Part shown: positions 1 to 64,000 of the stretch, piece after piece
How positions within the stretch are numbered: position 1 is the stretch's first letter
Layout: every line of letters begins with the position of its first letter
Origin: an uncultured Chloroflexia bacterium
Lineage (GTDB): Bacteria > Chloroflexota > Limnocylindria > Limnocylindrales > CSP1-4
Length of the DNA stretch: 64,000 nucleotides
Direction: 5' to 3'
Assembly (NCBI GenBank): GCA_963749705.1
Contig: CAVVNQ010000003.1
Span: 160,001-224,000, forward strand
Made by a program: the position numbers and the translations under genes
Notes under the pieces: model-generated
The model's database searches: none
What the model saw: only the letters and a program-made list of their open reading frames with translations
What the model was told of the DNA's origin: nothing

Positions 1-1
1 C

Positions 2-901
2 CTGCAGACCGATCGCTATGCGTCGAGCTTCCTGGACACGGTGGCGACCTCGGTCCACGACGCCCGGGTGGATCCGGACAGCCGGACGGTCCGCTGGCGC
101 GGACGGCGCGTGCCGGTGCGGACCTACCCGATCTCGGTCGACCCCGACGGCCTGGCCCGGTTCGCCCGCAGTGACGCCGTCGAGCAGCGGGTCGTCCGCC
201 TTCGAGAGCGACTCGGTCGCGCGGGGAACCCGTGGCTGATCGTCCGCGCCGACCGGATCGAGCCGTCGAAGAACGCGCTGCGCGGCTTCCTTGCGTTCGA
301 GGAGCTGCTGTCGCGAGATCCGCAGCTCCGCGATCACGTCCGGTTCCTGGCCGTGATGGCGCCGACGCGGACCTCGATCACGGAGTACGCGGAGTACGCC
401 GCGGCGGTCCGGGAGGTGGTCGCCCGGATCAACGGGCTGAGCGACCCGGATGATGCCCCGGTCTGGATCTCGGATGGCTCGGACTACGCGATGGCGATCG
501 CGGCCCTCCGGATGGCCGACGTGGTGCTGGTCAACCCGCTGGTCGACGGCATGAACCTGGTGGCCAAGGAGGCGGTGCTGGTCGGCGAGCGCAACCCGGT
601 GCTCGTGCTGTCCGAGACCGCGGGCGCCGCGGAGCAGCTGGCCGCGGACTCGCTGGTGGTCGCGCCCGCCGACATCGCCGGCACGGCCGCCCAGCTGCGC
701 CGCGCGCTCGAGATGCCCGCCGAGGAACGCCGGACCCGCCTCCGACACCTGCGCCAGTCCGTCCGCCACGAGGACGTGCGCTGGTGGCTGGACCGCCAGC
801 TGCGCGACATCGCGGCCATTCGCCGCGGCGCGCCGCCGCCGTCACGGCGCCTCCGGGACACGCTGCGCCGCGTCGAGAGCCCGGGCCTCACCTCCGACTA
901 G
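2..901 (+). CDS. otsA: Trehalose-6-phosphate synthase (GT20), 5'-truncated at window edge
   Basis: Motifs YPISVDP, RADRIEPSKN and NPLVDGMNLVAKE..LVLSETAGA. The frame is open to the left edge (LQTDRY...). Convergent with otsB. Confidence 0.88.
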   Translation: MQTDRYASSFLDTVATSVHDARVDPDSRTVRWRGRRVPVRTYPISVDPDGLARFARSDAVEQRVVRLRERLGRAGNPWLIVRADRIEPSKNALRGFLAFEELLSRDPQLRDHVRFLAVMAPTRTSITEYAEYAAAVREVVARINGLSDPDDAPVWISDGSDYAMAIAALRMADVVLVNPLVDGMNLVAKEAVLVGERNPVLVLSETAGAAEQLAADSLVVAPADIAGTAAQLRRALEMPAEERRTRLRHLRQSVRHEDVRWWLDRQLRDIAAIRRGAPPPSRRLRDTLRRVESPGLTSD

Positions 902-1878
902 GGCGACCCTCGCCCAGGCGGCGAGCTCGCTCCCGCGCCCGGCTGCGCCTCCAGCGCGTCGGCCAGCGCATCGAGCACGGCGGCCATCGCGTCCGGCGAC
1001 GCGACCATGACATCGGCGGTCGCGAGCACCTCCGGGGGCGTCTCGGCTGCGCCGCTGACCCCGACGATCAAGGCCTGCACGGCCTCCGCGTCGCGCAGGC
1101 GCCGGACGACCCGGAAGCCGTCGGCATCGGTGCGGTCGTCGCCCGTGATCAGGACCGAGGCGGGTCGAACCTCGTCGATCAGGCGCTGCGCCGCGTCGCC
1201 CTTGCCCGGCGCGCCGCCCGGCCGCAGCTCGACGACCCGGCGACTCTCGAGGCGATCGACGTGCTGCGGCCCCAGGTCCCGTGCGGCCGCCTCGAGCTCG
1301 GCATCGAGCGCCGCATGGATCGACGCCCTGGCAGCTTCGGGGTCGTCGGCGCGGCGGTAATGCAGCCCGATCGAGGCGCCCTTGGGCTCGATCGACAGCC
1401 ACTCCGGTCGGCCCATGCCCTCGGCCGCACGCTCGGCGAGCCGCAGCAGCCCCGTCCCGGCCGCATCGATGCCGGGGTCGGTCCGGACGACCGGACGTGC
1501 GTCCGGTTCCGGTCCCAGATAGCCCTGCTCGATCCCGTGCTGGCCCAGGTACCGGATCCCCGGCACCCCGACCCGGCGCGCAACGTCGGCGGCGTCACGC
1601 CCCGACAGGACGGCGACGACCAGCGCGCCCGCGGGCAGCGCATCCGCGGCCGCGCCCAGGCGCCCCAGCGCGCGCCGCGCCGCGGGCACGATGCGGGCAT
1701 CCCCCGGAACCTCGACGATCGGTGACAGGGTGCCGTCGAAGTCGGTGATGACGAGGATCGGCCGGGTGCGTGCCAGCGTGGCCGCGCGACGCGTGGCCGC
1801 TCGAAGGATGGCCGATGCACGGGCCGGACGGCCGCCGGGCCCGTCCGGGTCGCCGGCGCGCGACGCGGTCGGGGTCAC
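898..1878 (-). CDS. otsB: Trehalose-6-phosphate phosphatase (HAD IIB)
   Basis: Motifs TDFDGTLSPIV, SGR, LHYR, VELRP..GKG and GDDRTDADGF. Confidence 0.88.
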   Translation of the reverse strand: MTPTASRAGDPDGPGGRPARASAILRAATRRAATLARTRPILVITDFDGTLSPIVEVPGDARIVPAARRALGRLGAAADALPAGALVVAVLSGRDAADVARRVGVPGIRYLGQHGIEQGYLGPEPDARPVVRTDPGIDAAGTGLLRLAERAAEGMGRPEWLSIEPKGASIGLHYRRADDPEAARASIHAALDAELEAAARDLGPQHVDRLESRRVVELRPGGAPGKGDAAQRLIDEVRPASVLITGDDRTDADGFRVVRRLRDAEAVQALIVGVSGAAETPPEVLATADVMVASPDAMAAVLDALADALEAQPGAGASSPPGRGSP

Positions 1879-2534
1879 GGTGCGCTGACGGTGACGCCCG
1901 GCATGATCGTCTCCAGCCCGGCGGTCATCAGATCGGGCCCGATGCCGCCCAGGGCGCCGTCACGCACGATCCCGTCGGTGTCGATCCAGTAGTGGACGGG
2001 CAACGCGAACGCGCCCCACGCGGCCTGTGCCACGCCGTCCACGTCGGTCCCGACGGGCAGCGTCACGCCGAGGCCGCGCATGTAGCCGTCGACCGTCGTC
2101 TGGTCCTCGCGGACGTCGATCACCAGCACCACCAGGCCGGCGTCCGAGTACTTGGCGGCGTAGCCGGCCATCAGGGGAAGCTCGTCCCGGCACGACGGGC
2201 ACCAGGTCGCCATGAAGTTGACCCAGACCGGCTGGCCCTTGAGCGACGCGAGGGTGATCCGGCCGCCGCCCAGCTGCGCCACGTCGAGCGGCGGGGCAGC
2301 CTCACCGACCCCGAACGCCGCAGATGCGCCGCTGGCCGAAGCTGACGGCGTCGCCGCGGGCGAGGGTGTGGACGCTGCGGGCGAGGGTGTCACCGGCACC
2401 TGGCTCGCGGCGACCGATGCGGCGGGGCCCTGGACAACGGGTGGCGGCACCAGGAGCAGCAGCCCGCCGAGCGCGATGGCGCCGACCACCACACCCGCGA
2501 TCAGGCCCGCCACGACGTTCGCTCTCCCACCCAT
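1875..2534 (-). CDS. Membrane-anchored TlpA/ResA-family thioredoxin
   Basis: N-terminal TM, S/T/P-rich linker, VNFMATWCPSCRDELP and ALPVHYWID. Confidence 0.88.
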   Translation of the reverse strand: MGGRANVVAGLIAGVVVGAIALGGLLLLVPPPVVQGPAASVAASQVPVTPSPAASTPSPAATPSASASGASAAFGVGEAAPPLDVAQLGGGRITLASLKGQPVWVNFMATWCPSCRDELPLMAGYAAKYSDAGLVVLVIDVREDQTTVDGYMRGLGVTLPVGTDVDGVAQAAWGAFALPVHYWIDTDGIVRDGALGGIGPDLMTAGLETIMPGVTVSAP

Positions 2535-2600
2535 CAGTGCGAGCCTACCAGTACGACTCGGTCGGGGCGGGATCGTGAGGCGTCCACTAGGATCTCCGCG

Positions 2601-3323
2601 ATGCTCCCGCCGATCGAGACCGTCCGCACCCGGATCCTGCCCGCCCTGCTCACGGCGCTGGGCGTGGTGCTGCTGACCGCCGGCCTGCTGTCGTACGCGG
2701 ATCCCACCACGGCGGGAACGACGCTCGAGGAATCACCCACGACGTACGTCCTGACGCCGTCGACGGCGCCGACGGCGTCCACGGTGGGCCCGTCGGCGAC
2801 GCCGACCGCCGAGGCCTCCGCCGCCCAGTCCGAGGCCCCCACCGTCAGCCCGGCCGTGCGGGCGCTCGCCACGCGGGTCGTCATCCCGGCGCTCAAGATC
2901 GACCTGCCCGTCATCGAGGGGCCCGACGGCTACCCGCTGTGCAACGTCGCGATGTACTTCAAGGAGCTCGGCCAGCCGGGCGAAGGCCGCGCGACGTACC
3001 TGTTCGCGCACGCACGGGACGGGATGTTCGGGCCGATCTACGAGCTCGCCCACGCCGGCCAGCAGCGAAAGATGCTGGGCATGATCGTCCAGGTGTTCAC
3101 CAGCGACGACAAGCTGTACCTGTACGAGGTCCACGAGGTCCGGCTGCACCAGCTCAACCTCAACGCCGCCCAGGCCGCGACCACCGAGGAGCTGTGGCTC
3201 CAGACGTCCGAAGGGCCGAAGGGGACACCGGGCAAGACGCAGCTGGTCGCGGTTCCGATCTCGGTCGGCGACGCGGATCCGGCCGATGCCCACCCCAAGC
3301 CGAAGCCCGTGGCCTGCGGCTGA
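2601..3323 (+). CDS. Sortase-fold protein (class F-like) with atypical catalytic motif
   Basis: N-terminal TM, T/P linker, RVVIPALKIDLPV, PGEG..TYLFAHAR and ELWLQTSEG, where TLxTC is expected. Confidence 0.7.
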   Translation: MLPPIETVRTRILPALLTALGVVLLTAGLLSYADPTTAGTTLEESPTTYVLTPSTAPTASTVGPSATPTAEASAAQSEAPTVSPAVRALATRVVIPALKIDLPVIEGPDGYPLCNVAMYFKELGQPGEGRATYLFAHARDGMFGPIYELAHAGQQRKMLGMIVQVFTSDDKLYLYEVHEVRLHQLNLNAAQAATTEELWLQTSEGPKGTPGKTQLVAVPISVGDADPADAHPKPKPVACG

Positions 3324-3336
3324 CCGCCCGACGGTC

Positions 3337-4944
3337 TCAGCTGGCGCCGGCCCCGGGCTCCGGGCCGCGGCGGCGGCGGTCGAGGACCAGCGACGGCGGC
3401 ACGGCGATCGCGGTCACGGCACCCGCGACCAGGAAGATGCCGACCATGATCCTGGCCGCCTCGCTGGCCGCCCAGCTCTCGAGCGCCTCGACGACGAGCC
3501 CGTCGTGGAGCGGCCGGTCGCGCAGCGAGGCCGGGATGTACTGGCGGTACGAGTCGGGCGTGGCGTACACCTGGTCGTAGAGGCGATCGATCGTGGTCGA
3601 CCCGTACGCCGTCAGGATCGCGAGACCCACGGCCATCCCGATCATCCGCGCCACAGTCACCGTCGACGACGCCATCCCGTACGCCTCACGCGAGACGGAC
3701 TGGACCGCCGCGGTTGACCGGGGCGTCACGGTCAGCCCGAACCCCGCCCCGAACAGCCCGAGAGCGGCGGCGGTCTGCTCGATGGTGGTGGCCGGGGTCC
3801 ACGCCGACATCACGACCAGCGCCACGATCGATGCGCCGAGGCCGAGCAGGGTGACCAGGCGCAGCGAGAGCACGCGCACGGCGAACCCGGACACGAGCGC
3901 GCCAGCGGCCGTTGCCGCGCCCAGCGCCCCCAGCGCCAGCCGCTGGTCGTCGGCGCCGCCGTACAGCACCCGGTCCACGAACACCGCGCCGCCCACGATC
4001 GCGGTCGCGAATCCATACCCCGTCAGCGCCGAGACCAGTGCCGCGGCCGTGAACGGGGCATGGCGGAACAGCCGCGGGTCGAGGAACGGGTCGCCCGTGC
4101 GCAGCCCGCGCACGATGCTCACGGGTCCGGCAACCGCGGCCACGACGACGAGGATGATCGTCACGATGAACGGGTCGATGGACCCGGGGCCCGGATCGGT
4201 GCGGCTGCCGAGCAGCGTGAGGGCGCCCAGCGCGCCGATCAGGAACGCCGAGAACAGCACCGCACCAACCAGGTCGACCCGTCCGGCGCGGCGCGGCGTC
4301 TCCCAGCCGCTGCTCGCGGCCCACGCGAGGACGACCGCGATGATCCCGATCGGCACGTTGACGTAGAACACCCAGCGCCACGCCGGCGCCAGCGCGTCCG
4401 GGAGCGGCGAGCCGGGCGTCAGGCCGAGTCGCGCCAACGCGGCGTCCGGATGGAAGGCGTCGAGGATGGCCGCGCCGAGGAACGGGCCGGCGGCCATGCC
4501 CAGGAACGTGAGCGCGCCGATGATCCCCAGCGCCCTCGGACGTGCCGGGCCTTCGAACAGGTGCGAGACGGCCGATGTCGCCACCGGGATCAGGGCACCG
4601 CCGCCCGCCGCCTGCACGAGGCGCGCCGCGACCAGCTCCTCCAGCGACTGCGCCCGGCCCGCGAGGGCCGAGCCGATCGTGAACACCACCAGCGCCGCCA
4701 GGAACAGCCGGCGATTGCCCCACAGGTCGGCCAGGCGACCGGCCAGGGGCATGGTCACCACGTACACCAGGAGATAGCCGTTGATGATCCACGACGCCTC
4801 GCGCAGGCGGGTCCAGTCTGCGAGGTCGACAACGATCGCCGGCAGCGCGACCGCCGTGATCATGAGCTCCAGGCCGGCGAGGAACACGCCCGCGCCCAGG
4901 ACGGCAAGGAGAACGAGGGCATCGCGTCGCGGCAACCGGTCCAC
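3337..4944 (-). CDS. DHA2/14-TM MFS transporter
   Basis: Motifs GRLADLWG, RLVQAAGGG and WRWVFYVNVPIG. Start reassigned to GTG 4944; the track ORF is over-extended into arsR. Confidence 0.88.
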   Translation of the reverse strand: MDRLPRRDALVLLAVLGAGVFLAGLELMITAVALPAIVVDLADWTRLREASWIINGYLLVYVVTMPLAGRLADLWGNRRLFLAALVVFTIGSALAGRAQSLEELVAARLVQAAGGGALIPVATSAVSHLFEGPARPRALGIIGALTFLGMAAGPFLGAAILDAFHPDAALARLGLTPGSPLPDALAPAWRWVFYVNVPIGIIAVVLAWAASSGWETPRRAGRVDLVGAVLFSAFLIGALGALTLLGSRTDPGPGSIDPFIVTIILVVVAAVAGPVSIVRGLRTGDPFLDPRLFRHAPFTAAALVSALTGYGFATAIVGGAVFVDRVLYGGADDQRLALGALGAATAAGALVSGFAVRVLSLRLVTLLGLGASIVALVVMSAWTPATTIEQTAAALGLFGAGFGLTVTPRSTAAVQSVSREAYGMASSTVTVARMIGMAVGLAILTAYGSTTIDRLYDQVYATPDSYRQYIPASLRDRPLHDGLVVEALESWAASEAARIMVGIFLVAGAVTAIAVPPSLVLDRRRRGPEPGAGAS

Positions 4945-4971
4945 GGCCCGAGTGTAGGTCGACGACCGGGC

Positions 4972-5000
4972 TTGACACCACGAACCCGCGCCAATAGGAT
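4972..5000 (+). promoter_or_regulatory. Sigma70-type promoter of the arsR-pgsA-ino1 operon
   Basis: TTGACA (4972-4977), 17-nt spacer, TAGGAT (4995-5000). Confidence 0.75.
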
Positions 5001-5014
5001 CAACGTCCATTGAT
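4999..5014. promoter_or_regulatory. Putative ArsR operator
   Basis: Inverted repeat ATCAA-cgtcca-TTGAT overlapping the -10/start region, directly upstream of an ArsR gene. Confidence 0.6.
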
Positions 5015-5076
5015 ATAAATGGTGGTTGATCCGTAGATCGATATCGCCGTGTCGTGTCGTCGGACCATCGCAGCAG

Positions 5077-5454
5077 GTGCCTCAAGACTTGTCGCCATCT
5101 CGCGCACGCATCCGGAGCACGCTCGCATCGGTCGTCGACCAGCCCGATGACCTGCGCGAGCTGCGGCTGTTCCACAAGGTGCTCGCGGACGTCAACCGGC
5201 TGCGGATCGTGCGCAGGCTGGCCATCGGCCCGGCCACGGTGACCCAGCTGATCGACCATGTCGGGCTGTCCCAGCCGCTGGTCTCGTGGCACCTGGGCAA
5301 GCTCCGCGAGGTCGGGCTGGTCACCGCACGGCGCCATGGTCGCGAGACCGTCCACACGATCGAGCCCGAGGCGTTTGCGCGGTTCGCCGACCGACAGGCG
5401 CAGGTCCTGGGGTTCGGCGCGACCGGCGGGGCCACGCCGCGAGCGGTCTCGTGA
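5077..5454 (+). CDS. ArsR/SmtB-family transcriptional regulator
   Basis: LADVNRLRIVRRL..SQPLVSWHLGKLREVGLV. The GTG 5077 start is approximate. Confidence 0.85.
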   Translation: MPQDLSPSRARIRSTLASVVDQPDDLRELRLFHKVLADVNRLRIVRRLAIGPATVTQLIDHVGLSQPLVSWHLGKLREVGLVTARRHGRETVHTIEPEAFARFADRQAQVLGFGATGGATPRAVS

Positions 5455-6161
5455 CGGGCTCGCTGGTCACGCCCGGCCTGCGCTCCCGGGTTCGCGGCCT
5501 GATGGAGCCGATCGCGCTCGGCCTCGGACGTCTGGGCCTCACGCCGAACGCGCTCACGGTCATCGGCTTCCTGATCGCGTGCATCGCGGCGGTCGCGGCG
5601 GCCGCCCAATGGTGGCTCGTGGCCGGGCTCCTGGTCGTGTTCGGCGGCGTGTTCGACCTGTTCGACGGCGCCCTGGCGCGAGCGACCGGCAGGGTGAGCC
5701 GGCTGGGCGCGTTCATGGACTCGACCTTCGACCGGTGGGGGGAGGGCGTCGTCTACGTGGGTGTCGTGGCGGGCTCGCTTGCCGATGATTTCCGCCTCGG
5801 CGCGGTGCTCGCCGCCGCCGCGATGGCTTCCGCGTTCATGGTCAGCTATACCCGGGCCAAGGCCGAGAGCCTCGGTTTCACGCCCGGGACGGGCATGGCC
5901 AACGTGGGCCTCGCGCCGCGCGAGGTCCGGATCGTCATCCTCACGATCGGCCTGGTCCTTGCCGGCATCCAGGGGACCGCCAACCCCCTGCTACGCCTCG
6001 AGACCTATTCGCTCCCCGGCGGCATCGAGATCGCCCTGCCGTGGGCCGGCCAGGTCTGGCTCGCATGGAGCCTCGGCCTGATCGCCATCCTCGCCACCAT
6101 CACGACCATCCAGCGAATCGTCCACACCATCAACCAGGCATCCAAGCAGGAGCAGGAGTAA
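5451..6161 (+). CDS. pgsA: CDP-alcohol phosphatidyltransferase, likely phosphatidylinositol-phosphate synthase
   Basis: [25 protein letters not shown] and [13 protein letters not shown] overlap with arsR; adjacent to ino1. Confidence 0.85.
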
Positions 6162-6168
6162 CAGCAGC

Positions 6169-7386
6169 ATGGAGCAAGAGCGGGTGAGCACGAACGGCAC
6201 CAACGGGGGCACCCCCAAGGCGCGCGGCAAGAAGATCCGGGTCGCCATCGTGGGCGTCGGGAACTGCGCCAGCAGCCTGGTCCAGGGTCGCTACTACTAC
6301 GAGAACGCGAAGGCCGGCGAATTCGTCCCCGGGCTGATGCACGTCCAGCTGGGCGACTACCACATCAGCGATGTCGAGTTCGTCGCCGCGTTCGACGTCG
6401 ACAAGGAGAAGGTCGGCAAGGACATCTCCGAGGCGATCTTCTCGGGCCAGAACAACACCTACAAGTTCATGGACGTTCCGCACATGGGCGTCAAGGTCGA
6501 CCGGGGCATGACCCACGACGGCCTGGGCAAGTACCTGTCGCAGATCATCGAGAAGGCCCCCGGGCCCACGGCGGACGTGGTCGGGATCCTGCGCGATCGC
6601 GAGGTCGACGTCATGGTGTCGTACCTGCCGGTCGGCAGCGAGGAGGCCACCAAGTGGTACGTCGAGCAGGCACTCAAGGCCGGCGTCGCGTTCGTCAACG
6701 CGATCCCCGTGTTCATCGGTCGCGAGCCCTACTGGCAGCGCCGGTTTGCCGAGGAAGGGCTGCCCGTCATCGGCGATGACATCAAGAGCCAGGTCGGCGC
6801 GACGATCACCCACCGGGTGATGACCCGCCTGTTCATGGACCGCGGCGTCCGCCTCGACCGCACGTACCAGCTCAACTTCGGCGGCAACACGGACTTCCTC
6901 AACATGCTCGAGCGCGAGCGCCTCGAGTCCAAGAAGATCAGCAAGACCAACGCGGTCACCTCGATGCTCGACTACGACATGGAGCCGACCGACGTGCACG
7001 TCGGCCCGTCGGACTACGTGCCGTGGCTCAAGGACCGCAAGTACTGCCACATCGTCATGGAGGGCACGACGTTCGGCGACGTGCCGCTCAAGGCCGAGCT
7101 CAAGCTCGAGGTGTGGGACAGCCCCAACAGCGCGGGCGTCATCATCGACGCCATCCGCTGCGTGCGGATCGGGCTGGACCGGGGCCTCAAGGGCACCCTC
7201 GTGGCTCCCTCGAGCTACTTCATGAAGAGCCCCCCGCTCCAGATCCACGACGACATCGCGTTCAACCGGGTCGAGGCGTTCATCCGGGGCGAGGACAACG
7301 AGACGCTGGTCGGCAACGAGGAGTCGAAGAAGGACTCCAAGGCGCTGGCCGGCCAGGCAAAGGCGAAGGCTGCCGCCAACCGGTGA
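6169..7386 (+). CDS. ino1: myo-inositol-1-phosphate synthase
   Basis: [41 protein letters not shown] and WDSPNSAG. Confidence 0.96.
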
Positions 7387-8465
7387 CCCAGCGCACTCCC
7401 GGGCTCGAGGCGCCCCACCGGCGCCTCGAGCCACCCTCCCGCCTGCTCGAGCGGTCCGCGGTCCTCGGCTACCGGGCCGCGGCCGTCGTCCTTGCGCACG
7501 TGCCGCCGCGGCTGTCGCGAGCGGTGATCGGGACCGCCGTGCAGGCGAGCTACCTCGCCTGGCCCGCCAAGCGGCGGTTCTCCAACACGAACTTCGGGCA
7601 CGTGCTCGGGCTCCCGCCCGGGGATCCGCGCGTGAGGCGGCTCGCGCTGCGGGCATACCGCGAGTACGCGCGCTACATCGTGGAGCTGATGCGGCTCCCG
7701 TCACGCCCCGAGGCCGAGGTCTCAGCGGCCGTCGAGCTGGGCGATATCGAACGCGTCGCCCGGCTGTGGCGCGAGTCCGGACTGCCACTGATCGTGGTCG
7801 CCGGGCACATCGGCAACAACGAGGCGGCGGCCGCAGCCATCGCCGAGCACGGCTACCCGACCAACGTGATCGCCGACGACTCGTCATTCCCGGAGCTGTT
7901 CGACCTGCTGCGGCGACAGCGCGAGTCGTGGGGCGTCAAGCTCATCCCGTGGCGGAACCTGCGCGACCTGTTCGGGGTCCTGCGCCGCAACGAGATCCTG
8001 GCCCTGCTGATCGACTGGGGGTACCGGCCGGACGGGATCCCCGTCCGGATGTTCGATGCCTGGACAACGCTGCCGGCAGGACCGGCGACGCTGGCCGCGA
8101 AGTCGGGCGCCATGATCGTGCCGATCGCCATCCGACGCGACGCTGCGGGTCGCTTCCACATCGAGCTCGACGAGCACTTCACGGTGCCGTCATCGGCCCC
8201 GGCCGACCTGCTCGGTGCGACGCAGCGGATCGCCGACTTCCTCGAGCGTGCGGTGGCCGAGGCCCCCGAGCAGTGGTACAGCTTCAAGCCCGTGTGGCCG
8301 GCCGATCCCGGCGAGGGCCTCGCCCTCGAGGCGCGGGCCGCTGCGATGCGCGCCGACAGGGGCCGGGCTGGCCAAAGCCGAGCCGGTGTCCGGCCCGCCA
8401 CGGCGGGCAAGCCGGACGACACCGTCGGGACCGACGCCCGCGCATTCGAGGCGACGGGGTCGTGA
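7383..8465 (+). CDS. Lipid A/PIM-type acyltransferase (PatA-like), copy 1
   Basis: [16 protein letters not shown] and PEQWY. GTGA overlap with ino1. Confidence 0.8.
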
Positions 8466-9544
8466 TCTCGGCCACGCCGCCCGGCCCGGCCAGTGCCCCC
8501 GGTGGACCGGTGGCGGATGCGCCGGATGCGGCGCGTGGCCTCCGTGGGACCCTGCTGGTCGGCGGAGCGAAGCTGATCTCGCGGCTCCCGGAACGGCCGC
8601 TCGTCGCGGCCGCGGATGCCGCGGGCGAGCTGTGGTACCGCCTGGCGCCGGCGCGCGCCGCGCAGGCGCGGGCGAACCTCGGGCGCGTGTGCGAGGGCCT
8701 GGCCGCATCGAACCGTGGCACCGGTCTCGCCCGGCGCGCGGCCACGGACCCCGACGCACTCGAGCGGCTGGTGCGCGCCGCCTTCCGGCACGCGGCCCGG
8801 TACTACCTCGAGGTTGCGCGCAGCGGCGCCTTCGACCTGGCGCTGGCGCAGGAGCGGATCGAGATCGAGACCCCGGCGGAGGTCAGCGAGGCGCTTGCGA
8901 GCGGACGCCCGATCGTGCTCGTGGGCATGCACTTCGGCTCGATCGAGCTCCCGGTCGTGATCGTGTCCCACCTCGTCGGACACCCGGTCACCGCACCCAT
9001 GGAGTCGGTGTCGGACCCGGGCCTCCAGCGCTGGTTCATCGAGTCGCGGAGCCGCGTGGGCGTGCAAATCGTGCCGATCACCGATGCTCGCCGAACCCTG
9101 CTCCGCGCACTCCGGCGGGGCGAGTCGGTGGGGCTGGTCGCGGACCGGGACCTGACCCACAACGGGTTGCTGGTCCCGCTGTTCGGCCACCCGGCGCCGA
9201 TCCCCGCCGGGCCGGCGCTGCTGGCCGTCGAGGCCGGCGTGCCGGTCTACGCCGGGTCCGCACGCCGGACGGCCGGTGGGAGGGTGATCGGCCGGTTGCT
9301 CGAGGTGCCGGTCCCGCAGACCGGGACCCGGCGCGAGCGCGTGACCGCGCTGACCGCCCGGATCGCAGCCGCGTTCGAGTCGCTGCTGGCGGACAGCCCC
9401 GAGCAGTGGTGGGGCGCCTTCCACCCGATCTGGCCCGATCTCGTTCCAGCCGGCCGATCGGCTGCTGCATCGACCGCGGCTCCGACCGCGGCGCCGGCGA
9501 CGGATCTGCCCGGCGGCGACGCCGCGCCCGAGGCTCGTGCATGA
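8462..9544 (+). CDS. Lipid A/PIM-type acyltransferase (PatA-like), copy 2
   Basis: HFGSIE, VADRDL, IPAGPALLA and PEQWW. GTGA overlap. Confidence 0.8.
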   Translation: MISATPPGPASAPGGPVADAPDAARGLRGTLLVGGAKLISRLPERPLVAAADAAGELWYRLAPARAAQARANLGRVCEGLAASNRGTGLARRAATDPDALERLVRAAFRHAARYYLEVARSGAFDLALAQERIEIETPAEVSEALASGRPIVLVGMHFGSIELPVVIVSHLVGHPVTAPMESVSDPGLQRWFIESRSRVGVQIVPITDARRTLLRALRRGESVGLVADRDLTHNGLLVPLFGHPAPIPAGPALLAVEAGVPVYAGSARRTAGGRVIGRLLEVPVPQTGTRRERVTALTARIAAAFESLLADSPEQWWGAFHPIWPDLVPAGRSAAASTAAPTAAPATDLPGGDAAPEARA

Positions 9545-10416
9545 CCGGCGAGCCGCAGGAGCGCATGGGCCGCGCAGACCTGCACATCCACACGATGGCA
9601 TCCGACGGCACGTCGTCCGTACAGGAGATCCTCGATCACGTGGAGCGCGTCGGGATGCTCGACGTCATCGCGATCGCCGACCACGAGCGGATCGACGCGG
9701 CCCTCGCGGCGCGCCGCATGGCCGAGGACCGGGGCCTGGGCTTCTCGGTCGTCATCGGCGAGGAGATCACGACCCGCGGCGGGCACCTGCTGGCGCTGTA
9801 CCTCGAACGCCGGGTGCCGTCGCTCCGATCGCTCGGATGGACGATCGAGGCCGTCCACGATCAGGGGGGCCTGGCGATCCCCGCCCACCCGCTGGTTCCG
9901 TACCCGCTGTGCGCCCAGGGCTTCGTGCTCCGCCGGCTGCTGGCGAGCGACAATCCGGCCGTACGCCCCGACACCATCGAGACGTTCAACCCCACGGCGC
10001 TCGGCCGCTACCGTCACAGGCGCGTGCTCGAGTTCGCGGCCGAGCTCGGGCTCGCCGAGATCGGCAACAGCGATGCCCACGCGACCGCCGCGGTCGGCTC
10101 GGGCTGGACGTCGTTCCCCGGCCGGACTCCCGACGATGTGCGCGCCGCGATCCTCGCCGGGACCAGCCGGCACCACGGCGACTTCCACGGCACCGCCGGC
10201 CAGCTGGGAACGTTCGGCAGGCAGCTCCGGAAGTACGGGCGCGACGCCCGGGCCGATCTTGGCGGGCGCCTCCGGCGCGACGGGACGGGCCGGGACCACG
10301 GCTATCCGGGTGGCCACCTCCGACCGCCCCGGTACGCGCCCGGCGGAGCGTCGCCCGCGCCCGATCCTGGTGGAGCGTCGTCAACAGCCGAGCCCGGCGA
10401 GGCGTCTCGCAGATGA
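9541..10416 (+). CDS. PHP-domain metallophosphoesterase
   Basis: DLHIHTMASDG, IADHE, GEEIT..GH, AHP and GNSDAH. ATGA overlap. Confidence 0.85.
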   Translation: MTGEPQERMGRADLHIHTMASDGTSSVQEILDHVERVGMLDVIAIADHERIDAALAARRMAEDRGLGFSVVIGEEITTRGGHLLALYLERRVPSLRSLGWTIEAVHDQGGLAIPAHPLVPYPLCAQGFVLRRLLASDNPAVRPDTIETFNPTALGRYRHRRVLEFAAELGLAEIGNSDAHATAAVGSGWTSFPGRTPDDVRAAILAGTSRHHGDFHGTAGQLGTFGRQLRKYGRDARADLGGRLRRDGTGRDHGYPGGHLRPPRYAPGGASPAPDPGGASSTAEPGEASRR

Positions 10417-11642
10417 AGATCGGCCTCGTCTCCCCGTACGTCTACCCGCTGCCGGGCGGCGTCACGCAGCACGTCCGCTACCTCTACGAGAACCTGCGGC
10501 TGCGCGGCCACGACGTCCGGATCCTGACCTCGTCCCACGGCCTCCAGCGCGCATCCGAGGGCGACGTGATCCGGCTGGGCAAGGGGTTCTCGGTTCCCAC
10601 GAACGGGTCGGTCGGCACGATCACGCTGTCGCCCCGGTACATCTCCCAGGTCCGGGCCGTGCTCGAGCGCGAGCGGTTCGACGTGCTCCACTTCCACGAG
10701 CCGTTCGTGCCGTTCCTGTCGCTCGTCCTGCTGCGGGAATCCCACAGCGTGAACGTTGCCACCTTCCACGCCTACGGCGGCTGGTCGCCGGCGTACGAGT
10801 TCGGCAGTCGTGCCCTGCGCGGCTATGCGGAACGGCTCCACGGCCGGATCGCGGTGTCGGCCGCCGCGCGGCACTTCATCGACCGCTACTTCCCCGGCGA
10901 CTACAAGGTGATCCCCAACGGCGTGGACCTGGACCGCTTCCGGCGGGCGGTCCCGCTGGCGCGCTGGCAGGACGGGACCCGGAACATCCTGTTCGTCGGA
11001 CGGTTCGAGCCGCGCAAGGGCGTGCTGGACCTGCTCAAGGCCTACCGGATCCTGCGCAAGACGGGCTGCGAGTGCCGGCTCCTGCTGGTCGGTGGCGGGC
11101 CGCAGGAGCGCGAGGCCCGCCGCTACGTGGCCACGCGCCGGCTGCGCGGGGTGGAGTTCGTCGGTCGCGTCTCGGACGACGAGCGGGACCAGCTGTTCCG
11201 CACGGCCGACGTCTACGTGTCCCCCGCAACCGGCCGCGAATCGTTCGGGATCGTCCTGCTCGAGGCGATGGCGGCCGGGGCGCCGATCGTCGCGTCCGAC
11301 ATCCACGGCTACAAGGGCGTGGTCCGGCGTGGCCGCGAGGCGCTGCTGGTCCCGCCTCGAGCGCCCAAGCAGATCGCGCTGTCGGTCGGTCGCCTGCTGC
11401 GCGATCCGGAGCTCGCCGCCGCCATGTCCGAGGCCGGGATCCAGCGCGCCGAGGAGTTCAGCTGGCCACGGGTGACCGCCAAGGTGGACGACTACTACGG
11501 GTTCGTGATCCGGCGGCTCGACGCCGCCGGCGCCCTGCCCGCGCACTTCTCGGCCGACGTCCCGCCATCGCCGCGGGCGGCTGGGTCGGACCAGGCCGGG
11601 GACGCGAGCGGCACCGCGGACGAGGTTTCGCGCCCCGCCTGA
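10413..11642 (+). CDS. pimA: GT4 glycosyltransferase, PimA-like phosphatidylinositol alpha-mannosyltransferase
   Basis: MKIGLVSPY..PGGV..H, NGSV, HFHEP, ATFH, GRFEPRKG and GRESFGIVLLEAMAAG. Confidence 0.78.
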   Translation: MKIGLVSPYVYPLPGGVTQHVRYLYENLRLRGHDVRILTSSHGLQRASEGDVIRLGKGFSVPTNGSVGTITLSPRYISQVRAVLERERFDVLHFHEPFVPFLSLVLLRESHSVNVATFHAYGGWSPAYEFGSRALRGYAERLHGRIAVSAAARHFIDRYFPGDYKVIPNGVDLDRFRRAVPLARWQDGTRNILFVGRFEPRKGVLDLLKAYRILRKTGCECRLLLVGGGPQEREARRYVATRRLRGVEFVGRVSDDERDQLFRTADVYVSPATGRESFGIVLLEAMAAGAPIVASDIHGYKGVVRRGREALLVPPRAPKQIALSVGRLLRDPELAAAMSEAGIQRAEEFSWPRVTAKVDDYYGFVIRRLDAAGALPAHFSADVPPSPRAAGSDQAGDASGTADEVSRPA

Positions 11643-11673
11643 CCGCACGCTCGCGGGGCGGCGCGGCGCTCGC

Positions 11674-14600
11674 TCAGGTCGCTCCCGGCTCACCCGCCGG
11701 GCCACCGGCCACGCGATCCGGGGCCTGGTCCGCCGGCTCGTCGGCCAGGGACTGGCGCCAGATCCACGCCGAGTAGGCGACCACGACGGCCGCGATCGCG
11801 ATGAACGCCAGGAGCAGCACGAAGCGCGGATCCGCGAACGAGATCGAGCCGCTGCGGTCGATCGTGTTGACCGAGAACTGGAACGCGTACAGGTAGGTCG
11901 GCAGCAGCCCCTGGTAGGCGTTGACCACCGTCGCCGGCAGCGGCAGCGCCGAGATGTTGGGATACAGGATCACGAACCAGATCGCGACCGCCGAGATCAG
12001 CCCGATCACGAACCGCCGGGCGTCCCGGGCCGTCACGACCTGGATCGCGACGAGCCCGAGCGGGATGGCGATCACGAGCGCGATCAGCTCGGGCACGATC
12101 CCCGGGAAGTCGAGCAACGGCTCGGTCGACGGGAGCACCCGCGACAGCGCCAGCAACGCTCCGCCGATGACGGCGGTCGCCAGCAGCGGCACGAGATCGC
12201 GTCCGTCAAGCGGACGCCCGTCCGAGCGCGGCCGCCCCAGGTCGATGAGCTGCCGGACGAGGATCACCAGCGTCACCAGCACGATGACGGCCATGGCGGC
12301 CGCCGCCGGCGTGATGACCAGGTTGCCGGGGTTCCCGTGGCACGCGGCCGAGCCCTCGTTGACGGAGTCGACGCCCGCGAACGTGCACAGCGGCAGGCGA
12401 AGGACCCACAGGATCACCGGTCCCATCAGCGCCACCGCGGCCGCCACCCGCGCCAGCAGCCAGGTCCGCCGCGAGGCGCCATGCCACAGCTCGGCGACGA
12501 AGTAGGCGAGCGCCATGACCACGAACGGCAGGCTCGTGTAGTAGTGGTACTCGAACGCCGCGCGGTCGATCCGCGCCCAGGACACCCACTGGCACAGGAA
12601 CCCGATCACGATCAGGCCGAGGGCAAGGCTCCGGCGACGGAACGCCTGGTAGGTGACGAACACGAGCGCCGGGACACCCAGCCACCAGATGACCAGGTTG
12701 CCCGCGTCGTAGATCGATCCCGCCGTCGATTCGGCGAACCCGCCCTGGTAGAACCACACGGGCTTCAGGTTGAGCGGCCACGCCCACCACGGCGAGCTGG
12801 CCGGATGCGCGGCCGTCAGGTTGTTGTGATAGCGGTACATCTCGCCGGTGAGATCCAGCAGGGTCTGGCCGTTGTGCCCCGGCGGCCAGCCCGTCACGAT
12901 CTGGTGCCCCTCGATCGCCGCCCACGGCAGGTACGAGATGACATAGACCACGATCGGGATCACGAGCAGCGAGCCCAGCATCCACACGATCGGCAGCCCG
13001 AGGCCCGATCCCAGGCGAAGCCAGCCCTCCGCGGGCGGTGAGGCCGGTGGGATCCCGGCGACGGTCCCGGTCGACGGGACGGGCGCCATCGGACCGAACC
13101 CGAGCCGCCCGCCCAGCTGGAACATGGCGTACGCCGCGAGACCGGCGAGGACCAGCACGAACGCGGCGGAGATCGGCGTCACCAGCACCGGGCCGAGGGC
13201 GATCGCCGTATCCGCCCGCCCCAGCGCGATGGACGAGAGCGCGAGCAGGATGCCCAGCGCCGGAGGTCCGCCCACCGCCAGCCGGATCTCGTCGTCCGAC
13301 CAGGCGATCGGGTGGTACGCGCTGATCGCGACCGCGGCCAGCGTGAGGCCGATCATCATCAGGGCGAAGGTGACGTTCCCGCTTGCCTCGCTCCCGGTCG
13401 GCACCGCGAGCGCCATCCAGCCGAGCACGCCGGTGAGCCCGATCATGCCCAGGATCAGCAGCACGCGACCCAGCGCGGAGCGGGCGAGGATCAGGATGCC
13501 CAGGGCACCGATGGCGTATGCCGCCACCCACTTCGAGGCCAGGGCGAGGCCGAGCAGCACCCCGATCGCGGGCATCGCCACCCAGAACGACCAGCGGCGC
13601 CTTGCGGGCTGGAGCCACAGCCAGGCGAACAGCAGGTACGCCGCGAGGATGAAGAAGCCGACGTACACGTCGTTCATCGCGATCCGGCTCTGGACGAAGA
13701 ACATCCCATCGAGGACGGCGAACAGGCCGACGAGCACGCCCACCTCGCGGCGACGGAACAGCACCCGGGTGAGCAGGTACAGCAGGCCCGCGGACAGGGC
13801 GCCGAGGATGACGCCCGGCAGGCGCCAGGCAAAGGCGTAGTCGTCGACGTTGAGCGCGCCGGTGGCCCCGCCCGCCGAGAACACCAGGATCGCGCCATGG
13901 CTGTCGGTCGGGTAGTCCTTGTTGCTGTCGAGGACCCAGGCCGCCGCGTCGAACGGCAGCCGATGGTCGGCGAACACCGTCTTGCCATGTGGCTCGATCA
14001 CGTACACGGTGGGGCTTCCGTCGGGCGCGACCCCCAGCGCGTCCACGAGCCCCGCCGCCTCGTCGTACACGATCCGGGACGTCGCCCCGGGCATCTGCAT
14101 CGTCGCGGTCATGCGCGGGCCGTCCTTGGCCGAGTCGCCGGACATCGCGACGATCGCCACCTGCGGCTGACCGATGGCCGCGTCGGTGCTCGTGGCGTAC
14201 AACTGCGTGCCGTCCTCCACCCCGCTGACGTAGGCGACCGAGGTCGCCGGCCCCTTGAGGGCGATGGTCGCGGCCAGGGCGCCGCGCGTGGTCACGAGGT
14301 CCACGCCGGCGGTGTCGGCCACCGCCAGCACGGGGACCTTGTCGATCCGGATCCCGGCCAGCTGTCCGCCATCGATCGCCGCCTGGAGGCTCGATCGCAC
14401 CTCGGGCGTCAGCGTGCCGGGCAGGGTCACGGTGTCGGCGTCGAGCTGTGTCAGGCCGGATGCATAGTCGGCGGCGTCCCCGCCCAGGATGCTCGCCAGC
14501 GTTGCCGCCTCGGCCGTGGCATCGGTGACGTCGACCGGCGTCGCGACGACGGCGTCGCTCTGACCCGCCGCCAGCATGTCGGCGGCACCGGGCAGCACCA

Positions 14601-17088
14601 CGCGCCCGTTCTCGGTGCCGGTGCCGCCATCGACGACCGCGACCGTGTCCCCGGGCAGCAGCGCGGCGATGGCCTGGCCGCCATCGAACGTGGCCAGGCG
14701 GCGGATCGATCCGTCGAGGGTGGCGATCGGCGTCGGCGAGACCGGCGGTGACGCCGCGTCGAACCCGCCCAGGTCATCGAGCGAGGACACGTCGAGCGCC
14801 AGGACCTGCCCCGCGTCCGTGCCCACCAGCACCTGAAGCCCGTCCGGGTCGAAGGTGACGGCAGATGCGCCGGGCACGGACCAGCGTGCGGCGACCGCGC
14901 GCGTCCGGAGGTCGTAGCCGACGAGCTCGTCGCCCGTGGCCACCCACACCCGGTCGCCGGCGCGATCGCCGGTTGCAAGGAGGTCCGGCCGCATCGGCTC
15001 GATCGCCGCGTCGCGGACCTTGACATCAAGCTGGCTCGTGGCCTCCACGTCATGCCCGGCGAACAGGACGATCCCCGCTGCGATCGCGTACTTCGCGAGG
15101 TGGGGGTGCGTCCATTCGTAGATCGGATGCTCGATCCCGTACCGCCAGTCCTGGAGGAACTCGGCGGCCGTGCGGGCGTGGTAGACCTCGTCGAAGTGCA
15201 TCCGCACCGGCTCCGCGAGCCGGAACATCCGCAGGCCCATGGCCGCCGCCACGATCACGACCAGGATCCAGATGTCGAGGCGATCGAGGCGGCCACGTCC
15301 CTCGCGGGCGAGCTGGTGCGACCGGTCCGGCCGGATCGGTGTCTCGTTGATGCGGGCCCGGAACCACCCGACGATGCCCAGGTCGGACAGCGACGGGCGG
15401 TCGTACCAGGCGGGCAGGCGGCGACGCGGTCGCGCGGAGTCCGGGTCCGCGGCCGGGTCCGGGACCGATCCGCCGACTCCTGATGCGTGCGGCACGGCCG
15501 GTGGCCCCGACGCTGCCGTCGCGACCGAGGCCGGGGCCGGGGGGATCGCGGTCTGGGCCGGAGGGATTGCGGCAGGCCCCGGGGAGGCCGTCGGGTCCGG
15601 TGGCGCGTAGGCGGGCGCACTGTCGCCGATCGAGCCGCGGAGGCGCTCCGCGGCGAGCCGGCGCCTCGCGGCCGGCCGGAGCTGCGCGATGGCCCACACC
15701 AGCACCGCGGTGTGCATCGCCGCGATGATCGCGACCCCCCAGAACGAGCGGACGGCCTCGCCGATGCCCAGCCAGTCGGCGATCCCGGGGTTCCCCGGGT
15801 ACACCGTGGTCAGGACGACGTACATGTTGAGGAACGTCGCCACCCCGGCGATCGCGTAGGCGATCCGCCATCGCCACGAGAACGCGATCAGGATCCCCGC
15901 CAGACCGAACAGCGGGAACAGGTATCGCTCGTGCACGCGGGTGGGCACCGCGAAGAACGCGAGCGCCAGCACCGACACGCCGACCAGGATCGTCAGCCGA
16001 TCCGGGCGCCGTGCGACGATGAACGAGGTGACCAGGATCACCGCCACCAGCAGCAGCGCCCCGACCAGAGCGGCCGGCAGCCCGCCGACCTGCGCCCACG
16101 TGGCGGCGTCGGGGACGGGCGCGTCCGGGATCCACTGCGTCGATCCCGACGATGCGAGGCTGACGCCGTCGACCGGGAACAGCGCCCACGCGTTGTACGC
16201 GTTCACGGTCACGAACGAGTAGGTGGCCGCGGTGCTCAGGACCAGGCGGACCAGCGCCGAATCGACGAACGGGGCGGTGGTGCTGAACGAGACCACCGAC
16301 AGCCCGAACGGCGCCGACACCACCACGGCCGTCAGGAAGCCGGCCACGGCCGTGGTCAGGATCCGGATCGGGCCGGTCGTCCGTCGCTCCCAGGCGGTGC
16401 CGGACGGCTCGGGTGCCGGATCATCACCCCAGCCACCGGACGGCCAGACCGCGCGGCGGATGACGACCAGGGCGAGGATCGGCACGAGGATGCCCAGCTG
16501 GGGCTTGATCAGGGCCGCGACCATGGCGAGGATGGCCGATCGCTCACTGCGGCCCTTCCACAGCTCGCGGATCGCGAGCAGCAGGAACACGGTCCCGAAG
16601 GAGTCCACCTGGCCCCAGATCGTGGAGTCGAACCAGCTGATCGGGTTGAAGATCACGACCGCGGCCGCGATCGTGGCGCGCCGCTCCGTGGTGCCGAGGT
16701 CGAGCGCCATGCGGTACACGACCAGCCCCAGCGCGATGTCGGTCACGATCGCGGGCAGCTTGATCAGGTCGCCGACCCCGCCCGCGACCTGCCCGACCAG
16801 GCCGACCAGCCACAGTGCGTACAGGTATCCGGGGGTGTAATCGGCGAAGAAGCCGCGGTCGTAGAACCCGAACGGTCCCTGCTGGCCGAGGTTCGAGGCC
16901 CAGTAGCGGAACAGCTTCAGGTCGGAGTCGAAGCCCGATCCGCGGAGTCCATCGATGCCGTATGCCATGATCAACCGGAAGACGAGCCCGATCGCCATCA
17001 CGATCAGGATCTGCCGGCCGATACCTCGCCAGGAGGTGTGGGCCGCGAGCATGTTCCGGTCGGGCGCGCCCGAACCCGAACCGGTCAC
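11674..17088 (-). CDS. ~1,800-aa polytopic glycosyltransferase: N-terminal GT-C module plus PMT/GT39 module with an inserted beta-propeller-like region
   Basis: N-terminal DYTPGYLY, KLPAIVTD, WGQVDS, KPQ and PTRVHERY. PMT motifs FDEVYH, THPHLAK, WRLP, SRIAMND, ASKW and YH..L...HP.SSPWW.WPL. AGGAGG precedes GTG 17088. Confidence 0.82.
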   Translation of the reverse strand: MTGSGSGAPDRNMLAAHTSWRGIGRQILIVMAIGLVFRLIMAYGIDGLRGSGFDSDLKLFRYWASNLGQQGPFGFYDRGFFADYTPGYLYALWLVGLVGQVAGGVGDLIKLPAIVTDIALGLVVYRMALDLGTTERRATIAAAVVIFNPISWFDSTIWGQVDSFGTVFLLLAIRELWKGRSERSAILAMVAALIKPQLGILVPILALVVIRRAVWPSGGWGDDPAPEPSGTAWERRTTGPIRILTTAVAGFLTAVVVSAPFGLSVVSFSTTAPFVDSALVRLVLSTAATYSFVTVNAYNAWALFPVDGVSLASSGSTQWIPDAPVPDAATWAQVGGLPAALVGALLLVAVILVTSFIVARRPDRLTILVGVSVLALAFFAVPTRVHERYLFPLFGLAGILIAFSWRWRIAYAIAGVATFLNMYVVLTTVYPGNPGIADWLGIGEAVRSFWGVAIIAAMHTAVLVWAIAQLRPAARRRLAAERLRGSIGDSAPAYAPPDPTASPGPAAIPPAQTAIPPAPASVATAASGPPAVPHASGVGGSVPDPAADPDSARPRRRLPAWYDRPSLSDLGIVGWFRARINETPIRPDRSHQLAREGRGRLDRLDIWILVVIVAAAMGLRMFRLAEPVRMHFDEVYHARTAAEFLQDWRYGIEHPIYEWTHPHLAKYAIAAGIVLFAGHDVEATSQLDVKVRDAAIEPMRPDLLATGDRAGDRVWVATGDELVGYDLRTRAVAARWSVPGASAVTFDPDGLQVLVGTDAGQVLALDVSSLDDLGGFDAASPPVSPTPIATLDGSIRRLATFDGGQAIAALLPGDTVAVVDGGTGTENGRVVLPGAADMLAAGQSDAVVATPVDVTDATAEAATLASILGGDAADYASGLTQLDADTVTLPGTLTPEVRSSLQAAIDGGQLAGIRIDKVPVLAVADTAGVDLVTTRGALAATIALKGPATSVAYVSGVEDGTQLYATSTDAAIGQPQVAIVAMSGDSAKDGPRMTATMQMPGATSRIVYDEAAGLVDALGVAPDGSPTVYVIEPHGKTVFADHRLPFDAAAWVLDSNKDYPTDSHGAILVFSAGGATGALNVDDYAFAWRLPGVILGALSAGLLYLLTRVLFRRREVGVLVGLFAVLDGMFFVQSRIAMNDVYVGFFILAAYLLFAWLWLQPARRRWSFWVAMPAIGVLLGLALASKWVAAYAIGALGILILARSALGRVLLILGMIGLTGVLGWMALAVPTGSEASGNVTFALMMIGLTLAAVAISAYHPIAWSDDEIRLAVGGPPALGILLALSSIALGRADTAIALGPVLVTPISAAFVLVLAGLAAYAMFQLGGRLGFGPMAPVPSTGTVAGIPPASPPAEGWLRLGSGLGLPIVWMLGSLLVIPIVVYVISYLPWAAIEGHQIVTGWPPGHNGQTLLDLTGEMYRYHNNLTAAHPASSPWWAWPLNLKPVWFYQGGFAESTAGSIYDAGNLVIWWLGVPALVFVTYQAFRRRSLALGLIVIGFLCQWVSWARIDRAAFEYHYYTSLPFVVMALAYFVAELWHGASRRTWLLARVAAAVALMGPVILWVLRLPLCTFAGVDSVNEGSAACHGNPGNLVITPAAAAMAVIVLVTLVILVRQLIDLGRPRSDGRPLDGRDLVPLLATAVIGGALLALSRVLPSTEPLLDFPGIVPELIALVIAIPLGLVAIQVVTARDARRFVIGLISAVAIWFVILYPNISALPLPATVVNAYQGLLPTYLYAFQFSVNTIDRSGSISFADPRFVLLLAFIAIAAVVVAYSAWIWRQSLADEPADQAPDRVAGGPAGEPGAT

Positions 17089-17115
17089 GGGGAGCCTCCT
17101 ACACAAGCGTTGAAG

Positions 17116-18612
17116 GTGAAGCGGAGTATAGCCGAGGGTCGCGTCGCGACCCCCCTGCCGGACACCCATGGCCTCAACCCCGCGACGATCGTCGTCGGGG
17201 TGCTCCTCGCGTGCGCCGCACTGGCCCTGTACGGGATCTCGAACCCCGTCCACCTGAACCAGTACAACCACTTCGTGTGGCAGGCGGACGCGTTCCTCCA
17301 CGGGCGTGACTGGTTCCCGTACCCGGTCCCCGACGGCACCGGCCAGCCGGGCAACTGGTACTTCCAGGACGTGTATCCGCTGACCGACGCCAGCGGCGTT
17401 CCCGACGGGCGCGGGCTGCTGCCGTTCCCGCCGCTCCCCGCACTGGTGCTGGTGCCGTTCGTGTGGCTGTTCGGCCTGTTCGCGGACCAGGAGGGCGTCG
17501 GGATCCTGCTGGCCGCGGCCGGGGTCGGGATCGCGTACTGGATGCTGGGCCGGCTGCCGATCCGGCCGTCGGTCCGGATCCTGACCACGATCCTGTTCGC
17601 CACCGGAACGGTCTGGTGGTGGTCGGCGGCCGTCGGCAGCACCTGGTACTTCGCCCATCTCGTCGCGGTCGACATCGCCCTGGTCGCGGTGGGCGTGTCG
17701 CTGGGTGCCGACCGGCTGGCAAGCGTCGAGGATCCATGGGACGAGGCCGACCGCGAGGCCGATCGGCTGGACCTGGAGAACGCGCCGGATCGAGGAGCGC
17801 TCGGCGGGCTGGCCGCGGGGATCTGGCCGCTCGACCGGTCCCAGGTGCTGGCCGGATTCCTGCTCGGCCTGGCTGCCACGGCACGCCTGCCGCTGGTGTT
17901 CGCGGCGCCCTGGCTGATGATGGTCGGGGGAGGCGGCTCGTGGCCCCGTCGCACGGCCTCGGCCGCGGTCGGCGCCGCCGGGCCGGTCGGGGCGCTGCTC
18001 CTGTACACGCTGATCACCACGGGCTCGCTGATCCACCCCGGCTACGACTACCAGTACCAGCTCGAGGCCAACGGCTATCCGACGCTCGGCTACCACCCCG
18101 AGTGGGCCGTCGAGGACATCCGGTACATTCCCCAGAACCTGGGGATCATGTTCGGAGCCCTGCCCGTGGTCGATCCCGACCTCAAGCCCGACACCCTCGG
18201 GTTCGCGGCGCCGCATCCGCTGTGCACGGCCCCGGGGGCGCAGCGCTCGCTGTTCGACCTCGAGTGCCCGCTCGTGCTGCCGATCGACATCGGGACCAGC
18301 ATCGTGCTCAGCGCGCCCGGCCTGTTCCTCGCCCTGTTCGCCGTCAGACGCCGGCCGCTCGCCCGGTTGACGCTCGGCGCCGGGGTCGCGGTGGTCACGA
18401 TCGCGCTGTTCAACCTCGCCCACTTCAGCCAGGGCTGGGTCCAGTGGGGCTACCGCTTCTCGCTGGACTTCATCCCGTTCCTGCTGCCGCTGGTCGCGCT
18501 GGGCGCCGCGCGCCTCGACGGCCGGCCGCGGACGACCGCGGTCGTGCTCGTCGCGGCGGGCGCGGCGATCAACCTGTGGGGCGTCGTCTGGGGCCAGATC
18601 CTTGGCTGGTAG
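17116..18612 (+). CDS. Polytopic membrane protein, probable GT-C glycosyltransferase (start uncertain)
   Basis: QADAFLHGR, PFPPLPAL, WYFAH and GWVQWGYRFSLDF, with many TM segments. Lies among GT genes. Confidence 0.6.
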   Translation: MKRSIAEGRVATPLPDTHGLNPATIVVGVLLACAALALYGISNPVHLNQYNHFVWQADAFLHGRDWFPYPVPDGTGQPGNWYFQDVYPLTDASGVPDGRGLLPFPPLPALVLVPFVWLFGLFADQEGVGILLAAAGVGIAYWMLGRLPIRPSVRILTTILFATGTVWWWSAAVGSTWYFAHLVAVDIALVAVGVSLGADRLASVEDPWDEADREADRLDLENAPDRGALGGLAAGIWPLDRSQVLAGFLLGLAATARLPLVFAAPWLMMVGGGGSWPRRTASAAVGAAGPVGALLLYTLITTGSLIHPGYDYQYQLEANGYPTLGYHPEWAVEDIRYIPQNLGIMFGALPVVDPDLKPDTLGFAAPHPLCTAPGAQRSLFDLECPLVLPIDIGTSIVLSAPGLFLALFAVRRRPLARLTLGAGVAVVTIALFNLAHFSQGWVQWGYRFSLDFIPFLLPLVALGAARLDGRPRTTAVVLVAAGAAINLWGVVWGQILGW

Positions 18613-18664
18613 CCCGCTCGCCGACCGGGTGGCCGGCAGCCGCGCGGCGAGCCGGCTCCGTGCC

Positions 18665-20248
18665 ATGGACGGAACCACCCTGGCCGCCGCGCTGACCGGG
18701 ATCGCGGCCGCGGCCGTCATCCGGACGACGATGCTGCCCACGCTCGGCGCCTGGGATACCGGCGAGGCCCAGGTCGTGCTGCCGACGCTGGGCACGATGC
18801 ATCCGACCGGGTTTCCGGCGTTCGTCGTGCTGGGCTGGCTGTTCTCGATCGTGTTCCGGCCGCTGGGAAGCCCCGCATTCCTCATGAACCTGATGTCGGT
18901 CGTGCTCGTCGGGGCGGCCACCGGCGGCATCGTCCTGGTGGGCCGTCGCCTGGGCGCGCCGCTGGCGATCGCGGTCGCGGTCGGGATCGGATTTGCCCTG
19001 ACGCCCCTGGTGTGGGCCATCGGGACCGCGGTCGACGTGCACGCGCTGCACCTGGCGCTGCTGGTCGCCGTGGTGCTCGGGCTGCTCCGCTGGGCGGCCC
19101 TGGTGGATCGATGGCGAGCGAGCGGGGACGACGCCCGGCTCGGGCGGCGGGCGGATCGCACGATCGTGGTCACCGCGGCGGTGTTCGGCCTCGCGCTCGC
19201 GAATCATGGCCTCGCAGTGCTGCTCATCCCGCCAGTCGGCCTGTACGTCCTCGCCGTCGAGCCACAGGTGCTCCGACGCCCCCGGCTCATCGTCGCGGCC
19301 CTGGGGGCATGCCTGGGCGTCGCTGCGCTGCTCTACCTCGAGCTCCCGCTCCGGGCCGGCATCTTCCGGGCGCCGCTCGTCTACGGCCACCCCGAGACCT
19401 GGAACGGCTTCTGGGAGATCATCATGGCCCGGCAGTTCCAGGCGGACGTCGTCGGCCCGCTGGCCGATCCGCTGGGCAAGGGGAAGGCCCTGCTGGACCT
19501 CGCGTCCGCCCAGTTCGGCCCGCTGCTCGCGCTGATCCCGCTGGGAATCCTGGCAACCGTGATCCGGCGGCCGCGATACGCGCTGCTGTCGGTCACGGCC
19601 ACGGCGATCACCTGCTTCTTCGCCGCCTCCTACGTCAATGCCCGGATCGACCGCTACTACCTGGGGCCGGTGTTCTTCTCCTGGACGTGGCTCGGGATCC
19701 TGGCCGATACGGCCGTGCGGCGCGTGCTCCGGGTCCGCGGCACGGACCGGGTGACGGGACCCGAGCCGGGCGGCGAGGATCTGCCGCCGCTGCCGCTCCC
19801 GGGTCGGCCACGGGCGAGCACGCTGGTCGCCATCGCCGTGGGGATCGCCCTGCTGGTGCCGACGATGGCCGGCCTCTCCACCCGCTGGCACACCCTGGAC
19901 CGGTCGCGCGAGACGTGGGTCGATACGTGGCTGAACCAGGCGTTCGCCGCCCTGGAGCCGAACGCGGTGGTGGTCTCGTGGTGGTCGTACTCGACGCCCC
20001 TGTGGTACGGCCAGCTGGTCGAGGGCCGCCGGCCGGACGTGTGGGTGGTCGATGATCGGACGCGCCTCGACCTGTACCTGGGTGAGGTCGATGACGTGAT
20101 CGACGCCAACCTCGGCCGGCGGCCGGTGTACGTCATGCGCGTGACAGAATCGGACGTGCAGGATCTCGCCAAGCGCTACGCGATCGAGCCCGTCGGTCGC
20201 CCGGGCAACCTGTATCGAGTGACGGGCCGGCAGGAGACCAGCCCGTGA
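18665..20248 (+). CDS. DUF2723 / TMEM260-like GT-C protein (putative protein O-mannosyltransferase)
   Basis: WDTGE..LGTMHPTGFP, VDVHALH, GLALANH and YLELPLRA. Confidence 0.75.
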   Translation: MDGTTLAAALTGIAAAAVIRTTMLPTLGAWDTGEAQVVLPTLGTMHPTGFPAFVVLGWLFSIVFRPLGSPAFLMNLMSVVLVGAATGGIVLVGRRLGAPLAIAVAVGIGFALTPLVWAIGTAVDVHALHLALLVAVVLGLLRWAALVDRWRASGDDARLGRRADRTIVVTAAVFGLALANHGLAVLLIPPVGLYVLAVEPQVLRRPRLIVAALGACLGVAALLYLELPLRAGIFRAPLVYGHPETWNGFWEIIMARQFQADVVGPLADPLGKGKALLDLASAQFGPLLALIPLGILATVIRRPRYALLSVTATAITCFFAASYVNARIDRYYLGPVFFSWTWLGILADTAVRRVLRVRGTDRVTGPEPGGEDLPPLPLPGRPRASTLVAIAVGIALLVPTMAGLSTRWHTLDRSRETWVDTWLNQAFAALEPNAVVVSWWSYSTPLWYGQLVEGRRPDVWVVDDRTRLDLYLGEVDDVIDANLGRRPVYVMRVTESDVQDLAKRYAIEPVGRPGNLYRVTGRQETSP

Positions 20249-21036
20249 CGACGACCAGCGAAGGGACCCCGGCGGCGGCCCCGCACCGGGTGCCCCGCCT
20301 GTCCTACTTCTTCCCGGCCCACAACGAGGAGGCCAACCTCGAGGGGCTGGTCGAGGAGGCGCTCGAGGCGCTGCCGTCGCTCGCCGACGTGTTCGAGATC
20401 ATCGCCGTCGACGACGGGTCGCGAGACGGGACCGGCGAGATCGCGGATCGCCTGGCGGCCGCCCACCCGGACGTCGTGCGCGTCGTCCACCATCCCGTGA
20501 ACCGCGGGTATGGCGGCGCGGTCCGGTCGGGGTTCGAGGCGGCGCGCTACGAGCTGCTCGCGTTCACCGACGGTGATCGCCAGTTCCGGGTCGCCGACCT
20601 GGGGCTGCTCACGTCGCGCCTGACCGAGCCGGACGCGCCCGATGTCGTGGTCGGCTACCGCATCCGGCGGGCGGATCCGCTGATCCGGATCATCTACGCC
20701 CGCAGCTACAAGCTGGCAAACCGGATCTTCTTCGGCCTCCGGGTCCGCGACGTGGACTGCGCCGCCAAGCTGTTCCGGCGAGCGGCGCTCGAGGGGGTCC
20801 GGGTCGAATCCGGCGGCGCCTTCTTCTCGGCCGAGCTGCTGATCAAGGTCATCCTCGAGCGGCGCTCGATCGTCGAGGTCGGCGTCCCGCACTACCCGCG
20901 CACCGCCGGCTCCCCGACGGGCGCCCGACCGTCCGTCATCTGGCGCGCGGTCAAGGACTTCTGGAGCCTGCGGCTGCGGCTGTGGGCGAACCGGGAGCGG
21001 GCGCTGCGCCGGGGCCGCCCGATCCTGGGCGACTGA
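20245..21036 (+). CDS. GT2 polyprenol-phosphate glycosyltransferase (Ppm1/DPM1-like)
   Basis: FPAHNEE, VDDGSRDGT, NRGYGGA, FTDGDRQF and DVDCAAKL. Confidence 0.85.
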   Translation: MTTTSEGTPAAAPHRVPRLSYFFPAHNEEANLEGLVEEALEALPSLADVFEIIAVDDGSRDGTGEIADRLAAAHPDVVRVVHHPVNRGYGGAVRSGFEAARYELLAFTDGDRQFRVADLGLLTSRLTEPDAPDVVVGYRIRRADPLIRIIYARSYKLANRIFFGLRVRDVDCAAKLFRRAALEGVRVESGGAFFSAELLIKVILERRSIVEVGVPHYPRTAGSPTGARPSVIWRAVKDFWSLRLRLWANRERALRRGRPILGD

Positions 21037-21105
21037 CCCACCGGACCGCCTGGGGCCCGCGCCAGGCCCGCGCCGCGCCGGCTGGACGAACCGCCGGGTC
21101 TCGTG

Positions 21106-21702
21106 TCAGCTGGACGGGCCGGCGCCCCCTCGCTGGTCGCCCTCGGCGTCGAGCGAGTTCACGAACTCGCGGAAGATGTCCAGCCTGGTGGGATCGATCT
21201 TCTCGCCCGTGGCCTCGAGCGCGGCTCCCGCACGTCCCGCCCCACTCGCTTCGCCCCCCTCGTCGTCCGCATCCTGCGCCGAGTCCGCCCCGAGCGAGGC
21301 CTGGTCCAGCACGGCCGCGGCGGCGTAGATCGGCACGCCCATCCGGACGGCGAGCGCGATCGCATCCGAGGGACGCGCATCGATCTCGTGGCGGGCGTCG
21401 GGCTGGACGAGCACCAGCCGGGCGTGGAACGTCTCGTCCGCGAGCGAGGTGATCAGGACCCGGTCCAGGCGAACGCCGAGCTCGCCCAGAACGCCGGCGA
21501 ACAGGTCATGCGTGAGCGGACGCTCGGGCGTCAGGCCCTGCAGGCGCATCGCGATCGCGCTTGCCTCCCAGGGCCCGATCCAGATCGGCAGGTAGCGTTC
21601 GTGGGCGGCATCCTTGAGGATCACGACGTGGCGGCTCGAGAGCATGTGCACGCGCACGCTCTCGACGACCATCTCGATGTTGTCGGCGGGGTCGTCGGCC
21701 AT
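21106..21702 (-). CDS. Bifunctional nuclease family protein (DUF151)
   Basis: LPIWIG..EA.AI, RPLTHDL and DARPSDAIALA. Confidence 0.93.
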   Translation of the reverse strand: MADDPADNIEMVVESVRVHMLSSRHVVILKDAAHERYLPIWIGPWEASAIAMRLQGLTPERPLTHDLFAGVLGELGVRLDRVLITSLADETFHARLVLVQPDARHEIDARPSDAIALAVRMGVPIYAAAAVLDQASLGADSAQDADDEGGEASGAGRAGAALEATGEKIDPTRLDIFREFVNSLDAEGDQRGGAGPSS

Positions 21703-21753
21703 GCACCGATTATCCCACGACGGCGGGCGAGCCCGGCTGCGGCGTCCCCGGGG

Positions 21754-22455
21754 TCACCAGGCGCGTCGTGGGCCGCGCAGGCGGAGGGGCAGCGCCAGCA
21801 CGGCGCCCACGACGAATCCCCCGATGTGGGCGAACACGGCGACGCCGCCGCCGGTCCCGGTGGTGGCGCCGAGGGACCCGATGCCGTCGACGACCTGGAG
21901 CACGAACCAGAACCCGAGGACGATCACCGCCGGCACCGCGATCAGCTGGTAGAAGAAGCCCAGGAACACCAGCGACTGGACCCGGGCGCGCGGGTACAGG
22001 ACGAGGTAGGCGCCCAGCGCGGCCGAGATCGCGCCAGATGCGCCGATCATGGGCACCTCGGACGACGGGTCGATCAGGGTCTGGGCGGCCACGGCGGCGA
22101 CGCCGCCGAACAGGTAGAACACCAGGAACGCCGGGCGGCCCATCCGGTCCTCGACGTTGTTGCCGAAGATCCACAGGTACAGCAGGTTGCCCAGGAGATG
22201 GAGCCAGCCGGCGTGGAGGAACATGCTGGTGAACACGTCGAGCACGGGCCCGGAGATGAGGTCCCCGCGACCCAGCGCGGCCGCCAGCTCGGCGGGCACC
22301 ACGCCGTGATCGTCGACGAACCTCGCCAGGGCGTCGTCGCCGCCCTGGGCGAGCACGCCCAGCTCCCACGCGAACGCGATCGCGCAGGCGGCGACGATCG
22401 CGATCGTCACGACCGGCAACCGCCGCGTCGGGTTCGCGTCGCGGAGCGGGATCAC
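21754..22455 (-). CDS. Rhomboid intramembrane serine protease
   Basis: IPLRDANP, FLHAGWLHLLGN, GASGAI and AHIGGF. Confidence 0.93.
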   Translation of the reverse strand: MIPLRDANPTRRLPVVTIAIVAACAIAFAWELGVLAQGGDDALARFVDDHGVVPAELAAALGRGDLISGPVLDVFTSMFLHAGWLHLLGNLLYLWIFGNNVEDRMGRPAFLVFYLFGGVAAVAAQTLIDPSSEVPMIGASGAISAALGAYLVLYPRARVQSLVFLGFFYQLIAVPAVIVLGFWFVLQVVDGIGSLGATTGTGGGVAVFAHIGGFVVGAVLALPLRLRGPRRAW

Positions 22456-22471
22456 CGGCCGGCGGCCCCGC

Positions 22472-24751
22472 TCACGGCTTGGCGGTGGCCTTGGTCGTCC
22501 CGTCCGGGGAGGGCGCCGAGGAGTCTCCCGCGGACGACGCCGGCGACGGTGTCGCGATGGCCGTCGCGTCCTCGAGGGTGGTGGTATGGAGGCCGGTGGA
22601 CGAGATCCACCACATCGTCGGAGGCGTGGTCGGGTCGGAGCCGGGCAGCACGACCATCCCGAGCAGGTCCGACCAGGGCTCCTCGCCGTCCGCGGGCCGG
22701 TACTGTGCGATGTACGAGCCATTCGCCTTGCTGAACGCGACGAGCCGATCGTTGATCGAGTCGAACGCGTAGAGCGCCCCGTCGCGACGGCTCGAGGAGC
22801 CGTCGGACTTGCTCGGCGAGGACAGCCAGACGTAGCGAGAGGTCGGGCGCAGGAGCGTGTCGTCCGGGGGCTTCGCCTCCCAGCCGGTCGCCGGGATGAC
22901 CCTCGCGACACCGCCGTCCTCGGCCACGAAGATGTCCCCGTCGATCAGCAGGTCGGTGATCCCGTCGACGGGGCGATCGGTGGGCAGCCGGCCCGTCGGC
23001 GGCACCGGGTAGCCGGATCCATCGTTGGCGGGCGACAGGACCATGATGTTCTGCTCGGATGGATCGACGATGTAGAGCTTGTAGAAGCCGGCGTCGAAGT
23101 TGGAAACGAACGTCGCGATCGCGCGGATGTCGTTGCCCCACGACGCGGAGTCGACGACCGGGATCTTGCGCAGCGTCCCCTTTCCCGAGCTGTTGGTCGG
23201 GCGCCACCGCCAGAGCACGTTCTTGGAGTCGAGGATCAGGACGTCGAGCCCGCCCACGGCCAGGAAGGCGGGGTCCGCCACGGTCACGCCCGACACCTTC
23301 TGCCCGGCGCGGGCGACCGCGGTTGCGGTCTTCTTCGCGAGATCGATCCGCCACACCGTCTTGGCGGCGGTGTCGAGCACGTACGGCGCCCCGTCGGATC
23401 CGCGCACGATGGAGCTCAGCGAAACCGGCCCCTTGTCCGTGGGAAACGTGAACAGGGTGGTCGACCGCACGGGAACGACGCCATACAGCTTGTCCAGCCC
23501 GGCGATCGTCCGGGCGCGCAGCGGGCCGATCTCCGAGGTGGGGTATCCCGCGTTGGCCGCCTTGGACAGCTCCGAGTAGCTCGTCTTGAGCAGGTCGAGC
23601 GCCCGGTGTGGGTCGTCGGCGATCAGGTCGATCCCCGGTCCGCTGACCTGGTCGAGCGCGGTCCGGGCCGCCTCGAACGCCTGCTGGGCGACGGTGATCG
23701 ACTTGACGGCGTCCGCGGGCTGCTTCTGGCCCCCGAAGGCGTACACGGCGAGCCCGAGGGTTGCGGCGAGCCCGACGAACGCGAGCAGCGCGACCGCCGC
23801 GCGCCGCTGGGTCTCCATCCGGCTTGCGGCCGCCGTGACGCGCGTCACCGGCGGCCGGCGGCGGGGCAGCAGGTCCTGGAACCGCCACACGGCGCGCTGG
23901 AAGCTGGTTCCGGCCGCGCTCCTGGCCTTGGTCGCGCCGGCACCGATCGCGGCGGCGCCGGCGGTCACCGAATCCGCGAGCGGGATCGGCGACCGGTCCG
24001 GGACCCCCGCCAGCGGCTCGGCCGGACGGACGGGCACCAGCGTCCGTGACTTGTAGGTCGCGCCAACCTCGGTGGCCTCGAACGCGAGGGCGCCGTCACT
24101 GCCCCGACCCTCGGCCGCCACGAACCGTGCGTGCAGGTGCTCGACGGCCGACTGCGGATGCAGCGTGACCAGCGCGTCCTTGAGGGGGTCGGTCCCGATC
24201 CGGCCGACGACGTTCGCCGACACCAGGCACAGCGAGTCGCCCACCGACAGCTCGCCCCGCCACACGTCGGGCTCGACATCCTCGGCCGGGAGCCCCCGGT
24301 CCCGATACGGGTCGGGCAGCGTGGACAGCCGCGCCTGGCGGATCAGGTACGCCTCCGCCGGACCCACCGTCGCGACGTACAGCTCCCGGCCGCGCACCAC
24401 CGCGACCGCCACCCCGACCGGGCCGGCCCCGTCGGCCTGGTGCCCGAGGCCGAGGCGGTCCCGCTGGTGTCCGAGGCGCTTGTTGGCCACGCCGAGCGCC
24501 TTCGTGAGGCACTGGCGGATCCCGGCCGACTCGTCGTAGTAGTACTCGTTGCGGATCGTGTCCGCGATGATCCGGGTCGCCTCGCGGGCCCGGCTCGTGG
24601 ACAGGCGGCAGGTCACCAGCAGGTACAGGTTGCCCTTGGTTCGCGAGATCGAGCCGATCGACGGCTCAACGACGACGACCGTGTCCGGCGAATCGGGCAG
24701 CCGGTCCTGCTCCGTGACGGCGCCGAGCTTCAGCTGGAGACGGACGGCCAA
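22472..24751 (-). CDS. Membrane protein with a degenerate PP2C-like cytoplasmic domain, one TM and an extracellular beta-propeller-like domain
   Basis: PP2C-like topology (GNLYLLV, YVATVGPAEAYLIR, GDSLCLVS), a TM segment, then YVLD/LILD/LYIVD/LYAFD repeats. Start is TTG 24751 or ATG 24784. Confidence 0.55.
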   Translation of the reverse strand: MAVRLQLKLGAVTEQDRLPDSPDTVVVVEPSIGSISRTKGNLYLLVTCRLSTSRAREATRIIADTIRNEYYYDESAGIRQCLTKALGVANKRLGHQRDRLGLGHQADGAGPVGVAVAVVRGRELYVATVGPAEAYLIRQARLSTLPDPYRDRGLPAEDVEPDVWRGELSVGDSLCLVSANVVGRIGTDPLKDALVTLHPQSAVEHLHARFVAAEGRGSDGALAFEATEVGATYKSRTLVPVRPAEPLAGVPDRSPIPLADSVTAGAAAIGAGATKARSAAGTSFQRAVWRFQDLLPRRRPPVTRVTAAASRMETQRRAAVALLAFVGLAATLGLAVYAFGGQKQPADAVKSITVAQQAFEAARTALDQVSGPGIDLIADDPHRALDLLKTSYSELSKAANAGYPTSEIGPLRARTIAGLDKLYGVVPVRSTTLFTFPTDKGPVSLSSIVRGSDGAPYVLDTAAKTVWRIDLAKKTATAVARAGQKVSGVTVADPAFLAVGGLDVLILDSKNVLWRWRPTNSSGKGTLRKIPVVDSASWGNDIRAIATFVSNFDAGFYKLYIVDPSEQNIMVLSPANDGSGYPVPPTGRLPTDRPVDGITDLLIDGDIFVAEDGGVARVIPATGWEAKPPDDTLLRPTSRYVWLSSPSKSDGSSSRRDGALYAFDSINDRLVAFSKANGSYIAQYRPADGEEPWSDLLGMVVLPGSDPTTPPTMWWISSTGLHTTTLEDATAIATPSPASSAGDSSAPSPDGTTKATAKP

Positions 24752-24830
24752 GAGCAACCCCTCGTTGGGTGTGATGGTGCGCATCGCGGCGCTCGCGTGG
24801 CACGACCGGAGCGCCGGCGGGGGAGTCGGA

Positions 24831-25208
24831 TTATACGCGGCTGCCCGGGCCCGCCTCCGAGCCGCCTTCCCGGGCTCCGATGAGGCGCAGCCGGCGCGTC
24901 CGATGCCCGCCCGGAGCCTCGGCGAACGCGGCCAGCAGCTCGAGGGCACGCATGCGGAGCTCGGCCGCGACGATGGGCTCGTCGACCGCGACGACGACCG
25001 CATCCGCCTCCAGGCGGACCAGCCGGCAGGCGCCGACCGCCGGCGGGACCCGCTCGGCGATCAGGGCGTCCCAGGTCGTGATCGCGCGTGCGAGCCGGAG
25101 CTCGTCGCCCAGCCCGAGCCGGCGGGCGGCCTCGGGCAGGAGGTCGCCCAGGCGCTCGGGTCGTCGCCGCCGGACGGCGTCACGGTCCTCCGGGTCGCGG
25201 TCGCTCAT
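24831..25208 (-). CDS. DUF721 / DciA-family protein
   Basis: RLGDLL and W..LIAE..AELRM; canonical position after recF. Confidence 0.7.
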   Translation of the reverse strand: MSDRDPEDRDAVRRRRPERLGDLLPEAARRLGLGDELRLARAITTWDALIAERVPPAVGACRLVRLEADAVVVAVDEPIVAAELRMRALELLAAFAEAPGGHRTRRLRLIGAREGGSEAGPGSRV

Positions 25209-26377
25209 CCGCCTCGCTCCAGCCGGGCCGGGCCGCCACCGGGGGCCGCGACCTCCCACGCGACGCCGACGGAGCGGAGCGCCGGATCGAGGTCGTCGAG
25301 CGTCGTCGTCGTGACGAACGCCTGGGGCAGCGCCGAGATGCGGCGGACGAGATGGGCGCGCCGGTCCGGGTCAAGCTCCGAGAACACGTCGTCGAGCAGG
25401 AGCAGCGGCGGGTGCCCGTCGAGCGCGGTCAGCAGGTCCACCTCGGCCAGCTTGAAGGCAAGGATCGCCGTCCGCTGCTGGCCGCGCGAAGCGAACGAGA
25501 TCAGCGGGCGGCCGTCGAGCTCGAACACGGCGTCGTCGCGATGCGGCCCCACCAGCGTGGACCCGTTCCAGATCTCCTTGTCGGCCGTCTCGGCCAGCCG
25601 GCGGGCGAGCGCATCACGTGGTGACTCACCGGGCTGTTGCGGGGCATTGCCGGCGTACCGCAGCGTCAGTCGCCCGGCCGCCGCCTCGTCGGGCGCGATC
25701 TCGGCGTGCGCCGCCGCGAGCGGACCCTCCAGCGCCTCGAACAACCGGAGGCGCTCGTCGAGCACCGCGCCGCCGGCGTCGATCAGCGACGCATCCCAGA
25801 ACCGCAGCTCGCCTCGTGTCGCCTGGTCCTCGCGAATCAGGCGCAGCAGGCCGTTCCGCTGCTGGAGCGCCCGGCCGTAGGTCGACAGGTCGCGGGCGTA
25901 GGCCTGGGACCGCTGGCCGGCGAGACGGTCGATCGCGTCCCGGCGCAGCGACGGGGAGCCGGCGATGAGCTGCATCTCCTCCGGCGCGAACATGACGGCT
26001 CGCAGCACGCCCACGAGCGCGGCGGCGCGACGGGGGACGCCGTTGACGCGGATTCGCTTGCGGGCTCCACCGCTCGCGGTGCGCACCAGGGCGACCTCCA
26101 GGAGCGCTCCGTCGTCGGGCCCGCCACCGGCCGGCGTCACCTGCGCCTCGATCCGGGCGAGCTCCTGGTTCCACCGCACGAGCTCGCCGTCGGCCGTCGT
26201 CCGGTGCGATCGGCCCCAGGCGACCAGAACGATCGCCTCGAGCAGGCTCGTCTTGCCTGCGGCATTCGGTCCCCAGACCAGCTGCGGCCCCTCGCCGAAG
26301 GCGACATCGAGCGACGCGTAGCCGCGCAGATCCCGGATCGAGAGCCCCTGCAGGATCGGGGCGCGGGTATCCGTCAG
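25205..26377 (-). CDS. recF: DNA replication and repair protein RecF
   Basis: Manual translation upstream of the track ORF gives GPNAAGKTSLLEAI..GRSHR. Also GPHRDD, SRGQQR and LLLDDVFSELD. Inferred CTG start overlapping the dnaN stop. Confidence 0.93.
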   Translation of the reverse strand: MTDTRAPILQGLSIRDLRGYASLDVAFGEGPQLVWGPNAAGKTSLLEAIVLVAWGRSHRTTADGELVRWNQELARIEAQVTPAGGGPDDGALLEVALVRTASGGARKRIRVNGVPRRAAALVGVLRAVMFAPEEMQLIAGSPSLRRDAIDRLAGQRSQAYARDLSTYGRALQQRNGLLRLIREDQATRGELRFWDASLIDAGGAVLDERLRLFEALEGPLAAAHAEIAPDEAAAGRLTLRYAGNAPQQPGESPRDALARRLAETADKEIWNGSTLVGPHRDDAVFELDGRPLISFASRGQQRTAILAFKLAEVDLLTALDGHPPLLLLDDVFSELDPDRRAHLVRRISALPQAFVTTTTLDDLDPALRSVGVAWEVAAPGGGPARLERGG

Positions 26378-27492
26378 GAGGTGGTCCGAACCGGCATCAC
26401 GACGTGCACGTACGCGTCGTCACCCACCGGGCGGAACACGCCGGGCGACAGCGGTCCGTTGAGCTCGAGCGCGAACCGGTCCACCGGGACGTTGCTCAGG
26501 ACGTCGTTCAGGTAGCGGGCATTGAAGGCGATCGTGGTCGGATCACCCTCGACGGCCGCCTCGACGTCCCCCGTGTAGTCGCCGACCTCGGCGGTCGCGG
26601 TGACCACGATGCCCGCGCCGTCCTCGCCCCCGACGGACAGCTTGACGATGTTCGCGGAGGAGCTTGCGATCAGGGCGGCGGGGCGCACGGCACGCAGCAG
26701 CTCCTCGCGGTCGAACTCGGCCCGCGCGGCGTGTGTGGCCGGGAGCACCTGCTGGTAGTTCGGGAACTGGCCGTCGATGAGCCGCGACACCAGGTCGACG
26801 CCGTCGAGATGGAACAGGACCTGGTTTCGTGCCTGCGCGAGCACCAGCTCGACGGGATCGTCGGTGTCCGCAAGGACGCGGCCGAGCTCGCCCAGCGCCC
26901 GGCCGGGGATGACCACGGACGCCGCCTCGACGGGATCCAGGATGTCGATGGTGCGAACGGCGATCCGGTAGTTGTCGGCGGCGGCGAGCGTCAGCCGGCT
27001 GCCCTCGAACCTGGCCAGGACGCCGGTCAGGATCGGTCTGGCCTCGTCGCTCGCGGCCGCGAACACGGTCTCGTCGAGGGCGCGCTTGAGGACCTTCTGG
27101 GCAACCCTGGTGGTCGGCCGCTCGCCGGCCGTCTGGATCGTCGGGAACTCGTCGGCGTCGATCCCCTTGACGTGCGTGGCGAACCGGCCGCAGCGGAGGT
27201 GCAGGGTGTCCGCACCCTGGAGCTCGAGGTCGACGCGCTCGGAGCCCGGCAACGAGCTGACCAGGTCGGTGAGCAGCCGGGCGGGGACGGTCGTCGCGCC
27301 GTCCGTCTCGATCTTGCCGGGGACCCAGTAGGTGATCCCGATCTCGAGGTTCGTCGCGGTCAGCTTGAGGCCCGCATCCTCGGTTCGGAGGAGCACGTTG
27401 GCGAGCACGGGCAGGGTGCTTCGGCTGGAGACGGCTCGCGAGACCACCGACAGGCCGCGAGCGAGGTTCTCCTGCATGACCGAGAGTTTCAC
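26374..27492 (-). CDS. dnaN: DNA polymerase III beta sliding clamp
   Basis: TLPVLANVLL, ATNLE, RPILTGV, SRLIDGQFPNY and VMPVR. Confidence 0.97.
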   Translation of the reverse strand: MKLSVMQENLARGLSVVSRAVSSRSTLPVLANVLLRTEDAGLKLTATNLEIGITYWVPGKIETDGATTVPARLLTDLVSSLPGSERVDLELQGADTLHLRCGRFATHVKGIDADEFPTIQTAGERPTTRVAQKVLKRALDETVFAAASDEARPILTGVLARFEGSRLTLAAADNYRIAVRTIDILDPVEAASVVIPGRALGELGRVLADTDDPVELVLAQARNQVLFHLDGVDLVSRLIDGQFPNYQQVLPATHAARAEFDREELLRAVRPAALIASSSANIVKLSVGGEDGAGIVVTATAEVGDYTGDVEAAVEGDPTTIAFNARYLNDVLSNVPVDRFALELNGPLSPGVFRPVGDDAYVHVVMPVRTTS

Positions 27493-28006
27493 GTCGTGTC
27501 GTCTCCAAGCAGCTCGGGGCGGGGAATCAGCCAGGCCGCGGTCGTCGGTGTCCCGGTGCGACGACGATGCGTCCGCATCCGCGAGGTCGATCCTTTGGTG
27601 GAGTGGTCGTCCTTATCTTCTCATTCCGTCATCACCATCATCATGCCGTGGATCCGGTGGACGGGCGAGCACGTTCGTGCGGGACGGGCGCGTGGACGGC
27701 CGGCCGGTCACGGTGGACCGGCGGCCGGAAACGCGGGAGCGGCGCGGGTATCCGGCGTGGGTAACGCGGCGATCGCCGTCAGGTTATCCACGCGGGCCCG
27801 GCTGACGGGCGAGCGGTCCACCGCCGGATCCCCCATCGGGGCCTCGGTGCTCCACGGGTCACCGGTCTTGTCCACGGGTTGTCCGCAGCCCGAGCCCGCG
27901 GCCGGTCGCGCGCGGATGCACAGATCCCACGGCGGGATGACCCGGATGGATGGACAGCGAAGACGCAGGGAGCCCGCGGTGCCGGTCGCCGGGGCGGCTC
28001 GGCGAA
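27493..28006. other. Chromosomal replication origin (oriC)
   Basis: dnaA-dnaN intergenic region with DnaA-box-like 9-mers: TTATCCACG 27784-27792, TTGTCCACG 27868-27876, TTGTCCGCA 27879-27887, CGTGGGTAA 27756-27764. Relatively AT-rich trinucleotide tract at 27611-27644. Confidence 0.8.
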
Positions 28007-29371
28007 TCACTCGGAGTAGATCAGCTCCCGGACGGCGGCGACCTCGCGCCGCATCTCGTCGTTGACCTGCATCTCGCGGTTGATCTTGTCGCACGCGTGG
28101 AGCACGGTGGAGTGGTCGCGTCCGCCGAGCTCGGCGCCGATGCGGAGCAGGGAGACGTCCGTCTCCTCGCGCATCAGGTACATCGCGATCTGGCGCGGCA
28201 CCACGATGCTCTTCTCGCGCTTCTGGCCCTGGAGCGCGTCCATGCCGACGCCGTAGTAGTCGGACACGGCCCGGGCGATCCGCTCCGGGGTCACCTGGCG
28301 CTTCTTGGGGTTGTACAGGACGTTCGAGAGCACGGCCTGCGCCAGCTCGATCGAGACGGGCATCGCCCCCATCGAGGCGTACGCGACGATCCGGTTGAGG
28401 GCGCCCTCGAGCTCGCGGATGTTGGACACGACCTTGCGCGCGATGAACTCGATCACATCGGACGTGATGGGCGTTCCCTGCTCCTCGGCCTTCGCCCGCA
28501 GGATCGCGATCCGCGTCTCCAGGTCCGGGGCCGTGAGGTCCGCGATCAGGCCCCATTCGAACCGGCTGCGGAGGCGCTCCTCGAGCGTCAGGATGCCCTT
28601 GGGTGGCCGGTCCGAGGACAGCACGATCTGCTTGCCGTCCTCGTGGATCGCGTTGAACGTGTGGAAGAACTCCTCCTGGGTCCGTTCCTTGTCGGCGATG
28701 AACTGGATGTCGTCGATCAGGAGCAGGTCGATCCGGCGGTAGCGGGCGCGAAACTCGTCGATCTTGCCCTGCTGGATCGAGGTGATGAACTCGTTGGTGA
28801 ACTTCTCCGAGGTCGCGTAGACGACGCGCTTGCGCGGGAACTTGCCCACGACCGCGTTGCCGATGGCGTGCATCAGGTGGGTCTTGCCCAGCCCGACGCC
28901 GCCGTACAGGAACAGCGGGTTGTAGGCGTGTCCGGGACGCTCGGCGACCGACAGCGACGCGGCATGGGCAAGCCGGTTGGCCGACCCGACGATGAAGTTC
29001 GAGAAGGTGTACCGCGCGTTGAGGTACGTCGCACCACCTGCCGCGCCCTCGGGCGCGCCGACCCGCGTGGGCTCCACGCGGACGGGCTGGGCCGCGGTTT
29101 CGGCGGCCGCCACCTTGGCGTCGCCGTTGGCGGTGACCACGAACTCGACCTGGACGCTGTAGCCGACGACCCGGGCCAGCGTCTGGGAGATCAGCGACCG
29201 GTAGCGGGTCTCGAGCCAGTCCTTGGCGAAACCGTTGGGGACCGCGATCCTGAACCGCTGGTCGTCCACGTCCACCAGGTGCGTGTCGCGGAGCCACGTC
29301 TCGTAGTTGGCGGGCGACAGGGATACCTGCAGCTCTCCGAGTGCGGCACGCCAGACCTGCTTCGCGTCCAT
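28007..29371 (-). CDS. dnaA: Chromosomal replication initiator DnaA
   Basis: YNPLFLYGGVGLGKTHL, LLIDDIQF, RLRSRF and GGRDHSTVLHA. ATG 29371. Confidence 0.98.
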   Translation of the reverse strand: MDAKQVWRAALGELQVSLSPANYETWLRDTHLVDVDDQRFRIAVPNGFAKDWLETRYRSLISQTLARVVGYSVQVEFVVTANGDAKVAAAETAAQPVRVEPTRVGAPEGAAGGATYLNARYTFSNFIVGSANRLAHAASLSVAERPGHAYNPLFLYGGVGLGKTHLMHAIGNAVVGKFPRKRVVYATSEKFTNEFITSIQQGKIDEFRARYRRIDLLLIDDIQFIADKERTQEEFFHTFNAIHEDGKQIVLSSDRPPKGILTLEERLRSRFEWGLIADLTAPDLETRIAILRAKAEEQGTPITSDVIEFIARKVVSNIRELEGALNRIVAYASMGAMPVSIELAQAVLSNVLYNPKKRQVTPERIARAVSDYYGVGMDALQGQKREKSIVVPRQIAMYLMREETDVSLLRIGAELGGRDHSTVLHACDKINREMQVNDEMRREVAAVRELIYSE

Positions 29372-29549
29372 TCCTGCGATCGTGATCCTGGCTGCAAGAG
29401 GGGCTTCGATGGGTAACGCCGACCGCGGAGACCTGGTCAAGGAAGGGTCGCCGCACAACCGCGCAACAATCCTGCCGGAGCCGCTGGACTGCAGTGCAGG
29501 CTTCCCCTCGGGAGGTGACCCGCGGCGTCCCGGCGCCTGAGGCTCGGGA

Positions 29550-29579
29550 ACAATACACCGGTCTGCGGGGCCGTCGCAA
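29550..29579 (-). promoter_or_regulatory. Putative dnaA promoter
   Basis: Minus strand TTGCGA-N18-TATTGT. Confidence 0.4.
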
Positions 29580-29677
29580 GGCGAATCCGGGATACTCCCC
29601 TGGGGTATCGTGCGGGATGCCCCGGGGGTGGTCCGTGCGGGCGCCGCGGCCGGGTCGTCCGGGCCGGGGTCGGGCGT

Positions 29678-29707
29678 TTGACACCCCTTCCCGAACCGCC
29701 ATATCAT
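29678..29707 (+). promoter_or_regulatory. rpmH operon promoter
   Basis: TTGACA-N18-TATCAT. Confidence 0.7.
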
Positions 29708-29821
29708 CCCCCGGACGAACACGCGCCGTCGCGCTTCAGGGCGCTCGGCGCGTTTGCGTGCCTCTAGGGGTCGGAGCTTCCGGGTCCCAGGGCCGGACGG
29801 AGAGGATCACGGACAGTCCCG

Positions 29822-29959
29822 ATGGGCAAGCCGACATTTCAGCCCAAGAAGCGGCATCGCGCCAAGGAGCACGGGTTCCGCGCCCGAATGCGGACGACCG
29901 GCGGGCGGCGCGTGATCGCAACGCGGCGCGCGAGAGGCCGGAAGAAGCTCACGGCCTGA
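29822..29959 (+). CDS. rpmH: 50S ribosomal protein L34 (missing from ORF track)
   Basis: Manual translation [45 protein letters not shown]. Confidence 0.97.
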
Positions 29960-29994
29960 CCGGCGAGCGCAGTCACAACTCGCTGCGACTCGTC

Positions 29995-30330
29995 ATGCTC
30001 TCCCACCCGGGCGACTTTGCCCGGCTGGCGGAGGGAGGCGTCGGAAGGACGCACCCGCTGCTCGTCGGACGCTTCGTCCACACCGGCCTTGACCAGACCA
30101 GGATCGGACTGGCCACCGGCAAGCGGCTCGGGGGGGCCGTGGACCGGAACCGCGTCCGGCGACGGATCCGCGAGGTGCTCAGGGTGATGGCGCCCTCGTT
30201 CCAGCCCGGCTGGGATGTCCTCATCATCGCCCGGCCCGCACTCGTCGCGGCCGACCACGACGCACTGGTCGGTGCACTGCGCCGGGTCCTCCGTTCGGGG
30301 GGCGTGCTCGGAGGTCAATCGGAGTCATGA
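29995..30330 (+). CDS. rnpA: Ribonuclease P protein component
   Basis: [25 protein letters not shown]; lies between rpmH and yidD. Confidence 0.93.
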
Positions 30331-30545
30331 GTCGCGTCGGGGTCACGATCGGTGTGGGACTGATCCGCCTGTATCGGGTCCTGTTCGCATGGCTCCCGTC
30401 CGGATGCCGCTTCGAGCCCACGTGCTCGCGTTATACAGAACAGGCAATCCGCAAGTACGGCCTGCTCCGTGGGAGCTGGATGGGTGCCCGGCGCATCGCC
30501 CGCTGCCACCCGTGGAACCCCGGCGGCTACGACCCCGTTCGCTGA
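30327..30545 (+). CDS. yidD: Membrane protein insertion efficiency factor
   Basis: [23 protein letters not shown]. Confidence 0.95.
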
Positions 30546-30561
30546 GGAGCGAGAACACCGC

Positions 30562-31734
30562 GTGACCCGTCTCCAGAGCCTGCTCGTCCGGTTGGCGCCG
30601 CTGCTCCTGATCATCGGCGTCGCCCTGTTCGTCTCCGCGTGTGTCGCGGCGCCCGGCGGCGGCGGCAGCGGCGGCTCGCTCGCGCCGTCGCCGACGCTGA
30701 GCCAGGGTCCGCTGAACCCATCGAGCCCGGGTGCAAACCCCGTCGACCTGCTGGCGTGGGCGTTCACGCCGATCTTCCAGCTGCTGTTCCTGTTGCTCGT
30801 GGTCTTCGACCAGCTGACGGGCAGCATCATCATCGCGATCATCATGCTGACGATCGTGATCCGGATCGCGGTCATCCCCCTGTACCGCAAGCAGCTCGTC
30901 GGCACCCGGCAGATGCAGCTGCTCCAGCCCGAGGTCAAGGAGCTCCAGCGCAAGTACAAGGGCGACCGCGTCAAGTCGCAGGCGGCCGTCCAGGAGTTCT
31001 ACAAGCAGCGAGGCGTCAACCCCGCGCAGGGCTGTCTGCCGATCGTTCTCCAGTTCGGGCTCCTGATCCCGATGTACTCGGTGTTCAACCAGGGGCTGAC
31101 CAACCACGACGTCAACCCGATGCTCAACGTGTTCGGCGTCCAGCTGTTCAAGCTCGACTGCGCGCCACAGGCGATCTTCAGCGCGGCCGGGCACGTCACC
31201 AATCCCTGCCTCAATCCCAACGCGCTGGGAATCAACTGGAGCCTCGCCGAGCCGGTGACCACGGGCCTGGCGATCGCGGGCTTCGGGATCAGCATCCTTG
31301 CGATCGTGTCGTCCCTCGTCCAGCTGGTCGCGTCACGCATGACGCTCCCGGTCACGGACCCCAAGAACGACGACCAGAACACGAAGGTCCAGCGGCAGAT
31401 GGCCTACTTCCTGCCGCTGATCTCGATCGTCTACGGCGGCTTCCTGCCGGCCGGCCTGTTCCTGTACTGGATCACGGCGACGATCATCCAGATCATCCAG
31501 CAATATCTGATCATCGGCTGGGGCGGGATGTTCCCCATCTTTGGCTGGTATCCGGCATTCGCGCGGGGTCACACGCCGCGGTTCCCGGTCCAGATCCCGA
31601 AAGCCAAGCCGCCCGCACCGGGTCAACCCACAAGCGCGGCGGAGCGCGCAAAATCTGTCGACCGCGACCTCTCGGCCAAGTCGACGATCCGGCCCAACCG
31701 AACGCGGGGCGGCCGACGAGGGAGACGACGCTGA
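30562..31734 (+). CDS. yidC: Membrane protein insertase YidC (possible lipoprotein)
   Basis: MQLLQPEVKELQRKYK, GVNP..GCLP and PAGLFLYW. Lipobox-like VSAC. Confidence 0.93.
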   Translation: MTRLQSLLVRLAPLLLIIGVALFVSACVAAPGGGGSGGSLAPSPTLSQGPLNPSSPGANPVDLLAWAFTPIFQLLFLLLVVFDQLTGSIIIAIIMLTIVIRIAVIPLYRKQLVGTRQMQLLQPEVKELQRKYKGDRVKSQAAVQEFYKQRGVNPAQGCLPIVLQFGLLIPMYSVFNQGLTNHDVNPMLNVFGVQLFKLDCAPQAIFSAAGHVTNPCLNPNALGINWSLAEPVTTGLAIAGFGISILAIVSSLVQLVASRMTLPVTDPKNDDQNTKVQRQMAYFLPLISIVYGGFLPAGLFLYWITATIIQIIQQYLIIGWGGMFPIFGWYPAFARGHTPRFPVQIPKAKPPAPGQPTSAAERAKSVDRDLSAKSTIRPNRTRGGRRGRRR

Positions 31735-31735
31735 C

Positions 31736-32764
31736 ATGAGCGAATACCAGGAGTTCACCGGCAAGTCCGTCGAGGAAGCCATCAAGGGGGCCTGCGAGGC
31801 GTTCGGGGTGGGGCTCTCGGATCTCGACTTCGAGATCCTGACGCCGGGCAGCCGCGGTGTGCTGGGCATGGGCGCGGAGCCGGCCCGGATCGTCGCGGCA
31901 CCGCGCAGCGCCCTGGGCGGTGCCGCCCCCAAGCGCGCCAAGGCCGAGGCGACGCCGCTTCCCGCACCGGCACCACAGGAAGACCGCGGCTTCGATCGCG
32001 AGCGGCCGCCGCGCCGTGACGATCGAGGCGACCGGGGCCCGCGGCGCGACGCCGATCGCCCTCCGCGCCGGGACGCGAGCCCCGCCGGTGACCGCCCCGC
32101 ACGAGGCGAGCGCTCGCCGCGGCGTGAGGATCGAGGCGACCGGGGTCCGCGGCGCGACGCCGACCGACCGCCGCGCCGCGAGGACCGCCCGTCGCGCGGG
32201 AGCACCGAGCTGACCCCCGCCGAGATGGCCCAGCTGTCCACGGCGCGTGGCTCGCTCGCGATGGAGCGGGCCGAGCTGGAGGCCGCGGAGGCAACCCCCG
32301 AGGCGCTGGCCGCCGGACGCGAGATCCTCGAGACCCTCATGGCCCACCTGGGCTTCGAGGGGGTGAGCGTCGAGATCCGCGAGGGCGAGACCAGCCGGCT
32401 CAACGTCGTCGGGGACGGCGCGGACCGGGAGGCGCTCGGGTCGCTGATCGGGCGCAAGGGCGAGCGGCTGTCGGCGCTCCAGCACCTCGTGAACCTGATG
32501 CTCTCCCGGCGCACGGGTCAATGGACCCGGGTCCTGGTCGATGTCGAGGACTACCGCGGACGTCGCGAGCGACAGCTGGCCGAGCTGGCCCAGCGCGCCG
32601 CGGAACGCGTCCTCGAAACCGGCAAGATGCTCCAGCTGGAGCCGATGCCCGCGCTCGAGCGTCGCTGGGTCCACCTGGCCCTGCGCGATCACGAGGGCGT
32701 CGGGACGCAGTCGATCGGCGAGGAGCCGAACCGACGGGTGGTGGTCCTTCCCCGCAACGCCTGA
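31736..32764 (+). CDS. jag: RNA-binding protein Jag/KhpB (Jag_N, KH, R3H)
   Basis: EFTGKSVEEA, LIGRKGERLSALQ, DVEDYR and ERRWVHLAL..SIGEEPNRRVV. Confidence 0.93.
   Translation: MSEYQEFTGKSVEEAIKGACEAFGVGLSDLDFEILTPGSRGVLGMGAEPARIVAAPRSALGGAAPKRAKAEATPLPAPAPQEDRGFDRERPPRRDDRGDRGPRRDADRPPRRDASPAGDRPARGERSPRREDRGDRGPRRDADRPPRREDRPSRGSTELTPAEMAQLSTARGSLAMERAELEAAEATPEALAAGREILETLMAHLGFEGVSVEIREGETSRLNVVGDGADREALGSLIGRKGERLSALQHLVNLMLSRRTGQWTRVLVDVEDYRGRRERQLAELAQRAAERVLETGKMLQLEPMPALERRWVHLALRDHEGVGTQSIGEEPNRRVVVLPRNA
32007..32190 (+). repeat. Imperfect in-frame duplication in the jag linker
   Basis: PRR(D/E)DRGDRGPRRDADRPPRR occurs twice. Confidence 0.8.
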
Positions 32765-32896
32765 CCGGCGGCGCGCCCCGGCCCGACGGTCGCCGGCCCG
32801 CGATGGCCAAATGGGGGGTGGACGTCGCGCCATGACTGCCGCACGATCGCGATTCCTCGCGATCTTCGCGTCCCCTTGCTAGGATCCGCCGCACCG

Positions 32897-34870
32897 ATGA
32901 CGATCGAGCCCGAGACCATCCCCGCCGACCCGTCCGCCACGCCGCCCGCGCCCCGGCGCAGGTCGCGCTGGGTTCGATTCGGCCTGGCGTTCCTGCTCGG
33001 CATCGCCCTCGTCGCGGGTGTCGGTGGTGGCGCCCTGTTCGCCTACGGCCAGCAGTACGCCGGTCGCATCCTGCCGGGCGTCCGTGTCGGAGACGTGGAC
33101 CTCTCGGGCCTGTCGGTGGCGGCCGCACGTGCGGCGCTCGCCGACCGATACGCCAGCCTGAGCACCGGGCGCGTGGACATCGTCGGGCCCGATGGCGACC
33201 TGACCATCGGGTACGCGGAGATCGGGCGACAGGCCGACGTGGACGGCATGCTTGCCGCCGCCATCGCGGCGGGTCGACGCGGAGAGCCGTTCGCGGACCT
33301 GATCGGCGTACCGCAGGCGGCGCTGCACGGGATCCAGCTCGCGCCGGCCGTCAGCTATGACCGCCAGAAGCTTGCCGATGCCATCGCGACCCTGGCCAGG
33401 ACGATCGACATCGACCCGGTCAACGCGTCCGTGACCACGAACCCCGACGGGTCGTTCACCCTGTCCCCGGCCCGGGACGGCCGGATGGTCGACCAGGCCG
33501 CGCTGCTCGCGGACATCGAGGCGCAGATCTCCCGAGCGGACGCCCCGGCCGAGACGCACGCCGAGGCGTCGATGGTCATGCGCAAGCCCGACATCAGCAC
33601 GGCCGCCGCCACCGAGGCGCAGGCCGCGGGGGAGCGCATGGCGGCGGACCTGGTGCTGACCCGCGGCGAGGAGCACTGGACGATCCCGTCCGCCGAGCTG
33701 CAGAAGCTCGTGACCTATTCGGTCGGCACGGACGGGAAGCTCACCCCCTCCCTCGACGTGGCGGGGATCGACCCGCTCCTCGACGTCGTGGCGAAGGACG
33801 TCGACCAGGCACCGACGAGCGCCACCTTCAAGCTCAGCGGCAGCAAGGTGATCCTCGGATCGGACAGCGCCGAGGGCCGCCAGATGGACATCGCGGCGAC
33901 CCGCGCGCTGGTCGTCGACGCCCTCATGGCGCGCGAATCCGGCCAGCCCGACCCGGTCGTCCAGCCGGTCGTCTCGGTCACCGAGCCCGCCCTGACCACC
34001 GAGCAGGCCAAGGCGCTGGCTCCCAAGATGAAGGAGATCGGGCGCCACAAGACGTACTTCCCGGTCTACGTGAACAACGGCTACGGGGCCAACATCTGGA
34101 TCCCGGCCAAGCTCATCAACGGCTATGTCCTCGAACCCGGCGCCAGGTTCGACTTCTGGGATGCCATCGGTGACGTCACCCGGGAGAAGGGCTACAAGGA
34201 CGGCGGGGCCATCATCAACGGCAAGACCGAGCCCCAGGGCGCCCTCGCGGGCGGCATCTGCTCCTGCTCCACGACGCTGTTCAACGCTGCGCTCAAGGCG
34301 GGCATGAAGATGGAAGCCCGGCGCAACCACTACTACTACATCTCGCGCTACCCGCTGGGGCTCGACGCCACCGTGTTCATCTCGGCCTCGGGCTCCAAGC
34401 AGACCATGAGCTTCACCAACGACACGCCGTACCCGGTGCTCATCCGCGGGATCAACACCCGGATCGGCAACAGCGGCTACGTGACGTTCGTGCTGTACAG
34501 CGTGCCGAACGGCCGATCGGTCCACATCGATCCCGCCATCGTCAAGAACGTCCACCCGGCGAAGGACACGATCGAGTACACGAGCAGCCTGCCCAAGGGC
34601 ACCTCGAAGCGCGTGGAATACCCGACGGACGGCAAGGACGTGTGGCGGACGGTCACCGTCAAGGACGCCGACGGCAAGGTCATCCGCCAGACGACGTACT
34701 ACTCGCACTACTCGACGGTCAACGGGGTCCTGATGGTCGGCACCGGCGGCAGCGCGCCCAAGCCCAGTCCCACCGCGACGCCCAAGCCTGCGAGCCCCAC
34801 ACCCACGGCGACGCCCAAGCCTGCCAGCCCCGCCCCGACCGCAGCGCCCACCGCCTCTCCCGCTCCCTGA
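32897..34870 (+). CDS. VanW-family protein with putative peptidoglycan-binding repeats and a G5-like C-terminus
   Basis: TM, ILPGVRVGDVDLSGLS, GGICSCSTTLFNAAL and RRNH..YPLGLDATV. Confidence 0.85.
   Translation: MTIEPETIPADPSATPPAPRRRSRWVRFGLAFLLGIALVAGVGGGALFAYGQQYAGRILPGVRVGDVDLSGLSVAAARAALADRYASLSTGRVDIVGPDGDLTIGYAEIGRQADVDGMLAAAIAAGRRGEPFADLIGVPQAALHGIQLAPAVSYDRQKLADAIATLARTIDIDPVNASVTTNPDGSFTLSPARDGRMVDQAALLADIEAQISRADAPAETHAEASMVMRKPDISTAAATEAQAAGERMAADLVLTRGEEHWTIPSAELQKLVTYSVGTDGKLTPSLDVAGIDPLLDVVAKDVDQAPTSATFKLSGSKVILGSDSAEGRQMDIAATRALVVDALMARESGQPDPVVQPVVSVTEPALTTEQAKALAPKMKEIGRHKTYFPVYVNNGYGANIWIPAKLINGYVLEPGARFDFWDAIGDVTREKGYKDGGAIINGKTEPQGALAGGICSCSTTLFNAALKAGMKMEARRNHYYYISRYPLGLDATVFISASGSKQTMSFTNDTPYPVLIRGINTRIGNSGYVTFVLYSVPNGRSVHIDPAIVKNVHPAKDTIEYTSSLPKGTSKRVEYPTDGKDVWRTVTVKDADGKVIRQTTYYSHYSTVNGVLMVGTGGSAPKPSPTATPKPASPTPTATPKPASPAPTAAPTASPAP
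34769..34861 (+). repeat. 33-bp tandem repeat encoding a P/T/S-rich tail
   Basis: PTATPKPASPT / PTATPKPASPA / PTAAPTASP. Confidence 0.8.
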
Positions 34871-34960
34871 GCCGGTCCCCCGCCGTGTCGCGCGCCGTCC
34901 CCCCATGTCGGAAGGCTGCGTCGAACCGCCGGGCCCAGCCGCGATGACCCGCGAGCGGCG

Positions 34961-35593
34961 ATGATGGACGCCGGACTGCTCGCCCGCGGGCTGGCGATCG
35001 GCGTCGCGATCGCGGCGGGACTGGGCCCAGTCGGCCTGCTCGTCATCCGGCGCACCATCGACCACGGCTGGGCGCACGGGCTGATCTCGGGACTGGGCGT
35101 CGCGACCGCCGATGCAACGTACGGAGCCGTCGCGGCGTTCGGCCTGACGGCGGTGACCGAGACCCTGGTGGGGATCGACCGGCCGCTCGGGGTCATCGGC
35201 GGCGTGGTGCTGCTGGTCCTGGCCGCCCGAGCGCTTCGCGCGGCGAGTGCGGGTGCCGCCCGGCGCGAGGTCCCCGAGCGTGGCCGGCTTGGACATCCGG
35301 CGGCCGCGTGGGCGTCGATGGTCGGCCTCACGCTGACCAACCCCGCCACGATCCTGTCGTTCGCGGCGCTGTTCGCGAGCATCGGCGCGGGCAGCAGCGG
35401 CATCGCCGGCGCCGGCAGCGTCGTGATCGGCGTGTTCCTCGGCTCGGCCGCCTGGTGGCTGCTGCTGACCGGGCTCGTGGCCGGTCTGCGCGCCCGGCTC
35501 ACGCCCCGCGTGATCCGCGGGCTCAACCTTGCGTCGGGGATCATCATCGGTGGCTTCGGCGTCGTCGCGATCGTGTTCGGCGTCGCCGGCTGA
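34961..35593 (+). CDS. LysE-family translocator
   Basis: GPVGLLVIRRT, GLGVATAD, TLTNPATILSF and GSAAWW. Confidence 0.9.
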   Translation: MMDAGLLARGLAIGVAIAAGLGPVGLLVIRRTIDHGWAHGLISGLGVATADATYGAVAAFGLTAVTETLVGIDRPLGVIGGVVLLVLAARALRAASAGAARREVPERGRLGHPAAAWASMVGLTLTNPATILSFAALFASIGAGSSGIAGAGSVVIGVFLGSAAWWLLLTGLVAGLRARLTPRVIRGLNLASGIIIGGFGVVAIVFGVAG

Positions 35594-35661
35594 CCGCCGG
35601 ACCTGGCGAGGCCGAGCGCCACGGCGCGACCCGCGGGCCGGACCTCCCCTACGATCGTTGC

Positions 35662-36342
35662 GTGCGATCCCACATCCCGCTGCCCGCGGCCGCCCTGTTC
35701 GACTGGGACGGCACGATCGTCGATACCCTGCCGCTGATCTATCGCGCCAACGTCACCGTGCTGCGCGAGATCGGCATCAGCATGGACCGGACCTGGTTCC
35801 GCGAGCGGTACACGCCCGACTGGCGCAGCTCCTACCGCGAGCTGGGCATCCCCGAGCATCTGTGGGACGAGGTCGCGGCGCGCTGGGCCGTCGAGATGCA
35901 GCGCGGTCGTCCCCGGGCGCTGCCGTGGGCTCGCGGAGCCCTCCGCAGGCTCGGGCGCCGAGGCGTGCGGCTCGGGCTGGTCACCGCCTCGACGCGCGGG
36001 GTCGTCGAGCCGAACATCGCGAGGCTCCGCCTCGAGGGCGTGTTCGCGGCCATCCGCTGCTCGGACGACGTGACCCATTCCAAGCCGCATCCGGAAGCGC
36101 TGCTCAGCGCGCTCGACGAGCTGGACGTGCCGGCCGCGGAGGCGGTCTACGTCGGCGATTCGACCGTCGACCTCGAGATGGCGACCGCCGCGGGAACCCC
36201 GTTCATCGCCGTCGGCGCCACGACCACCCCGGAGGCGTTCCGGGCCGCCGGCGCGCCGCGGGTGTGGCCCGGGGTCGGCGCGTGGGCGGACGCGCTGCTC
36301 GGATCGAATGGATCGCGGAGGGCGAGTCGCACACGCCCTTGA
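35662..36342 (+). CDS. HAD-superfamily phosphatase
   Basis: FDWDGTIVDT, KPHPE and YVGDSTVD. Confidence 0.9.
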   Translation: MRSHIPLPAAALFDWDGTIVDTLPLIYRANVTVLREIGISMDRTWFRERYTPDWRSSYRELGIPEHLWDEVAARWAVEMQRGRPRALPWARGALRRLGRRGVRLGLVTASTRGVVEPNIARLRLEGVFAAIRCSDDVTHSKPHPEALLSALDELDVPAAEAVYVGDSTVDLEMATAAGTPFIAVGATTTPEAFRAAGAPRVWPGVGAWADALLGSNGSRRASRTRP

Positions 36343-36391
36343 TTCGTGCCGTCCGGCACGGCCGGACGTCGGAGAGGCTTCGTAGGATGAG

Positions 36392-38752
36392 ATGGTGACC
36401 CGTCTCGTTGCGAGCCTCGGCGCGCTCGCCCAGCGTCTGCTGCTCGCCCTGACCCTGGGCGGCCTGCTGCTGGGCATCGGGCTCGCGCTGTCCAATCACG
36501 AGCAGCTGGCCCACGCTGCGTGGACGATCCCGGCGGCCGTTGTCGGGCTGTGGCTGGCCGGATCCATCCTGCGTGACCTGCTGCGCCGCGAGGCCGGCGT
36601 CGACGTCATCGCCGTGCTCGCCATCGGCGGCGCGATCCTGTTCGGTGAATCGCTCGCGGCCGCGGTGATCGGCGTGATGCTCGCCACGGGCGACTGGCTG
36701 GAGCGGTTCGCCGCCGGTCGTGCCCATCGCGAGCTGTCAGCGCTCGTGTCCCGCGCGCCGAGAACGGTCCACCGCCACGAAGGAGGCGAGATCACGGACC
36801 GGCCCATCGGCGACGTCGCGGTCGGAGACCGGATCCTGGTCAAGCCGGGCGAGGTCGTCCCCGTCGACGGGTCGGTGTCGGGCGAGACCGCCGTGCTCGA
36901 CGAATCCGCGCTCACCGGTGAGGCGCGGCTTGCCACGCGGGAATCGGGATCCGTCGTCAGCTCGGGCACGGTCAACGCGGGCGCGCCGTTCGACCTGGTC
37001 GCGATCGCGACCGCGGAACGCAGCACGTACGCGGGGATCGTGCGACTGGTCGAGGCGGCCCAGTCGTCGAAGGCGCCGTTCGTCCGCCTCGCCGACCGCT
37101 ACGCGCTGCTGTTCGTGCCCCTGACGCTGGGGATCGCCGGGTTCGCGTGGCTGGTGTCGGGAGACCCGGTGCGCGCCCTGGCCGTGCTCGTCGTGGCCAC
37201 GCCGTGTCCGCTGCTGCTGGCCGTGCCGATCGCGGTCGTCGCCGGGATCAGCCGGGCGGCGAAGCGCGGGATCATCGTGAAGGGTGGTGGCGCGCTCGAG
37301 ACGATCGCGCGGGCCCGGGTCCTCCTGTTCGACAAGACCGGCACCCTGACCGCCGGGCGGCCACACCTCGCCGACGTCGTCGCGGCGCCCGGGCGTACGC
37401 CGGATGAGATCCTGGGGCTGGCCGCGTCGCTGGAGCAGGTGTCGCCGCACGTCCTGGCCGCGTCCATCGTCAGTGGTGCCCGCGAGCGCGGCGTTGCGCT
37501 CCGGCTCCCCGAGCGAGTGATCGAGGTCCCGGGCCGCGGGATCAGCGGCATGATCGGCCGGACGGCGGTGGTCGTCGGCACGCTCGAGCTTACCGCCCCC
37601 GATGCGGCGCTCGCCCCGTGGGCGCGAGACGTCCGGCGCCGGGTGAGCCTCGAGGGGGCGACCAGCGTGTACGTTGCGGTGGACGGCGAGCTCCTCGGTG
37701 CGCTCGTGCTCGACGACCCGATCCGGCCCGAGACGCCGCGCGTGATCCGCTCGCTGCGGCGTGCCGGCGTGCGCCGGACCGTGATGGTGACCGGGGATCA
37801 CTACGGCGTCGCTGACATGGTGGCCGCGGCCATCGGCGTGGACGCCGTGCTCGCCGAACGGTCTCCGGCCGAGAAGGTTGACGCCGTCGCCGAGGAGCGA
37901 GCCGAGGCGAACGGCGTGCTGGTCATGGTCGGCGACGGGATCAACGACGCTCCGGCGCTCGCCGCCGCCGATGTCGGGGTTGCGATGGGGGCCCGGGGCG
38001 CGACGGCAAGCTCCGAGGCCGCCGACATCGTGATCACGGTGGACCGGCTGGACCGGCTTCCCGAGGCCATTCGCATCGCCCGCCGCTCACGGATGATCGC
38101 CGTCCAGAGCGTCGTGGTGGGCATGGGCATGTCGATCGTCGCGATGCTGGTCGCGACGACGGGCGCCCTGCCGCCGGTCGCGGGCGCGCTGCTCCAGGAG
38201 GCGATCGACGTGATCGTCATCGTCAACGCACTGCGGGCACTGACCGGCGGGCTCGAGCGCGTGCCGCAGATCCCGGGCTGGACGGAGCTCGGCTCGCGAC
38301 TCCACGCCGAGCACCGGGACCTCGCCCCGTCGATCGCGCGGATCCGGACGCTCGCGGACCGGCTGGGTTCGATGCCCGGGCTTGCGGCGCGCGAGGAGCT
38401 CGAGCAGCTCCGGGTGTTCCTGCTCGAGACGCTGGTGCCCCACGAGGAGCGCGAGGACCGGGACGTGTTCCCGCAGCTGGCGCTCGCGATCGGGAGCGAC
38501 GACGTCACGGCCGCGTTGCACCGGACCCACACCGAGATCTTCCACCTGGTCCGGTTCACCGACCGGCTCGTCCGCGAGGTATCCGACGAGGGTCCGGGCC
38601 CCGAGGACCTGACCGACCTCCGGCGGGTGCTCTACGGCCTCGATGCGATCCTGCGCCTGCACATGGCCCAGGAGGAGGAGCTGTACACGGCGCTGGGCGA
38701 CGAGCACCCGGCGGCCGCTCGGCCGCTCCCGCAGGGCGCGCCGGGGTCGTAG
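36392..38752 (+). CDS. P1B-5 heavy-metal P-type ATPase with C-terminal hemerythrin domain
   Basis: TGE, TPCPLLLA, DKTGTLT, GDGINDAP and QEAID. C-terminal H..HEERE..H..HMAQEE. Confidence 0.9.
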   Translation: MVTRLVASLGALAQRLLLALTLGGLLLGIGLALSNHEQLAHAAWTIPAAVVGLWLAGSILRDLLRREAGVDVIAVLAIGGAILFGESLAAAVIGVMLATGDWLERFAAGRAHRELSALVSRAPRTVHRHEGGEITDRPIGDVAVGDRILVKPGEVVPVDGSVSGETAVLDESALTGEARLATRESGSVVSSGTVNAGAPFDLVAIATAERSTYAGIVRLVEAAQSSKAPFVRLADRYALLFVPLTLGIAGFAWLVSGDPVRALAVLVVATPCPLLLAVPIAVVAGISRAAKRGIIVKGGGALETIARARVLLFDKTGTLTAGRPHLADVVAAPGRTPDEILGLAASLEQVSPHVLAASIVSGARERGVALRLPERVIEVPGRGISGMIGRTAVVVGTLELTAPDAALAPWARDVRRRVSLEGATSVYVAVDGELLGALVLDDPIRPETPRVIRSLRRAGVRRTVMVTGDHYGVADMVAAAIGVDAVLAERSPAEKVDAVAEERAEANGVLVMVGDGINDAPALAAADVGVAMGARGATASSEAADIVITVDRLDRLPEAIRIARRSRMIAVQSVVVGMGMSIVAMLVATTGALPPVAGALLQEAIDVIVIVNALRALTGGLERVPQIPGWTELGSRLHAEHRDLAPSIARIRTLADRLGSMPGLAAREELEQLRVFLLETLVPHEEREDRDVFPQLALAIGSDDVTAALHRTHTEIFHLVRFTDRLVREVSDEGPGPEDLTDLRRVLYGLDAILRLHMAQEEELYTALGDEHPAAARPLPQGAPGS

Positions 38753-38759
38753 CCGCGGG

Positions 38760-39776
38760 TCAGGCCGGGGCGCCACCCGCGGCGTCGCGGATCGCGCAGG
38801 TCAGGCGGTGGGTGCGCAGCGCGTCCTCGTAGGTGCTGAACAGGTGGGTCGGGTCTCCGGTCCGGATCGCCTCGATGAACGCGCGATCCTCGTCCCGGAA
38901 CGGGTCGTTGCCCGTCGGGACGTACCGCGTTGCGGTGACGCCCCGGACACGGCTGCCGGTGAACCCGTCGGTCGCCTGCACCGCCTTCGACAGGCCGTCC
39001 TCGTATGTCACACCCTGCTGGCGGATCGTGATCGCGAGGCCGTCGCAGAACAGGCGCAGCTCCTGGGCGCTGGTGCCGCCCAGGATGCAGGTCGCCGTGA
39101 ACACCCCCGTCTGGCCCGCGTCGTAGCGCAGCAGCGCCGCGCTCACATCCGCGACATCCATCCCGGGATGCTCGTCGTGCTCGTGCCGGTCGGCGGTCGC
39201 CGCGATCACCGACGCCTCGCCCAGCAGGCGCCTCGACAGGTCGACCAGGTGGGTGGCCTGCTCGACCATCTGGCCACCACCGGCCGCCTGGGTGCCCCAC
39301 CAGGCGACCTCCGGCATGGTGTCGTGCCACTGCCCCGTGACCATCCGCGCCGGGTTGGTGGCGAGGATCTGGTCGACCTCGCGCAGCGTGTCCATCGCGC
39401 GCCAGTGATACGCGACCCCGGCGATGACCCCCGCGTCGTCGATCGCCCGGGCGATCCGGACCGGCGTCTCGAGATCGGCTGCCAGCGGCTTCTCCGTGAA
39501 CAGGTGGATGCCCCGCTCCAGCAGCGCGAGCTCGAGCGCGCCGTGCCCGTTCGGGGGGACACACACCCACACCGCCTCGGGCCGCTCCTGGTCCAGCATC
39601 GCCTCGAGGCGATCGTATGGCCGGCCGCCGAATCGCTGTGCGGCGGGCCCGGCCTGCGCCAGCCGTCGGCCGACGACGCCGACCAGCTCCACGTCCGGCT
39701 CGGTGCTCAACACCTCGAGGTGTCGCTGGGCGATGAACCCGGGTCCCACGACGGCGACCCGCAGGCGATCAGTCAC
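38760..39776 (-). CDS. Gfo/Idh/MocA-family oxidoreductase
   Basis: VVGPGFIA, TEKP and GGGQMVEQATHLVD. Confidence 0.9.
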   Translation of the reverse strand: MTDRLRVAVVGPGFIAQRHLEVLSTEPDVELVGVVGRRLAQAGPAAQRFGGRPYDRLEAMLDQERPEAVWVCVPPNGHGALELALLERGIHLFTEKPLAADLETPVRIARAIDDAGVIAGVAYHWRAMDTLREVDQILATNPARMVTGQWHDTMPEVAWWGTQAAGGGQMVEQATHLVDLSRRLLGEASVIAATADRHEHDEHPGMDVADVSAALLRYDAGQTGVFTATCILGGTSAQELRLFCDGLAITIRQQGVTYEDGLSKAVQATDGFTGSRVRGVTATRYVPTGNDPFRDEDRAFIEAIRTGDPTHLFSTYEDALRTHRLTCAIRDAAGGAPA

Positions 39777-39978
39777 GTTCGACCTCCTCCGCTGCTGGGT
39801 CAGAGCCTACGGCGTGCGGGCGGGGCGGTGTGGGCGCACCGGCGCTCAGGACCGGTCCCGCGCTGCGGCAGGTCCCGCGCCGCCGACGGTCCCGCGCCGC
39901 CGCCGACGAGCGCGGCCGGGGTCCACGCCGGTGCGCGAGCGCCCGGCGCACCCGCGACCGAGGGCGCACCATCGGGTG

Positions 39979-40965
39979 ATGCGTGATCCGGCCGGCTCCC
40001 GACTCCAGCGCGGCGAGGCGTTCGCCGCGATCGCCGCCATGGGCTTTGGCTCCGCGTACGTCGCCACGGCGTTCGCGCTCCGATCGTTCTCCCCGATCAC
40101 CGTGGCGTTCTACCGCAGCGCGCTGGCGTTCCTGGCCCTGGTCATCCTGCTGTCGGTCCTCCGGTGGTCCCCGGGGATGCCGGCCCGCGCAGGCGGAGCC
40201 GGCCCGGCGTTGCCGGGCACCGGCCACCGCGTCGCGCGGCTGGTCCTGATCGCCGTGTTCGGCGGCCCGATCTTCCTCGCCTCGATGAACCTGGCGGTGT
40301 CGGGTGTCGGTGCCACGATCGCGTCCTTCGTGGCCGGGCTGTACGCCATCCTCGCCGCGACGCTGGCGCCGTTGCTGCTGCCCGAGCGACTCACTCGCAG
40401 GGTGCTCGCGGGGCTCCTGGTGGCGCTCGCGGGCACGGCCCTGCTCGCGGAGCTCGACCCCGCCTCCGCCGATCGTGCCGGTCTCGCGTGGGGGCTGCTG
40501 GCCGCCGTCTCGTTCGCGATGTACCTCCTGCTCGGCCGCCGCTGGTCGCGATCGAACGGGCTCGAGGGATCGACGATCGCGTTCGCGACGCTTGCGGTGA
40601 GCACGCTCGCGCTCGGCACGCTCGTCGTCGTCGGCGACCCGGCGTCGCTGGTCCCGGCGCGGCTGGAGCTCGCCTCGGCGGTGGCGATCGGGTGGCTTGC
40701 CGTGGTCGCCGTCGGCGGCCAGCTGCTCACGGTCGCGAGCGTCCGGCTTGTCCCCGCCGCACGGACCGCCTCGTTCCTCCTGCTCAACCCGATCACGGCC
40801 ACGATCCTTGCGGCGCTGCTCCTCGGTGAGCGACCGTCGCCGCCCCAGCTCCTGGGCGGTGGTCTGGTCCTGGCCGGGATCGCGGCGGCCACAGTGCCCC
40901 TGCCAGGCCGGTCCGGCCCGGGAGAGGTCATTCCGACCGATCAAGACGCGGATGGAGCCGCCTGA
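39979..40965 (+). CDS. EamA/DMT-family transporter
   Basis: About 10 TM segments; FSPITVAFYR and LLNPITATILAALLLGE. Confidence 0.88.
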   Translation: MRDPAGSRLQRGEAFAAIAAMGFGSAYVATAFALRSFSPITVAFYRSALAFLALVILLSVLRWSPGMPARAGGAGPALPGTGHRVARLVLIAVFGGPIFLASMNLAVSGVGATIASFVAGLYAILAATLAPLLLPERLTRRVLAGLLVALAGTALLAELDPASADRAGLAWGLLAAVSFAMYLLLGRRWSRSNGLEGSTIAFATLAVSTLALGTLVVVGDPASLVPARLELASAVAIGWLAVVAVGGQLLTVASVRLVPAARTASFLLLNPITATILAALLLGERPSPPQLLGGGLVLAGIAAATVPLPGRSGPGEVIPTDQDADGAA

Positions 40966-41119
40966 GGGACCGAGGACCCGGCCGATCGACCGGCCACACC
41001 GGGTGACCCGGCCCGCCCAGACCGGGCCATCGGGCGCTTGGCCCCGCTGCGCGCCGCGCGAGATCCTGCGCCAGCGGCCGACCCGCGCTCGTCGCCCACA
41101 TCCCCGCTCCGAGGATCAC

Positions 41120-41590
41120 ATGGACGCCACCCACCTCATCGCGCTCTGGCTCCACGCGCTGGCAATGGTCGTGGTGCTCGGGTACTACGGGATCCTGTCC
41201 CGGATCGTGCTCCCAACCCTCGCGCGCTCGCTCGAGCCTGCCGCCCTCGCCCGTGTCGTGCCGGCCATCGAGCGTCGCGCGCTGCCGATCCTGGTGGCCG
41301 GGATCGTCCTGTTCATCGTGACGGGCGTCTACCTCCTGGTCAGGGACGGGCGGTATGCGGGCGTGGGCTCGTTCGCGTCCACCTGGTCCACGCTGATGCT
41401 GATCAAGCACCTGGTCGTGGTGGCCATGGTCGTCCTGGGCATCGGGGTCGACCGGCTTGCCGCGGGGCTTGTCGCCACGAGCGACGCCGGGCGCGGGCGC
41501 ACCTTCGAGCTCCTGGTCCTGGCGATGGACGGGATGGCGGCCCTCGGGATCCTGGTGCTCCTGCTGACGGCGGCCGCGCAGCTCAGCTGA
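41120..41590 (+). CDS. Small 4-TM membrane protein (CopD-like)
   Basis: WLHALA, TGVY and LIKHL; GAGG upstream. Confidence 0.55.
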   Translation: MDATHLIALWLHALAMVVVLGYYGILSRIVLPTLARSLEPAALARVVPAIERRALPILVAGIVLFIVTGVYLLVRDGRYAGVGSFASTWSTLMLIKHLVVVAMVVLGIGVDRLAAGLVATSDAGRGRTFELLVLAMDGMAALGILVLLLTAAAQLS

Positions 41591-41670
41591 CGCCCTTGGC
41601 GGAACAGGGGGTTCGAGCCGTCGCCGCGCCGCAGTAAGGTTGGCCGACAGCTCGCGCCCGGAGGTTCAAG

Positions 41671-43434
41671 ATGTCGTCCCGCCAGCCGTCGTCCGCCGCC
41701 GTTGCCCGCCTGTTCCGCCGCCTCGGACGCGCGTCAGCCGTTGCAGCCCGTGACGGCGCCCCGTTTGACGAGGCGCTGGACCGTGTTCGGGCTGCCGAGA
41801 TCACCCAGCGCGCGGCCGAGCGGCAGCGCGCGGCCGACCTCGCGGACCTGGAGTCCGCGCTCGCCGCCGGGCGGATCAGCCGCCGCGCGTTCCTGCGGCA
41901 CGCGGTGGCGGCAGGCGCCGGAGCGGCCGCCCTGTCGGCCCTCGGACCGGCCGGGATGCTCGGGGGCCAGGCGGCTGCGGCAGCCTCGGGCTCCACGGCC
42001 CGGGTCATGATCATCGGTGGCGGTGCGGCGGGGATCCGCGCAGCCCACCTGCTGCGCAAGTTCGGCATCGCATCGTCGGTCTACGAGGCCTCCGGCCGGA
42101 TCGGTGGCCGGACGTACACCGACACGACCACGTGGCCCGGCGTCACCGTCGAGCACGGCGGCGAGTTCATCTCCACCGAGCACACCACGGTCCGCAACCT
42201 GATCCGAAACCTGGGGCTCCACCTCGAGGTGGTGGATGGCGGCGCGACGCCGACCGGCGACGAGCTGTACCTCGTCGACGGGTCGCTGTACACCGAGCCG
42301 CAGGCCACCGACGACTGGGCGGCAGGTGTCTGGAAGGCTTTCAAGGACGAGCTGCAGGCCGCGCCATGGCCGCAGACGTTCGACGCGTACACGCCGCGCG
42401 GCGCCGAGCTCGATGGCATGTCGGTCGTCGACTGGTTCGACCCGGCCAACCCGAAGGCCAATCCCGTCCTCGCCGGGCTCGGGCCGGGATCCCGGCTGGC
42501 TCGCCTGATGGCGACGGACACCGTGACTGAGTACGGCGCGGACCCCGGGCAGCAGCCCGCGCTCAACCTGCTGTACCTGCTCGCCTGGAACTCGAAGGGC
42601 TCGATCAGCCCGCTGCCGGGGACGGACGAGCTGTACCACGTCGTGGAAGGCAGCGGCGCGATCGTGGACCGGATGCTGGCGGACCTGCCGCCCGCGACGA
42701 TCCAGGTCGACCGGGCGCTGGTGGCGATCGAGGGGGCGTTCAATGGCCCGTACACCTGTCATTTCGACGACGGCAGCGCCGCCGTCGCAGATCACCTGGT
42801 GCTGACGATCCCGTTTGCCCTCCTGCGCGACGTCGCCATCGATCCCCGGATCAGCGATGGCTTCCGGCCCGCCAAGCACCGCGCGATCGCGGACAGCCCG
42901 ATGGGAACCAACGCCAAGATCCACATCGAGCTCGCGAACCGGACCTGGGGCCCGGGTCACGACCGGATGATCGACGGCCAGGCGTACGAAACGAACGGCA
43001 TCGGCTACTCCGACCCGGACAGCTTCCAGTGCATCTGGGACGCGCGACCCGGCGTGCCCGATGATCCGGGCATCCTGCTGTACTACCCGGGCGGTGCCCA
43101 GGGCGCCGACCTGCGCGGGAGCCAGGTGTTCGGCAACCCGAACCCGGCGGATGTCAGTCGCGTGCTGAGCCAGGTGGACGGCCTGTTCCCGGGCACGTCG
43201 GCGGCGTACACGGGTCGTGCGATCCAGTCACACTGGGCGGCCGAGCCATGGCACCGCGGCGCCTATTCCTACTGGGGCATCGGGCACTACACGGGCTTTG
43301 CCGGCGCCGAGGGCCTGCAGGAGGGCCGCATCCACTTCGCCGGCGAGGCGACCTCGCTCGAGTACCAGGGGTACATCAACGGTGCGGTCGAGACCGGTGA
43401 ACGCGTGGCGCGGGAGATCAAGTCCCAGGTCTAG
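41671..43434 (+). CDS. Flavin monoamine oxidase family protein with twin-arginine-like motif
   Basis: IIGGGAAG, EAS.RIGGR, EHGGEFI, RGAYS and FAGE..GYINGAVETG. SRRAFL near residue 70. Confidence 0.88.
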   Translation: MSSRQPSSAAVARLFRRLGRASAVAARDGAPFDEALDRVRAAEITQRAAERQRAADLADLESALAAGRISRRAFLRHAVAAGAGAAALSALGPAGMLGGQAAAAASGSTARVMIIGGGAAGIRAAHLLRKFGIASSVYEASGRIGGRTYTDTTTWPGVTVEHGGEFISTEHTTVRNLIRNLGLHLEVVDGGATPTGDELYLVDGSLYTEPQATDDWAAGVWKAFKDELQAAPWPQTFDAYTPRGAELDGMSVVDWFDPANPKANPVLAGLGPGSRLARLMATDTVTEYGADPGQQPALNLLYLLAWNSKGSISPLPGTDELYHVVEGSGAIVDRMLADLPPATIQVDRALVAIEGAFNGPYTCHFDDGSAAVADHLVLTIPFALLRDVAIDPRISDGFRPAKHRAIADSPMGTNAKIHIELANRTWGPGHDRMIDGQAYETNGIGYSDPDSFQCIWDARPGVPDDPGILLYYPGGAQGADLRGSQVFGNPNPADVSRVLSQVDGLFPGTSAAYTGRAIQSHWAAEPWHRGAYSYWGIGHYTGFAGAEGLQEGRIHFAGEATSLEYQGYINGAVETGERVAREIKSQV

Positions 43435-43500
43435 CCGGCACGGTCCGGCGGGCGCCCGTCGCGCCGATCGTTCGCCGCTGATCTGCCGAGCCCACGCCCG

Positions 43501-44829
43501 ATGACGGGGGTCGCCGCGTCCCGGCGCCGCGAGACCGCGTTCGCCCGCGTGTTCCGCCTGGCGGCGCCGATCATCGTGTCCAACGTCTCGGTGCCCCTGC
43601 TGGGAGCCGTCGACACCGCCGTCGTGGGCCACCTGCCGGATCCGGCCTACCTCGGCGGGGTTGCCGTCGGGTCGACGATCTTCAGCTTCCTGTACTGGGG
43701 CTTCGGCTTCCTGCGCATGGGCACGACCGGGTTCGTCGCCCAGGCGCGTGGATCGGGCGACGACGCCGAGGTTCGCGCCGTGCTGGGACGGGCGCTGATC
43801 ACGGCGGCGGCCCTGGGGCTGCTGCTGATCGCGCTCCAGTGGCCGATCCGCGCGGTGTCCCTGGGCCTGGTCGGCGCCAGTCCCGCGGTCGACGACAGCA
43901 CGGCCGCGTACGTCGCGGTGCGGATCTGGAGCGCGCCGGCGACGCTCGCCAACTACGCGCTGCTGGGCTGGCTGTTCGGCATGCAGCGGCCGAGGACGGC
44001 GCTGGTGCTGCTGGTGTTCACCAACGGTCTCAACATCGCGCTCGACCTGTGGTTCGTGGTCGGGCTCGGCTGGGGCGTCCCGGGCGTCGCCGGCGCGTCG
44101 GTGATCGCCGATTACGCCGCCACCGGGCTCGGCCTGTGGCTCATCCTGCGGACCCTGCCCGGCCGTGCCGGGTGGGAGCGGACGCGCCTGTTCGAGCGCG
44201 TGCGGCTGTTCGCCCTGCTCCGCGTGAACCGCGACATCTTCCTGCGCACGCTGTGCCTGGTGTTCGCCTTCGCCTGGTTCACCGTGCAGGGTGCGCGGCT
44301 GGGCGACCTCACCCTGGCGGCAAACGCGGTGCTGCTCAACCTCCAGTCGATCATGGCCTACGGCCTCGATGGGTTCGCGTTCGCCGCCGAGGCGCTCGTC
44401 GGCGGGGCCGTCGGCGCCCGAGATCGGCCGGGGTTCAGCGCCGCGACCCGTGCGGCCGCGCTGTGGAGCCTCGGCCTGGCCGCCGTGCTTGCGGTCCTGT
44501 ACGCCGCATTCGGCTCGGCCATCGTTGCGCTGTTCACCGATCTGCCCGATGTCCGCGCGACGGCCGCCATCTACCTGCCGTGGATGGTCGCCTCACCGCT
44601 GGTCTCGGTGTGGAGCTATGTGCTCGATGGCGTGTACGTCGGCGCCACGAGGACGACGGAGATGCGCAACGGGATGGCCATCGCCCTGGGCGTCTACCTG
44701 GTGGTCGCACAGCTGCTGGTCCCGGCCTGGGGCAATCACGGGTTGTGGCTGGCGTTCCTGGTCCTGATGCTGATGCGCGCCGCGACGCTGGGCGCCTGGC
44801 TGCCGCGGGTGCTGCGCAGCATCGGCTGA
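43501..44829 (+). CDS. dinF: MATE efflux transporter, DinF-like
   Basis: VPLLGAVDTAVVGHL, FGFLRMGTTG, DIFLRT and LDGFAFAAE. Confidence 0.88.
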   Translation: MTGVAASRRRETAFARVFRLAAPIIVSNVSVPLLGAVDTAVVGHLPDPAYLGGVAVGSTIFSFLYWGFGFLRMGTTGFVAQARGSGDDAEVRAVLGRALITAAALGLLLIALQWPIRAVSLGLVGASPAVDDSTAAYVAVRIWSAPATLANYALLGWLFGMQRPRTALVLLVFTNGLNIALDLWFVVGLGWGVPGVAGASVIADYAATGLGLWLILRTLPGRAGWERTRLFERVRLFALLRVNRDIFLRTLCLVFAFAWFTVQGARLGDLTLAANAVLLNLQSIMAYGLDGFAFAAEALVGGAVGARDRPGFSAATRAAALWSLGLAAVLAVLYAAFGSAIVALFTDLPDVRATAAIYLPWMVASPLVSVWSYVLDGVYVGATRTTEMRNGMAIALGVYLVVAQLLVPAWGNHGLWLAFLVLMLMRAATLGAWLPRVLRSIG

Positions 44830-44939
44830 CGACCCGCGGGGATACCGGCCCCGGCGGCATGCGATGCCGGCTCCGCCGCCGGCGGAAACCGGCCCCGCGG
44901 CGGCATGCGATGCCGACCCGCGTTGCGCGCGCTCGAGGC

Positions 44940-47351
44940 CTACGTCGCGCGCTCGCGCACGATCCGTCCGAGCTCCAGGTTGCGCACCGCTCCCAGGGCC
45001 GGGATCTGCGACAGCAGCCCCGTGACGACGATCGCGGCCGCCGTCAGCACCAGCGTCGTCGGACGGACCTCGAGGTCGAACCGGAACATGTCCGACGAGA
45101 AGCTGGCCATGAACAGGGCCGACACCAGGTACCCGATCAGCAGGCCGGGCACGAGGCCGATCGCCGTCAGCAGCAGGTTCTCGCCCGTGATCAGGCGCGA
45201 GATCGTGCGGCTTGGCATGCCCAGGGTCCGCAGCACGGCGATCTCGGTCGCCCGCTCCGAGATGCTGGCCACGAGCGTGTTGTAGATCAGGGCGAACGCG
45301 AGGATCCCGCCCAGGACCACCATCACGCCGATGAACACGTAGAACAGGCCCAGGAACTGGTTCATCAGATCGAACAGGGCGTGGTTGTCGATCACGGCCG
45401 CGACGCCGTCGAGCGACCGCAGGCGCGCCACCACGGCATCGGCATCGGCGCCGGCGGCGTAGCGAACGTACGCCACGTTCTCGAGCGGCGCGGATCCGGC
45501 CTCGGCCGGTCCGACGAGACCCGTGACATAGGGCAGCGACGCGTACACGGGCGTGCCCAGCGGCTCGTTCACGAACCCCGCGACCGTGGCGTCCACCGCG
45601 ACCGTCCCGCTGCCGCTGGCTGTCGCGCCTCCGACCGGTGCCAGCGTCGCCAGGCTCAGGTGGACCGTATCGCCCACGTCCACCTGGAGACGATCGCGCA
45701 GCGCGGCTCCGAGGAGCACCCCCTGTGACGGGAGCGAGACCTCGCGCCAGCTCGAATCGTAGAAGCCGTGCATCGCGCTTCCCGGCTCGAGCGCGGTGAG
45801 CTGGGTCAGGTAGGTCCCCGAGCTCGAGGCGACCGCGACGCTCCACTCGGCCCCGGGCTCCACGGCAGCCACGCCGTCGACCGCCGCGATCGCCGACAGC
45901 TCCGACGGCCCGACCGGCGAGATCGGGTAGACCGATGCGTCCTGCCGGATGATGTCCACGAACTGGCGGTGCATCAGGATGTCGATCGTGTCGATCATCC
46001 CCCACGATGCGAGGATCAGCGTCGACGCCATCACCACGCCGCCGATCGTGGCCAGGCTGCGGCGTGGATGGCGCCCGATGCCGCGCAGGGCGACCCGCCA
46101 GCGAACGGGCAGGCGATGGAGCGGCGGGATCAGGCGCTCGGCGAGGCTCTGATGGCCCTGGCCCATGGGGACGATCCCGCGCATCGCCTCGGCCGGTCGC
46201 AGCGCGGTCGCCCGTCGGGCGGGCAGGTAGGCGGCCGCCACGGCCGCCAGGATCCCGATCGCGACGCCCCCGAGCACGGTGGTCGGGCGGACCTCGGCGA
46301 CCCGGCTGGGGATGCCCAGCTCGCCCGTATAGAGCGTACTGATCACGCCCGCCAGCAGCGCACCCAGGAGGGCGCCGATCACCGACCCGACGACGCCGAC
46401 CGCGAGCCCGAAGCTGGTGTAGTGGACGATGATCGTCCGCCGGGCCATGCCGTTGGCGCGCAGCGTGCCGATGATCGCGCGCTGCGACGCGATCATGCGG
46501 CCGAGCAGCACGAACGTGGCGAACGCCGCCGCGCCGAGGAACATCAAGGGGAACGCGAACGACAGCTCGCCGAACCCGCTCACGTCCTCCTGGAGCGCGG
46601 CGTTGGAGGGCTGCTCGGCCCTGGTCATCACGTCCAGCGCGCCCGCGCTGCGCATCGCCGCGCTGGCGGGCTCGGTGGCGTCGGCGGCCTTGTCGGGCGG
46701 GATGTATGCGAGCGCCTGGGCGTGGACCGTGTCCGGAGCCAGTCCGGCGACCAGCGGCTCGGGCGCGAACACGACGCCGAAGTCGCTGGGCAGGACGAAC
46801 ACCTCCTGGCGGCTCTTGGCGGGCCAGATGTACTCGGGCGAGAAGGCGATGCCCAGGACCTGGAGCTGCTGCCAGCCCGAGGCACCCAGGATCTCGATCG
46901 AATCACCCGGCACGAGCCGGAAGTGGTCCGCCATGTGCTTCTCGACCAGGACGCCGTTGGGCACCGACGGATCGAGCCGCCGCCCGTCGAGGACCAGGAC
47001 GTTGTCCACCGGGGCGTCGCTGCCATCGGGGGGCAACCCGATCGCGCGGCCCAGCAGCTGGTGATCGCCCACCCGGATCGGCGTGTCCGAAACGGACCGG
47101 GTCCCGGTTGCCTCGACACCCGGGACCGCCGCGACTGCCTTCGCAACCGCAGCCGGATCCCGCGCGACGGCGGTGACGGCAGCAAAGTGGTTCTCCGCGT
47201 ACAGCTGCTCGTATGAGGCGGTCAGGTTCAGGAACGCGTCGTATGAGGCGCCGAACAGGGCGACACCGAGGACGACCGTCACGACGACGGCGAGGAACGG
47301 GCCGCGTCGCGCCCGGACCTCGCGGAGCATCGAGCGCCGGAGGTACCTCAC
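44940..47351 (-). CDS. ABC transporter permease (duplicated FtsX/MacB-type)
   Basis: IGTLRANG and ERATEIAVLRTLG; GTGA overlap with the ATPase gene. Confidence 0.88.
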   Translation of the reverse strand: MRYLRRSMLREVRARRGPFLAVVVTVVLGVALFGASYDAFLNLTASYEQLYAENHFAAVTAVARDPAAVAKAVAAVPGVEATGTRSVSDTPIRVGDHQLLGRAIGLPPDGSDAPVDNVLVLDGRRLDPSVPNGVLVEKHMADHFRLVPGDSIEILGASGWQQLQVLGIAFSPEYIWPAKSRQEVFVLPSDFGVVFAPEPLVAGLAPDTVHAQALAYIPPDKAADATEPASAAMRSAGALDVMTRAEQPSNAALQEDVSGFGELSFAFPLMFLGAAAFATFVLLGRMIASQRAIIGTLRANGMARRTIIVHYTSFGLAVGVVGSVIGALLGALLAGVISTLYTGELGIPSRVAEVRPTTVLGGVAIGILAAVAAAYLPARRATALRPAEAMRGIVPMGQGHQSLAERLIPPLHRLPVRWRVALRGIGRHPRRSLATIGGVVMASTLILASWGMIDTIDILMHRQFVDIIRQDASVYPISPVGPSELSAIAAVDGVAAVEPGAEWSVAVASSSGTYLTQLTALEPGSAMHGFYDSSWREVSLPSQGVLLGAALRDRLQVDVGDTVHLSLATLAPVGGATASGSGTVAVDATVAGFVNEPLGTPVYASLPYVTGLVGPAEAGSAPLENVAYVRYAAGADADAVVARLRSLDGVAAVIDNHALFDLMNQFLGLFYVFIGVMVVLGGILAFALIYNTLVASISERATEIAVLRTLGMPSRTISRLITGENLLLTAIGLVPGLLIGYLVSALFMASFSSDMFRFDLEVRPTTLVLTAAAIVVTGLLSQIPALGAVRNLELGRIVRERAT

Positions 47352-48130
47352 CAGGTCACCTCCTCGGGACGAACGGGGTTCGCCTGGACGGTGTCGCCCA
47401 CGATCTCGCCGGATCCCAGCCGGAGGACGCGGTCGGCCATGGTGGCGATGACCGAGTTGTGGGTGGCGAGGATCACCGTCCGGCCGCCGGTCCGGGCCAG
47501 CCGGTGGATGACGCCCAGCACCGAGCGACCGACATCGGCGTCGAGCGAGCCGGTGGGCTCGTCGCACAGCAGGATCTCGGGCGACTTGACCAGCGCCCGC
47601 GCGATCGCGACGCGCTGCTGCTCGCCGCCGGACAGCGCGCTCGCGAAGTGATCCACGCGCTCCGCCAATCCGACCGCGTCAAGGGCGGCGCGGGCCTCCG
47701 CCTCGCCCTTGCCCACCAGCTCCGCCACGAGCGCGACGTTCTCGACGGCGGTCAGGGTCGGGACGAGGTTGAAGAACTGGAAGATGAAGCCCACGTCCTC
47801 GCGCCGAAAGGTCGTCAGCGCCTCGTCGTCGAGGCCACCGAGCTCGCGGTCGCCGACCGTGACCCGACCGTCGGTCGCCGTCTCAATTCCGCCTGCGATG
47901 TTCATCAGCGTCGTCTTGCCGGAGCCGCTCGGACCGAGCACGACGACGAACTGGCCGGCCTCGATCTGGAGGTCAATTCCGCGCAGCGCGTGCACGGCGA
48001 CCTCGCCCGTCCCGAACGTCTTCGACACGCCCTCGAACCGGACGGACGCCCCGTCGCGCGCGTTGTGCGCTGCGGCGGGTGCCGCGTCTGCCTCGCTGTG
48101 TGGTCCGGCGTGAACGGCGTCCTCGGTCAT
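47348..48130 (-). CDS. ABC transporter ATP-binding protein (LolD/MacB type)
   Basis: GPSGSGKTT, LSGGEQQRVAIARAL and CDEPTGSLD. Confidence 0.95.
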   Translation of the reverse strand: MTEDAVHAGPHSEADAAPAAAHNARDGASVRFEGVSKTFGTGEVAVHALRGIDLQIEAGQFVVVLGPSGSGKTTLMNIAGGIETATDGRVTVGDRELGGLDDEALTTFRREDVGFIFQFFNLVPTLTAVENVALVAELVGKGEAEARAALDAVGLAERVDHFASALSGGEQQRVAIARALVKSPEILLCDEPTGSLDADVGRSVLGVIHRLARTGGRTVILATHNSVIATMADRVLRLGSGEIVGDTVQANPVRPEEVTW

Positions 48131-48803
48131 GGCGTGCCTCCTCGGGCAGGATCTGCTCGATCCGGGTTCGGGGTCGTCTCGGGCGTTGGGTCGTTCGCGA
48201 GCGTGGTGTCGATCAGCCGAAGCAGGACGTCGCGGAAGCCATCGATGTCGGTGGCCGGATCGATGATCCGGTGGAACAGCAGGCCGTCCAGCGCGGCCGC
48301 CACCAGCACGCCGGTCGCCTCCGGCGGCAGGCCGGACCGAGCGACTCGCCCGCGATTGCCGCAGTCGCGCACGCGCTCGGCCACGAGGGCGCGGAACTCG
48401 CGGATGCCGCCCACCATGACCTCGGCCAAGCGTCGGATCGCGCATCGCCCGGGCCATCGCCTCGATCAGCAGGCTGAAGGCGGGGCTCGAGGGTCGACCC
48501 GGCCGACGGCGTCGACCGCGCCTGCGAGCCCGCCGCACCGAGGGATGCCTCGTCCGCGAACGTTCGCGCGGCCGGTCCGATCTCCTCGTCCATCGCGGAC
48601 ATGACGGCACCGCGGAGCAGGGCATCCATCGATCCGAAGTGGTAGTGGACGAGCGCCGGGTTGACGCCGGCGCGCGTCGCGACGGCGCGTGTCGTGACGG
48701 CGTCCCAGCCGAGCTCGGCGACGAGCTCCACGGCCGCCACCGAGATCTTCTGTCTGGTCGCATCACCCCGTCGGGGGCGCTTGCCGCCCACGATATTGGT
48801 CAT
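48127..48803 (-). pseudogene. TetR-family regulator split across three frames (pseudogene or assembly indels)
   Basis: The HTH (AVATRAGVNPALVHYHFGS), a middle segment (LLIEAMARAMRDP) and the C-terminus (ALDGLLFHRIIDP) lie in three different frames. Confidence 0.75.
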
Positions 48804-48817
48804 ACGCCCAATATCGT
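48790..48817. promoter_or_regulatory. Putative TetR operator
   Basis: Perfect 10-bp inverted repeat ACGATATTGG-N8-CCAATATCGT covering the tetR ATG and its TACGAT -10. Confidence 0.7.
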
Positions 48818-48833
48818 ACCACCGCCAGGGGCG

Positions 48834-49349
48834 TCAGCAGTCGAATGCGAACCAGCAGAGCTCGTTGCGCAGTCGCTGGTCGTCGAGCACGAGGTCTCGG
48901 ATCTCACGGGGCAGCTGCGCGCGCTGCCAGCGACATTCCCGGCGGCCGGCGTCCTCGCCTTCCCCGTCGATCGCCGTCGCACGGGCGGCCCTGACCGCGT
49001 ACGCGGCGGCACCGAGCTCGTGGGCCGCCACATGGCCGACCGCCGCGGCCTGGCCGGCAGCGTACGCGGCATGGCGTGCCGGCCCGCGCAGGTCCCTGGC
49101 CGCAGCGTTTGCGTGGCCGGCCGCCGTGCGTGCCTCTGCCCACGTGACCTCACCACGCGCCCAGGCTCGCGCCAGATCGATCGCGCGTCGCGGACGACCG
49201 TCGTTCGGCCGCGCCTCCTCGAAGTGGTGCAGCACGTGCTCCGCACAGTCGGCCGCCCAGGTCGCGAGCAGGCGATGGTCCCTGTCATCCAGGCTGCCAC
49301 CGCGGCGCACGGTGATGAACCTGGGATCGCGAATCTTGGGCAGGATCAC
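48834..49349 (-). CDS. Imm5-like putative immunity protein
   Basis: LATWAADCAEHVL..DGRPRRAI..AAGQAAAVGHVAAH. Confidence 0.7.
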   Translation of the reverse strand: MILPKIRDPRFITVRRGGSLDDRDHRLLATWAADCAEHVLHHFEEARPNDGRPRRAIDLARAWARGEVTWAEARTAAGHANAAARDLRGPARHAAYAAGQAAAVGHVAAHELGAAAYAVRAARATAIDGEGEDAGRRECRWQRAQLPREIRDLVLDDQRLRNELCWFAFDC

Positions 49350-49423
49350 GGGTGTGGGCGCCCTCGGGTACCGCCGCCGCCGTACGACGCCGCCGCCGCC
49401 GAACGACCGGATGCGAGAGGAAG

Positions 49424-49796
49424 TGGTGGAGATGGGGGAGAGTCGAACTCCCCGTCCAGAACCCTTCGCCAGGACCCACTACGAGCGTGTCCGATGATTT
49501 TCGTCAGCCGGTCGGACGCCCATCGGCAGGCTTCCGTCCGGCCCAGTCACGTGTCCCTAGATCGGGCTTGGCTCCGGACTACGTGACGCTCGTCCGGGCT
49601 GCACCTTCGCTGAGTGACGCTTCCACGGCCCGCGAAGGGGAGGCCGCTTCCACGCTCACCTTACCGCCTAAGCGGCGAGGGCGAGAGCAGGCTGCTTGTT
49701 GGCAGTTACTTCGTTTTGCCGCCGGTTTAACGAGGCCTGACGGCACCTCGGCTCGCGTTCCCTGGCAGCCAAGCCCTGTCGAGACCACGCATCCCC
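49424..49796 (-). ncRNA. ssrA: tmRNA; tag peptide ANKQPALALAA* (49703-49668)
   Basis: 5' GGGGATGCGTGGTCTCGAC and 3' GTTCGACTC...CTCCACCA tRNA-like ends. Internal tag ends in ALAA. Extended -10 TGcTACGAT at 49833-49825. Confidence 0.96.
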
Positions 49797-49946
49797 ACGG
49801 GCCGAACCGCTGTTCGGGGGCGAAATCGTAGCATCGGTCCCGCCGTTCGGCGAGCGGATGCCGGCGGCACGGGCGGGCCCGGCGCCACCTCGAACGACGG
49901 CCCGGGCTATCCTCGGTGCACGCGAACGGACCGGTGAGGATGGGAG

Positions 49947-52180
<2,234 letters not shown>

Positions 52181-52184
<4 letters not shown>

Positions 52185-54931
52185 CCGGACGCGGCGAACC
52201 GGCGGCACCGGCCGGCACGGGCCCCCGCAAGGTTGACCCGAGGGCCACCTATCGCATCCAGCTGACGCCGACCTTCACGTTCGACGACGCGGCCGGCGTG
52301 GCCCCGTACCTCGAGGCGCTGGGCATCAGCCACGTGTACGCCTCACCGTACCTGCGCGCGATGCCGGGCAGCCTGCACGGCTACGACGTCGTCGATCCGC
52401 GTCAGGTCAACCCCGAGCTCGGCGGGGCCGCGGGACACGCACGGTTCTGCGCGGCGCTCGGCAGCCACGGCCTGGGGCAGGTGCTCGACACGGTCCCGAA
52501 CCACATGGCGATCGGGCCCGAGAACCCGTGGTGGTGGGACGTGCTCGAGAACGGCCCTGCCAGCCGCTGGGCGATGACCTTCGACGTCGACTGGGCGCAC
52601 CCCGAGCCGCACCTGCGGGAGCGGGTGCTGCTGCCCGTGCTCGCGGATCACTACGGACGCGTGCTCGAGGCCGGCGACCTGCGCCTCGAGTGGGACGGGA
52701 CGCGGTTCACGATCCGCTACCACGATCAGCGGTTCCCGGCCGCACCCCGCAGCCTCGACGAGCTCCTCGCGCTCGCGGCCGAGCGCGCAGGCTCGGACGA
52801 GCTGGCCTTCCTCGCCGATGCGTTCGGAGCGCTGCCGCCGTCAACGGTGGTGGATCCGGCGGTGCGCGAGCGGCGGCACCGGGACAAGGAGGTCCTCGCC
52901 GCCCGTCTCGCCGCCCTTGCCGCGGCGGAGCCGCGGGTTGCCGAGGGCATCGATGCCGTGGTCGCGGCGACCAACGCGGACCTCGATGCGTTCGACCGCA
53001 TGCTCGAACGACAGAACTATCGCCTGGCCTGGTGGCGTGCCGCGCGCAGGGATCTCGGCTACCGGCGGTTCTTCGATGTCACCACGCTGGTCGGCCTGCG
53101 GATCGAGGACCCGCGCGTGTTCGCCGAGACCCACGCGCTCGTGCTGGAATGGCTGTCCGCAGGCGTCATCGACGGGCTCCGGATCGATCATCCGGACGGG
53201 CTGCTCGACCCGGAGGGCTATCTGCGACGGCTCCGCTGGGCCAGCCCGCGAGCGTGGATCGTGGTCGAGAAGATCCTGGAGCCGGGCGAGGACCTGCGCC
53301 GGAGCTGGCCGGTCGCGGGAACGAGCGGGTACGAGTTCCTGCGCCGGGTCAACCGCCTGCTCGTGGATCCGGCCGGCGAGGCGGGGCTCACGGCGCTCCA
53401 GGCGACGATCACGGGTGAGGATCGCCCGTTCGTCGACATCGCCAGGGAGGCGAAGCAGGCGGTGCTCGACGAGGTGCTGGGCTCGGAGCTGGGCCGGCTC
53501 ACCGCCCTGCTGCTGGATGTGCTGGAACGCCTCCGCCGCCATCGCGACCACACCCGCCATGACCTCCACGAGGCGCTTCGCGCGCTGCTCGTCGCCTTCC
53601 CCGTCTATCGGACCTACGTCCGGATCGACACGGCTGACGACGGCCGCCGGATCGCGAGCGTCGCGCCCGAGGACGAGGCGGTCGTCGCCGAGGCCGTCGA
53701 CGCCGCGAAGGGGCTGCGTCCCGACCTGCCCGAGGACCTGTTCGACATCCTCGGCGACCTGTTGCTGCTCCGGCGGCCCGGTGACGACATGGAGGAGGAG
53801 CTGGCGCTCCGCTTCCAGCAGCTGACGGGGCCGGTGATGGCGAAGGGGATCGAGGACACCGCCTTCTATCGCGACCTGCGCCTGGTATCGCTCAACGAGG
53901 TGGGTGGTGATCCGGGCGCATTCGGGATGACGCCGGCCGCGTTCCATGACGCCAACCTGTCCGCCCAGGAACGTTGGCCCCTCGCGATGCTCACGACGTC
54001 CACGCACGACACGAAGCGCAGCGAGGATGTTCGGGCGCGGCTGGCCGTCCTGTCCGAGCTCCCCGATGAGTGGTCGCGGATCGTCGGGACGTGGCGGCGC
54101 CTCGGCGATCCGTACCGGTCCGGGCCCGGCCCGGACGGCCACGCGGAGTACCTCATGTACCAGACCCTGGTGGGCGCCTGGCCGATCGGGATGGACCGGC
54201 TGGGCCCGTTCCTGGTCAAGGCGCTCCGCGAGGCCAAGCTGCGCACCTCGTGGACGAACGCCGATGAGGCGTACGAGGCCGCCGTGCTCGAATTCGCGGA
54301 CGGGCTCCTCGGCGACGAGTCGTTCACGGCGTCGCTCGACGCGTTCGTCCGGCAGCTGCTGCGCCCCGGCCGCATCAACGCCCTGGCCCAGCTGCTGCTC
54401 AAGCTCACCTCGCCCGGCGTGCCCGACATCTACCAGGGCGTGGAGATCTGGGACCACAGCCTCGTCGACCCCGACAATCGCCGGCCGGTGGACTTCGGCC
54501 TTCGCCGCCGGCTGCTCGCCGAGCTCACCGGGAAGCGGCCCCCGACCCCGGAGGCGCTCGCTCGCCGCCTTGACGATCCCGCCGAGCCGGGATCGCCCAA
54601 GCTCGCCGTGCTGCGCGCCGGGCTCGGGGTGCGAGCCAGGCTCCCGGCGGCGTTCGGGCCGGAGGCGACGTACGTTCCGCTTGCCGCGAGCGGGCCGGCG
54701 GCGGAGCACGTCGTGGCGTATGTGCGGACCGGAGCGGTGGCGGTCGTCGTGCCCCGGCTGACGCTGCGGCTCGGCGGCGCCTGGGCGGGAACCCGCCTCG
54801 CGCTGCCGGCGGGTCGCTGGCGCGACGAGATCACCGGCGTCGTGCATTCCGGCGGACGCACCCAGCCGCCCGTCGAGCAGCTGCTGGCGACCTTCCCGGT
54901 CGCGTTGCTCGTCCGCGAGTCCAGCGCCTGA
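52181..54931 (+). CDS. treY: Malto-oligosyltrehalose synthase
   Basis: ATYRIQL, HGYDVVD, YRRFFD, LRIDHPDGL, STHDTKRSEDVR and LVDPDNRRPVD. Confidence 0.96.
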
Positions 54932-56685
54932 TGAAGCCCCGCGTCTGGGCCCCGCGGCCGGACCGGGTGGAGCTGGTGCTGGTGCCCGCCGGTCCCCGGT
55001 CGGCCGGACCGCGCGTCGTTCATCCCATGGACCGGGACGCCTCGGGCTGGTGGTCGGCGGACCTGGAGGTGCCGCCGGGCGCGAACTACGGGTTCATGGT
55101 GGACGGCGCCGGGCCGTTTCCGGACCCTCGCTCCCCGCACCAGCCGTCCGGGGTTCACGGCCTGTCGCGAGCGGTGGACCACGGATCGTTCCAGTGGTCC
55201 GATCCCGGCTGGCAGCCCCGCCCGTGGGCGACCTCGGTTACCTACGAGCTGCACGTGGGCACGTTCACACCGGCCGGGACGTTCGACGGCGTGATCGATC
55301 GGCTCGACCATCTCGTCGACCTGGGCGTCACCCATGTCGAGCTGATGCCGGTGGTCGAGTTTCCGGGCGACCGCGGTTGGGGATACGACGGGGTGGACCT
55401 GTTCGCGCCCCACCATGCGTACGGAGGGCCGGAAGGGCTGAAGCGGCTCGTCGATGCGTGCCACGCACGCGGGCTCGCGGTGCTGATCGACGTGGTCTGG
55501 AACCACCTGGGCCCGGACGGCAACCACCTCGCCCGGTTCGGGCCGTACTTCAGCACCCGGTACGGCACGCCTTGGGGCGAGGCGGTCAACTTCGACGGTC
55601 CGGGCTCGGACGAGGTCCGGGCATTCGTGCTCGACAACGCCCGGATGTGGCTCCAGGACTACCACGCCGACGGGCTCCGGATCGACGCGGTGCACGAGAT
55701 CTTCGATCGCTCCGCCACGCACATCCTCGAGGCGGTGGCCGGATACGTCCACGAGCTCGGCGCCCGCCTCGGCCGCCCGCTGGTCGCGATCGCCGAGAGC
55801 GACCTCAACGATCCGCGGCTCGTCCGCGACGTCGAGCTCGGCGGGTACGGGCTCGACGCCCAGTGGAGCGACGACCTGCGCCACGCGATCCATGTCGCGC
55901 TGACGGGTGAGCGCGATGCCTACCACGCCCAGTACACCGGGGTGGCCGATGTGGCGGCGGCGCTCGAGCGCGTGTTCGTGTACGACGGACGGTACTCGGC
56001 CTTCCGGGGTCGGCGTCACGGGCGCCCGGTCGGCGCCCTGCCGGCGACCCGGTTCGTCGGGTTTCTCCAGAACCACGACCAGGTGGGCAACCGCGCGCTC
56101 GGCGAACGGATCTCGCACCTGGTTCCGCCGGAGGCGGCGATGGTCGGTGCCGCGCTGGTGCTGCTCGGTCCGTTCGTGCCGCTGCTGTTCGCCGGTGAGG
56201 AGTGGGCTGCGAGCTCGCCGTTCCAGTACTTCACGGATCACGACGACGCCAGCCTGGGCGCGGCCGTCCGCGAGGGGCGCCGGAACGAGTTCCCAGCGTT
56301 TGCCGGCAACCGGGCAGAGGTCCCCGATCCCCAGGCGGCGGCCACCTTCGAGCGCTCCCGGCTCGACTGGTCGGAGCGCGACGACCCGACGCACGCCTCG
56401 ATGCTGGCCTGGTACCGCACCCTGATCACGTTCCGCCGGGACCACCCGGAGCTTTGCGACGGATCACGGCCCACGGTCAGGGTCGAGCCGGCCGAGCGGT
56501 GGCTCGCCTTCGACCGTGGCGGGCTGCGCGTCGTCGCCAACCTTGGCCCGGAGCCGCGCGTCCTCGTGCTCGAGGCCGAAGCCTCCGCGACGATCGTGCT
56601 CGCATCGAGCCCCGATGTCCGCCTGGCCGGGGGTGGAATCCATCTGCCCGGTTGGGCCCTCGGCGTCGTCCGCGCCGGCGACTGA
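54931..56685 (+). CDS. treZ: Malto-oligosyltrehalose trehalohydrolase
   Basis: YELHVGTF, WGYDGV, LRIDAVH and QNHDQVGNRA. Confidence 0.96.
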   Translation: MKPRVWAPRPDRVELVLVPAGPRSAGPRVVHPMDRDASGWWSADLEVPPGANYGFMVDGAGPFPDPRSPHQPSGVHGLSRAVDHGSFQWSDPGWQPRPWATSVTYELHVGTFTPAGTFDGVIDRLDHLVDLGVTHVELMPVVEFPGDRGWGYDGVDLFAPHHAYGGPEGLKRLVDACHARGLAVLIDVVWNHLGPDGNHLARFGPYFSTRYGTPWGEAVNFDGPGSDEVRAFVLDNARMWLQDYHADGLRIDAVHEIFDRSATHILEAVAGYVHELGARLGRPLVAIAESDLNDPRLVRDVELGGYGLDAQWSDDLRHAIHVALTGERDAYHAQYTGVADVAAALERVFVYDGRYSAFRGRRHGRPVGALPATRFVGFLQNHDQVGNRALGERISHLVPPEAAMVGAALVLLGPFVPLLFAGEEWAASSPFQYFTDHDDASLGAAVREGRRNEFPAFAGNRAEVPDPQAAATFERSRLDWSERDDPTHASMLAWYRTLITFRRDHPELCDGSRPTVRVEPAERWLAFDRGGLRVVANLGPEPRVLVLEAEASATIVLASSPDVRLAGGGIHLPGWALGVVRAGD

Positions 56686-56796
56686 TCCCCGCCGGGGGTT
56701 ACCCGCCACCGGTCGAGCCGGTCGCCTGGAGAAGGTCGCACGGTGACGATCGCCTGGAGCCGGCCGCGGACCGACACGCGCCGCTACCATCGCGGG

Positions 56797-57393
56797 GTGC
56801 GCCTGATCGCCTGGGAGGAGGAACGCCTCCAGATCTTCGCGGCGGCGGAGCTCGCTCGCCGTCGCCGGACCGCGGGTCTCGCCCTCAGCCATCCCGAGGC
56901 CGTGGCGCTGATCTGTGACGCGATGCTCGAGGCCGCTCGCGCGGGTGCCTCATACGCGGACGTGGAGGCCGCCGGTCGTGCGGCCGTCGAGCCTGACGAG
57001 GTGCTCGACGGCGTCCGTGAGATCCTGGACGAGGTCCGGCTCGAGGTCCTGCTGGGCGATGGGGCTCGCGTGATCGCCCTGGCCGACCCGCTCGACCGCG
57101 GTCAGGGCCCGGATCCGCTGGGGCCCGGCGCGCTGGTGATCGGCGATGCGGCCGATGTCGAGGTCAACGCCACCCGCGATGCGATCGAGCTCCCCGTGAC
57201 CAGCCGCTCCCGACGGCGGATCCGCGTGTCGTCCCACTACCCGTTCCACCGGGTCAATCCCCGGCTGGCATTCGACCGCGACATGGCGCGAGGGTTCCGG
57301 CTCGACCTGCCCGCGGGCGGCTACGTCGGCTGGGAGCCCGGGGAGACGAAGACCGTTCGCCTGGTGCGGTACGGGGGGACCGCGGGCCGGTGA
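56797..57393 (+). CDS. ureAB: Urease gamma-beta fusion subunit (divergent)
   Basis: Gamma part LARRRR..GL.LSHPEAVALI; beta part VSSHYPF..N..L.FDR..GFRLDLPAG..EPGE. Confidence 0.85.
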   Translation: MRLIAWEEERLQIFAAAELARRRRTAGLALSHPEAVALICDAMLEAARAGASYADVEAAGRAAVEPDEVLDGVREILDEVRLEVLLGDGARVIALADPLDRGQGPDPLGPGALVIGDAADVEVNATRDAIELPVTSRSRRRIRVSSHYPFHRVNPRLAFDRDMARGFRLDLPAGGYVGWEPGETKTVRLVRYGGTAGR

Positions 57394-59108
57394 CCAGGCT
57401 CTCCGCCCGGGAGTACCGGACGCGTTACGGTGCGACGACGGGCGACCGGGTCCGCCTCGGCGACACCAACCTGTGGATCCGCGTCGAGGACGACCGGACG
57501 GCGCGGGGCGACGAGCCGGTATGGGGCTACGCCAGGAACCTCCGTTCGAGAATGGCGCAGTCCGACGCGGCCGCCGGCCCCTCGGAGCTCGACATCGTGC
57601 TCACCGGAGCGCTCGTCGTGGATCCCACGCTGGGCGTCATCAAGGCTGACATCGGGATCAAGGACGGCCGCATCGCCGGGATCGGCCGATCCGGCAGCCC
57701 GGAGATCAGCGACGGCATCGACCTGCTGATCGGGCCGCACACGAAGTCGTACATGGCGTATGGCCTGATCGCGACGCCCGGGGCGGTCGACACGCACGTC
57801 CACACCATCGGGCCGGAGCTGCTTCCGCCTGCGCTGTCGGCCGGGGTCACCACCCTCATCACCGCCGGCTTCGAGGAGCCGCCGTGGGCGATGGAGCGCA
57901 CATTGGCCGCGCTCGAGGGCTGGCCGGTCAACATCGGGCTCCAGGCCGGCGCCCGCGCCGCGGAGGACAGCCATCTCGATGCGCTCGTGGCGGCCGGTGC
58001 GCTGGGCTTCAAGATCCACGAGGACAATGGCGCCTATCCGGAGTTGATCGACCACGTGCTCCGGTACGCGGACGCCAGGGACCTCACCGTCAGCCTCCAC
58101 ACGGACGGCCTGCACGAGTCGGCGGAGCTCGAGGACACGGTTGCGGCGATCGCGGGTCGCACGGTCCACGCGTACCACGTGGAAGGCTCCGGCGGCGGTC
58201 ACGTCCCGGACCTGCTGGGCCTGGTGCGGGAGCCGTCGATCATCTGCTCATCGACCACGCCCACCCTTCCCTTCGGCGCGCACACGGCGGTCGAGCACGT
58301 TCCGATGACGATGCTCAACCACGGCCTCTCGTGGGGCATCCCCGGCGACCTCGAGCTGGTCCTCGAGCGTGTGATCGAGGCGCGCACCGCCGCCGAGGGG
58401 CCGCTCCACGAGCTGGGTGCGATCTCGATCATCAACTCCGACTCGCAGGGGATGGGCCGGATCGGCGAGACGGTCCGGCGAACGTTCCAGCTCGCGCACG
58501 TGATGAAGGCGTGGCGGCGGTCACCGGCCGCGGACGGCGTACCCGGCCTGCCCGCCGATCCGGGGCTCACCGATCCCGATGACCGCGACGACACGGCACG
58601 CGTCCTGCGCTACCTGGCCAAGGTGACGATCGACCCGTCGATCACCCACGGCGTCGCCGATCACGTCGGGTCGCTGCGGCCGGGACGCATGGCGGACATC
58701 GTGCTGTGGAAGCCCGCGTTCTTCGGCGTCAAGCCGGAGTGGGTGTTCAAGGGCGGGTTTCCCGCGTGGGGGCCGCTGGGCGATGGAAACGCGTCGCTCG
58801 AGCGCGCCGAGCCGACACGTTACCGACCCGACTGGGGCGGGACATCGGGCGCCGCACCGCTGCTTGCGGCGACGTTCGTGGCCCACGATATGGACCAAGG
58901 TCCGCTTCGGAGGCGTCTGGCGACCCGTCGCGCGCTGATTCCCGCCCGTGGCGTGCGGAACCTGACGCGTGACGACCTCTGGGCGAACCGCGCTGCTGCT
59001 CCGGTGGACATCGACGTCCGCACCGGCGAGGTCTCGCTGGCCGGACGCCGGCTCGCGGTCGATCCGGTGGCCGAGGTTCCGCTCAGCCGCCGCTACCTGT
59101 TGCGCTGA
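57390..59108 (+). CDS. ureC: Urease alpha-like amidohydrolase (divergent)
   Basis: DTHVH, FKIHED, HTD, YHVEGSGGGH and SDSQGMGRIGE. Confidence 0.85.
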   Translation: MTRLSAREYRTRYGATTGDRVRLGDTNLWIRVEDDRTARGDEPVWGYARNLRSRMAQSDAAAGPSELDIVLTGALVVDPTLGVIKADIGIKDGRIAGIGRSGSPEISDGIDLLIGPHTKSYMAYGLIATPGAVDTHVHTIGPELLPPALSAGVTTLITAGFEEPPWAMERTLAALEGWPVNIGLQAGARAAEDSHLDALVAAGALGFKIHEDNGAYPELIDHVLRYADARDLTVSLHTDGLHESAELEDTVAAIAGRTVHAYHVEGSGGGHVPDLLGLVREPSIICSSTTPTLPFGAHTAVEHVPMTMLNHGLSWGIPGDLELVLERVIEARTAAEGPLHELGAISIINSDSQGMGRIGETVRRTFQLAHVMKAWRRSPAADGVPGLPADPGLTDPDDRDDTARVLRYLAKVTIDPSITHGVADHVGSLRPGRMADIVLWKPAFFGVKPEWVFKGGFPAWGPLGDGNASLERAEPTRYRPDWGGTSGAAPLLAATFVAHDMDQGPLRRRLATRRALIPARGVRNLTRDDLWANRAAAPVDIDVRTGEVSLAGRRLAVDPVAEVPLSRRYLLR

Positions 59109-59109
59109 G

Positions 59110-60162
59110 CTACCACAGGTCGCCGACCGTGAACCCGTCGGGGAACGGGTCGGACGGGTCCACGACGTAGCTCGCAAACCCGGTGATCCACGCGGTGCCC
59201 GTGATGGACGGCACGACCGCCGCTCGGCCGCCGACCTGCGTCTCCTCCACGAGGCGACCGGTGAACACCGTGTCCAGGATCCCCTCGTGCCGGAAGTCCT
59301 CGCCGATCGCGAGGCGGCCCTTCGCGTGGAGCACGGCCATCTTTGCGCAGGTTCCCGTTCCGCACGGGGACCGGTCGATGACGCCGGTCCAGGTCGACGG
59401 CCTCGACCAGTCGACCACGCCCGTGGATACCGTGGTCACGTTGCGCCACGAGTTCCGCGCGTCATGCGGCGGACCCGAGAGCTGACCGATGGTGATCCCG
59501 GCAAACCCGGGCTGATCCGGATGGACCACGGGCAGCTGCTCGGCCGCCGCCGCCTTGATCATCTCGGTGACCCGGGTGATGTCCCGTCCCTCATCGGGCA
59601 CCAGCCGGAACCCCAGCGCCTCGGCATCGGCGATCACGTAGAACATGCCGCCGTACGCGACGTCCACGGTGACGGTGCCCAGCTGGGGGACCTCGACCGG
59701 CGTGTCGAGGTGGGTGGCGAACGCCGGGACGTTGCGGAAGGTGACCCCCGTCACCTTGCCGTTGGCGCACGTCGCCCGGATGCGGATCAGCCCCGCCGGT
59801 GCCTCCAGCGTGACCTCGGTGAGCGGTTCGTGCATCTGCAGCATCCCGGTCTCGAGCAGGACCGTGGCCACGCAGATCGTGTTGGTGCCGGACATCCCCG
59901 GGTACTCGACCTGCTCCATGATCACGTACCCGGCGTCCGCCTCGGGATGGGTGGCCGGCAGGATCACGTTCGCGCACAGCGCTGGGTAGCCGCGCGGCTC
60001 GCGCAACATCAGCCGGCGCAGCTCGTCGCCGTGCTCGGCCAGGTGGCGCATCTTCTCGAACATGGTGGCACCGGGGACATCCAGCACGCCGCCCACGACA
60101 ACGCGGCCCGGCTCACCTGCTGCGTGGGCGTCGACCGCCTGGATCATCCGCGCGAGCCGCAT
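59110..60162 (-). CDS. Proline racemase family protein (Ser/Cys catalytic pair)
   Basis: HAAGEP, EPRG, MSGTN, DVAYGG and DRSPCGTGT. Confidence 0.9.
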   Translation of the reverse strand: MRLARMIQAVDAHAAGEPGRVVVGGVLDVPGATMFEKMRHLAEHGDELRRLMLREPRGYPALCANVILPATHPEADAGYVIMEQVEYPGMSGTNTICVATVLLETGMLQMHEPLTEVTLEAPAGLIRIRATCANGKVTGVTFRNVPAFATHLDTPVEVPQLGTVTVDVAYGGMFYVIADAEALGFRLVPDEGRDITRVTEMIKAAAAEQLPVVHPDQPGFAGITIGQLSGPPHDARNSWRNVTTVSTGVVDWSRPSTWTGVIDRSPCGTGTCAKMAVLHAKGRLAIGEDFRHEGILDTVFTGRLVEETQVGGRAAVVPSITGTAWITGFASYVVDPSDPFPDGFTVGDLW

Positions 60163-60290
60163 CGACCAACGTCCTTCCCTGGCGCGCCGGCGCCTCGGCC
60201 GGCTGCGGAGAGCCTACGGGAAACCGTCCCGGCGGTTGACTAGAGTGGGGCAGGCCCGACGGGCGTTCCGTCGGAAAGCCAGGAGACCGT

Positions 60291-61403
60291 ATGTTCGAGG
60301 AAGCCGTCGCGGCGCGCTTTCCGGCGCTTGCCGGCACGATCTACATGAACACCGCGACCGTCGGAGTGGGGCCGGCCGCGGCCGGCACCGCCCTTCGCGA
60401 TGCCGCAGATGCCTGGACTCGCGGCAGGTTCGACTGGCAGGAGGCGGAACGGGCAGGCGAGGACGTACGCACCCTGTTCGGGCGGCTTGTCGGGTCCAAT
60501 TCCGACTGCGTGACGCTGGTACCCGCCGCGGGCGCGGTCGCGGGCCTGGTTGCCATGCACCTGGTCCGGCGGTTCGCCCGCGGGGGCAACGTCGTGGTCG
60601 GTGCCGAGGAGTTCACCTCCAACCTGTACCCATGGCGAGCCCTCGAGGGGCGTGGGTTCGACGTGCGGATGGTGCCGTTCCGCGATGGCGCTCCCCCCGA
60701 GGCTGAGATCGCCGCTGCCGTGGACCGGGACACACGTCTGGTGGCGGCCAGCGCGGTGCAGTCGGCGACAGGGATCCGGGCAGACCTCGCCCGGCTTCGC
60801 GACGCTGCGGGCGACGCACTCCTGTTCGTCGATGCGGCGCAGGCGGCCGGATCCGTGCCGATCGACGTCGAGGCGCTGCGGATCGACGCGCTGGCGGCCC
60901 CCAGCCACAAGTTCCTGGTCGGGACACGCGGCATGGGGTACGGCGTCTTCTCGCCGGCACTCCGCGACGCGCTCCAACCGGTCTGGCCGGGCTGGAAGGC
61001 CGCGGAATCGCCGATGACAAGCTTCTACGGCCCGGACATGACGCTCTCGACCACGGCCTCTCGCCTGGACATGTCGCTCGCCTGGTTCAACGCCCTGGCG
61101 GAGCGCGAGTCGATGGGTGTCCTGCACGAGCTCGGGCCGGATCGCATTCACGCCCACGACGCCATGCTCGCCGATCGCATGCGGGAGGCCCTGCGTGGAG
61201 CGGGCGTCCCGTTCCTCGATCATGGACCCGCTCGCCGTTCCCCCATCGTGTCCTGCACGCCGGCCGCGCCCGACGCCGGCGAGCGGCTCAAGGAGGCCGG
61301 CGTGATCGCGGGCGTCAGGGCTGGCCGCGTCCGCCTTGCCCTCCACCTCTACAACACGGCGGCGCAGGTCGACCGGGTTGCGGAGCTGCTCGGTCGCCGC
61401 TAG
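60291..61403 (+). CDS. PLP-dependent class V aminotransferase / cysteine desulfurase-like enzyme
   Basis: YMNTATVG, VDAAQAAG, SHKFL and RLALHLYNT. Confidence 0.88.
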   Translation: MFEEAVAARFPALAGTIYMNTATVGVGPAAAGTALRDAADAWTRGRFDWQEAERAGEDVRTLFGRLVGSNSDCVTLVPAAGAVAGLVAMHLVRRFARGGNVVVGAEEFTSNLYPWRALEGRGFDVRMVPFRDGAPPEAEIAAAVDRDTRLVAASAVQSATGIRADLARLRDAAGDALLFVDAAQAAGSVPIDVEALRIDALAAPSHKFLVGTRGMGYGVFSPALRDALQPVWPGWKAAESPMTSFYGPDMTLSTTASRLDMSLAWFNALAERESMGVLHELGPDRIHAHDAMLADRMREALRGAGVPFLDHGPARRSPIVSCTPAAPDAGERLKEAGVIAGVRAGRVRLALHLYNTAAQVDRVAELLGRR

Positions 61404-61861
61404 CGTCGGCGGGCGTCGGCCAACTGGCGCTCCGTGTCGCGCTTCGCATCCCGTTCCTGGATCTCGCGCCTCCGATCCCAGGTCTGTTTGCCGCGGGCAA
61501 GACCGAGCTGCAGCTTCGCCTTGCCCGCATCGTTGATGTAGATCACGAGCGGGACGAGCGTCAGGCCCTTGGCCTTGGTCTTGCCCAGCAGCTCGTCGAT
61601 CTCCGAGCGATGGAGGAGCAGCTTCCGGGCGCGCTTGGGCTCGTGGTTGAAGCGCACGTCGGCGCTCTCCCACGGGGCGATGTGAAGGCCGATGATCCAC
61701 GCCTCGTCCTTCTCGATCCGCGCATACGCGTCCGCGAGGCTCACCTTGTGAGCCCTCACGCTCTTGATCTCGGTTCCCCGCAGCACGATGCCAGCCTCGA
61801 AGGTGTCCTCGATGCTGTACTCGTGGTGCGCCCTGCGGTTGCGGGCGATGGTGTCGCCCAT
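61400..61861 (-). CDS. smpB: SsrA-binding protein SmpB
   Basis: NRRAHHEY..FEAGIVL.GTEIKS, RKLLLH and GLARGK..DRR. Confidence 0.97.
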   Translation of the reverse strand: MGDTIARNRRAHHEYSIEDTFEAGIVLRGTEIKSVRAHKVSLADAYARIEKDEAWIIGLHIAPWESADVRFNHEPKRARKLLLHRSEIDELLGKTKAKGLTLVPLVIYINDAGKAKLQLGLARGKQTWDRRREIQERDAKRDTERQLADARRR

Positions 61862-61948
61862 GGATCGGCTCCTCTCGTACCCTGCCGGCGCGCGATGAGG
61901 CGCGGGGCCGAAGTGTGCCACGGGCCCGGTTCGCCGGCGGCGGACGCA

Positions 61949-61980
61949 CGAACGCCGGCCCGCACGCGGACCGGCGTTCG
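61949..61980 (-). terminator. GC-rich hairpin (terminator or attenuator) between the small ORF and smpB
   Basis: CGAACGCCGG...CCGGCGTTCG 10-bp stem, extended by a U-G pair on the minus strand. The U tail is weak. Confidence 0.55.
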
Positions 61981-62011
61981 AATTGCTACCGACCACCCGT
62001 CGGGATCGACT

Positions 62012-62062
62012 CTAGGCGCCGATCTCCGCCGAGGTGGTGCAGCAACTACTACTGTCGATCAC
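62012..62062 (-). CDS. Putative 16-aa peptide MIDSSSCCTTSAEIGA
   Basis: AAAGGAGGTGA Shine-Dalgarno (62079-62069) 6 nt before GTG, with an upstream promoter-like element and a downstream hairpin. Confidence 0.55.
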   Translation of the reverse strand: MIDSSSCCTTSAEIGA

Positions 62063-62090
62063 TGCACATCACCTCCTTTCGTTCCCGGGC

Positions 62091-62119
62091 ACCGTACCCG
62101 ATCACCGCGAGCTGTGCAA
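62091..62119 (-). promoter_or_regulatory. Putative promoter of the small-peptide unit
   Basis: TTGCAC-N17-TACGGT on the minus strand. Confidence 0.5.
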
Positions 62120-62139
62120 GCGCCTGCCGGCGCGTCGGG

Positions 62140-63579
62140 TCATGGACCCGTGCCGGCCCCGGTCCCGACGGCGCCGGCTTTGACGCCGAGAACCTCCAGG
62201 GCCGCGTCCAGGTCCGGATCATCGCCCGGTCGCGCGGGTGTGGCCGTCACCACGACGTCGGGCTCGATCCCCGTTCCGTTGATCCAGGTCTTGTTCGGGG
62301 TGAGCCACTTCGCGATCGTCAGCCGGAACCCGCCGTTGTCACCCTCGAGCTGCGTCCACTGCTGGACCGTCCCCTTGCCGAACGTCTTGCTGCCCACGAG
62401 CGTCGCCCTGCCCCGGTCGTGGAGCGCCCCGGCGACGATCTCCGACGCCGAGGCTGATCCCCCGTCGACCAGCACCACAAGCCGGATCGAGGGATCCGTC
62501 GCGGCGCCGCCGGGCAGTGCGACCGTCTCGGTCAGGGTCCCCGACGCGTCCTCCTGCCAGAAGATCGTTCCGTCGGCCAGGAACTGGCTCGCGATGTCGC
62601 GGGCCGCGGTGATGAACCCGCCCGGGTTGCCGCGGAGGTCGAGGATGAGGCGCGTCCGCCCGGCCGCAACGTCCTCGGCTACCACCTTGTCGAACTGCTG
62701 CGCGGCGTGATCCGAGAACCCGGACAGCCGGATGTATCCGACGCTGCCGTTGGCGAGGACCTTCGCTTCGACCTCCTGCTGGACGATCACCGCCCGGACG
62801 ATCGTGACCTCGAACGCCGGCTGGTCGCCGCGGATGATCGTGAGCGTGACCTTCGTGTCCCGGGGTCCTCGGACGCGGTCTCGCGCCTGGTCGACGGTCA
62901 GCCCGTCGACCGAGCTGCCGTCGATCATGTCGACGACATCGCCGGGCAGCAGCCCGGCCGCGCGGGCGGGTGATCCGGCAAGCGGCTCGACGATGGCCAG
63001 CCGGCAGTCAGGTCCCAGGGTGGTGCACGACGTGGTCGCCCCGGTCGCGTCCACGGTCCCGATCGTCGCGCCGATCCCCTCGAACTCGCCCGAGATGTTG
63101 CGCAGCGATCCCTTGAACTCGTCGGACGTGAGGTACTGGGAGTACGGATCACCCAGCGCGGTGATCATTCCCTTGATCGCGCCCTCGATGATCGACTTGC
63201 GATCGACCGGTCCGCCGGCGTAGCGCTCGGTGACCGCGCGGTACGTGTCCCAGAACGGCTGGAATGCCTGGGCCTCGTCCGCCGGCGTCCCCGGCGTGAG
63301 CGCGTACTGGCGACCCAGCGTCCAGCCCGAGACGAACAGCGCCGAGCCCGCGACGATCGCGATCAGGGTGATCGCGATCAGGGTGGCGTTCGAGCGCCGT
63401 GCGACGCGGAGCGCCGGCGCACCGGCCGATGGCGCGGGCGACGTCGGCGCATGGCCCGCCCCGGTCGCATGGCCCGCCCCAGCGCCATCGGCCGTCGGGG
63501 TGTCGTCGTTCGGATCGGCAGCCGGGGGGGTGCCCGCCGGAATGGGCTCGGGTTCGGGGGCGGGCTGGTCCGTTGGCAT
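62140..63579 (-). CDS. ctpA: S41 carboxy-terminal processing protease with PDZ domain
   Basis: GDPYSQY, FEGIGA, LDLRGNPGG, SASASEI and TFGKGTVQ. Confidence 0.93.
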   Translation of the reverse strand: MPTDQPAPEPEPIPAGTPPAADPNDDTPTADGAGAGHATGAGHAPTSPAPSAGAPALRVARRSNATLIAITLIAIVAGSALFVSGWTLGRQYALTPGTPADEAQAFQPFWDTYRAVTERYAGGPVDRKSIIEGAIKGMITALGDPYSQYLTSDEFKGSLRNISGEFEGIGATIGTVDATGATTSCTTLGPDCRLAIVEPLAGSPARAAGLLPGDVVDMIDGSSVDGLTVDQARDRVRGPRDTKVTLTIIRGDQPAFEVTIVRAVIVQQEVEAKVLANGSVGYIRLSGFSDHAAQQFDKVVAEDVAAGRTRLILDLRGNPGGFITAARDIASQFLADGTIFWQEDASGTLTETVALPGGAATDPSIRLVVLVDGGSASASEIVAGALHDRGRATLVGSKTFGKGTVQQWTQLEGDNGGFRLTIAKWLTPNKTWINGTGIEPDVVVTATPARPGDDPDLDAALEVLGVKAGAVGTGAGTGP

Positions 63580-63657
63580 CTGGAATTCTCGATCGGCCGG
63601 GGGGAGGGACGTGCGTCCAGCGTACCTCCGGTCCCGGGAACGGACCGGCGACGCCCG

Positions 63658-64000
63658 TCAGCGAATGAGGTACGTCCGGACCGACACCCAGGATCCGAGC
63701 ACGCCCAGCCCGAGACCGGTTGCAAGCACGATCACCGCCGTATCCCGGGCGAGGGCACCGAGCCGGAGTGGCAGGACGTTGAAGAACCCGACCATGGCCT
63801 GCGACATCGGCTCGGAGCCTGCCGCCAGCAGTCCCAGGGTGATCAACGCGCCGAGCAGCCCGACGAGGGCGCCCTCGAACACGAACGGCCAGCGGATGAA
63901 CGCGTCGGACGCGCCGACCAGCCGCATGATCTCGATCTCCTCTGCCCGCGCCACGACGGCGAGCCGGATCGTGTTGACGATGATGAACAGCACGATCAGC
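63658..64000 (-). CDS. ftsX: Cell division permease FtsX (C-terminal part, truncated at window edge)
   Basis: NTIRLAV.AR.EEIEIMRLVGAS..FIRWPFVFEG. Confidence 0.93.
   Translation of the reverse strand, partial: LIVLFIIVNTIRLAVVARAEEIEIMRLVGASDAFIRWPFVFEGALVGLLGALITLGLLAAGSEPMSQAMVGFFNVLPLRLGALARDTAVIVLATGLGLGVLGSWVSVRTYLIR

What the first reader, a model, noticed from the sequence alone, without database searches (positions are those of the whole stretch)
3337..21036. Mycobacterial-style PIM/lipoglycan synthesis, elongation and export locus in an apparently non-actinobacterial genome
Seen: an operon arsR-pgsA-ino1-acyltransferase x2-PHP-pimA with mostly overlapping stop/start junctions. It is flanked by a divergent MFS transporter and by four GT-C modules in three genes plus a Ppm1-like GT2. 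Known: mycobacteria cluster pgsA-patA-pimA for PIM synthesis and extend PIMs with GT-C enzymes using polyprenol-phosphate-mannose. Inference: one ~18-kb locus covers inositol synthesis, PI formation, acylation, mannosylation, extension and export of an inositol glycolipid in a probable Chloroflexota cell, whose envelope chemistry is poorly known.
Basis: partly seen in the sequence, partly recalled or inferred. Interest (0 to 1): 0.82.

Follow-up and report, generated by a model that had tools for sequence, protein, structure and literature searches.

The report
Inositol-glycolipid operon beside protein-mannosylation genes
An uncultured Chloroflexota bacterium carries a mycobacteria-like operon that probably makes its main membrane lipids from inositol, mannose and extra fatty acids, while most of the neighbouring membrane glycosyltransferase genes look like a separate protein-glycosylation system rather than a lipoglycan assembly line.

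Summary
The genes are real and the host is Chloroflexota (Limnocylindrales-like), not an actinobacterium. The core arsR-PIPS-ino1-2×acyltransferase-PHP-GT4 operon is PI/PIM-like. The GT4's best solved relative is PimA (E 7e-58; next 2e-18), and PIP-synthase and PatA catalytic sites are largely kept. Strong GT4 orthologues occur in 219 of 301 phylum genomes, next to the PIP synthase in 45 of 48 distant loci. This PIP synthase is the only CDP-alcohol phosphotransferase match in this genome and in 104 of 121 order genomes. Inositol lipids are therefore probably the bulk phospholipids, not an accessory glycolipid. The 18-kb 'one pathway' reading is weaker. The GT-C block accompanied the operon in 0 of 48 loci outside the class. 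Two of its four modules belong to protein O-mannosyltransferase families. The GT87/ALG6-like + insert + GT39 fusion mirrors the mycobacterial Pmt complex. No PimB'-like gene was found. The MFS resembles Rv1410 but is class-restricted. PHP (PIP phosphatase) and the second acyltransferase (inositol acylation) are untested candidates for steps unassigned in mycobacteria. The scan noted this operon before on other genomes. Nothing is biochemically shown.

The parts
3337..4944 (-). DHA2/14-TMS MFS transporter, Rv1410(P55)-like; possible lipid exporter, link to the pathway unproven
   Evidence: Best PDB hit 8PNL, E 6e-34, against EmrB 3e-23. Close orthologues in 15 of 151 phylum genomes, 13 of them in this class. 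Beside the operon in 48 of 54 loci.
4972..5000 (+). sigma70-type promoter TTGACA-17-TAGGAT
   Evidence: 10 of 12 consensus matches; 0.1 sites expected in shuffles.
4999..5030 (+). two tandem 16-bp imperfect palindromes ATCAA-N6-TTGAT / ATAAA-N6-TTGAT overlapping the -10 box; probable ArsR operator (autorepression inferred)
   Evidence: Top enriched 8-mers upstream of arsR. A tandem pattern matched 48 of 80 loci, not all of which reach this far. In G000 only one other single box was found, on one strand scanned.
5077..5454 (+). ArsR/SmtB-family regulator (ORF opens at 5026; GTG 5077 is the likelier start, inferred)
   Evidence: NF033788 72.5 bits, cut-off 55. With the operon in 20 of 48 distant loci.
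5451..6161 (+). phosphatidylinositol-phosphate synthase (PgsA1/PIPS type); the only PF01066 match in the genome
   Evidence: Best PDB hits are PIP synthases. R94, S132, Y133, R152 and R155 equivalents are kept. Single match.
6169..7386 (+). myo-inositol-phosphate synthase Ino1
   Evidence: PF01658; TIGR03450 543 bits, below its cut-off of 638. Single copy.
7383..8465 (+). PatA-like acyltransferase 'a' (His kept; Asp-Trp at PatA Glu200-Arg201); candidate second/inositol acyltransferase
   Evidence: PatA E 5e-18. Separate phylum-wide paralogue group.
8462..9544 (+). PatA-like acyltransferase 'b' (His kept; Asp-Arg-Asp at PatA Glu200-Arg-Asp); likely mannose 6-O-acyltransferase
   Evidence: PatA E 9e-21. 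30% identical to paralogue a.
9541..10416 (+). PHP-family metallo-phosphoesterase with a complete metal motif; candidate PIP phosphatase
   Evidence: PF13263/PF02811. His/Asp/Glu motifs invariant in 88-89 close homologues. In the operon in 14 of 48 distant loci.
10413..11642 (+). PimA-like GT4 (GDP-mannose:PI mannosyltransferase inferred)
   Evidence: PimA E 7e-58, next 2e-18. Profile search 357 bits against 148 for the next family and 116 for PimB'. 7 of 10 critical residues kept.
11674..17052 (-). 1792-aa fusion: GT87/ALG6-like GT-C (aa ~1-470) plus GT39/PMT module with Asp621-Glu622, split by a ~430-aa soluble insert
   Evidence: PF02366 and PF16192 over cut-off. FDEVYH 72/72. Yeast Pmt4/Pmt1 hits. 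N-module ALG6 Z 27.0, rmsd 3.0, 389 aligned. One frame in 56 of 69 loci.
17110..18612 (+). unclassified GT-C-fold membrane protein (start uncertain)
   Evidence: No Pfam hit. Model pLDDT 89; ALG12 Z 20.2, ArnT 19.3, AglB 19.1, Pmt 18.3.
18602..20248 (+). TMEM260-like (DUF2723) GT-C; ATG 18665 a likely start
   Evidence: PF11028 65 bits, cut-off 24. Asp and Glu of W-D-T-x-E 58/58.
20245..21036 (+). GT2 polyprenol-phosphate-sugar synthase type; donor sugar undetermined
   Evidence: ArnC E 6e-12, DPM synthase 1e-9. D-x-D motif 61/61. 4-nt overlap with the DUF2723 gene.

Best explanation
Two neighbouring systems that probably share GDP-mannose. (1) The arsR-to-GT4 operon is this cell's head-group pathway for its main anionic membrane lipids. 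Ino1 makes inositol-3-phosphate. The PIP synthase joins it to CDP-DAG, and a phosphatase (best candidate: the PHP protein) gives PI. The PimA-like GT4 adds one mannose from GDP-mannose, and two PatA-like enzymes add one or two further acyl chains. The expected products are PI, PIM1 and Ac1/Ac2PIM1-like lipids. ArsR represses the operon through the tandem palindrome at the promoter. No other CDP-alcohol phosphotransferase is encoded, so these are probably the bulk phospholipids. (2) The GT2 makes a polyprenol-phosphate-sugar, probably mannose. The GT39 fusion and the TMEM260-like enzyme use it to glycosylate exported proteins, and the fused ALG6/GT87-like module either partners the PMT or extends the glycan. 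Shown: gene identities, motifs, folds, distribution, synteny. Inferred: every catalytic step, donor, acceptor, product and the regulation.
For: GT4: PimA far ahead of all other solved GT4s. H118, R196, E199, R201 and E274 equivalents 60/60 and R68 54/60 across the fetched set (residue list from PMC9202250). PIPS inositol-phosphate site kept. PatA His126, Tyr83 and Arg164 equivalents kept in both acyltransferases. Phylum: 227 of 301 genomes at E<=1e-30, 219 of them below 1e-60. In 48 distant loci: pgsA 45, ino1 31, patA 31, arsR 20, PHP 14, GT-C/GT2/MFS 0. One PF01066 match in G000, in 104 of 121 order genomes and in 9 of 9 genomes of family f19 (two of these tested rich in dehalogenase genes). 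G000 has CdsA, PlsY, PlsC-family, GpsA and a ManC-like + PMM-like pair. Its only PLD-family match looks like polyphosphate kinase (recognised by eye). PgpA, the known Bacteroides PIP phosphatase family, was found in 0 of 121 phylum genomes (PMC9246714). PMT families and DE motif. GT39 + GT87-like + propeller form a pulled-down complex in M. smegmatis, and a GT87-GT39 fusion is noted in Paenibacillus (bioRxiv 10.64898/2026.07.15.738315). PI is a major lipid of a cultured Chloroflexota member (PMC12453558).
Against: No enzyme or lipid was assayed. In this window three PimA residues listed as critical are replaced (Q18>T, Y62>T, R68>T), and the RKVKK membrane helix reads SQVRA. Q18 and Y62 vary across the phylum. 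PatA Glu200 is Asp in both paralogues. NCBIfam equivalog cut-offs are not reached for PIPS (114.5/170), PatA (129.5 and 135.5/209) or Ino1 (543/638). PHP was matched in only 1 of 9 f19, 0 of 7 f30 and 0 of 3 f25 genomes that have pimA. It also occurs, unlinked, in pimA-less families f9 (17/20) and f13 (15/18). 17 of 121 order genomes have extra PF01066 matches (one strong), a few have cardiolipin-synthase-sized PLD proteins, and sister family f3 has a second, PGP-synthase-scoring enzyme in 15 of 15. G000 is 88% complete. Within family f1 the GT-C block is as tightly linked as the core (71/72), more so than unrelated neighbours (BFN 48/60, sortase-like 37/54). The N-terminal GT-C keeps invariant acidic residues and folds like lipid-glycan extenders.
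Confidence: 0.62

Rival explanations
1. One reading: one locus builds PIM1, flips it, extends it with the GT-C enzymes using polyprenol-P-mannose into a lipomannan-like lipoglycan, and exports it by the MFS.
For: Near-invariant linkage in f1. The PMT gene is within ~5-10 kb and the MFS within ~3 kb in 5 of 6 f3 loci each. N-module fold: ALG6 27.0, ALG3 24.0, GPI-MT-I 21.8, PimE 17.6, with D44, D71, H374 and E375 invariant. GT87 matched 37 of 44 members weakly. MFS closest to an Rv1410 homologue.
Against: 0 of 48 distant loci carry these genes. They lie ~25 kb away in f2, and no MFS orthologue was found in the one f2 genome searched. The region lies just upstream of recF-dnaN-dnaA, where unrelated neighbours are also conserved. 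Two modules are protein-OMT families. No PimB'-like gene was found. The predicted TM5 region of the MFS has no glutamate for the Rv1410 ion lock, and no LprG-like partner was seen.
Confidence: 0.2
2. The operon is PI-related, but the GT4 uses another donor or acceptor (another nucleotide sugar, PIP, or an inositol-phosphate head on a non-glycerol backbone), so the products are not PIM-like.
For: Acceptor-side residues Q18, Y62, R68 and N97 differ in this lineage, and D253 varies across the phylum. Thermomicrobium membranes are diol-based (PMC2615216). GpsA was matched in only 1 of 7 other f1 genomes.
Against: Mannose-binding E274/S275/F276/I278 equivalents are kept. The profile gap to every other GT4 is large. 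A ManC-like gene is present. G000 has PlsY, a PlsC-family gene, GpsA and CdsA.
Confidence: 0.13
3. The PHP gene is a passenger or acts on another substrate (for example inositol-phosphate or glycolipid turnover), and PIP is dephosphorylated by an unlinked enzyme.
For: Not matched in most f19, f30 and f25 genomes. A second PHP paralogue in G000 lies beside a flippase-like gene. Unrelated neighbours in pimA-less genomes.
Against: Kept inside the operon in 78 of 78 close loci and 14 of 48 distant loci through different gene orders. One locus reads arsR-PHP-pgsA without pimA. No PgpA in 121 genomes.
Confidence: 0.35

Closest known systems
Mycobacterial/corynebacterial early PIM pathway: PgsA1 (PIP synthase), PimA, PatA, PimB'
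   Same: PIPS, PatA-like and PimA-like genes are co-transcribed, each has these enzymes as its best solved relative, and most catalytic residues are kept.
   Different: Host is Chloroflexota. Ino1, an ArsR regulator with an operator, a PHP phosphoesterase and a second acyltransferase sit in the operon. No PimB'-like gene was found. PIPS is the only CDP-alcohol phosphotransferase in most of the order, whereas mycobacteria also make CL and PE (recalled).
Mycobacterial Pmt complex (GT39 Pmt + GT87-like MSMEG6899/Rv0051 + beta-propeller; bioRxiv 10.64898/2026.07.15.738315)
   Same: A GT39 module with the DE motif, a GT87-like module and a large extracytoplasmic domain occur together.
   Different: Here they form one polypeptide, with the soluble domain inserted inside the GT39 module (its fold was not tested here). 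The GT87-like module keeps invariant acidic residues, whereas the mycobacterial partner is described as lacking catalytic residues.
Bacteroides thetaiotaomicron inositol-lipid cluster BT_1522-1526 (PMC9246714)
   Same: MIPS + PIP synthase + a phosphatase are clustered outside Actinobacteria.
   Different: Its phosphatase is PgpA-family, found in 0 of 121 Chloroflexota genomes. It has no mannosyl- or acyltransferase.
Rv1410/P55-LprG lipid export system
   Same: Best solved relative of the MFS. A ~50-residue loop lies before the last helix.
   Different: No LprG-like gene was seen in the locus and no glutamate lies in the predicted TM5 region. The host is not known to have a mycomembrane (general knowledge).
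Inositol and inositol-mannoside diol phospholipids of Thermomicrobia (Lagutin et al. 2015, Lipids; recalled, not read)
   Same: As recalled, mono-mannosylated and acyl-mannosylated inositol lipids, matching the predicted products.
   Different: Diol backbone. As far as I recall no genes were assigned, and I could not link a named Thermomicrobia genome to the operon here.

Membership tests
Early PIM pathway (PgsA1-PatA-PimA) | PIP synthase with the inositol-phosphate site (R94, S132, Y133, R152, R155, R195) | tested here: met
   R195 is read from a weak, non-significant alignment segment. K135>R and R137>K. NCBIfam NF045883 is below cut-off.
Early PIM pathway (PgsA1-PatA-PimA) | GT4 whose closest characterised relative is PimA | tested here: met
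   E 7e-58 against 2e-18; 357 against 148 bits. No tree with actinobacterial sequences was built.
Early PIM pathway (PgsA1-PatA-PimA) | All ten PimA residues listed as critical, plus the RKVKK helix | tested here: not met
   7 of 10 in this window (Q18, Y62, R68 replaced). R68 is kept in 54 of 60 fetched homologues. The helix has fewer basic residues.
Early PIM pathway (PgsA1-PatA-PimA) | PatA His126/Glu200 dyad and mannose-site Tyr83/Arg164 | tested here: met
   His, Tyr and Arg are kept; Glu200 is a conservative Asp in both paralogues. NF005919 cut-off not reached.
Early PIM pathway (PgsA1-PatA-PimA) | PimB' for the second mannose | tested here: inconclusive
   Six other GT4s in G000 scored <=99 bits with the local profile. 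NCBIfam named one glycogen synthase and none PimB'. The genome is 88% complete and no PimB' query was run.
Early PIM pathway (PgsA1-PatA-PimA) | PI, PIM and AcPIM lipids are made | not testable with these tools
   Needs lipidomics. PI is reported in Dictyobacter.
PIM/LM elongation GT-C (PimE, MptA/B/C) | PimE/Mpt orthology of a GT-C module | tested here: inconclusive
   PimE ranks 8th (Z 17.6) for the N-module and 19th (Z 11.3) for the 17110-18612 protein. Weak GT87 matches. No PDB sequence hit.
GT39 protein O-mannosyltransferase | PMT and PMT_4TMC domains with the loop-1 DE motif | tested here: met
   (FDEVYH 72/72). NF058602 is far below cut-off (44.5/800).
GT39 protein O-mannosyltransferase | Transfer of mannose to Ser/Thr of proteins | not testable with these tools
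   Needs assay or glycoproteomics.
Ppm1 polyprenol-P-mannose synthase | GT2 of the DPM1/Ppm1 subfamily specific for GDP-mannose | tested here: inconclusive
   ArnC scores above DPM synthase. All NCBIfam models are below cut-off.
Rv1410/P55 lipid exporter | Glu-Arg ion lock, TM11-TM12 extension, LprG partner | tested here: inconclusive
   Best hit 8PNL, but no residue alignment was printed. A long last loop and an Arg in the next-to-last predicted helix are present; no Glu in residues 132-160. No LprG-like neighbour was seen. Features.
PHP metallo-phosphoesterase | HxH, D-H, E, H, H, DxH metal ligands | tested here: met

The most novel reading that the evidence does not exclude
In Limnocylindrales and several other Chloroflexota lineages, including organohalide respirers, inositol lipids are the only CDP-DAG-derived phospholipids. 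The membrane is then built from PI and mono-mannosyl, multiply acylated PI, made by an operon ancestral to much of the phylum. The PHP protein is a new class of PIP phosphatase, acyltransferase 'a' is an inositol acyltransferase, and the catalytically intact ALG6-like module fused to the PMT extends mannose on proteins and possibly on the PI-mannoside as well.
Probability: 0.3. Interest if true: 0.82.

Novelty: new variant of a known kind. Interest (0 to 1): 0.62.

Why it matters
Bacterial inositol lipids are described as comparatively rare and previously thought limited largely to Actinobacteria and Treponema (PMC9246714). A PimA-centred operon in about three quarters of sampled Chloroflexota genomes, often holding the only head-group synthase, would recast the membrane chemistry of a large soil, sediment and freshwater phylum and give it a lipid biomarker. 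It also offers concrete candidates for two steps that the papers read here call unidentified in mycobacteria: the PIP phosphatase (PMC6506517, 2019) and the inositol acyltransferase (PMC9490103, 2022). The latter paper speculates that the mycobacterial enzyme is not PatA-like. The fusion gives Rosetta-stone support for the newly described Pmt complex.

Tried and rejected
Literature: nine searches found no paper describing this operon or PIMs in Chloroflexota. The library lacks most subscription journals, so this is not proof. Automatic JGI names already call homologues 'phosphatidylinositol alpha-mannosyltransferase'. Two papers looked up from memory were not held: Dehalococcoides phospholipids and the ALG6 structure. 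The first may bear against the 'PI-only' reading for f19. PMC5572230, PMC13721041, PMC7203096 and PMC6776052 gave nothing relevant. The bioRxiv supplements (Pmt pull-down table) are closed and could bear on the fusion. Rejected: the 2499-aa ORF as one gene (its 5' part is antisense shadow). Rejected: a hidden second CDP-alcohol phosphotransferase in G000; a profile built from extra matches of relatives and two motif scans found only the operon gene. Rejected: synteny in f1 as proof of one pathway, because of the neighbour controls. A profile search of the N-terminal GT-C against PDB sequences gave 0 hits. The soluble insert had no Pfam hit and was not folded. PHP neighbourhoods in pimA-less genomes showed no lipid genes, apart from another GT4 in 2 loci. 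A PHP alignment failed on a frame slip; motif counts come. RNA runs: contigs from one study include short 99-100% pieces in arsR, acyltransferase a, PHP and the fusion, but these may be DNA and show neither transcription nor level. The acyltransferase tree is the quick tree, without bootstrap or outgroup. No complex prediction was run.

Full report
Observation. The window is ~72% G+C, so genes were picked by codon-position bias, junctions and family hits. The seven-gene + strand operon (5026/5077-11642) has five 4-nt overlaps and one 7-nt gap. It is flanked by the MFS (3337-4944, -), a 1792-aa GT-C fusion (11674-17052, -), an unclassified GT-C, a TMEM260-like GT-C and a GT2 (to 21036). A sigma70-like promoter lies at 4972-5000. 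It overlaps two tandem palindromes at 4999-5030, whose pattern matched 48 of 80 related loci. I read these as the ArsR operator (inference).

Host. The 80 best GT4 loci among species genomes are mostly titled Chloroflexota, Chloroflexia or Ca. Limnocylindrales, and none is titled as an actinobacterium. DnaA is 86-94% identical in 5 of 5 Limnocylindrales-titled genomes. G000 is 88% complete.

Core enzymes. The GT4 hits M. smegmatis PimA at E 7e-58, the next protein at 2e-18 and PimB' at 7e-15. A 22-sequence phylum profile gives 357, 148 and 116 bits. Of ten residues that PMC9202250 lists as critical (section 3.1 read), seven are kept here; Q18, Y62 and R68 are Thr. Across 60 fetched homologues, one of them a weaker paralogue, H118, R196, E199, R201, K202 and E274 are 60/60, R68 54/60 and Y9 56/60, while Q18 and Y62 vary. 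The basic membrane helix is less basic. The phosphotransferase matches PIP synthases best and keeps the inositol-phosphate arginines named in PMC6506517 (passages; conservation). Both acyltransferases match PatA best and keep His126, Tyr83 and Arg164, with Asp for Glu200 (PMC8519569 passages). They are 30% identical. In a quick 80-row tree, all 36 upstream copies (plus 5 singles) lie on one side of a branch with SH-aLRT 95 and all 36 downstream copies (plus 3 singles) on the other. This points to an old split with two roles. NCBIfam equivalog cut-offs for PIPS, PatA and Ino1 are not reached.

Range. In an even sample of 301 phylum genomes, 227 match the GT4 at E<=1e-30; by my count of the rows, 8 of these are weaker than 1e-60. 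Family f9 has 0 of 20 and f13 only 3 weak matches of 18. I fetched 60 loci chosen to span families, favouring long contigs. In the 48 outside the class (the paralogue locus left out), co-oriented neighbours were pgsA 45, ino1 31, patA 31, arsR 20 and PHP 14. PMT, the other GT-Cs, the GT2 and the MFS orthologue were found in 0. These profiles were built from class members and can miss distant GT-Cs; Pfam found one PMT_2-like neighbour among 66 ORFs scanned. Ino1 and a PIPS-like gene were present in 5 of 5 genomes tested, four of which lack a pimA match. Named homologues include Dehalococcoidia, Ktedonobacteraceae and Anaerolineae records. PI is a major lipid of Dictyobacter (PMC12453558 passages). 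I recall mannosylated and acyl-mannosylated inositol diol lipids from Thermomicrobia (Lagutin 2015, not read). PMC2615216 (passages) confirms only the diol membrane.

Sole head-group synthase. PF01066 has one match in G000, the operon gene. A custom profile and motif scans found no second one. In the order, 104 of 121 genomes have one match, 17 have more, and only one extra match is strong. Family f19 has one match in 9 of 9 genomes; two tested members carry 26-27 dehalogenase matches, and three fetched loci read ino1-pimA-pgsA. Sister family f3 has two or more in 15 of 15. G000 has CdsA, PlsY, PlsC-family and GpsA matches and a ManC-like gene beside a phosphohexomutase. Its only PLD-family match looks like polyphosphate kinase. 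A few order genomes do have cardiolipin-synthase-sized PLD proteins, and GpsA matched only 1 of 7 other f1 genomes. The simplest reading is that PI and its derivatives are the bulk phospholipids (inference). No PimB'-like GT4 was recognised among six paralogues, so one mannose is expected.

PHP. All metal ligands are invariant. PMC6506517 calls the mycobacterial PIP phosphatase unidentified. The Bacteroides enzyme is PgpA-family (PMC9246714 passages), which was found in 0 of 121 phylum genomes. For the candidate: it sits in the operon in 78 of 78 close and 14 of 48 distant loci, and one locus reads arsR-PHP-pgsA. Against: it was not matched in most f19, f30 and f25 genomes, and it is present but unlinked in pimA-less families (212 of 301 overall).

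GT-C block. The C-terminal part of the fusion is GT39: PMT and PMT_4TMC are over cut-off, the DE motif is 72/72, and yeast Pmt4/Pmt1 are hit. It is G000's only PMT. It matched 120 of 121 class genomes; two of these, G374 and G352, are unpublished, and without them the count is 118 of 119. The N-terminal module (pLDDT 92) aligns to ALG6 (Z 27.0, rmsd 3.0, 389 residues), ALG3 (24.0), GPI-MT-I (21.8) and PimE (17.6). D44 is invariant and sits at the start of the first loop helix, where PMC12041525 (passages) places the catalytic Asp of PimE and ALG6; the equivalence is my inference. D71, H374 and E375 are also invariant. The modules share one frame in 56 of 69 loci. That favours protein glycosylation, though the partner there is called non-catalytic. 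The third GT-C is ambiguous (ALG12, ArnT, AglB and Pmt within 2 Z). The fourth is TMEM260-like, and the GT2 donor is open. The block is adjacent to pimA in f1, 5-10 kb off in f3 and ~25 kb off in two f2 genomes. The region is near dnaA, and unrelated neighbours are conserved too (BFN 48/60, sortase-like 37/54).

MFS. The best solved relative is an Rv1410 homologue (10.1101/2023.01.25.525346 passages). Close orthologues were found in 15 of 151 phylum genomes, 13 of them in this class. No ion-lock glutamate or LprG partner was seen. Lipid export is possible but unproven.

Verdict. A real, conserved PI/PIM-like operon outside Actinobacteria, probably supplying the bulk membrane lipids, beside a lineage-linked block best read as protein O-glycosylation. 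It works like the early PIM pathway. Strict membership fails on three PimA residues and lacks evidence for PimB' or the products. Earlier scan notes describe the same operon, PHP candidate and fusion in other genomes; they are not independent support. Two word look-ups found no note on the sole-synthase point and one found none on the Rv1410 resemblance. New variant of a known kind; interest 0.62.

Noticed in passing
window 49424-49796 (-): tmRNA, tag peptide ANKQPALALAA.
   Followed up: no
window 25205-29722 (-): recF, dnaN and dnaA: the locus lies close to the probable origin region, which may help keep local gene order.
   Followed up: partly
window 2601-3323 (+) and 1875-2534 (-): A sortase-domain protein and a thioredoxin-like protein with an N-terminal membrane anchor. 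The sortase-domain protein has a Ser/Thr/Pro/Ala-rich linker and is a plausible O-mannosylation substrate.
   Followed up: no
window 22472-25003 (-): 843-aa ORF with coding-like bias, no Pfam or NCBIfam hit, found in 3 of 80 loci within range.
   Followed up: no
window 41-1878: Convergent trehalose-6-phosphate synthase and phosphatase genes.
   Followed up: no
L236:2390-4218 (G000:C3): A second PHP paralogue lies directly upstream of a PF03706 flippase-like gene, next to mreB.
   Followed up: partly
L231:6983-9371 (G000:C5): A stand-alone GT87 gene beside a PIG-L-family deacetylase, near a GT2 and an epimerase; another lipid-glycan locus.
   Followed up: no
G000:C19:25 (L234): A single operator-like box at a contig start upstream of rpsM-rpsK; probably chance.
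   Followed up: partly
L233:5866-5930 (G000:C18): The ManC-like gene's first ~20 codons match in another frame; possible assembly frameshift.
   Followed up: no
L115, L116, L167 (family f19): Minimal ino1-pimA-pgsA cluster without acyltransferase or PHP, between truB/rbfA and purA, in the family whose tested members are dehalogenase-rich.
   Followed up: partly

Follow-up and report, generated by a model that had tools for sequence, protein, structure and literature searches.

In the window, i.e. the whole 64-kb stretch of DNA analysed here, two overlapping genes of the urease family lie on the forward strand and are followed by a convergent gene on the opposite strand:

56797..57393, + strand: ure(AB), fused urease gamma-beta subunit, 198 amino acids from GTG (Pfam Urease_gamma and Urease_beta)
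57390..59108, + strand: ureC-like alpha subunit, 572 amino acids (Pfam Urease_alpha and Amidohydro_1)
59110..60162, − strand: neighbour of the proline racemase/hydroxyproline dehydratase family, convergent (Pfam Pro_racemase, E = 6e-120)

Pfam detects both Urease_gamma (PF00547, residues 20–116) and Urease_beta (PF00699, residues 128–213) in the first open reading frame (56743..57393, + strand), in line with the gamma-beta fusion described in the initial annotation of this DNA, and Urease_alpha (PF00449) together with Amidohydro_1 (PF01979) in the second. The first frame as delimited here is the longest ORF for ure(AB), and the GTG at 56797, from which the gene had initially been read, lies internal to it; this GTG is probably the actual start because, with it, the alignments to the NCBIfam gamma models begin at position 1. 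The ure(AB) stop and the ureC-like start overlap as GTGA, and most related loci have a ure(AB) homologue immediately 5′ of their alpha gene.

The canonical nickel ureases of Klebsiella aerogenes (2kau/1fwj), Sporosarcina pasteurii and Helicobacter pylori have the same gamma, beta and alpha domains and the same fold as the window enzyme, and the sequence match to canonical urease has E = 3e-135. The AlphaFold2 model of the alpha subunit (pLDDT 89, pTM 0.93) shows a urease-alpha fold, with TM-scores of 0.92–0.93 against solved ureases at ~40% identity; Helicobacter mustelae UreA2B2 (PDB 3qga) ranks with the canonical ureases among the matches to the window protein (E = 9e-131, TM 0.90). The gene is under purifying selection, dN/dS being 0.14–0.30 in comparisons with six relatives. 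The two genes encode an intact urease-family enzyme that is predicted to be catalytically competent.

One RNA-library run (X6) yielded a single contig of 267 bases over positions 56654–56920, with 2 differences, the remaining RNA pieces being short and dissimilar; because RNA libraries can carry DNA, this contig is at most a hint of expression. Parts of the 64-kb window are covered by near-identical pieces in one DNA run (X1) and by more divergent ones in another (X5), the five DNA runs (X1–X5) being labelled as soil metagenomes.

Metal site, loop and flap of the alpha subunit

Residue equivalences were assigned by alignment to K. aerogenes UreC, and retention was counted over 63 clade members, namely the window and 62 further loci, from MAGs of Limnocylindria and Actinomycetota, that share the same loop length and an F-x-E-P motif (hereinafter, the 11-deletion clade). 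The segments concerned are the following:

57795..57803, + strand: HxH metal ligands H136 and H138 (K. aerogenes H134/H136), kept in 62/62 alignable clade members
57861..57884, + strand: shortened loop T158-A-G-F-E-E-P-P165, in place of the canonical 19-residue G-G-G-T-G-P...T-P-G-P loop
58011..58025, + strand: K208, H210 and D212 (K. aerogenes K217/H219/D221), kept in 63/63
58098..58100, + strand: metal ligand H237 (K. aerogenes H246), kept in 63/63
58176..58178, + strand: metal ligand H263 (K. aerogenes H272), kept in 63/63
58305..58370, + strand: mobile-flap region M306-T-M-L-N-H-G-L-S ... R327, from the alignment to K. aerogenes UreC
58440..58454, + strand: metal ligand D351 in N-S-D-S-Q-G-M (K. 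aerogenes D360), kept in 61/62

All six metal ligands (H136, H138, K208, H237, H263 and D351) are retained in the window protein, as had been noted initially, each of them aligning with its K. aerogenes counterpart; clade-wide, retention is 61–63 of 63, and the sole exception at D351 is an Asn in locus L058. The lysine equivalent to K208 is carbamylated in ureases. Also retained are the His that polarises the substrate, the His of the flap and the Asp/Arg lock, H311 (K. aerogenes H320) being kept in 63/63 and R327 (K. aerogenes R336) in 61/62 members. Thus, besides the six ligands, the window enzyme shares with K. aerogenes the equivalents of His219, Asp221, His320, Arg336, Gly277 and Met364.

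The differences from canonical ureases are concentrated in a few segments, and the changes in the loop, the flap, the SQGM motif and the WGYARNLRSR segment that the initial annotation had listed were all reproduced by alignment to K. aerogenes UreC. The canonical GGGTGPAAGTHATTCTPG is replaced by TAGFEEPP, which is 11 residues shorter, and the residue corresponding to Ala167 of K. aerogenes and Ala170 of S. pasteurii is lost with the deletion. According to PMC7433671, the backbone carbonyl of Ala170 in the S. pasteurii enzyme accepts a hydrogen bond from the urea nitrogen bound to Ni(2). The loop has identical length in 63/63 clade members, and F161, E163 and P164 are invariant in all 63; because both the length and the motif recur throughout the clade, the remodelling is no chance feature. 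In the flap, MVCHHL becomes MLNHGL, whereby the Cys is replaced by Asn310, the adjacent catalytic His311 is kept and the next His becomes Gly; of the 63 clade members, 43 have N and 15 have V at position 310, and the other 5 have different residues. SQAM becomes SQGM, the canonical Ala (Ala363/366, the latter in S. pasteurii) corresponding to Gly354, which is present in 62/62 clade members. The N-terminal GGGK segment is changed, with WGYARNLRSR in place of FGGGKVIRDG, and MKAWRR is followed by a 14-residue insertion, the length of which varies across the clade.

Phylogeny, accessory genes and gene neighbourhoods

In a quick IQ-TREE analysis of 52 rows, the split between deletion-bearing and canonical sequences received a support of 99, the group of 10-residue and 11-residue deletions a support of 95, and the 11-deletion clade a support of 100. 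In this sequence tree, the window enzyme is placed in a deep monophyletic subclade of Limnocylindria and Actinomycetota, which is nested in a wider deletion-bearing clade including the Streptomyces ure(AB)C type and lies outside, rather than among, the canonical ureases. The alpha subunit scores below the cut-off of every NCBIfam UreC equivalog model, among them TIGR01792 (533 bits, cut-off 680) and NF009685 (545 bits, cut-off 907), the only NCBIfam UreC model that it passes being the subfamily model NF009686 (619 bits, cut-off 354); ure(AB) scores 199 bits with NF009671, 'bifunctional urease subunit gamma/beta' (cut-off 243). The separate clade and the sub-cut-off equivalog scores, together with the clade-wide lack of accessory genes, agree with the earlier description of a distinct urease-fold enzyme. 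Hundreds of near relatives in the homologue search carry the source name 'urease subunit alpha', and enzymes of this clade are frequent among soil Chloroflexota; our literature searches found no publication that characterises the clade or ties a urease homologue to N-carbamoylputrescine.

The window's genome assembly (3.6 Mb in 22 contigs, 88% complete) gave no match anywhere to UreD, UreF, UreG, UreE or NicO and none above cut-off to HypB, and no second or canonical urease was found in it. Thus, the lack of adjacent ureD/E/F/G genes pointed out initially extends to the whole assembly. Across the genus, UreD was found in 0/61 genomes and UreG above cut-off in 0/61; among the 31 other genomes carrying the 11-deletion clade, the respective counts were 0/31 and 0/31. 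Of 9 comparison genomes with other urease types, 7 yielded both UreD and UreG in the same searches (five Streptomyces/Nonomuraea, one 10-deletion host and a canonical archaeon).

The Streptomyces coelicolor SCO5525-SCO5526 type (loci L085 and L090-L101) resembles the window's gene pair in the fused gamma-beta subunit, the absence of adjacent accessory genes, the Gly of SQGM and its place in the same deletion-bearing clade. It is 44–46% identical to the window enzyme and differs in the loop deletion (4 residues vs. 11) and in the flap, which reads VHDLK. An agmatine deiminase homologue on the same strand abuts ure(AB)C, always following it, in 12/12 Streptomyces loci of this type, and the host has a canonical urease with UreD and UreG elsewhere, so that the second copy plausibly has another job. 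For Streptomyces ure(AB)C, the gamma-beta fusion and the absence of accessory genes are already known from a 2008 publication (PMC2492869), which noted clusters consisting of 'only ure(AB)C genes' and also mentions ureEF(AB)CGD clusters in Bradyrhizobium and Pseudomonas syringae. No report on the function of this second Streptomyces 'urease' was found in literature searches.

The deiminase homologue is likewise operonic with the urease-like genes in 5 Actinomycetota loci that belong to the 11-deletion clade; three gene orders occur, one of which places it between ure(AB) and ureC. It belongs to the PAD_porph family, scores 303–326 bits with TIGR03380 and has agmatine deiminases as its best PDB matches (E = 3e-69). 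In locus L064, a PotD-like binding protein and permeases adjoin the urease-like genes; L069 and L079 contain homologous clusters, and in L069 an ABC ATPase lies immediately downstream. Further neighbours are an MFS transporter, located no more than 3 kb upstream in 16 loci of Limnocylindria and directly abutting ure(AB) in 10 of these, Amidohydro_3 hydrolases of unknown function, which abut the genes in 10 loci, and an NCS1 (cytosine/purine/allantoin-type) permease that abuts them in 4 Streptomyces loci (tblastn), locus L053 falling in the same NCS1 cluster by neighbour clustering. No single neighbour is conserved across the whole clade, and no urea transporter is found among the conserved neighbours of 80 related loci.

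The proline-racemase-family gene of the window scores below all NCBIfam equivalog cut-offs. It is present in 8/8 loci of the genus; 18 related loci share with the window its downstream position and opposite orientation, the rest of the clade being without it. As a functional partner it was rejected, given that its distribution is patchy beyond the genus, that it is always convergent and that the block stands beside the housekeeping genes smpB-ctpA-ftsX; the arrangement probably reflects inherited synteny, functionally unlinked to the urease-like genes.

Candidate activities and host metabolism

Agmatinase makes urea, and the product of agmatine deiminase is an N-substituted urea. The window's genome encodes agmatinase; in the same assembly (88% complete), no gene of the agmatine deiminase family (PAD_porph) was found, urea carboxylase had no match above cut-off, and a search for the urea ABC transporter component UrtA found none. 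PAD_porph is present in 10/61 genus genomes, never beside the urease-like genes in those that could be compared, and in 6/31 of the other clade-bearing genomes.

The explanation that we consider the best as a whole, with a rough probability of 0.45, is that the clade works without the UreD/E/F/G nickel-insertion machinery and that the window's genes encode a self-assembling, chaperone-independent ureidohydrolase, the pocket of which would be remodelled for N-monosubstituted ureas. The binuclear centre would assemble on its own, with a metal that need not be nickel, and the ureido group (H2N-CO-NH-R) would be hydrolysed by attack of the metal-bridging hydroxide, yielding ammonia and an N-alkylcarbamate that would then give the amine and CO2. 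Through the 11-residue deletion, the enzyme would have lost the loop that uses its carbonyl to clamp the non-leaving urea nitrogen on the metal, with the invariant Phe-x-Glu-Pro taking the place of that loop and the flap Cys being lost as well. Judging from the alignment and the literature, the change in the pocket would fall exactly where a substituent on the metal-bound nitrogen would sit, which suggests that N-monosubstituted ureas could be accepted. Among these, N-carbamoylputrescine is the best candidate, given that in relatives the genes share operons with agmatine deiminase homologues and polyamine-type importers. The earlier proposal of a substituted urea or carbamoyl compound as substrate is thus consistent with the deiminase operons of the relatives and with the loss of the clamp loop, but sits poorly with the window's own genome, where the deiminase is missing and agmatinase is present; urea may still be hydrolysed, and in this organism it could even be the main substrate. 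The more general proposition, that the 11-deletion clade and probably also the wider ure(AB)C clade represent a new metallo-ureidohydrolase activity for N-monosubstituted ureas, with N-carbamoylputrescine as the physiological substrate in deiminase-linked members, is tentative and in our estimate rather unlikely.

The reaction proposed for the deiminase-linked members, from a ureido compound to amine, CO2 and NH3, is the same as that of the N-carbamoylputrescine amidohydrolase AguB (TIGR03381), which acts downstream of agmatine deiminase. AguB is unrelated to the urease-like enzyme in fold and mechanism, being a member of the nitrilase superfamily with a Cys-Glu-Lys triad and no metal. In 40 genomes searched, AguB was found above cut-off in none (0/40), and sub-cut-off nitrilase-family matches were found in 39/40; complementarity between the two enzymes was accordingly not established. 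Most genomes, including those of Streptomyces, have strong sub-cut-off matches (240–318 bits) alongside the urease-like genes; three searched MAGs with operonic AguA-ure genes (G103-G105) have none. Because AguB-like genes occur in most genomes, the missing-step argument for N-carbamoylputrescine is limited to these three small MAGs.

A genuine urease (EC 3.5.1.5) with accessory-free maturation, which would recycle urea from agmatinase or use environmental urea, and in which the changes in the loop and the flap would tune the kinetics or the metal, is a possibility to be taken seriously, even if we would not expect it to hold. The catalytic and urea-contacting side chains are all kept, and urea could still bind, the Ala366 contact being made via the backbone; moreover, plain urea is a serious candidate because the window's genome, without a deiminase, encodes agmatinase and contains no other candidate urea-degrading enzyme that we found, and the deiminase is missing from most clade-bearing genomes. 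Accessory-free maturation has precedents: the Bacillus subtilis urease is accessory-free, and UreA2B2 of the gastric pathogen H. mustelae, which is among the structural matches (3qga), is an iron urease that needs none of the usual accessory proteins for its maturation and stands beside a standard nickel urease. However, throughout the clade the deletion has removed a loop that contributes one of the two carbonyls to which the urea nitrogen on Ni(2) hydrogen-bonds, neither UrtA in the window's genome nor a urea transporter among the conserved neighbours of the 80 loci was found, the operon partners of the relatives (deiminase homologue and polyamine-type importers) neither produce nor carry urea, and Streptomyces keeps the ure(AB)C type beside a canonical urease. 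A urease-fold amidohydrolase for another class of substrate, with guanidino compounds, cyclic amides or hydantoins, and carbamate esters imported by the neighbouring MFS or NCS1 permeases as candidates, appears improbable. The Amidohydro_3 genes in 10 loci, the NCS1 permease in 4 Streptomyces loci, the MFS genes upstream in Limnocylindria and the scores below all UreC equivalog cut-offs would be compatible with such an enzyme, but no neighbour is conserved clade-wide, and the retention of the full urease-specific catalytic set (flap His, Asp-His-Arg lock and carbonyl-polarising His) favours ureido-type chemistry.

We give very little credence to two further explanations. An ordinary nickel urease with its UreDEFG genes in unassembled parts of the genome would be in keeping with an assembly that is 88% complete and split into 22 contigs; yet UreD and UreG above cut-off are missing from 61/61 genus genomes, 22 of which are of high quality and some of which are single-contig, one of the latter (G006) carrying the urease-like gene, and the 31/31 other clade-bearing genomes are negative as well, in searches where the controls and the Streptomyces genomes were positive. 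That the protein is a catalytically dead relic or has a non-enzymatic role would accord with the ligand-less urease homologues among distant representatives and with the split or remnant copies in some members of the genus, but is hardly compatible with ligands kept in 61–63 of 63 clade members, a dN/dS of 0.14–0.30 and a confident AlphaFold2 model.

Urease is the textbook enzyme that needs dedicated chaperones for nickel delivery, and a conserved clade with the metal site and without the chaperones is natural material for asking how such a site assembles unaided and which metal it holds. If N-substituted ureas are hydrolysed, the enzyme would offer another way to carry out the final step in the agmatine deiminase route and would be a candidate catalyst for substituted-urea compounds, and the operon link with the deiminase gives the second Streptomyces 'urease' a testable function. 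The label 'urease' on the window's gene may hide a different substrate or metal. If the substrate is not urea, surveys that rely on ureC, like the ureolysis claimed for these lineages from their genomes, would be overstated, and if the enzymes do have the proposed new activity, many 'ureC' genes in soil Limnocylindria and Actinomycetota would not report ureolysis.

The gene pair and its active site

The urease-like enzyme is encoded by two genes on the same strand, the stop codon of ure(AB) overlapping the start of ureC (GTGA), with a trehalose-synthesis block on one side and a convergent proline-racemase-family gene on the other.

Features of the gene pair and its flanks
49947-56685, directly upstream of ure(AB): glgX, treY and treZ (maltooligosyl-trehalose pathway), presumed identities taken from the translations
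56743 or 56797 to 57393, + strand: ure(AB), Urease_gamma and Urease_beta domains in a single chain
57390-59108, + strand: ureC-like alpha gene, 572 amino acids, urease alpha N-terminal domain and amidohydrolase barrel
59110-60162, - strand: proline-racemase-family gene (best model trans-3-hydroxy-L-proline dehydratase, 373 bits vs. cut-off 550)
60291-61403, + strand: class-V aminotransferase gene
61400-61996, - strand: smpB

The 3' ends of the last two genes overlap by four bases (61400-61403); among the relatives examined, the closest alone (L021) keeps the trehalose block. With the 56797 start, NCBIfam gamma models align from model position 1, which upholds the coordinates of the initial annotation, and its fusion of gamma and beta is borne out by the two domains in one chain. 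The alpha chain passes a single NCBIfam model, subfamily NF009686 (619 bits, cut-off 354), and falls under the cut-off of every UreC equivalog (TIGR01792, 533 vs. 680). Window positions 56654-56920 (ure(AB) start and upstream spacer) are matched, with 2 differences, by a contig of 267 bases from a metatranscriptome library of sediment.

When the alpha chain was aligned to K. aerogenes UreC (E = 3e-135), all metal ligands were found to be kept (both HxH histidines, the lysine carbamylated in ureases, two further histidines and the aspartate), as were the equivalents of the histidine that polarises the urea carbonyl, Asp221, flap His320 and Arg336 (K. aerogenes numbering). Through a deletion of 11 residues, GGGTGPAAGTHATTCTPG has become TAGFEEPP; the flap has Asn-His-Gly for Cys-His-His, SQGM replaces SQAM, and the N-terminal GGGKVIRDG segment reads WGYARNLRSR. 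Each of the retained and altered motifs that had been read from the sequence alone agrees with this comparison. By residue count from His134/His136 along the aligned chain, Ala167 falls within the deleted stretch. According to a urease-mechanism review (PMC7433671), K. aerogenes His320 is His323 in S. pasteurii, so the numbering differs by three and Ala167 is equivalent to Ala170 of the latter; the same review describes the Ni(2)-bound urea nitrogen as donating hydrogen bonds to the Ala170 and Ala366 carbonyls, with the distal nitrogen leaving as ammonia. Thus, the deletion removes one pocket wall beside the non-leaving nitrogen. The AlphaFold2 model of the alpha chain (pLDDT 89, pTM 0.93) has solved ureases as its best matches (TM 0.92-0.93, about 40% identity), with hydantoinase and other folds next at TM below 0.5; all solved relatives are canonical ureases.

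Conservation and phylogeny of the shortened loop

At an E-value threshold of 1e-10, a word-indexed protein search yielded 7944 homologues; the top 120 are 79-98% identical, many of them named 'urease subunit alpha' and assigned to Chloroflexota or Candidatus Limnocylindrales. Among cluster representatives, a profile-free search gave a graded series whose alignment shows canonical, 4-, 10- and 11-residue-deletion loop states. This series also holds full-length, 31-40% identical UreC homologues in which several or all of HxH, Lys and Asp are gone (P0143, P0178, P0184, P0191, P0192, P0193, P0206 and P0269); judging by sequence, these look like a separate 'pseudo-urease' group.

A scan of species-representative genomes (at least 600 stretches matched) gave at least 80 related loci; among the 80 listed, 62 have the 11-residue, 2 the 10-residue and 15 the 4-residue deletion, and 1 is canonical. 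Across the 11-residue set (the 62 loci and the window), loop length is identical in 63/63 sequences, and F161, E163 and P164 are invariant. Where present, ligand positions are all kept save in one locus, L058 (NSNSQGMGR), in which the metal-binding Asp is Asn, the sole ligand change among the 63; separately, there is one Arg-to-Leu change. Against six relatives, dN/dS is 0.14-0.30.

A quick maximum-likelihood tree, with four canonical ureases as its root, was built from 52 sequences under a simple model with loop columns included (three long rows flagged as unsure); in it, all deletion-bearing sequences group together (support 99). Streptomyces ure(AB)C belongs to the 4-residue type, which forms a paraphyletic grade; sequences with 10 and 11 residues deleted group with each other (support 95), and the 11-residue type is one clade (support 100, branch 0.33), within which Limnocylindria form one group (support 100) and Actinomycetota MAGs several. 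The window's alpha chain accordingly lies outside the canonical ureases, in keeping with its initial description as divergent.

Two 11-residue-deletion copies, L034 and L053, occur on contigs of one Limnocylindria MAG, the latter in another context (Amidohydro_3 gene directly upstream, NCS1-type permease nearby). Of 24 sampled genus genomes, 19 carry the alpha gene and 5 have no match; the gene is in two adjoining pieces in one genome (G001:C2:148738-150454), split over two contigs in another (G017) and reduced to an 87-residue C-terminal remnant in a third (G003:C19:59944-60204). The gene is apparently undergoing decay or loss in some members of the genus.

Accessory genes and neighbourhoods

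In the window's genome, an assembly of 3.6 Mb in 22 contigs that is 88% complete, a search gave one UreC homologue only; UreD, UreF, UreG, UreE and the NicO nickel permease were not found in it, nor was HypB above cut-off. Neither UreD nor, above cut-off, UreG was detected in any of 61 genus genomes, which include 22 of high quality as well as single-contig ones, one of the latter (G006) carrying the alpha gene. The loci led to 40 further genomes, 31 of them with the 11-residue type, and none of these 31 has UreD or UreG above cut-off; both were found in five Streptomyces/Nonomuraea genomes, one 10-deletion host and the canonical archaeon. The initial remark that accessory genes are missing beside the pair thus holds throughout the window's genome and, for UreD and UreG, across the clade hosts searched, so that the missing chaperones are a clade property and not an assembly gap. 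With the known maturation machinery in none of the clade host genomes searched, the metal centre presumably self-assembles, possibly with a metal other than nickel.

Neighbouring genes were called by third-position GC, clustered and then checked with tblastn. In Limnocylindria loci, ure(AB)-ureC lies beside smpB-ctpA-ftsX; the proline-racemase-family gene is convergent to the pair in 18 of them and the window, and 16 have an MFS transporter gene no more than 3 kb upstream (same strand in 15, directly abutting ure(AB) in 10). In 12/12 loci of the Streptomyces type, ureC has an agmatine deiminase homologue behind it on the same strand, at a distance of 14-111 bases. The homologue also abuts the urease-like genes in five Actinomycetota loci of the 11-residue clade, in three gene orders: before ure(AB) (L060, L062, L066), after ureC (L059) and between the two (L061). 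This homologue is a PAD_porph protein (E = 5e-112); among solved structures its best matches are agmatine deiminases (E = 3e-69), and its score of 303-326 bits on the equivalog model for that enzyme is under the cut-off of 382. An S. coelicolor arginine-regulation paper (PMC3293853) gives SCO5527 among arginine decarboxylase pathway homologues and, in the passage concerned, terms SCO5525-5526 'urea-utilizing genes' without data. A PotD-like binding protein and two permeases adjoin the urease-like genes in L064, with homologous clusters in L069 and L079 (in L069, ureC is directly followed by an ABC ATPase gene), and Amidohydro_3 hydrolases abut the urease-like genes in ten loci. In L065:5976-11611, about 3.5 kb separates ure(AB) from the ureC downstream of it, and this interval holds two related ORFs on opposite strands, which may represent an insertion interrupting the operon.

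Candidate substrates

Agmatine deiminase yields N-carbamoylputrescine, an N-monosubstituted urea. Urease, by its accepted mechanism, keeps the metal-bound nitrogen in the carbamate, and any group attached to this nitrogen would have to fit precisely where the Ala170 loop is cut; hydrolysis would then release ammonia and an N-alkylcarbamate, which, if formed from N-carbamoylputrescine, would decay to putrescine and CO2. Alignment, mechanism and gene context together suggest ureido-group hydrolysis in a pocket opened towards N-substituted ureas, a reading to which we give a probability of about 0.45, with urea possibly still turned over. Counting against it, no PAD_porph gene was found in the window's genome, and such genes occur in only 10/61 genus genomes, lying, if both are known, on a different contig from the urease-like genes, and in only 6/31 other clade-bearing genomes. 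A search of 40 genomes for AguB (TIGR03381) gave no hit above cut-off in any of them and nitrilase-family hits under it in 39. A plain chaperone-free urease is a possible, if more doubtful, explanation: the window's genome encodes a urea-releasing agmatinase (TIGR01230, 194 bits vs. 174), and neither the urea transporter UrtA nor, above cut-off, urea carboxylase was found in it, so that recycling of endogenous urea is a live alternative. The remaining readings (a different kind of substrate, accessory genes that escaped assembly, lost activity) are, even jointly, unlikely.

Earlier publications already cover the urease family and the ure(AB)C arrangement without accessory genes. The literature searched yielded nothing on the clade with the 11-residue deletion, on the absence of chaperones throughout it or on the linkage to the deiminase. 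Complete, conserved and under selection, the urease-family enzyme encoded by the gene pair belongs to a distinct clade; its metal site is intact and its substrate-clamping loop is deleted.
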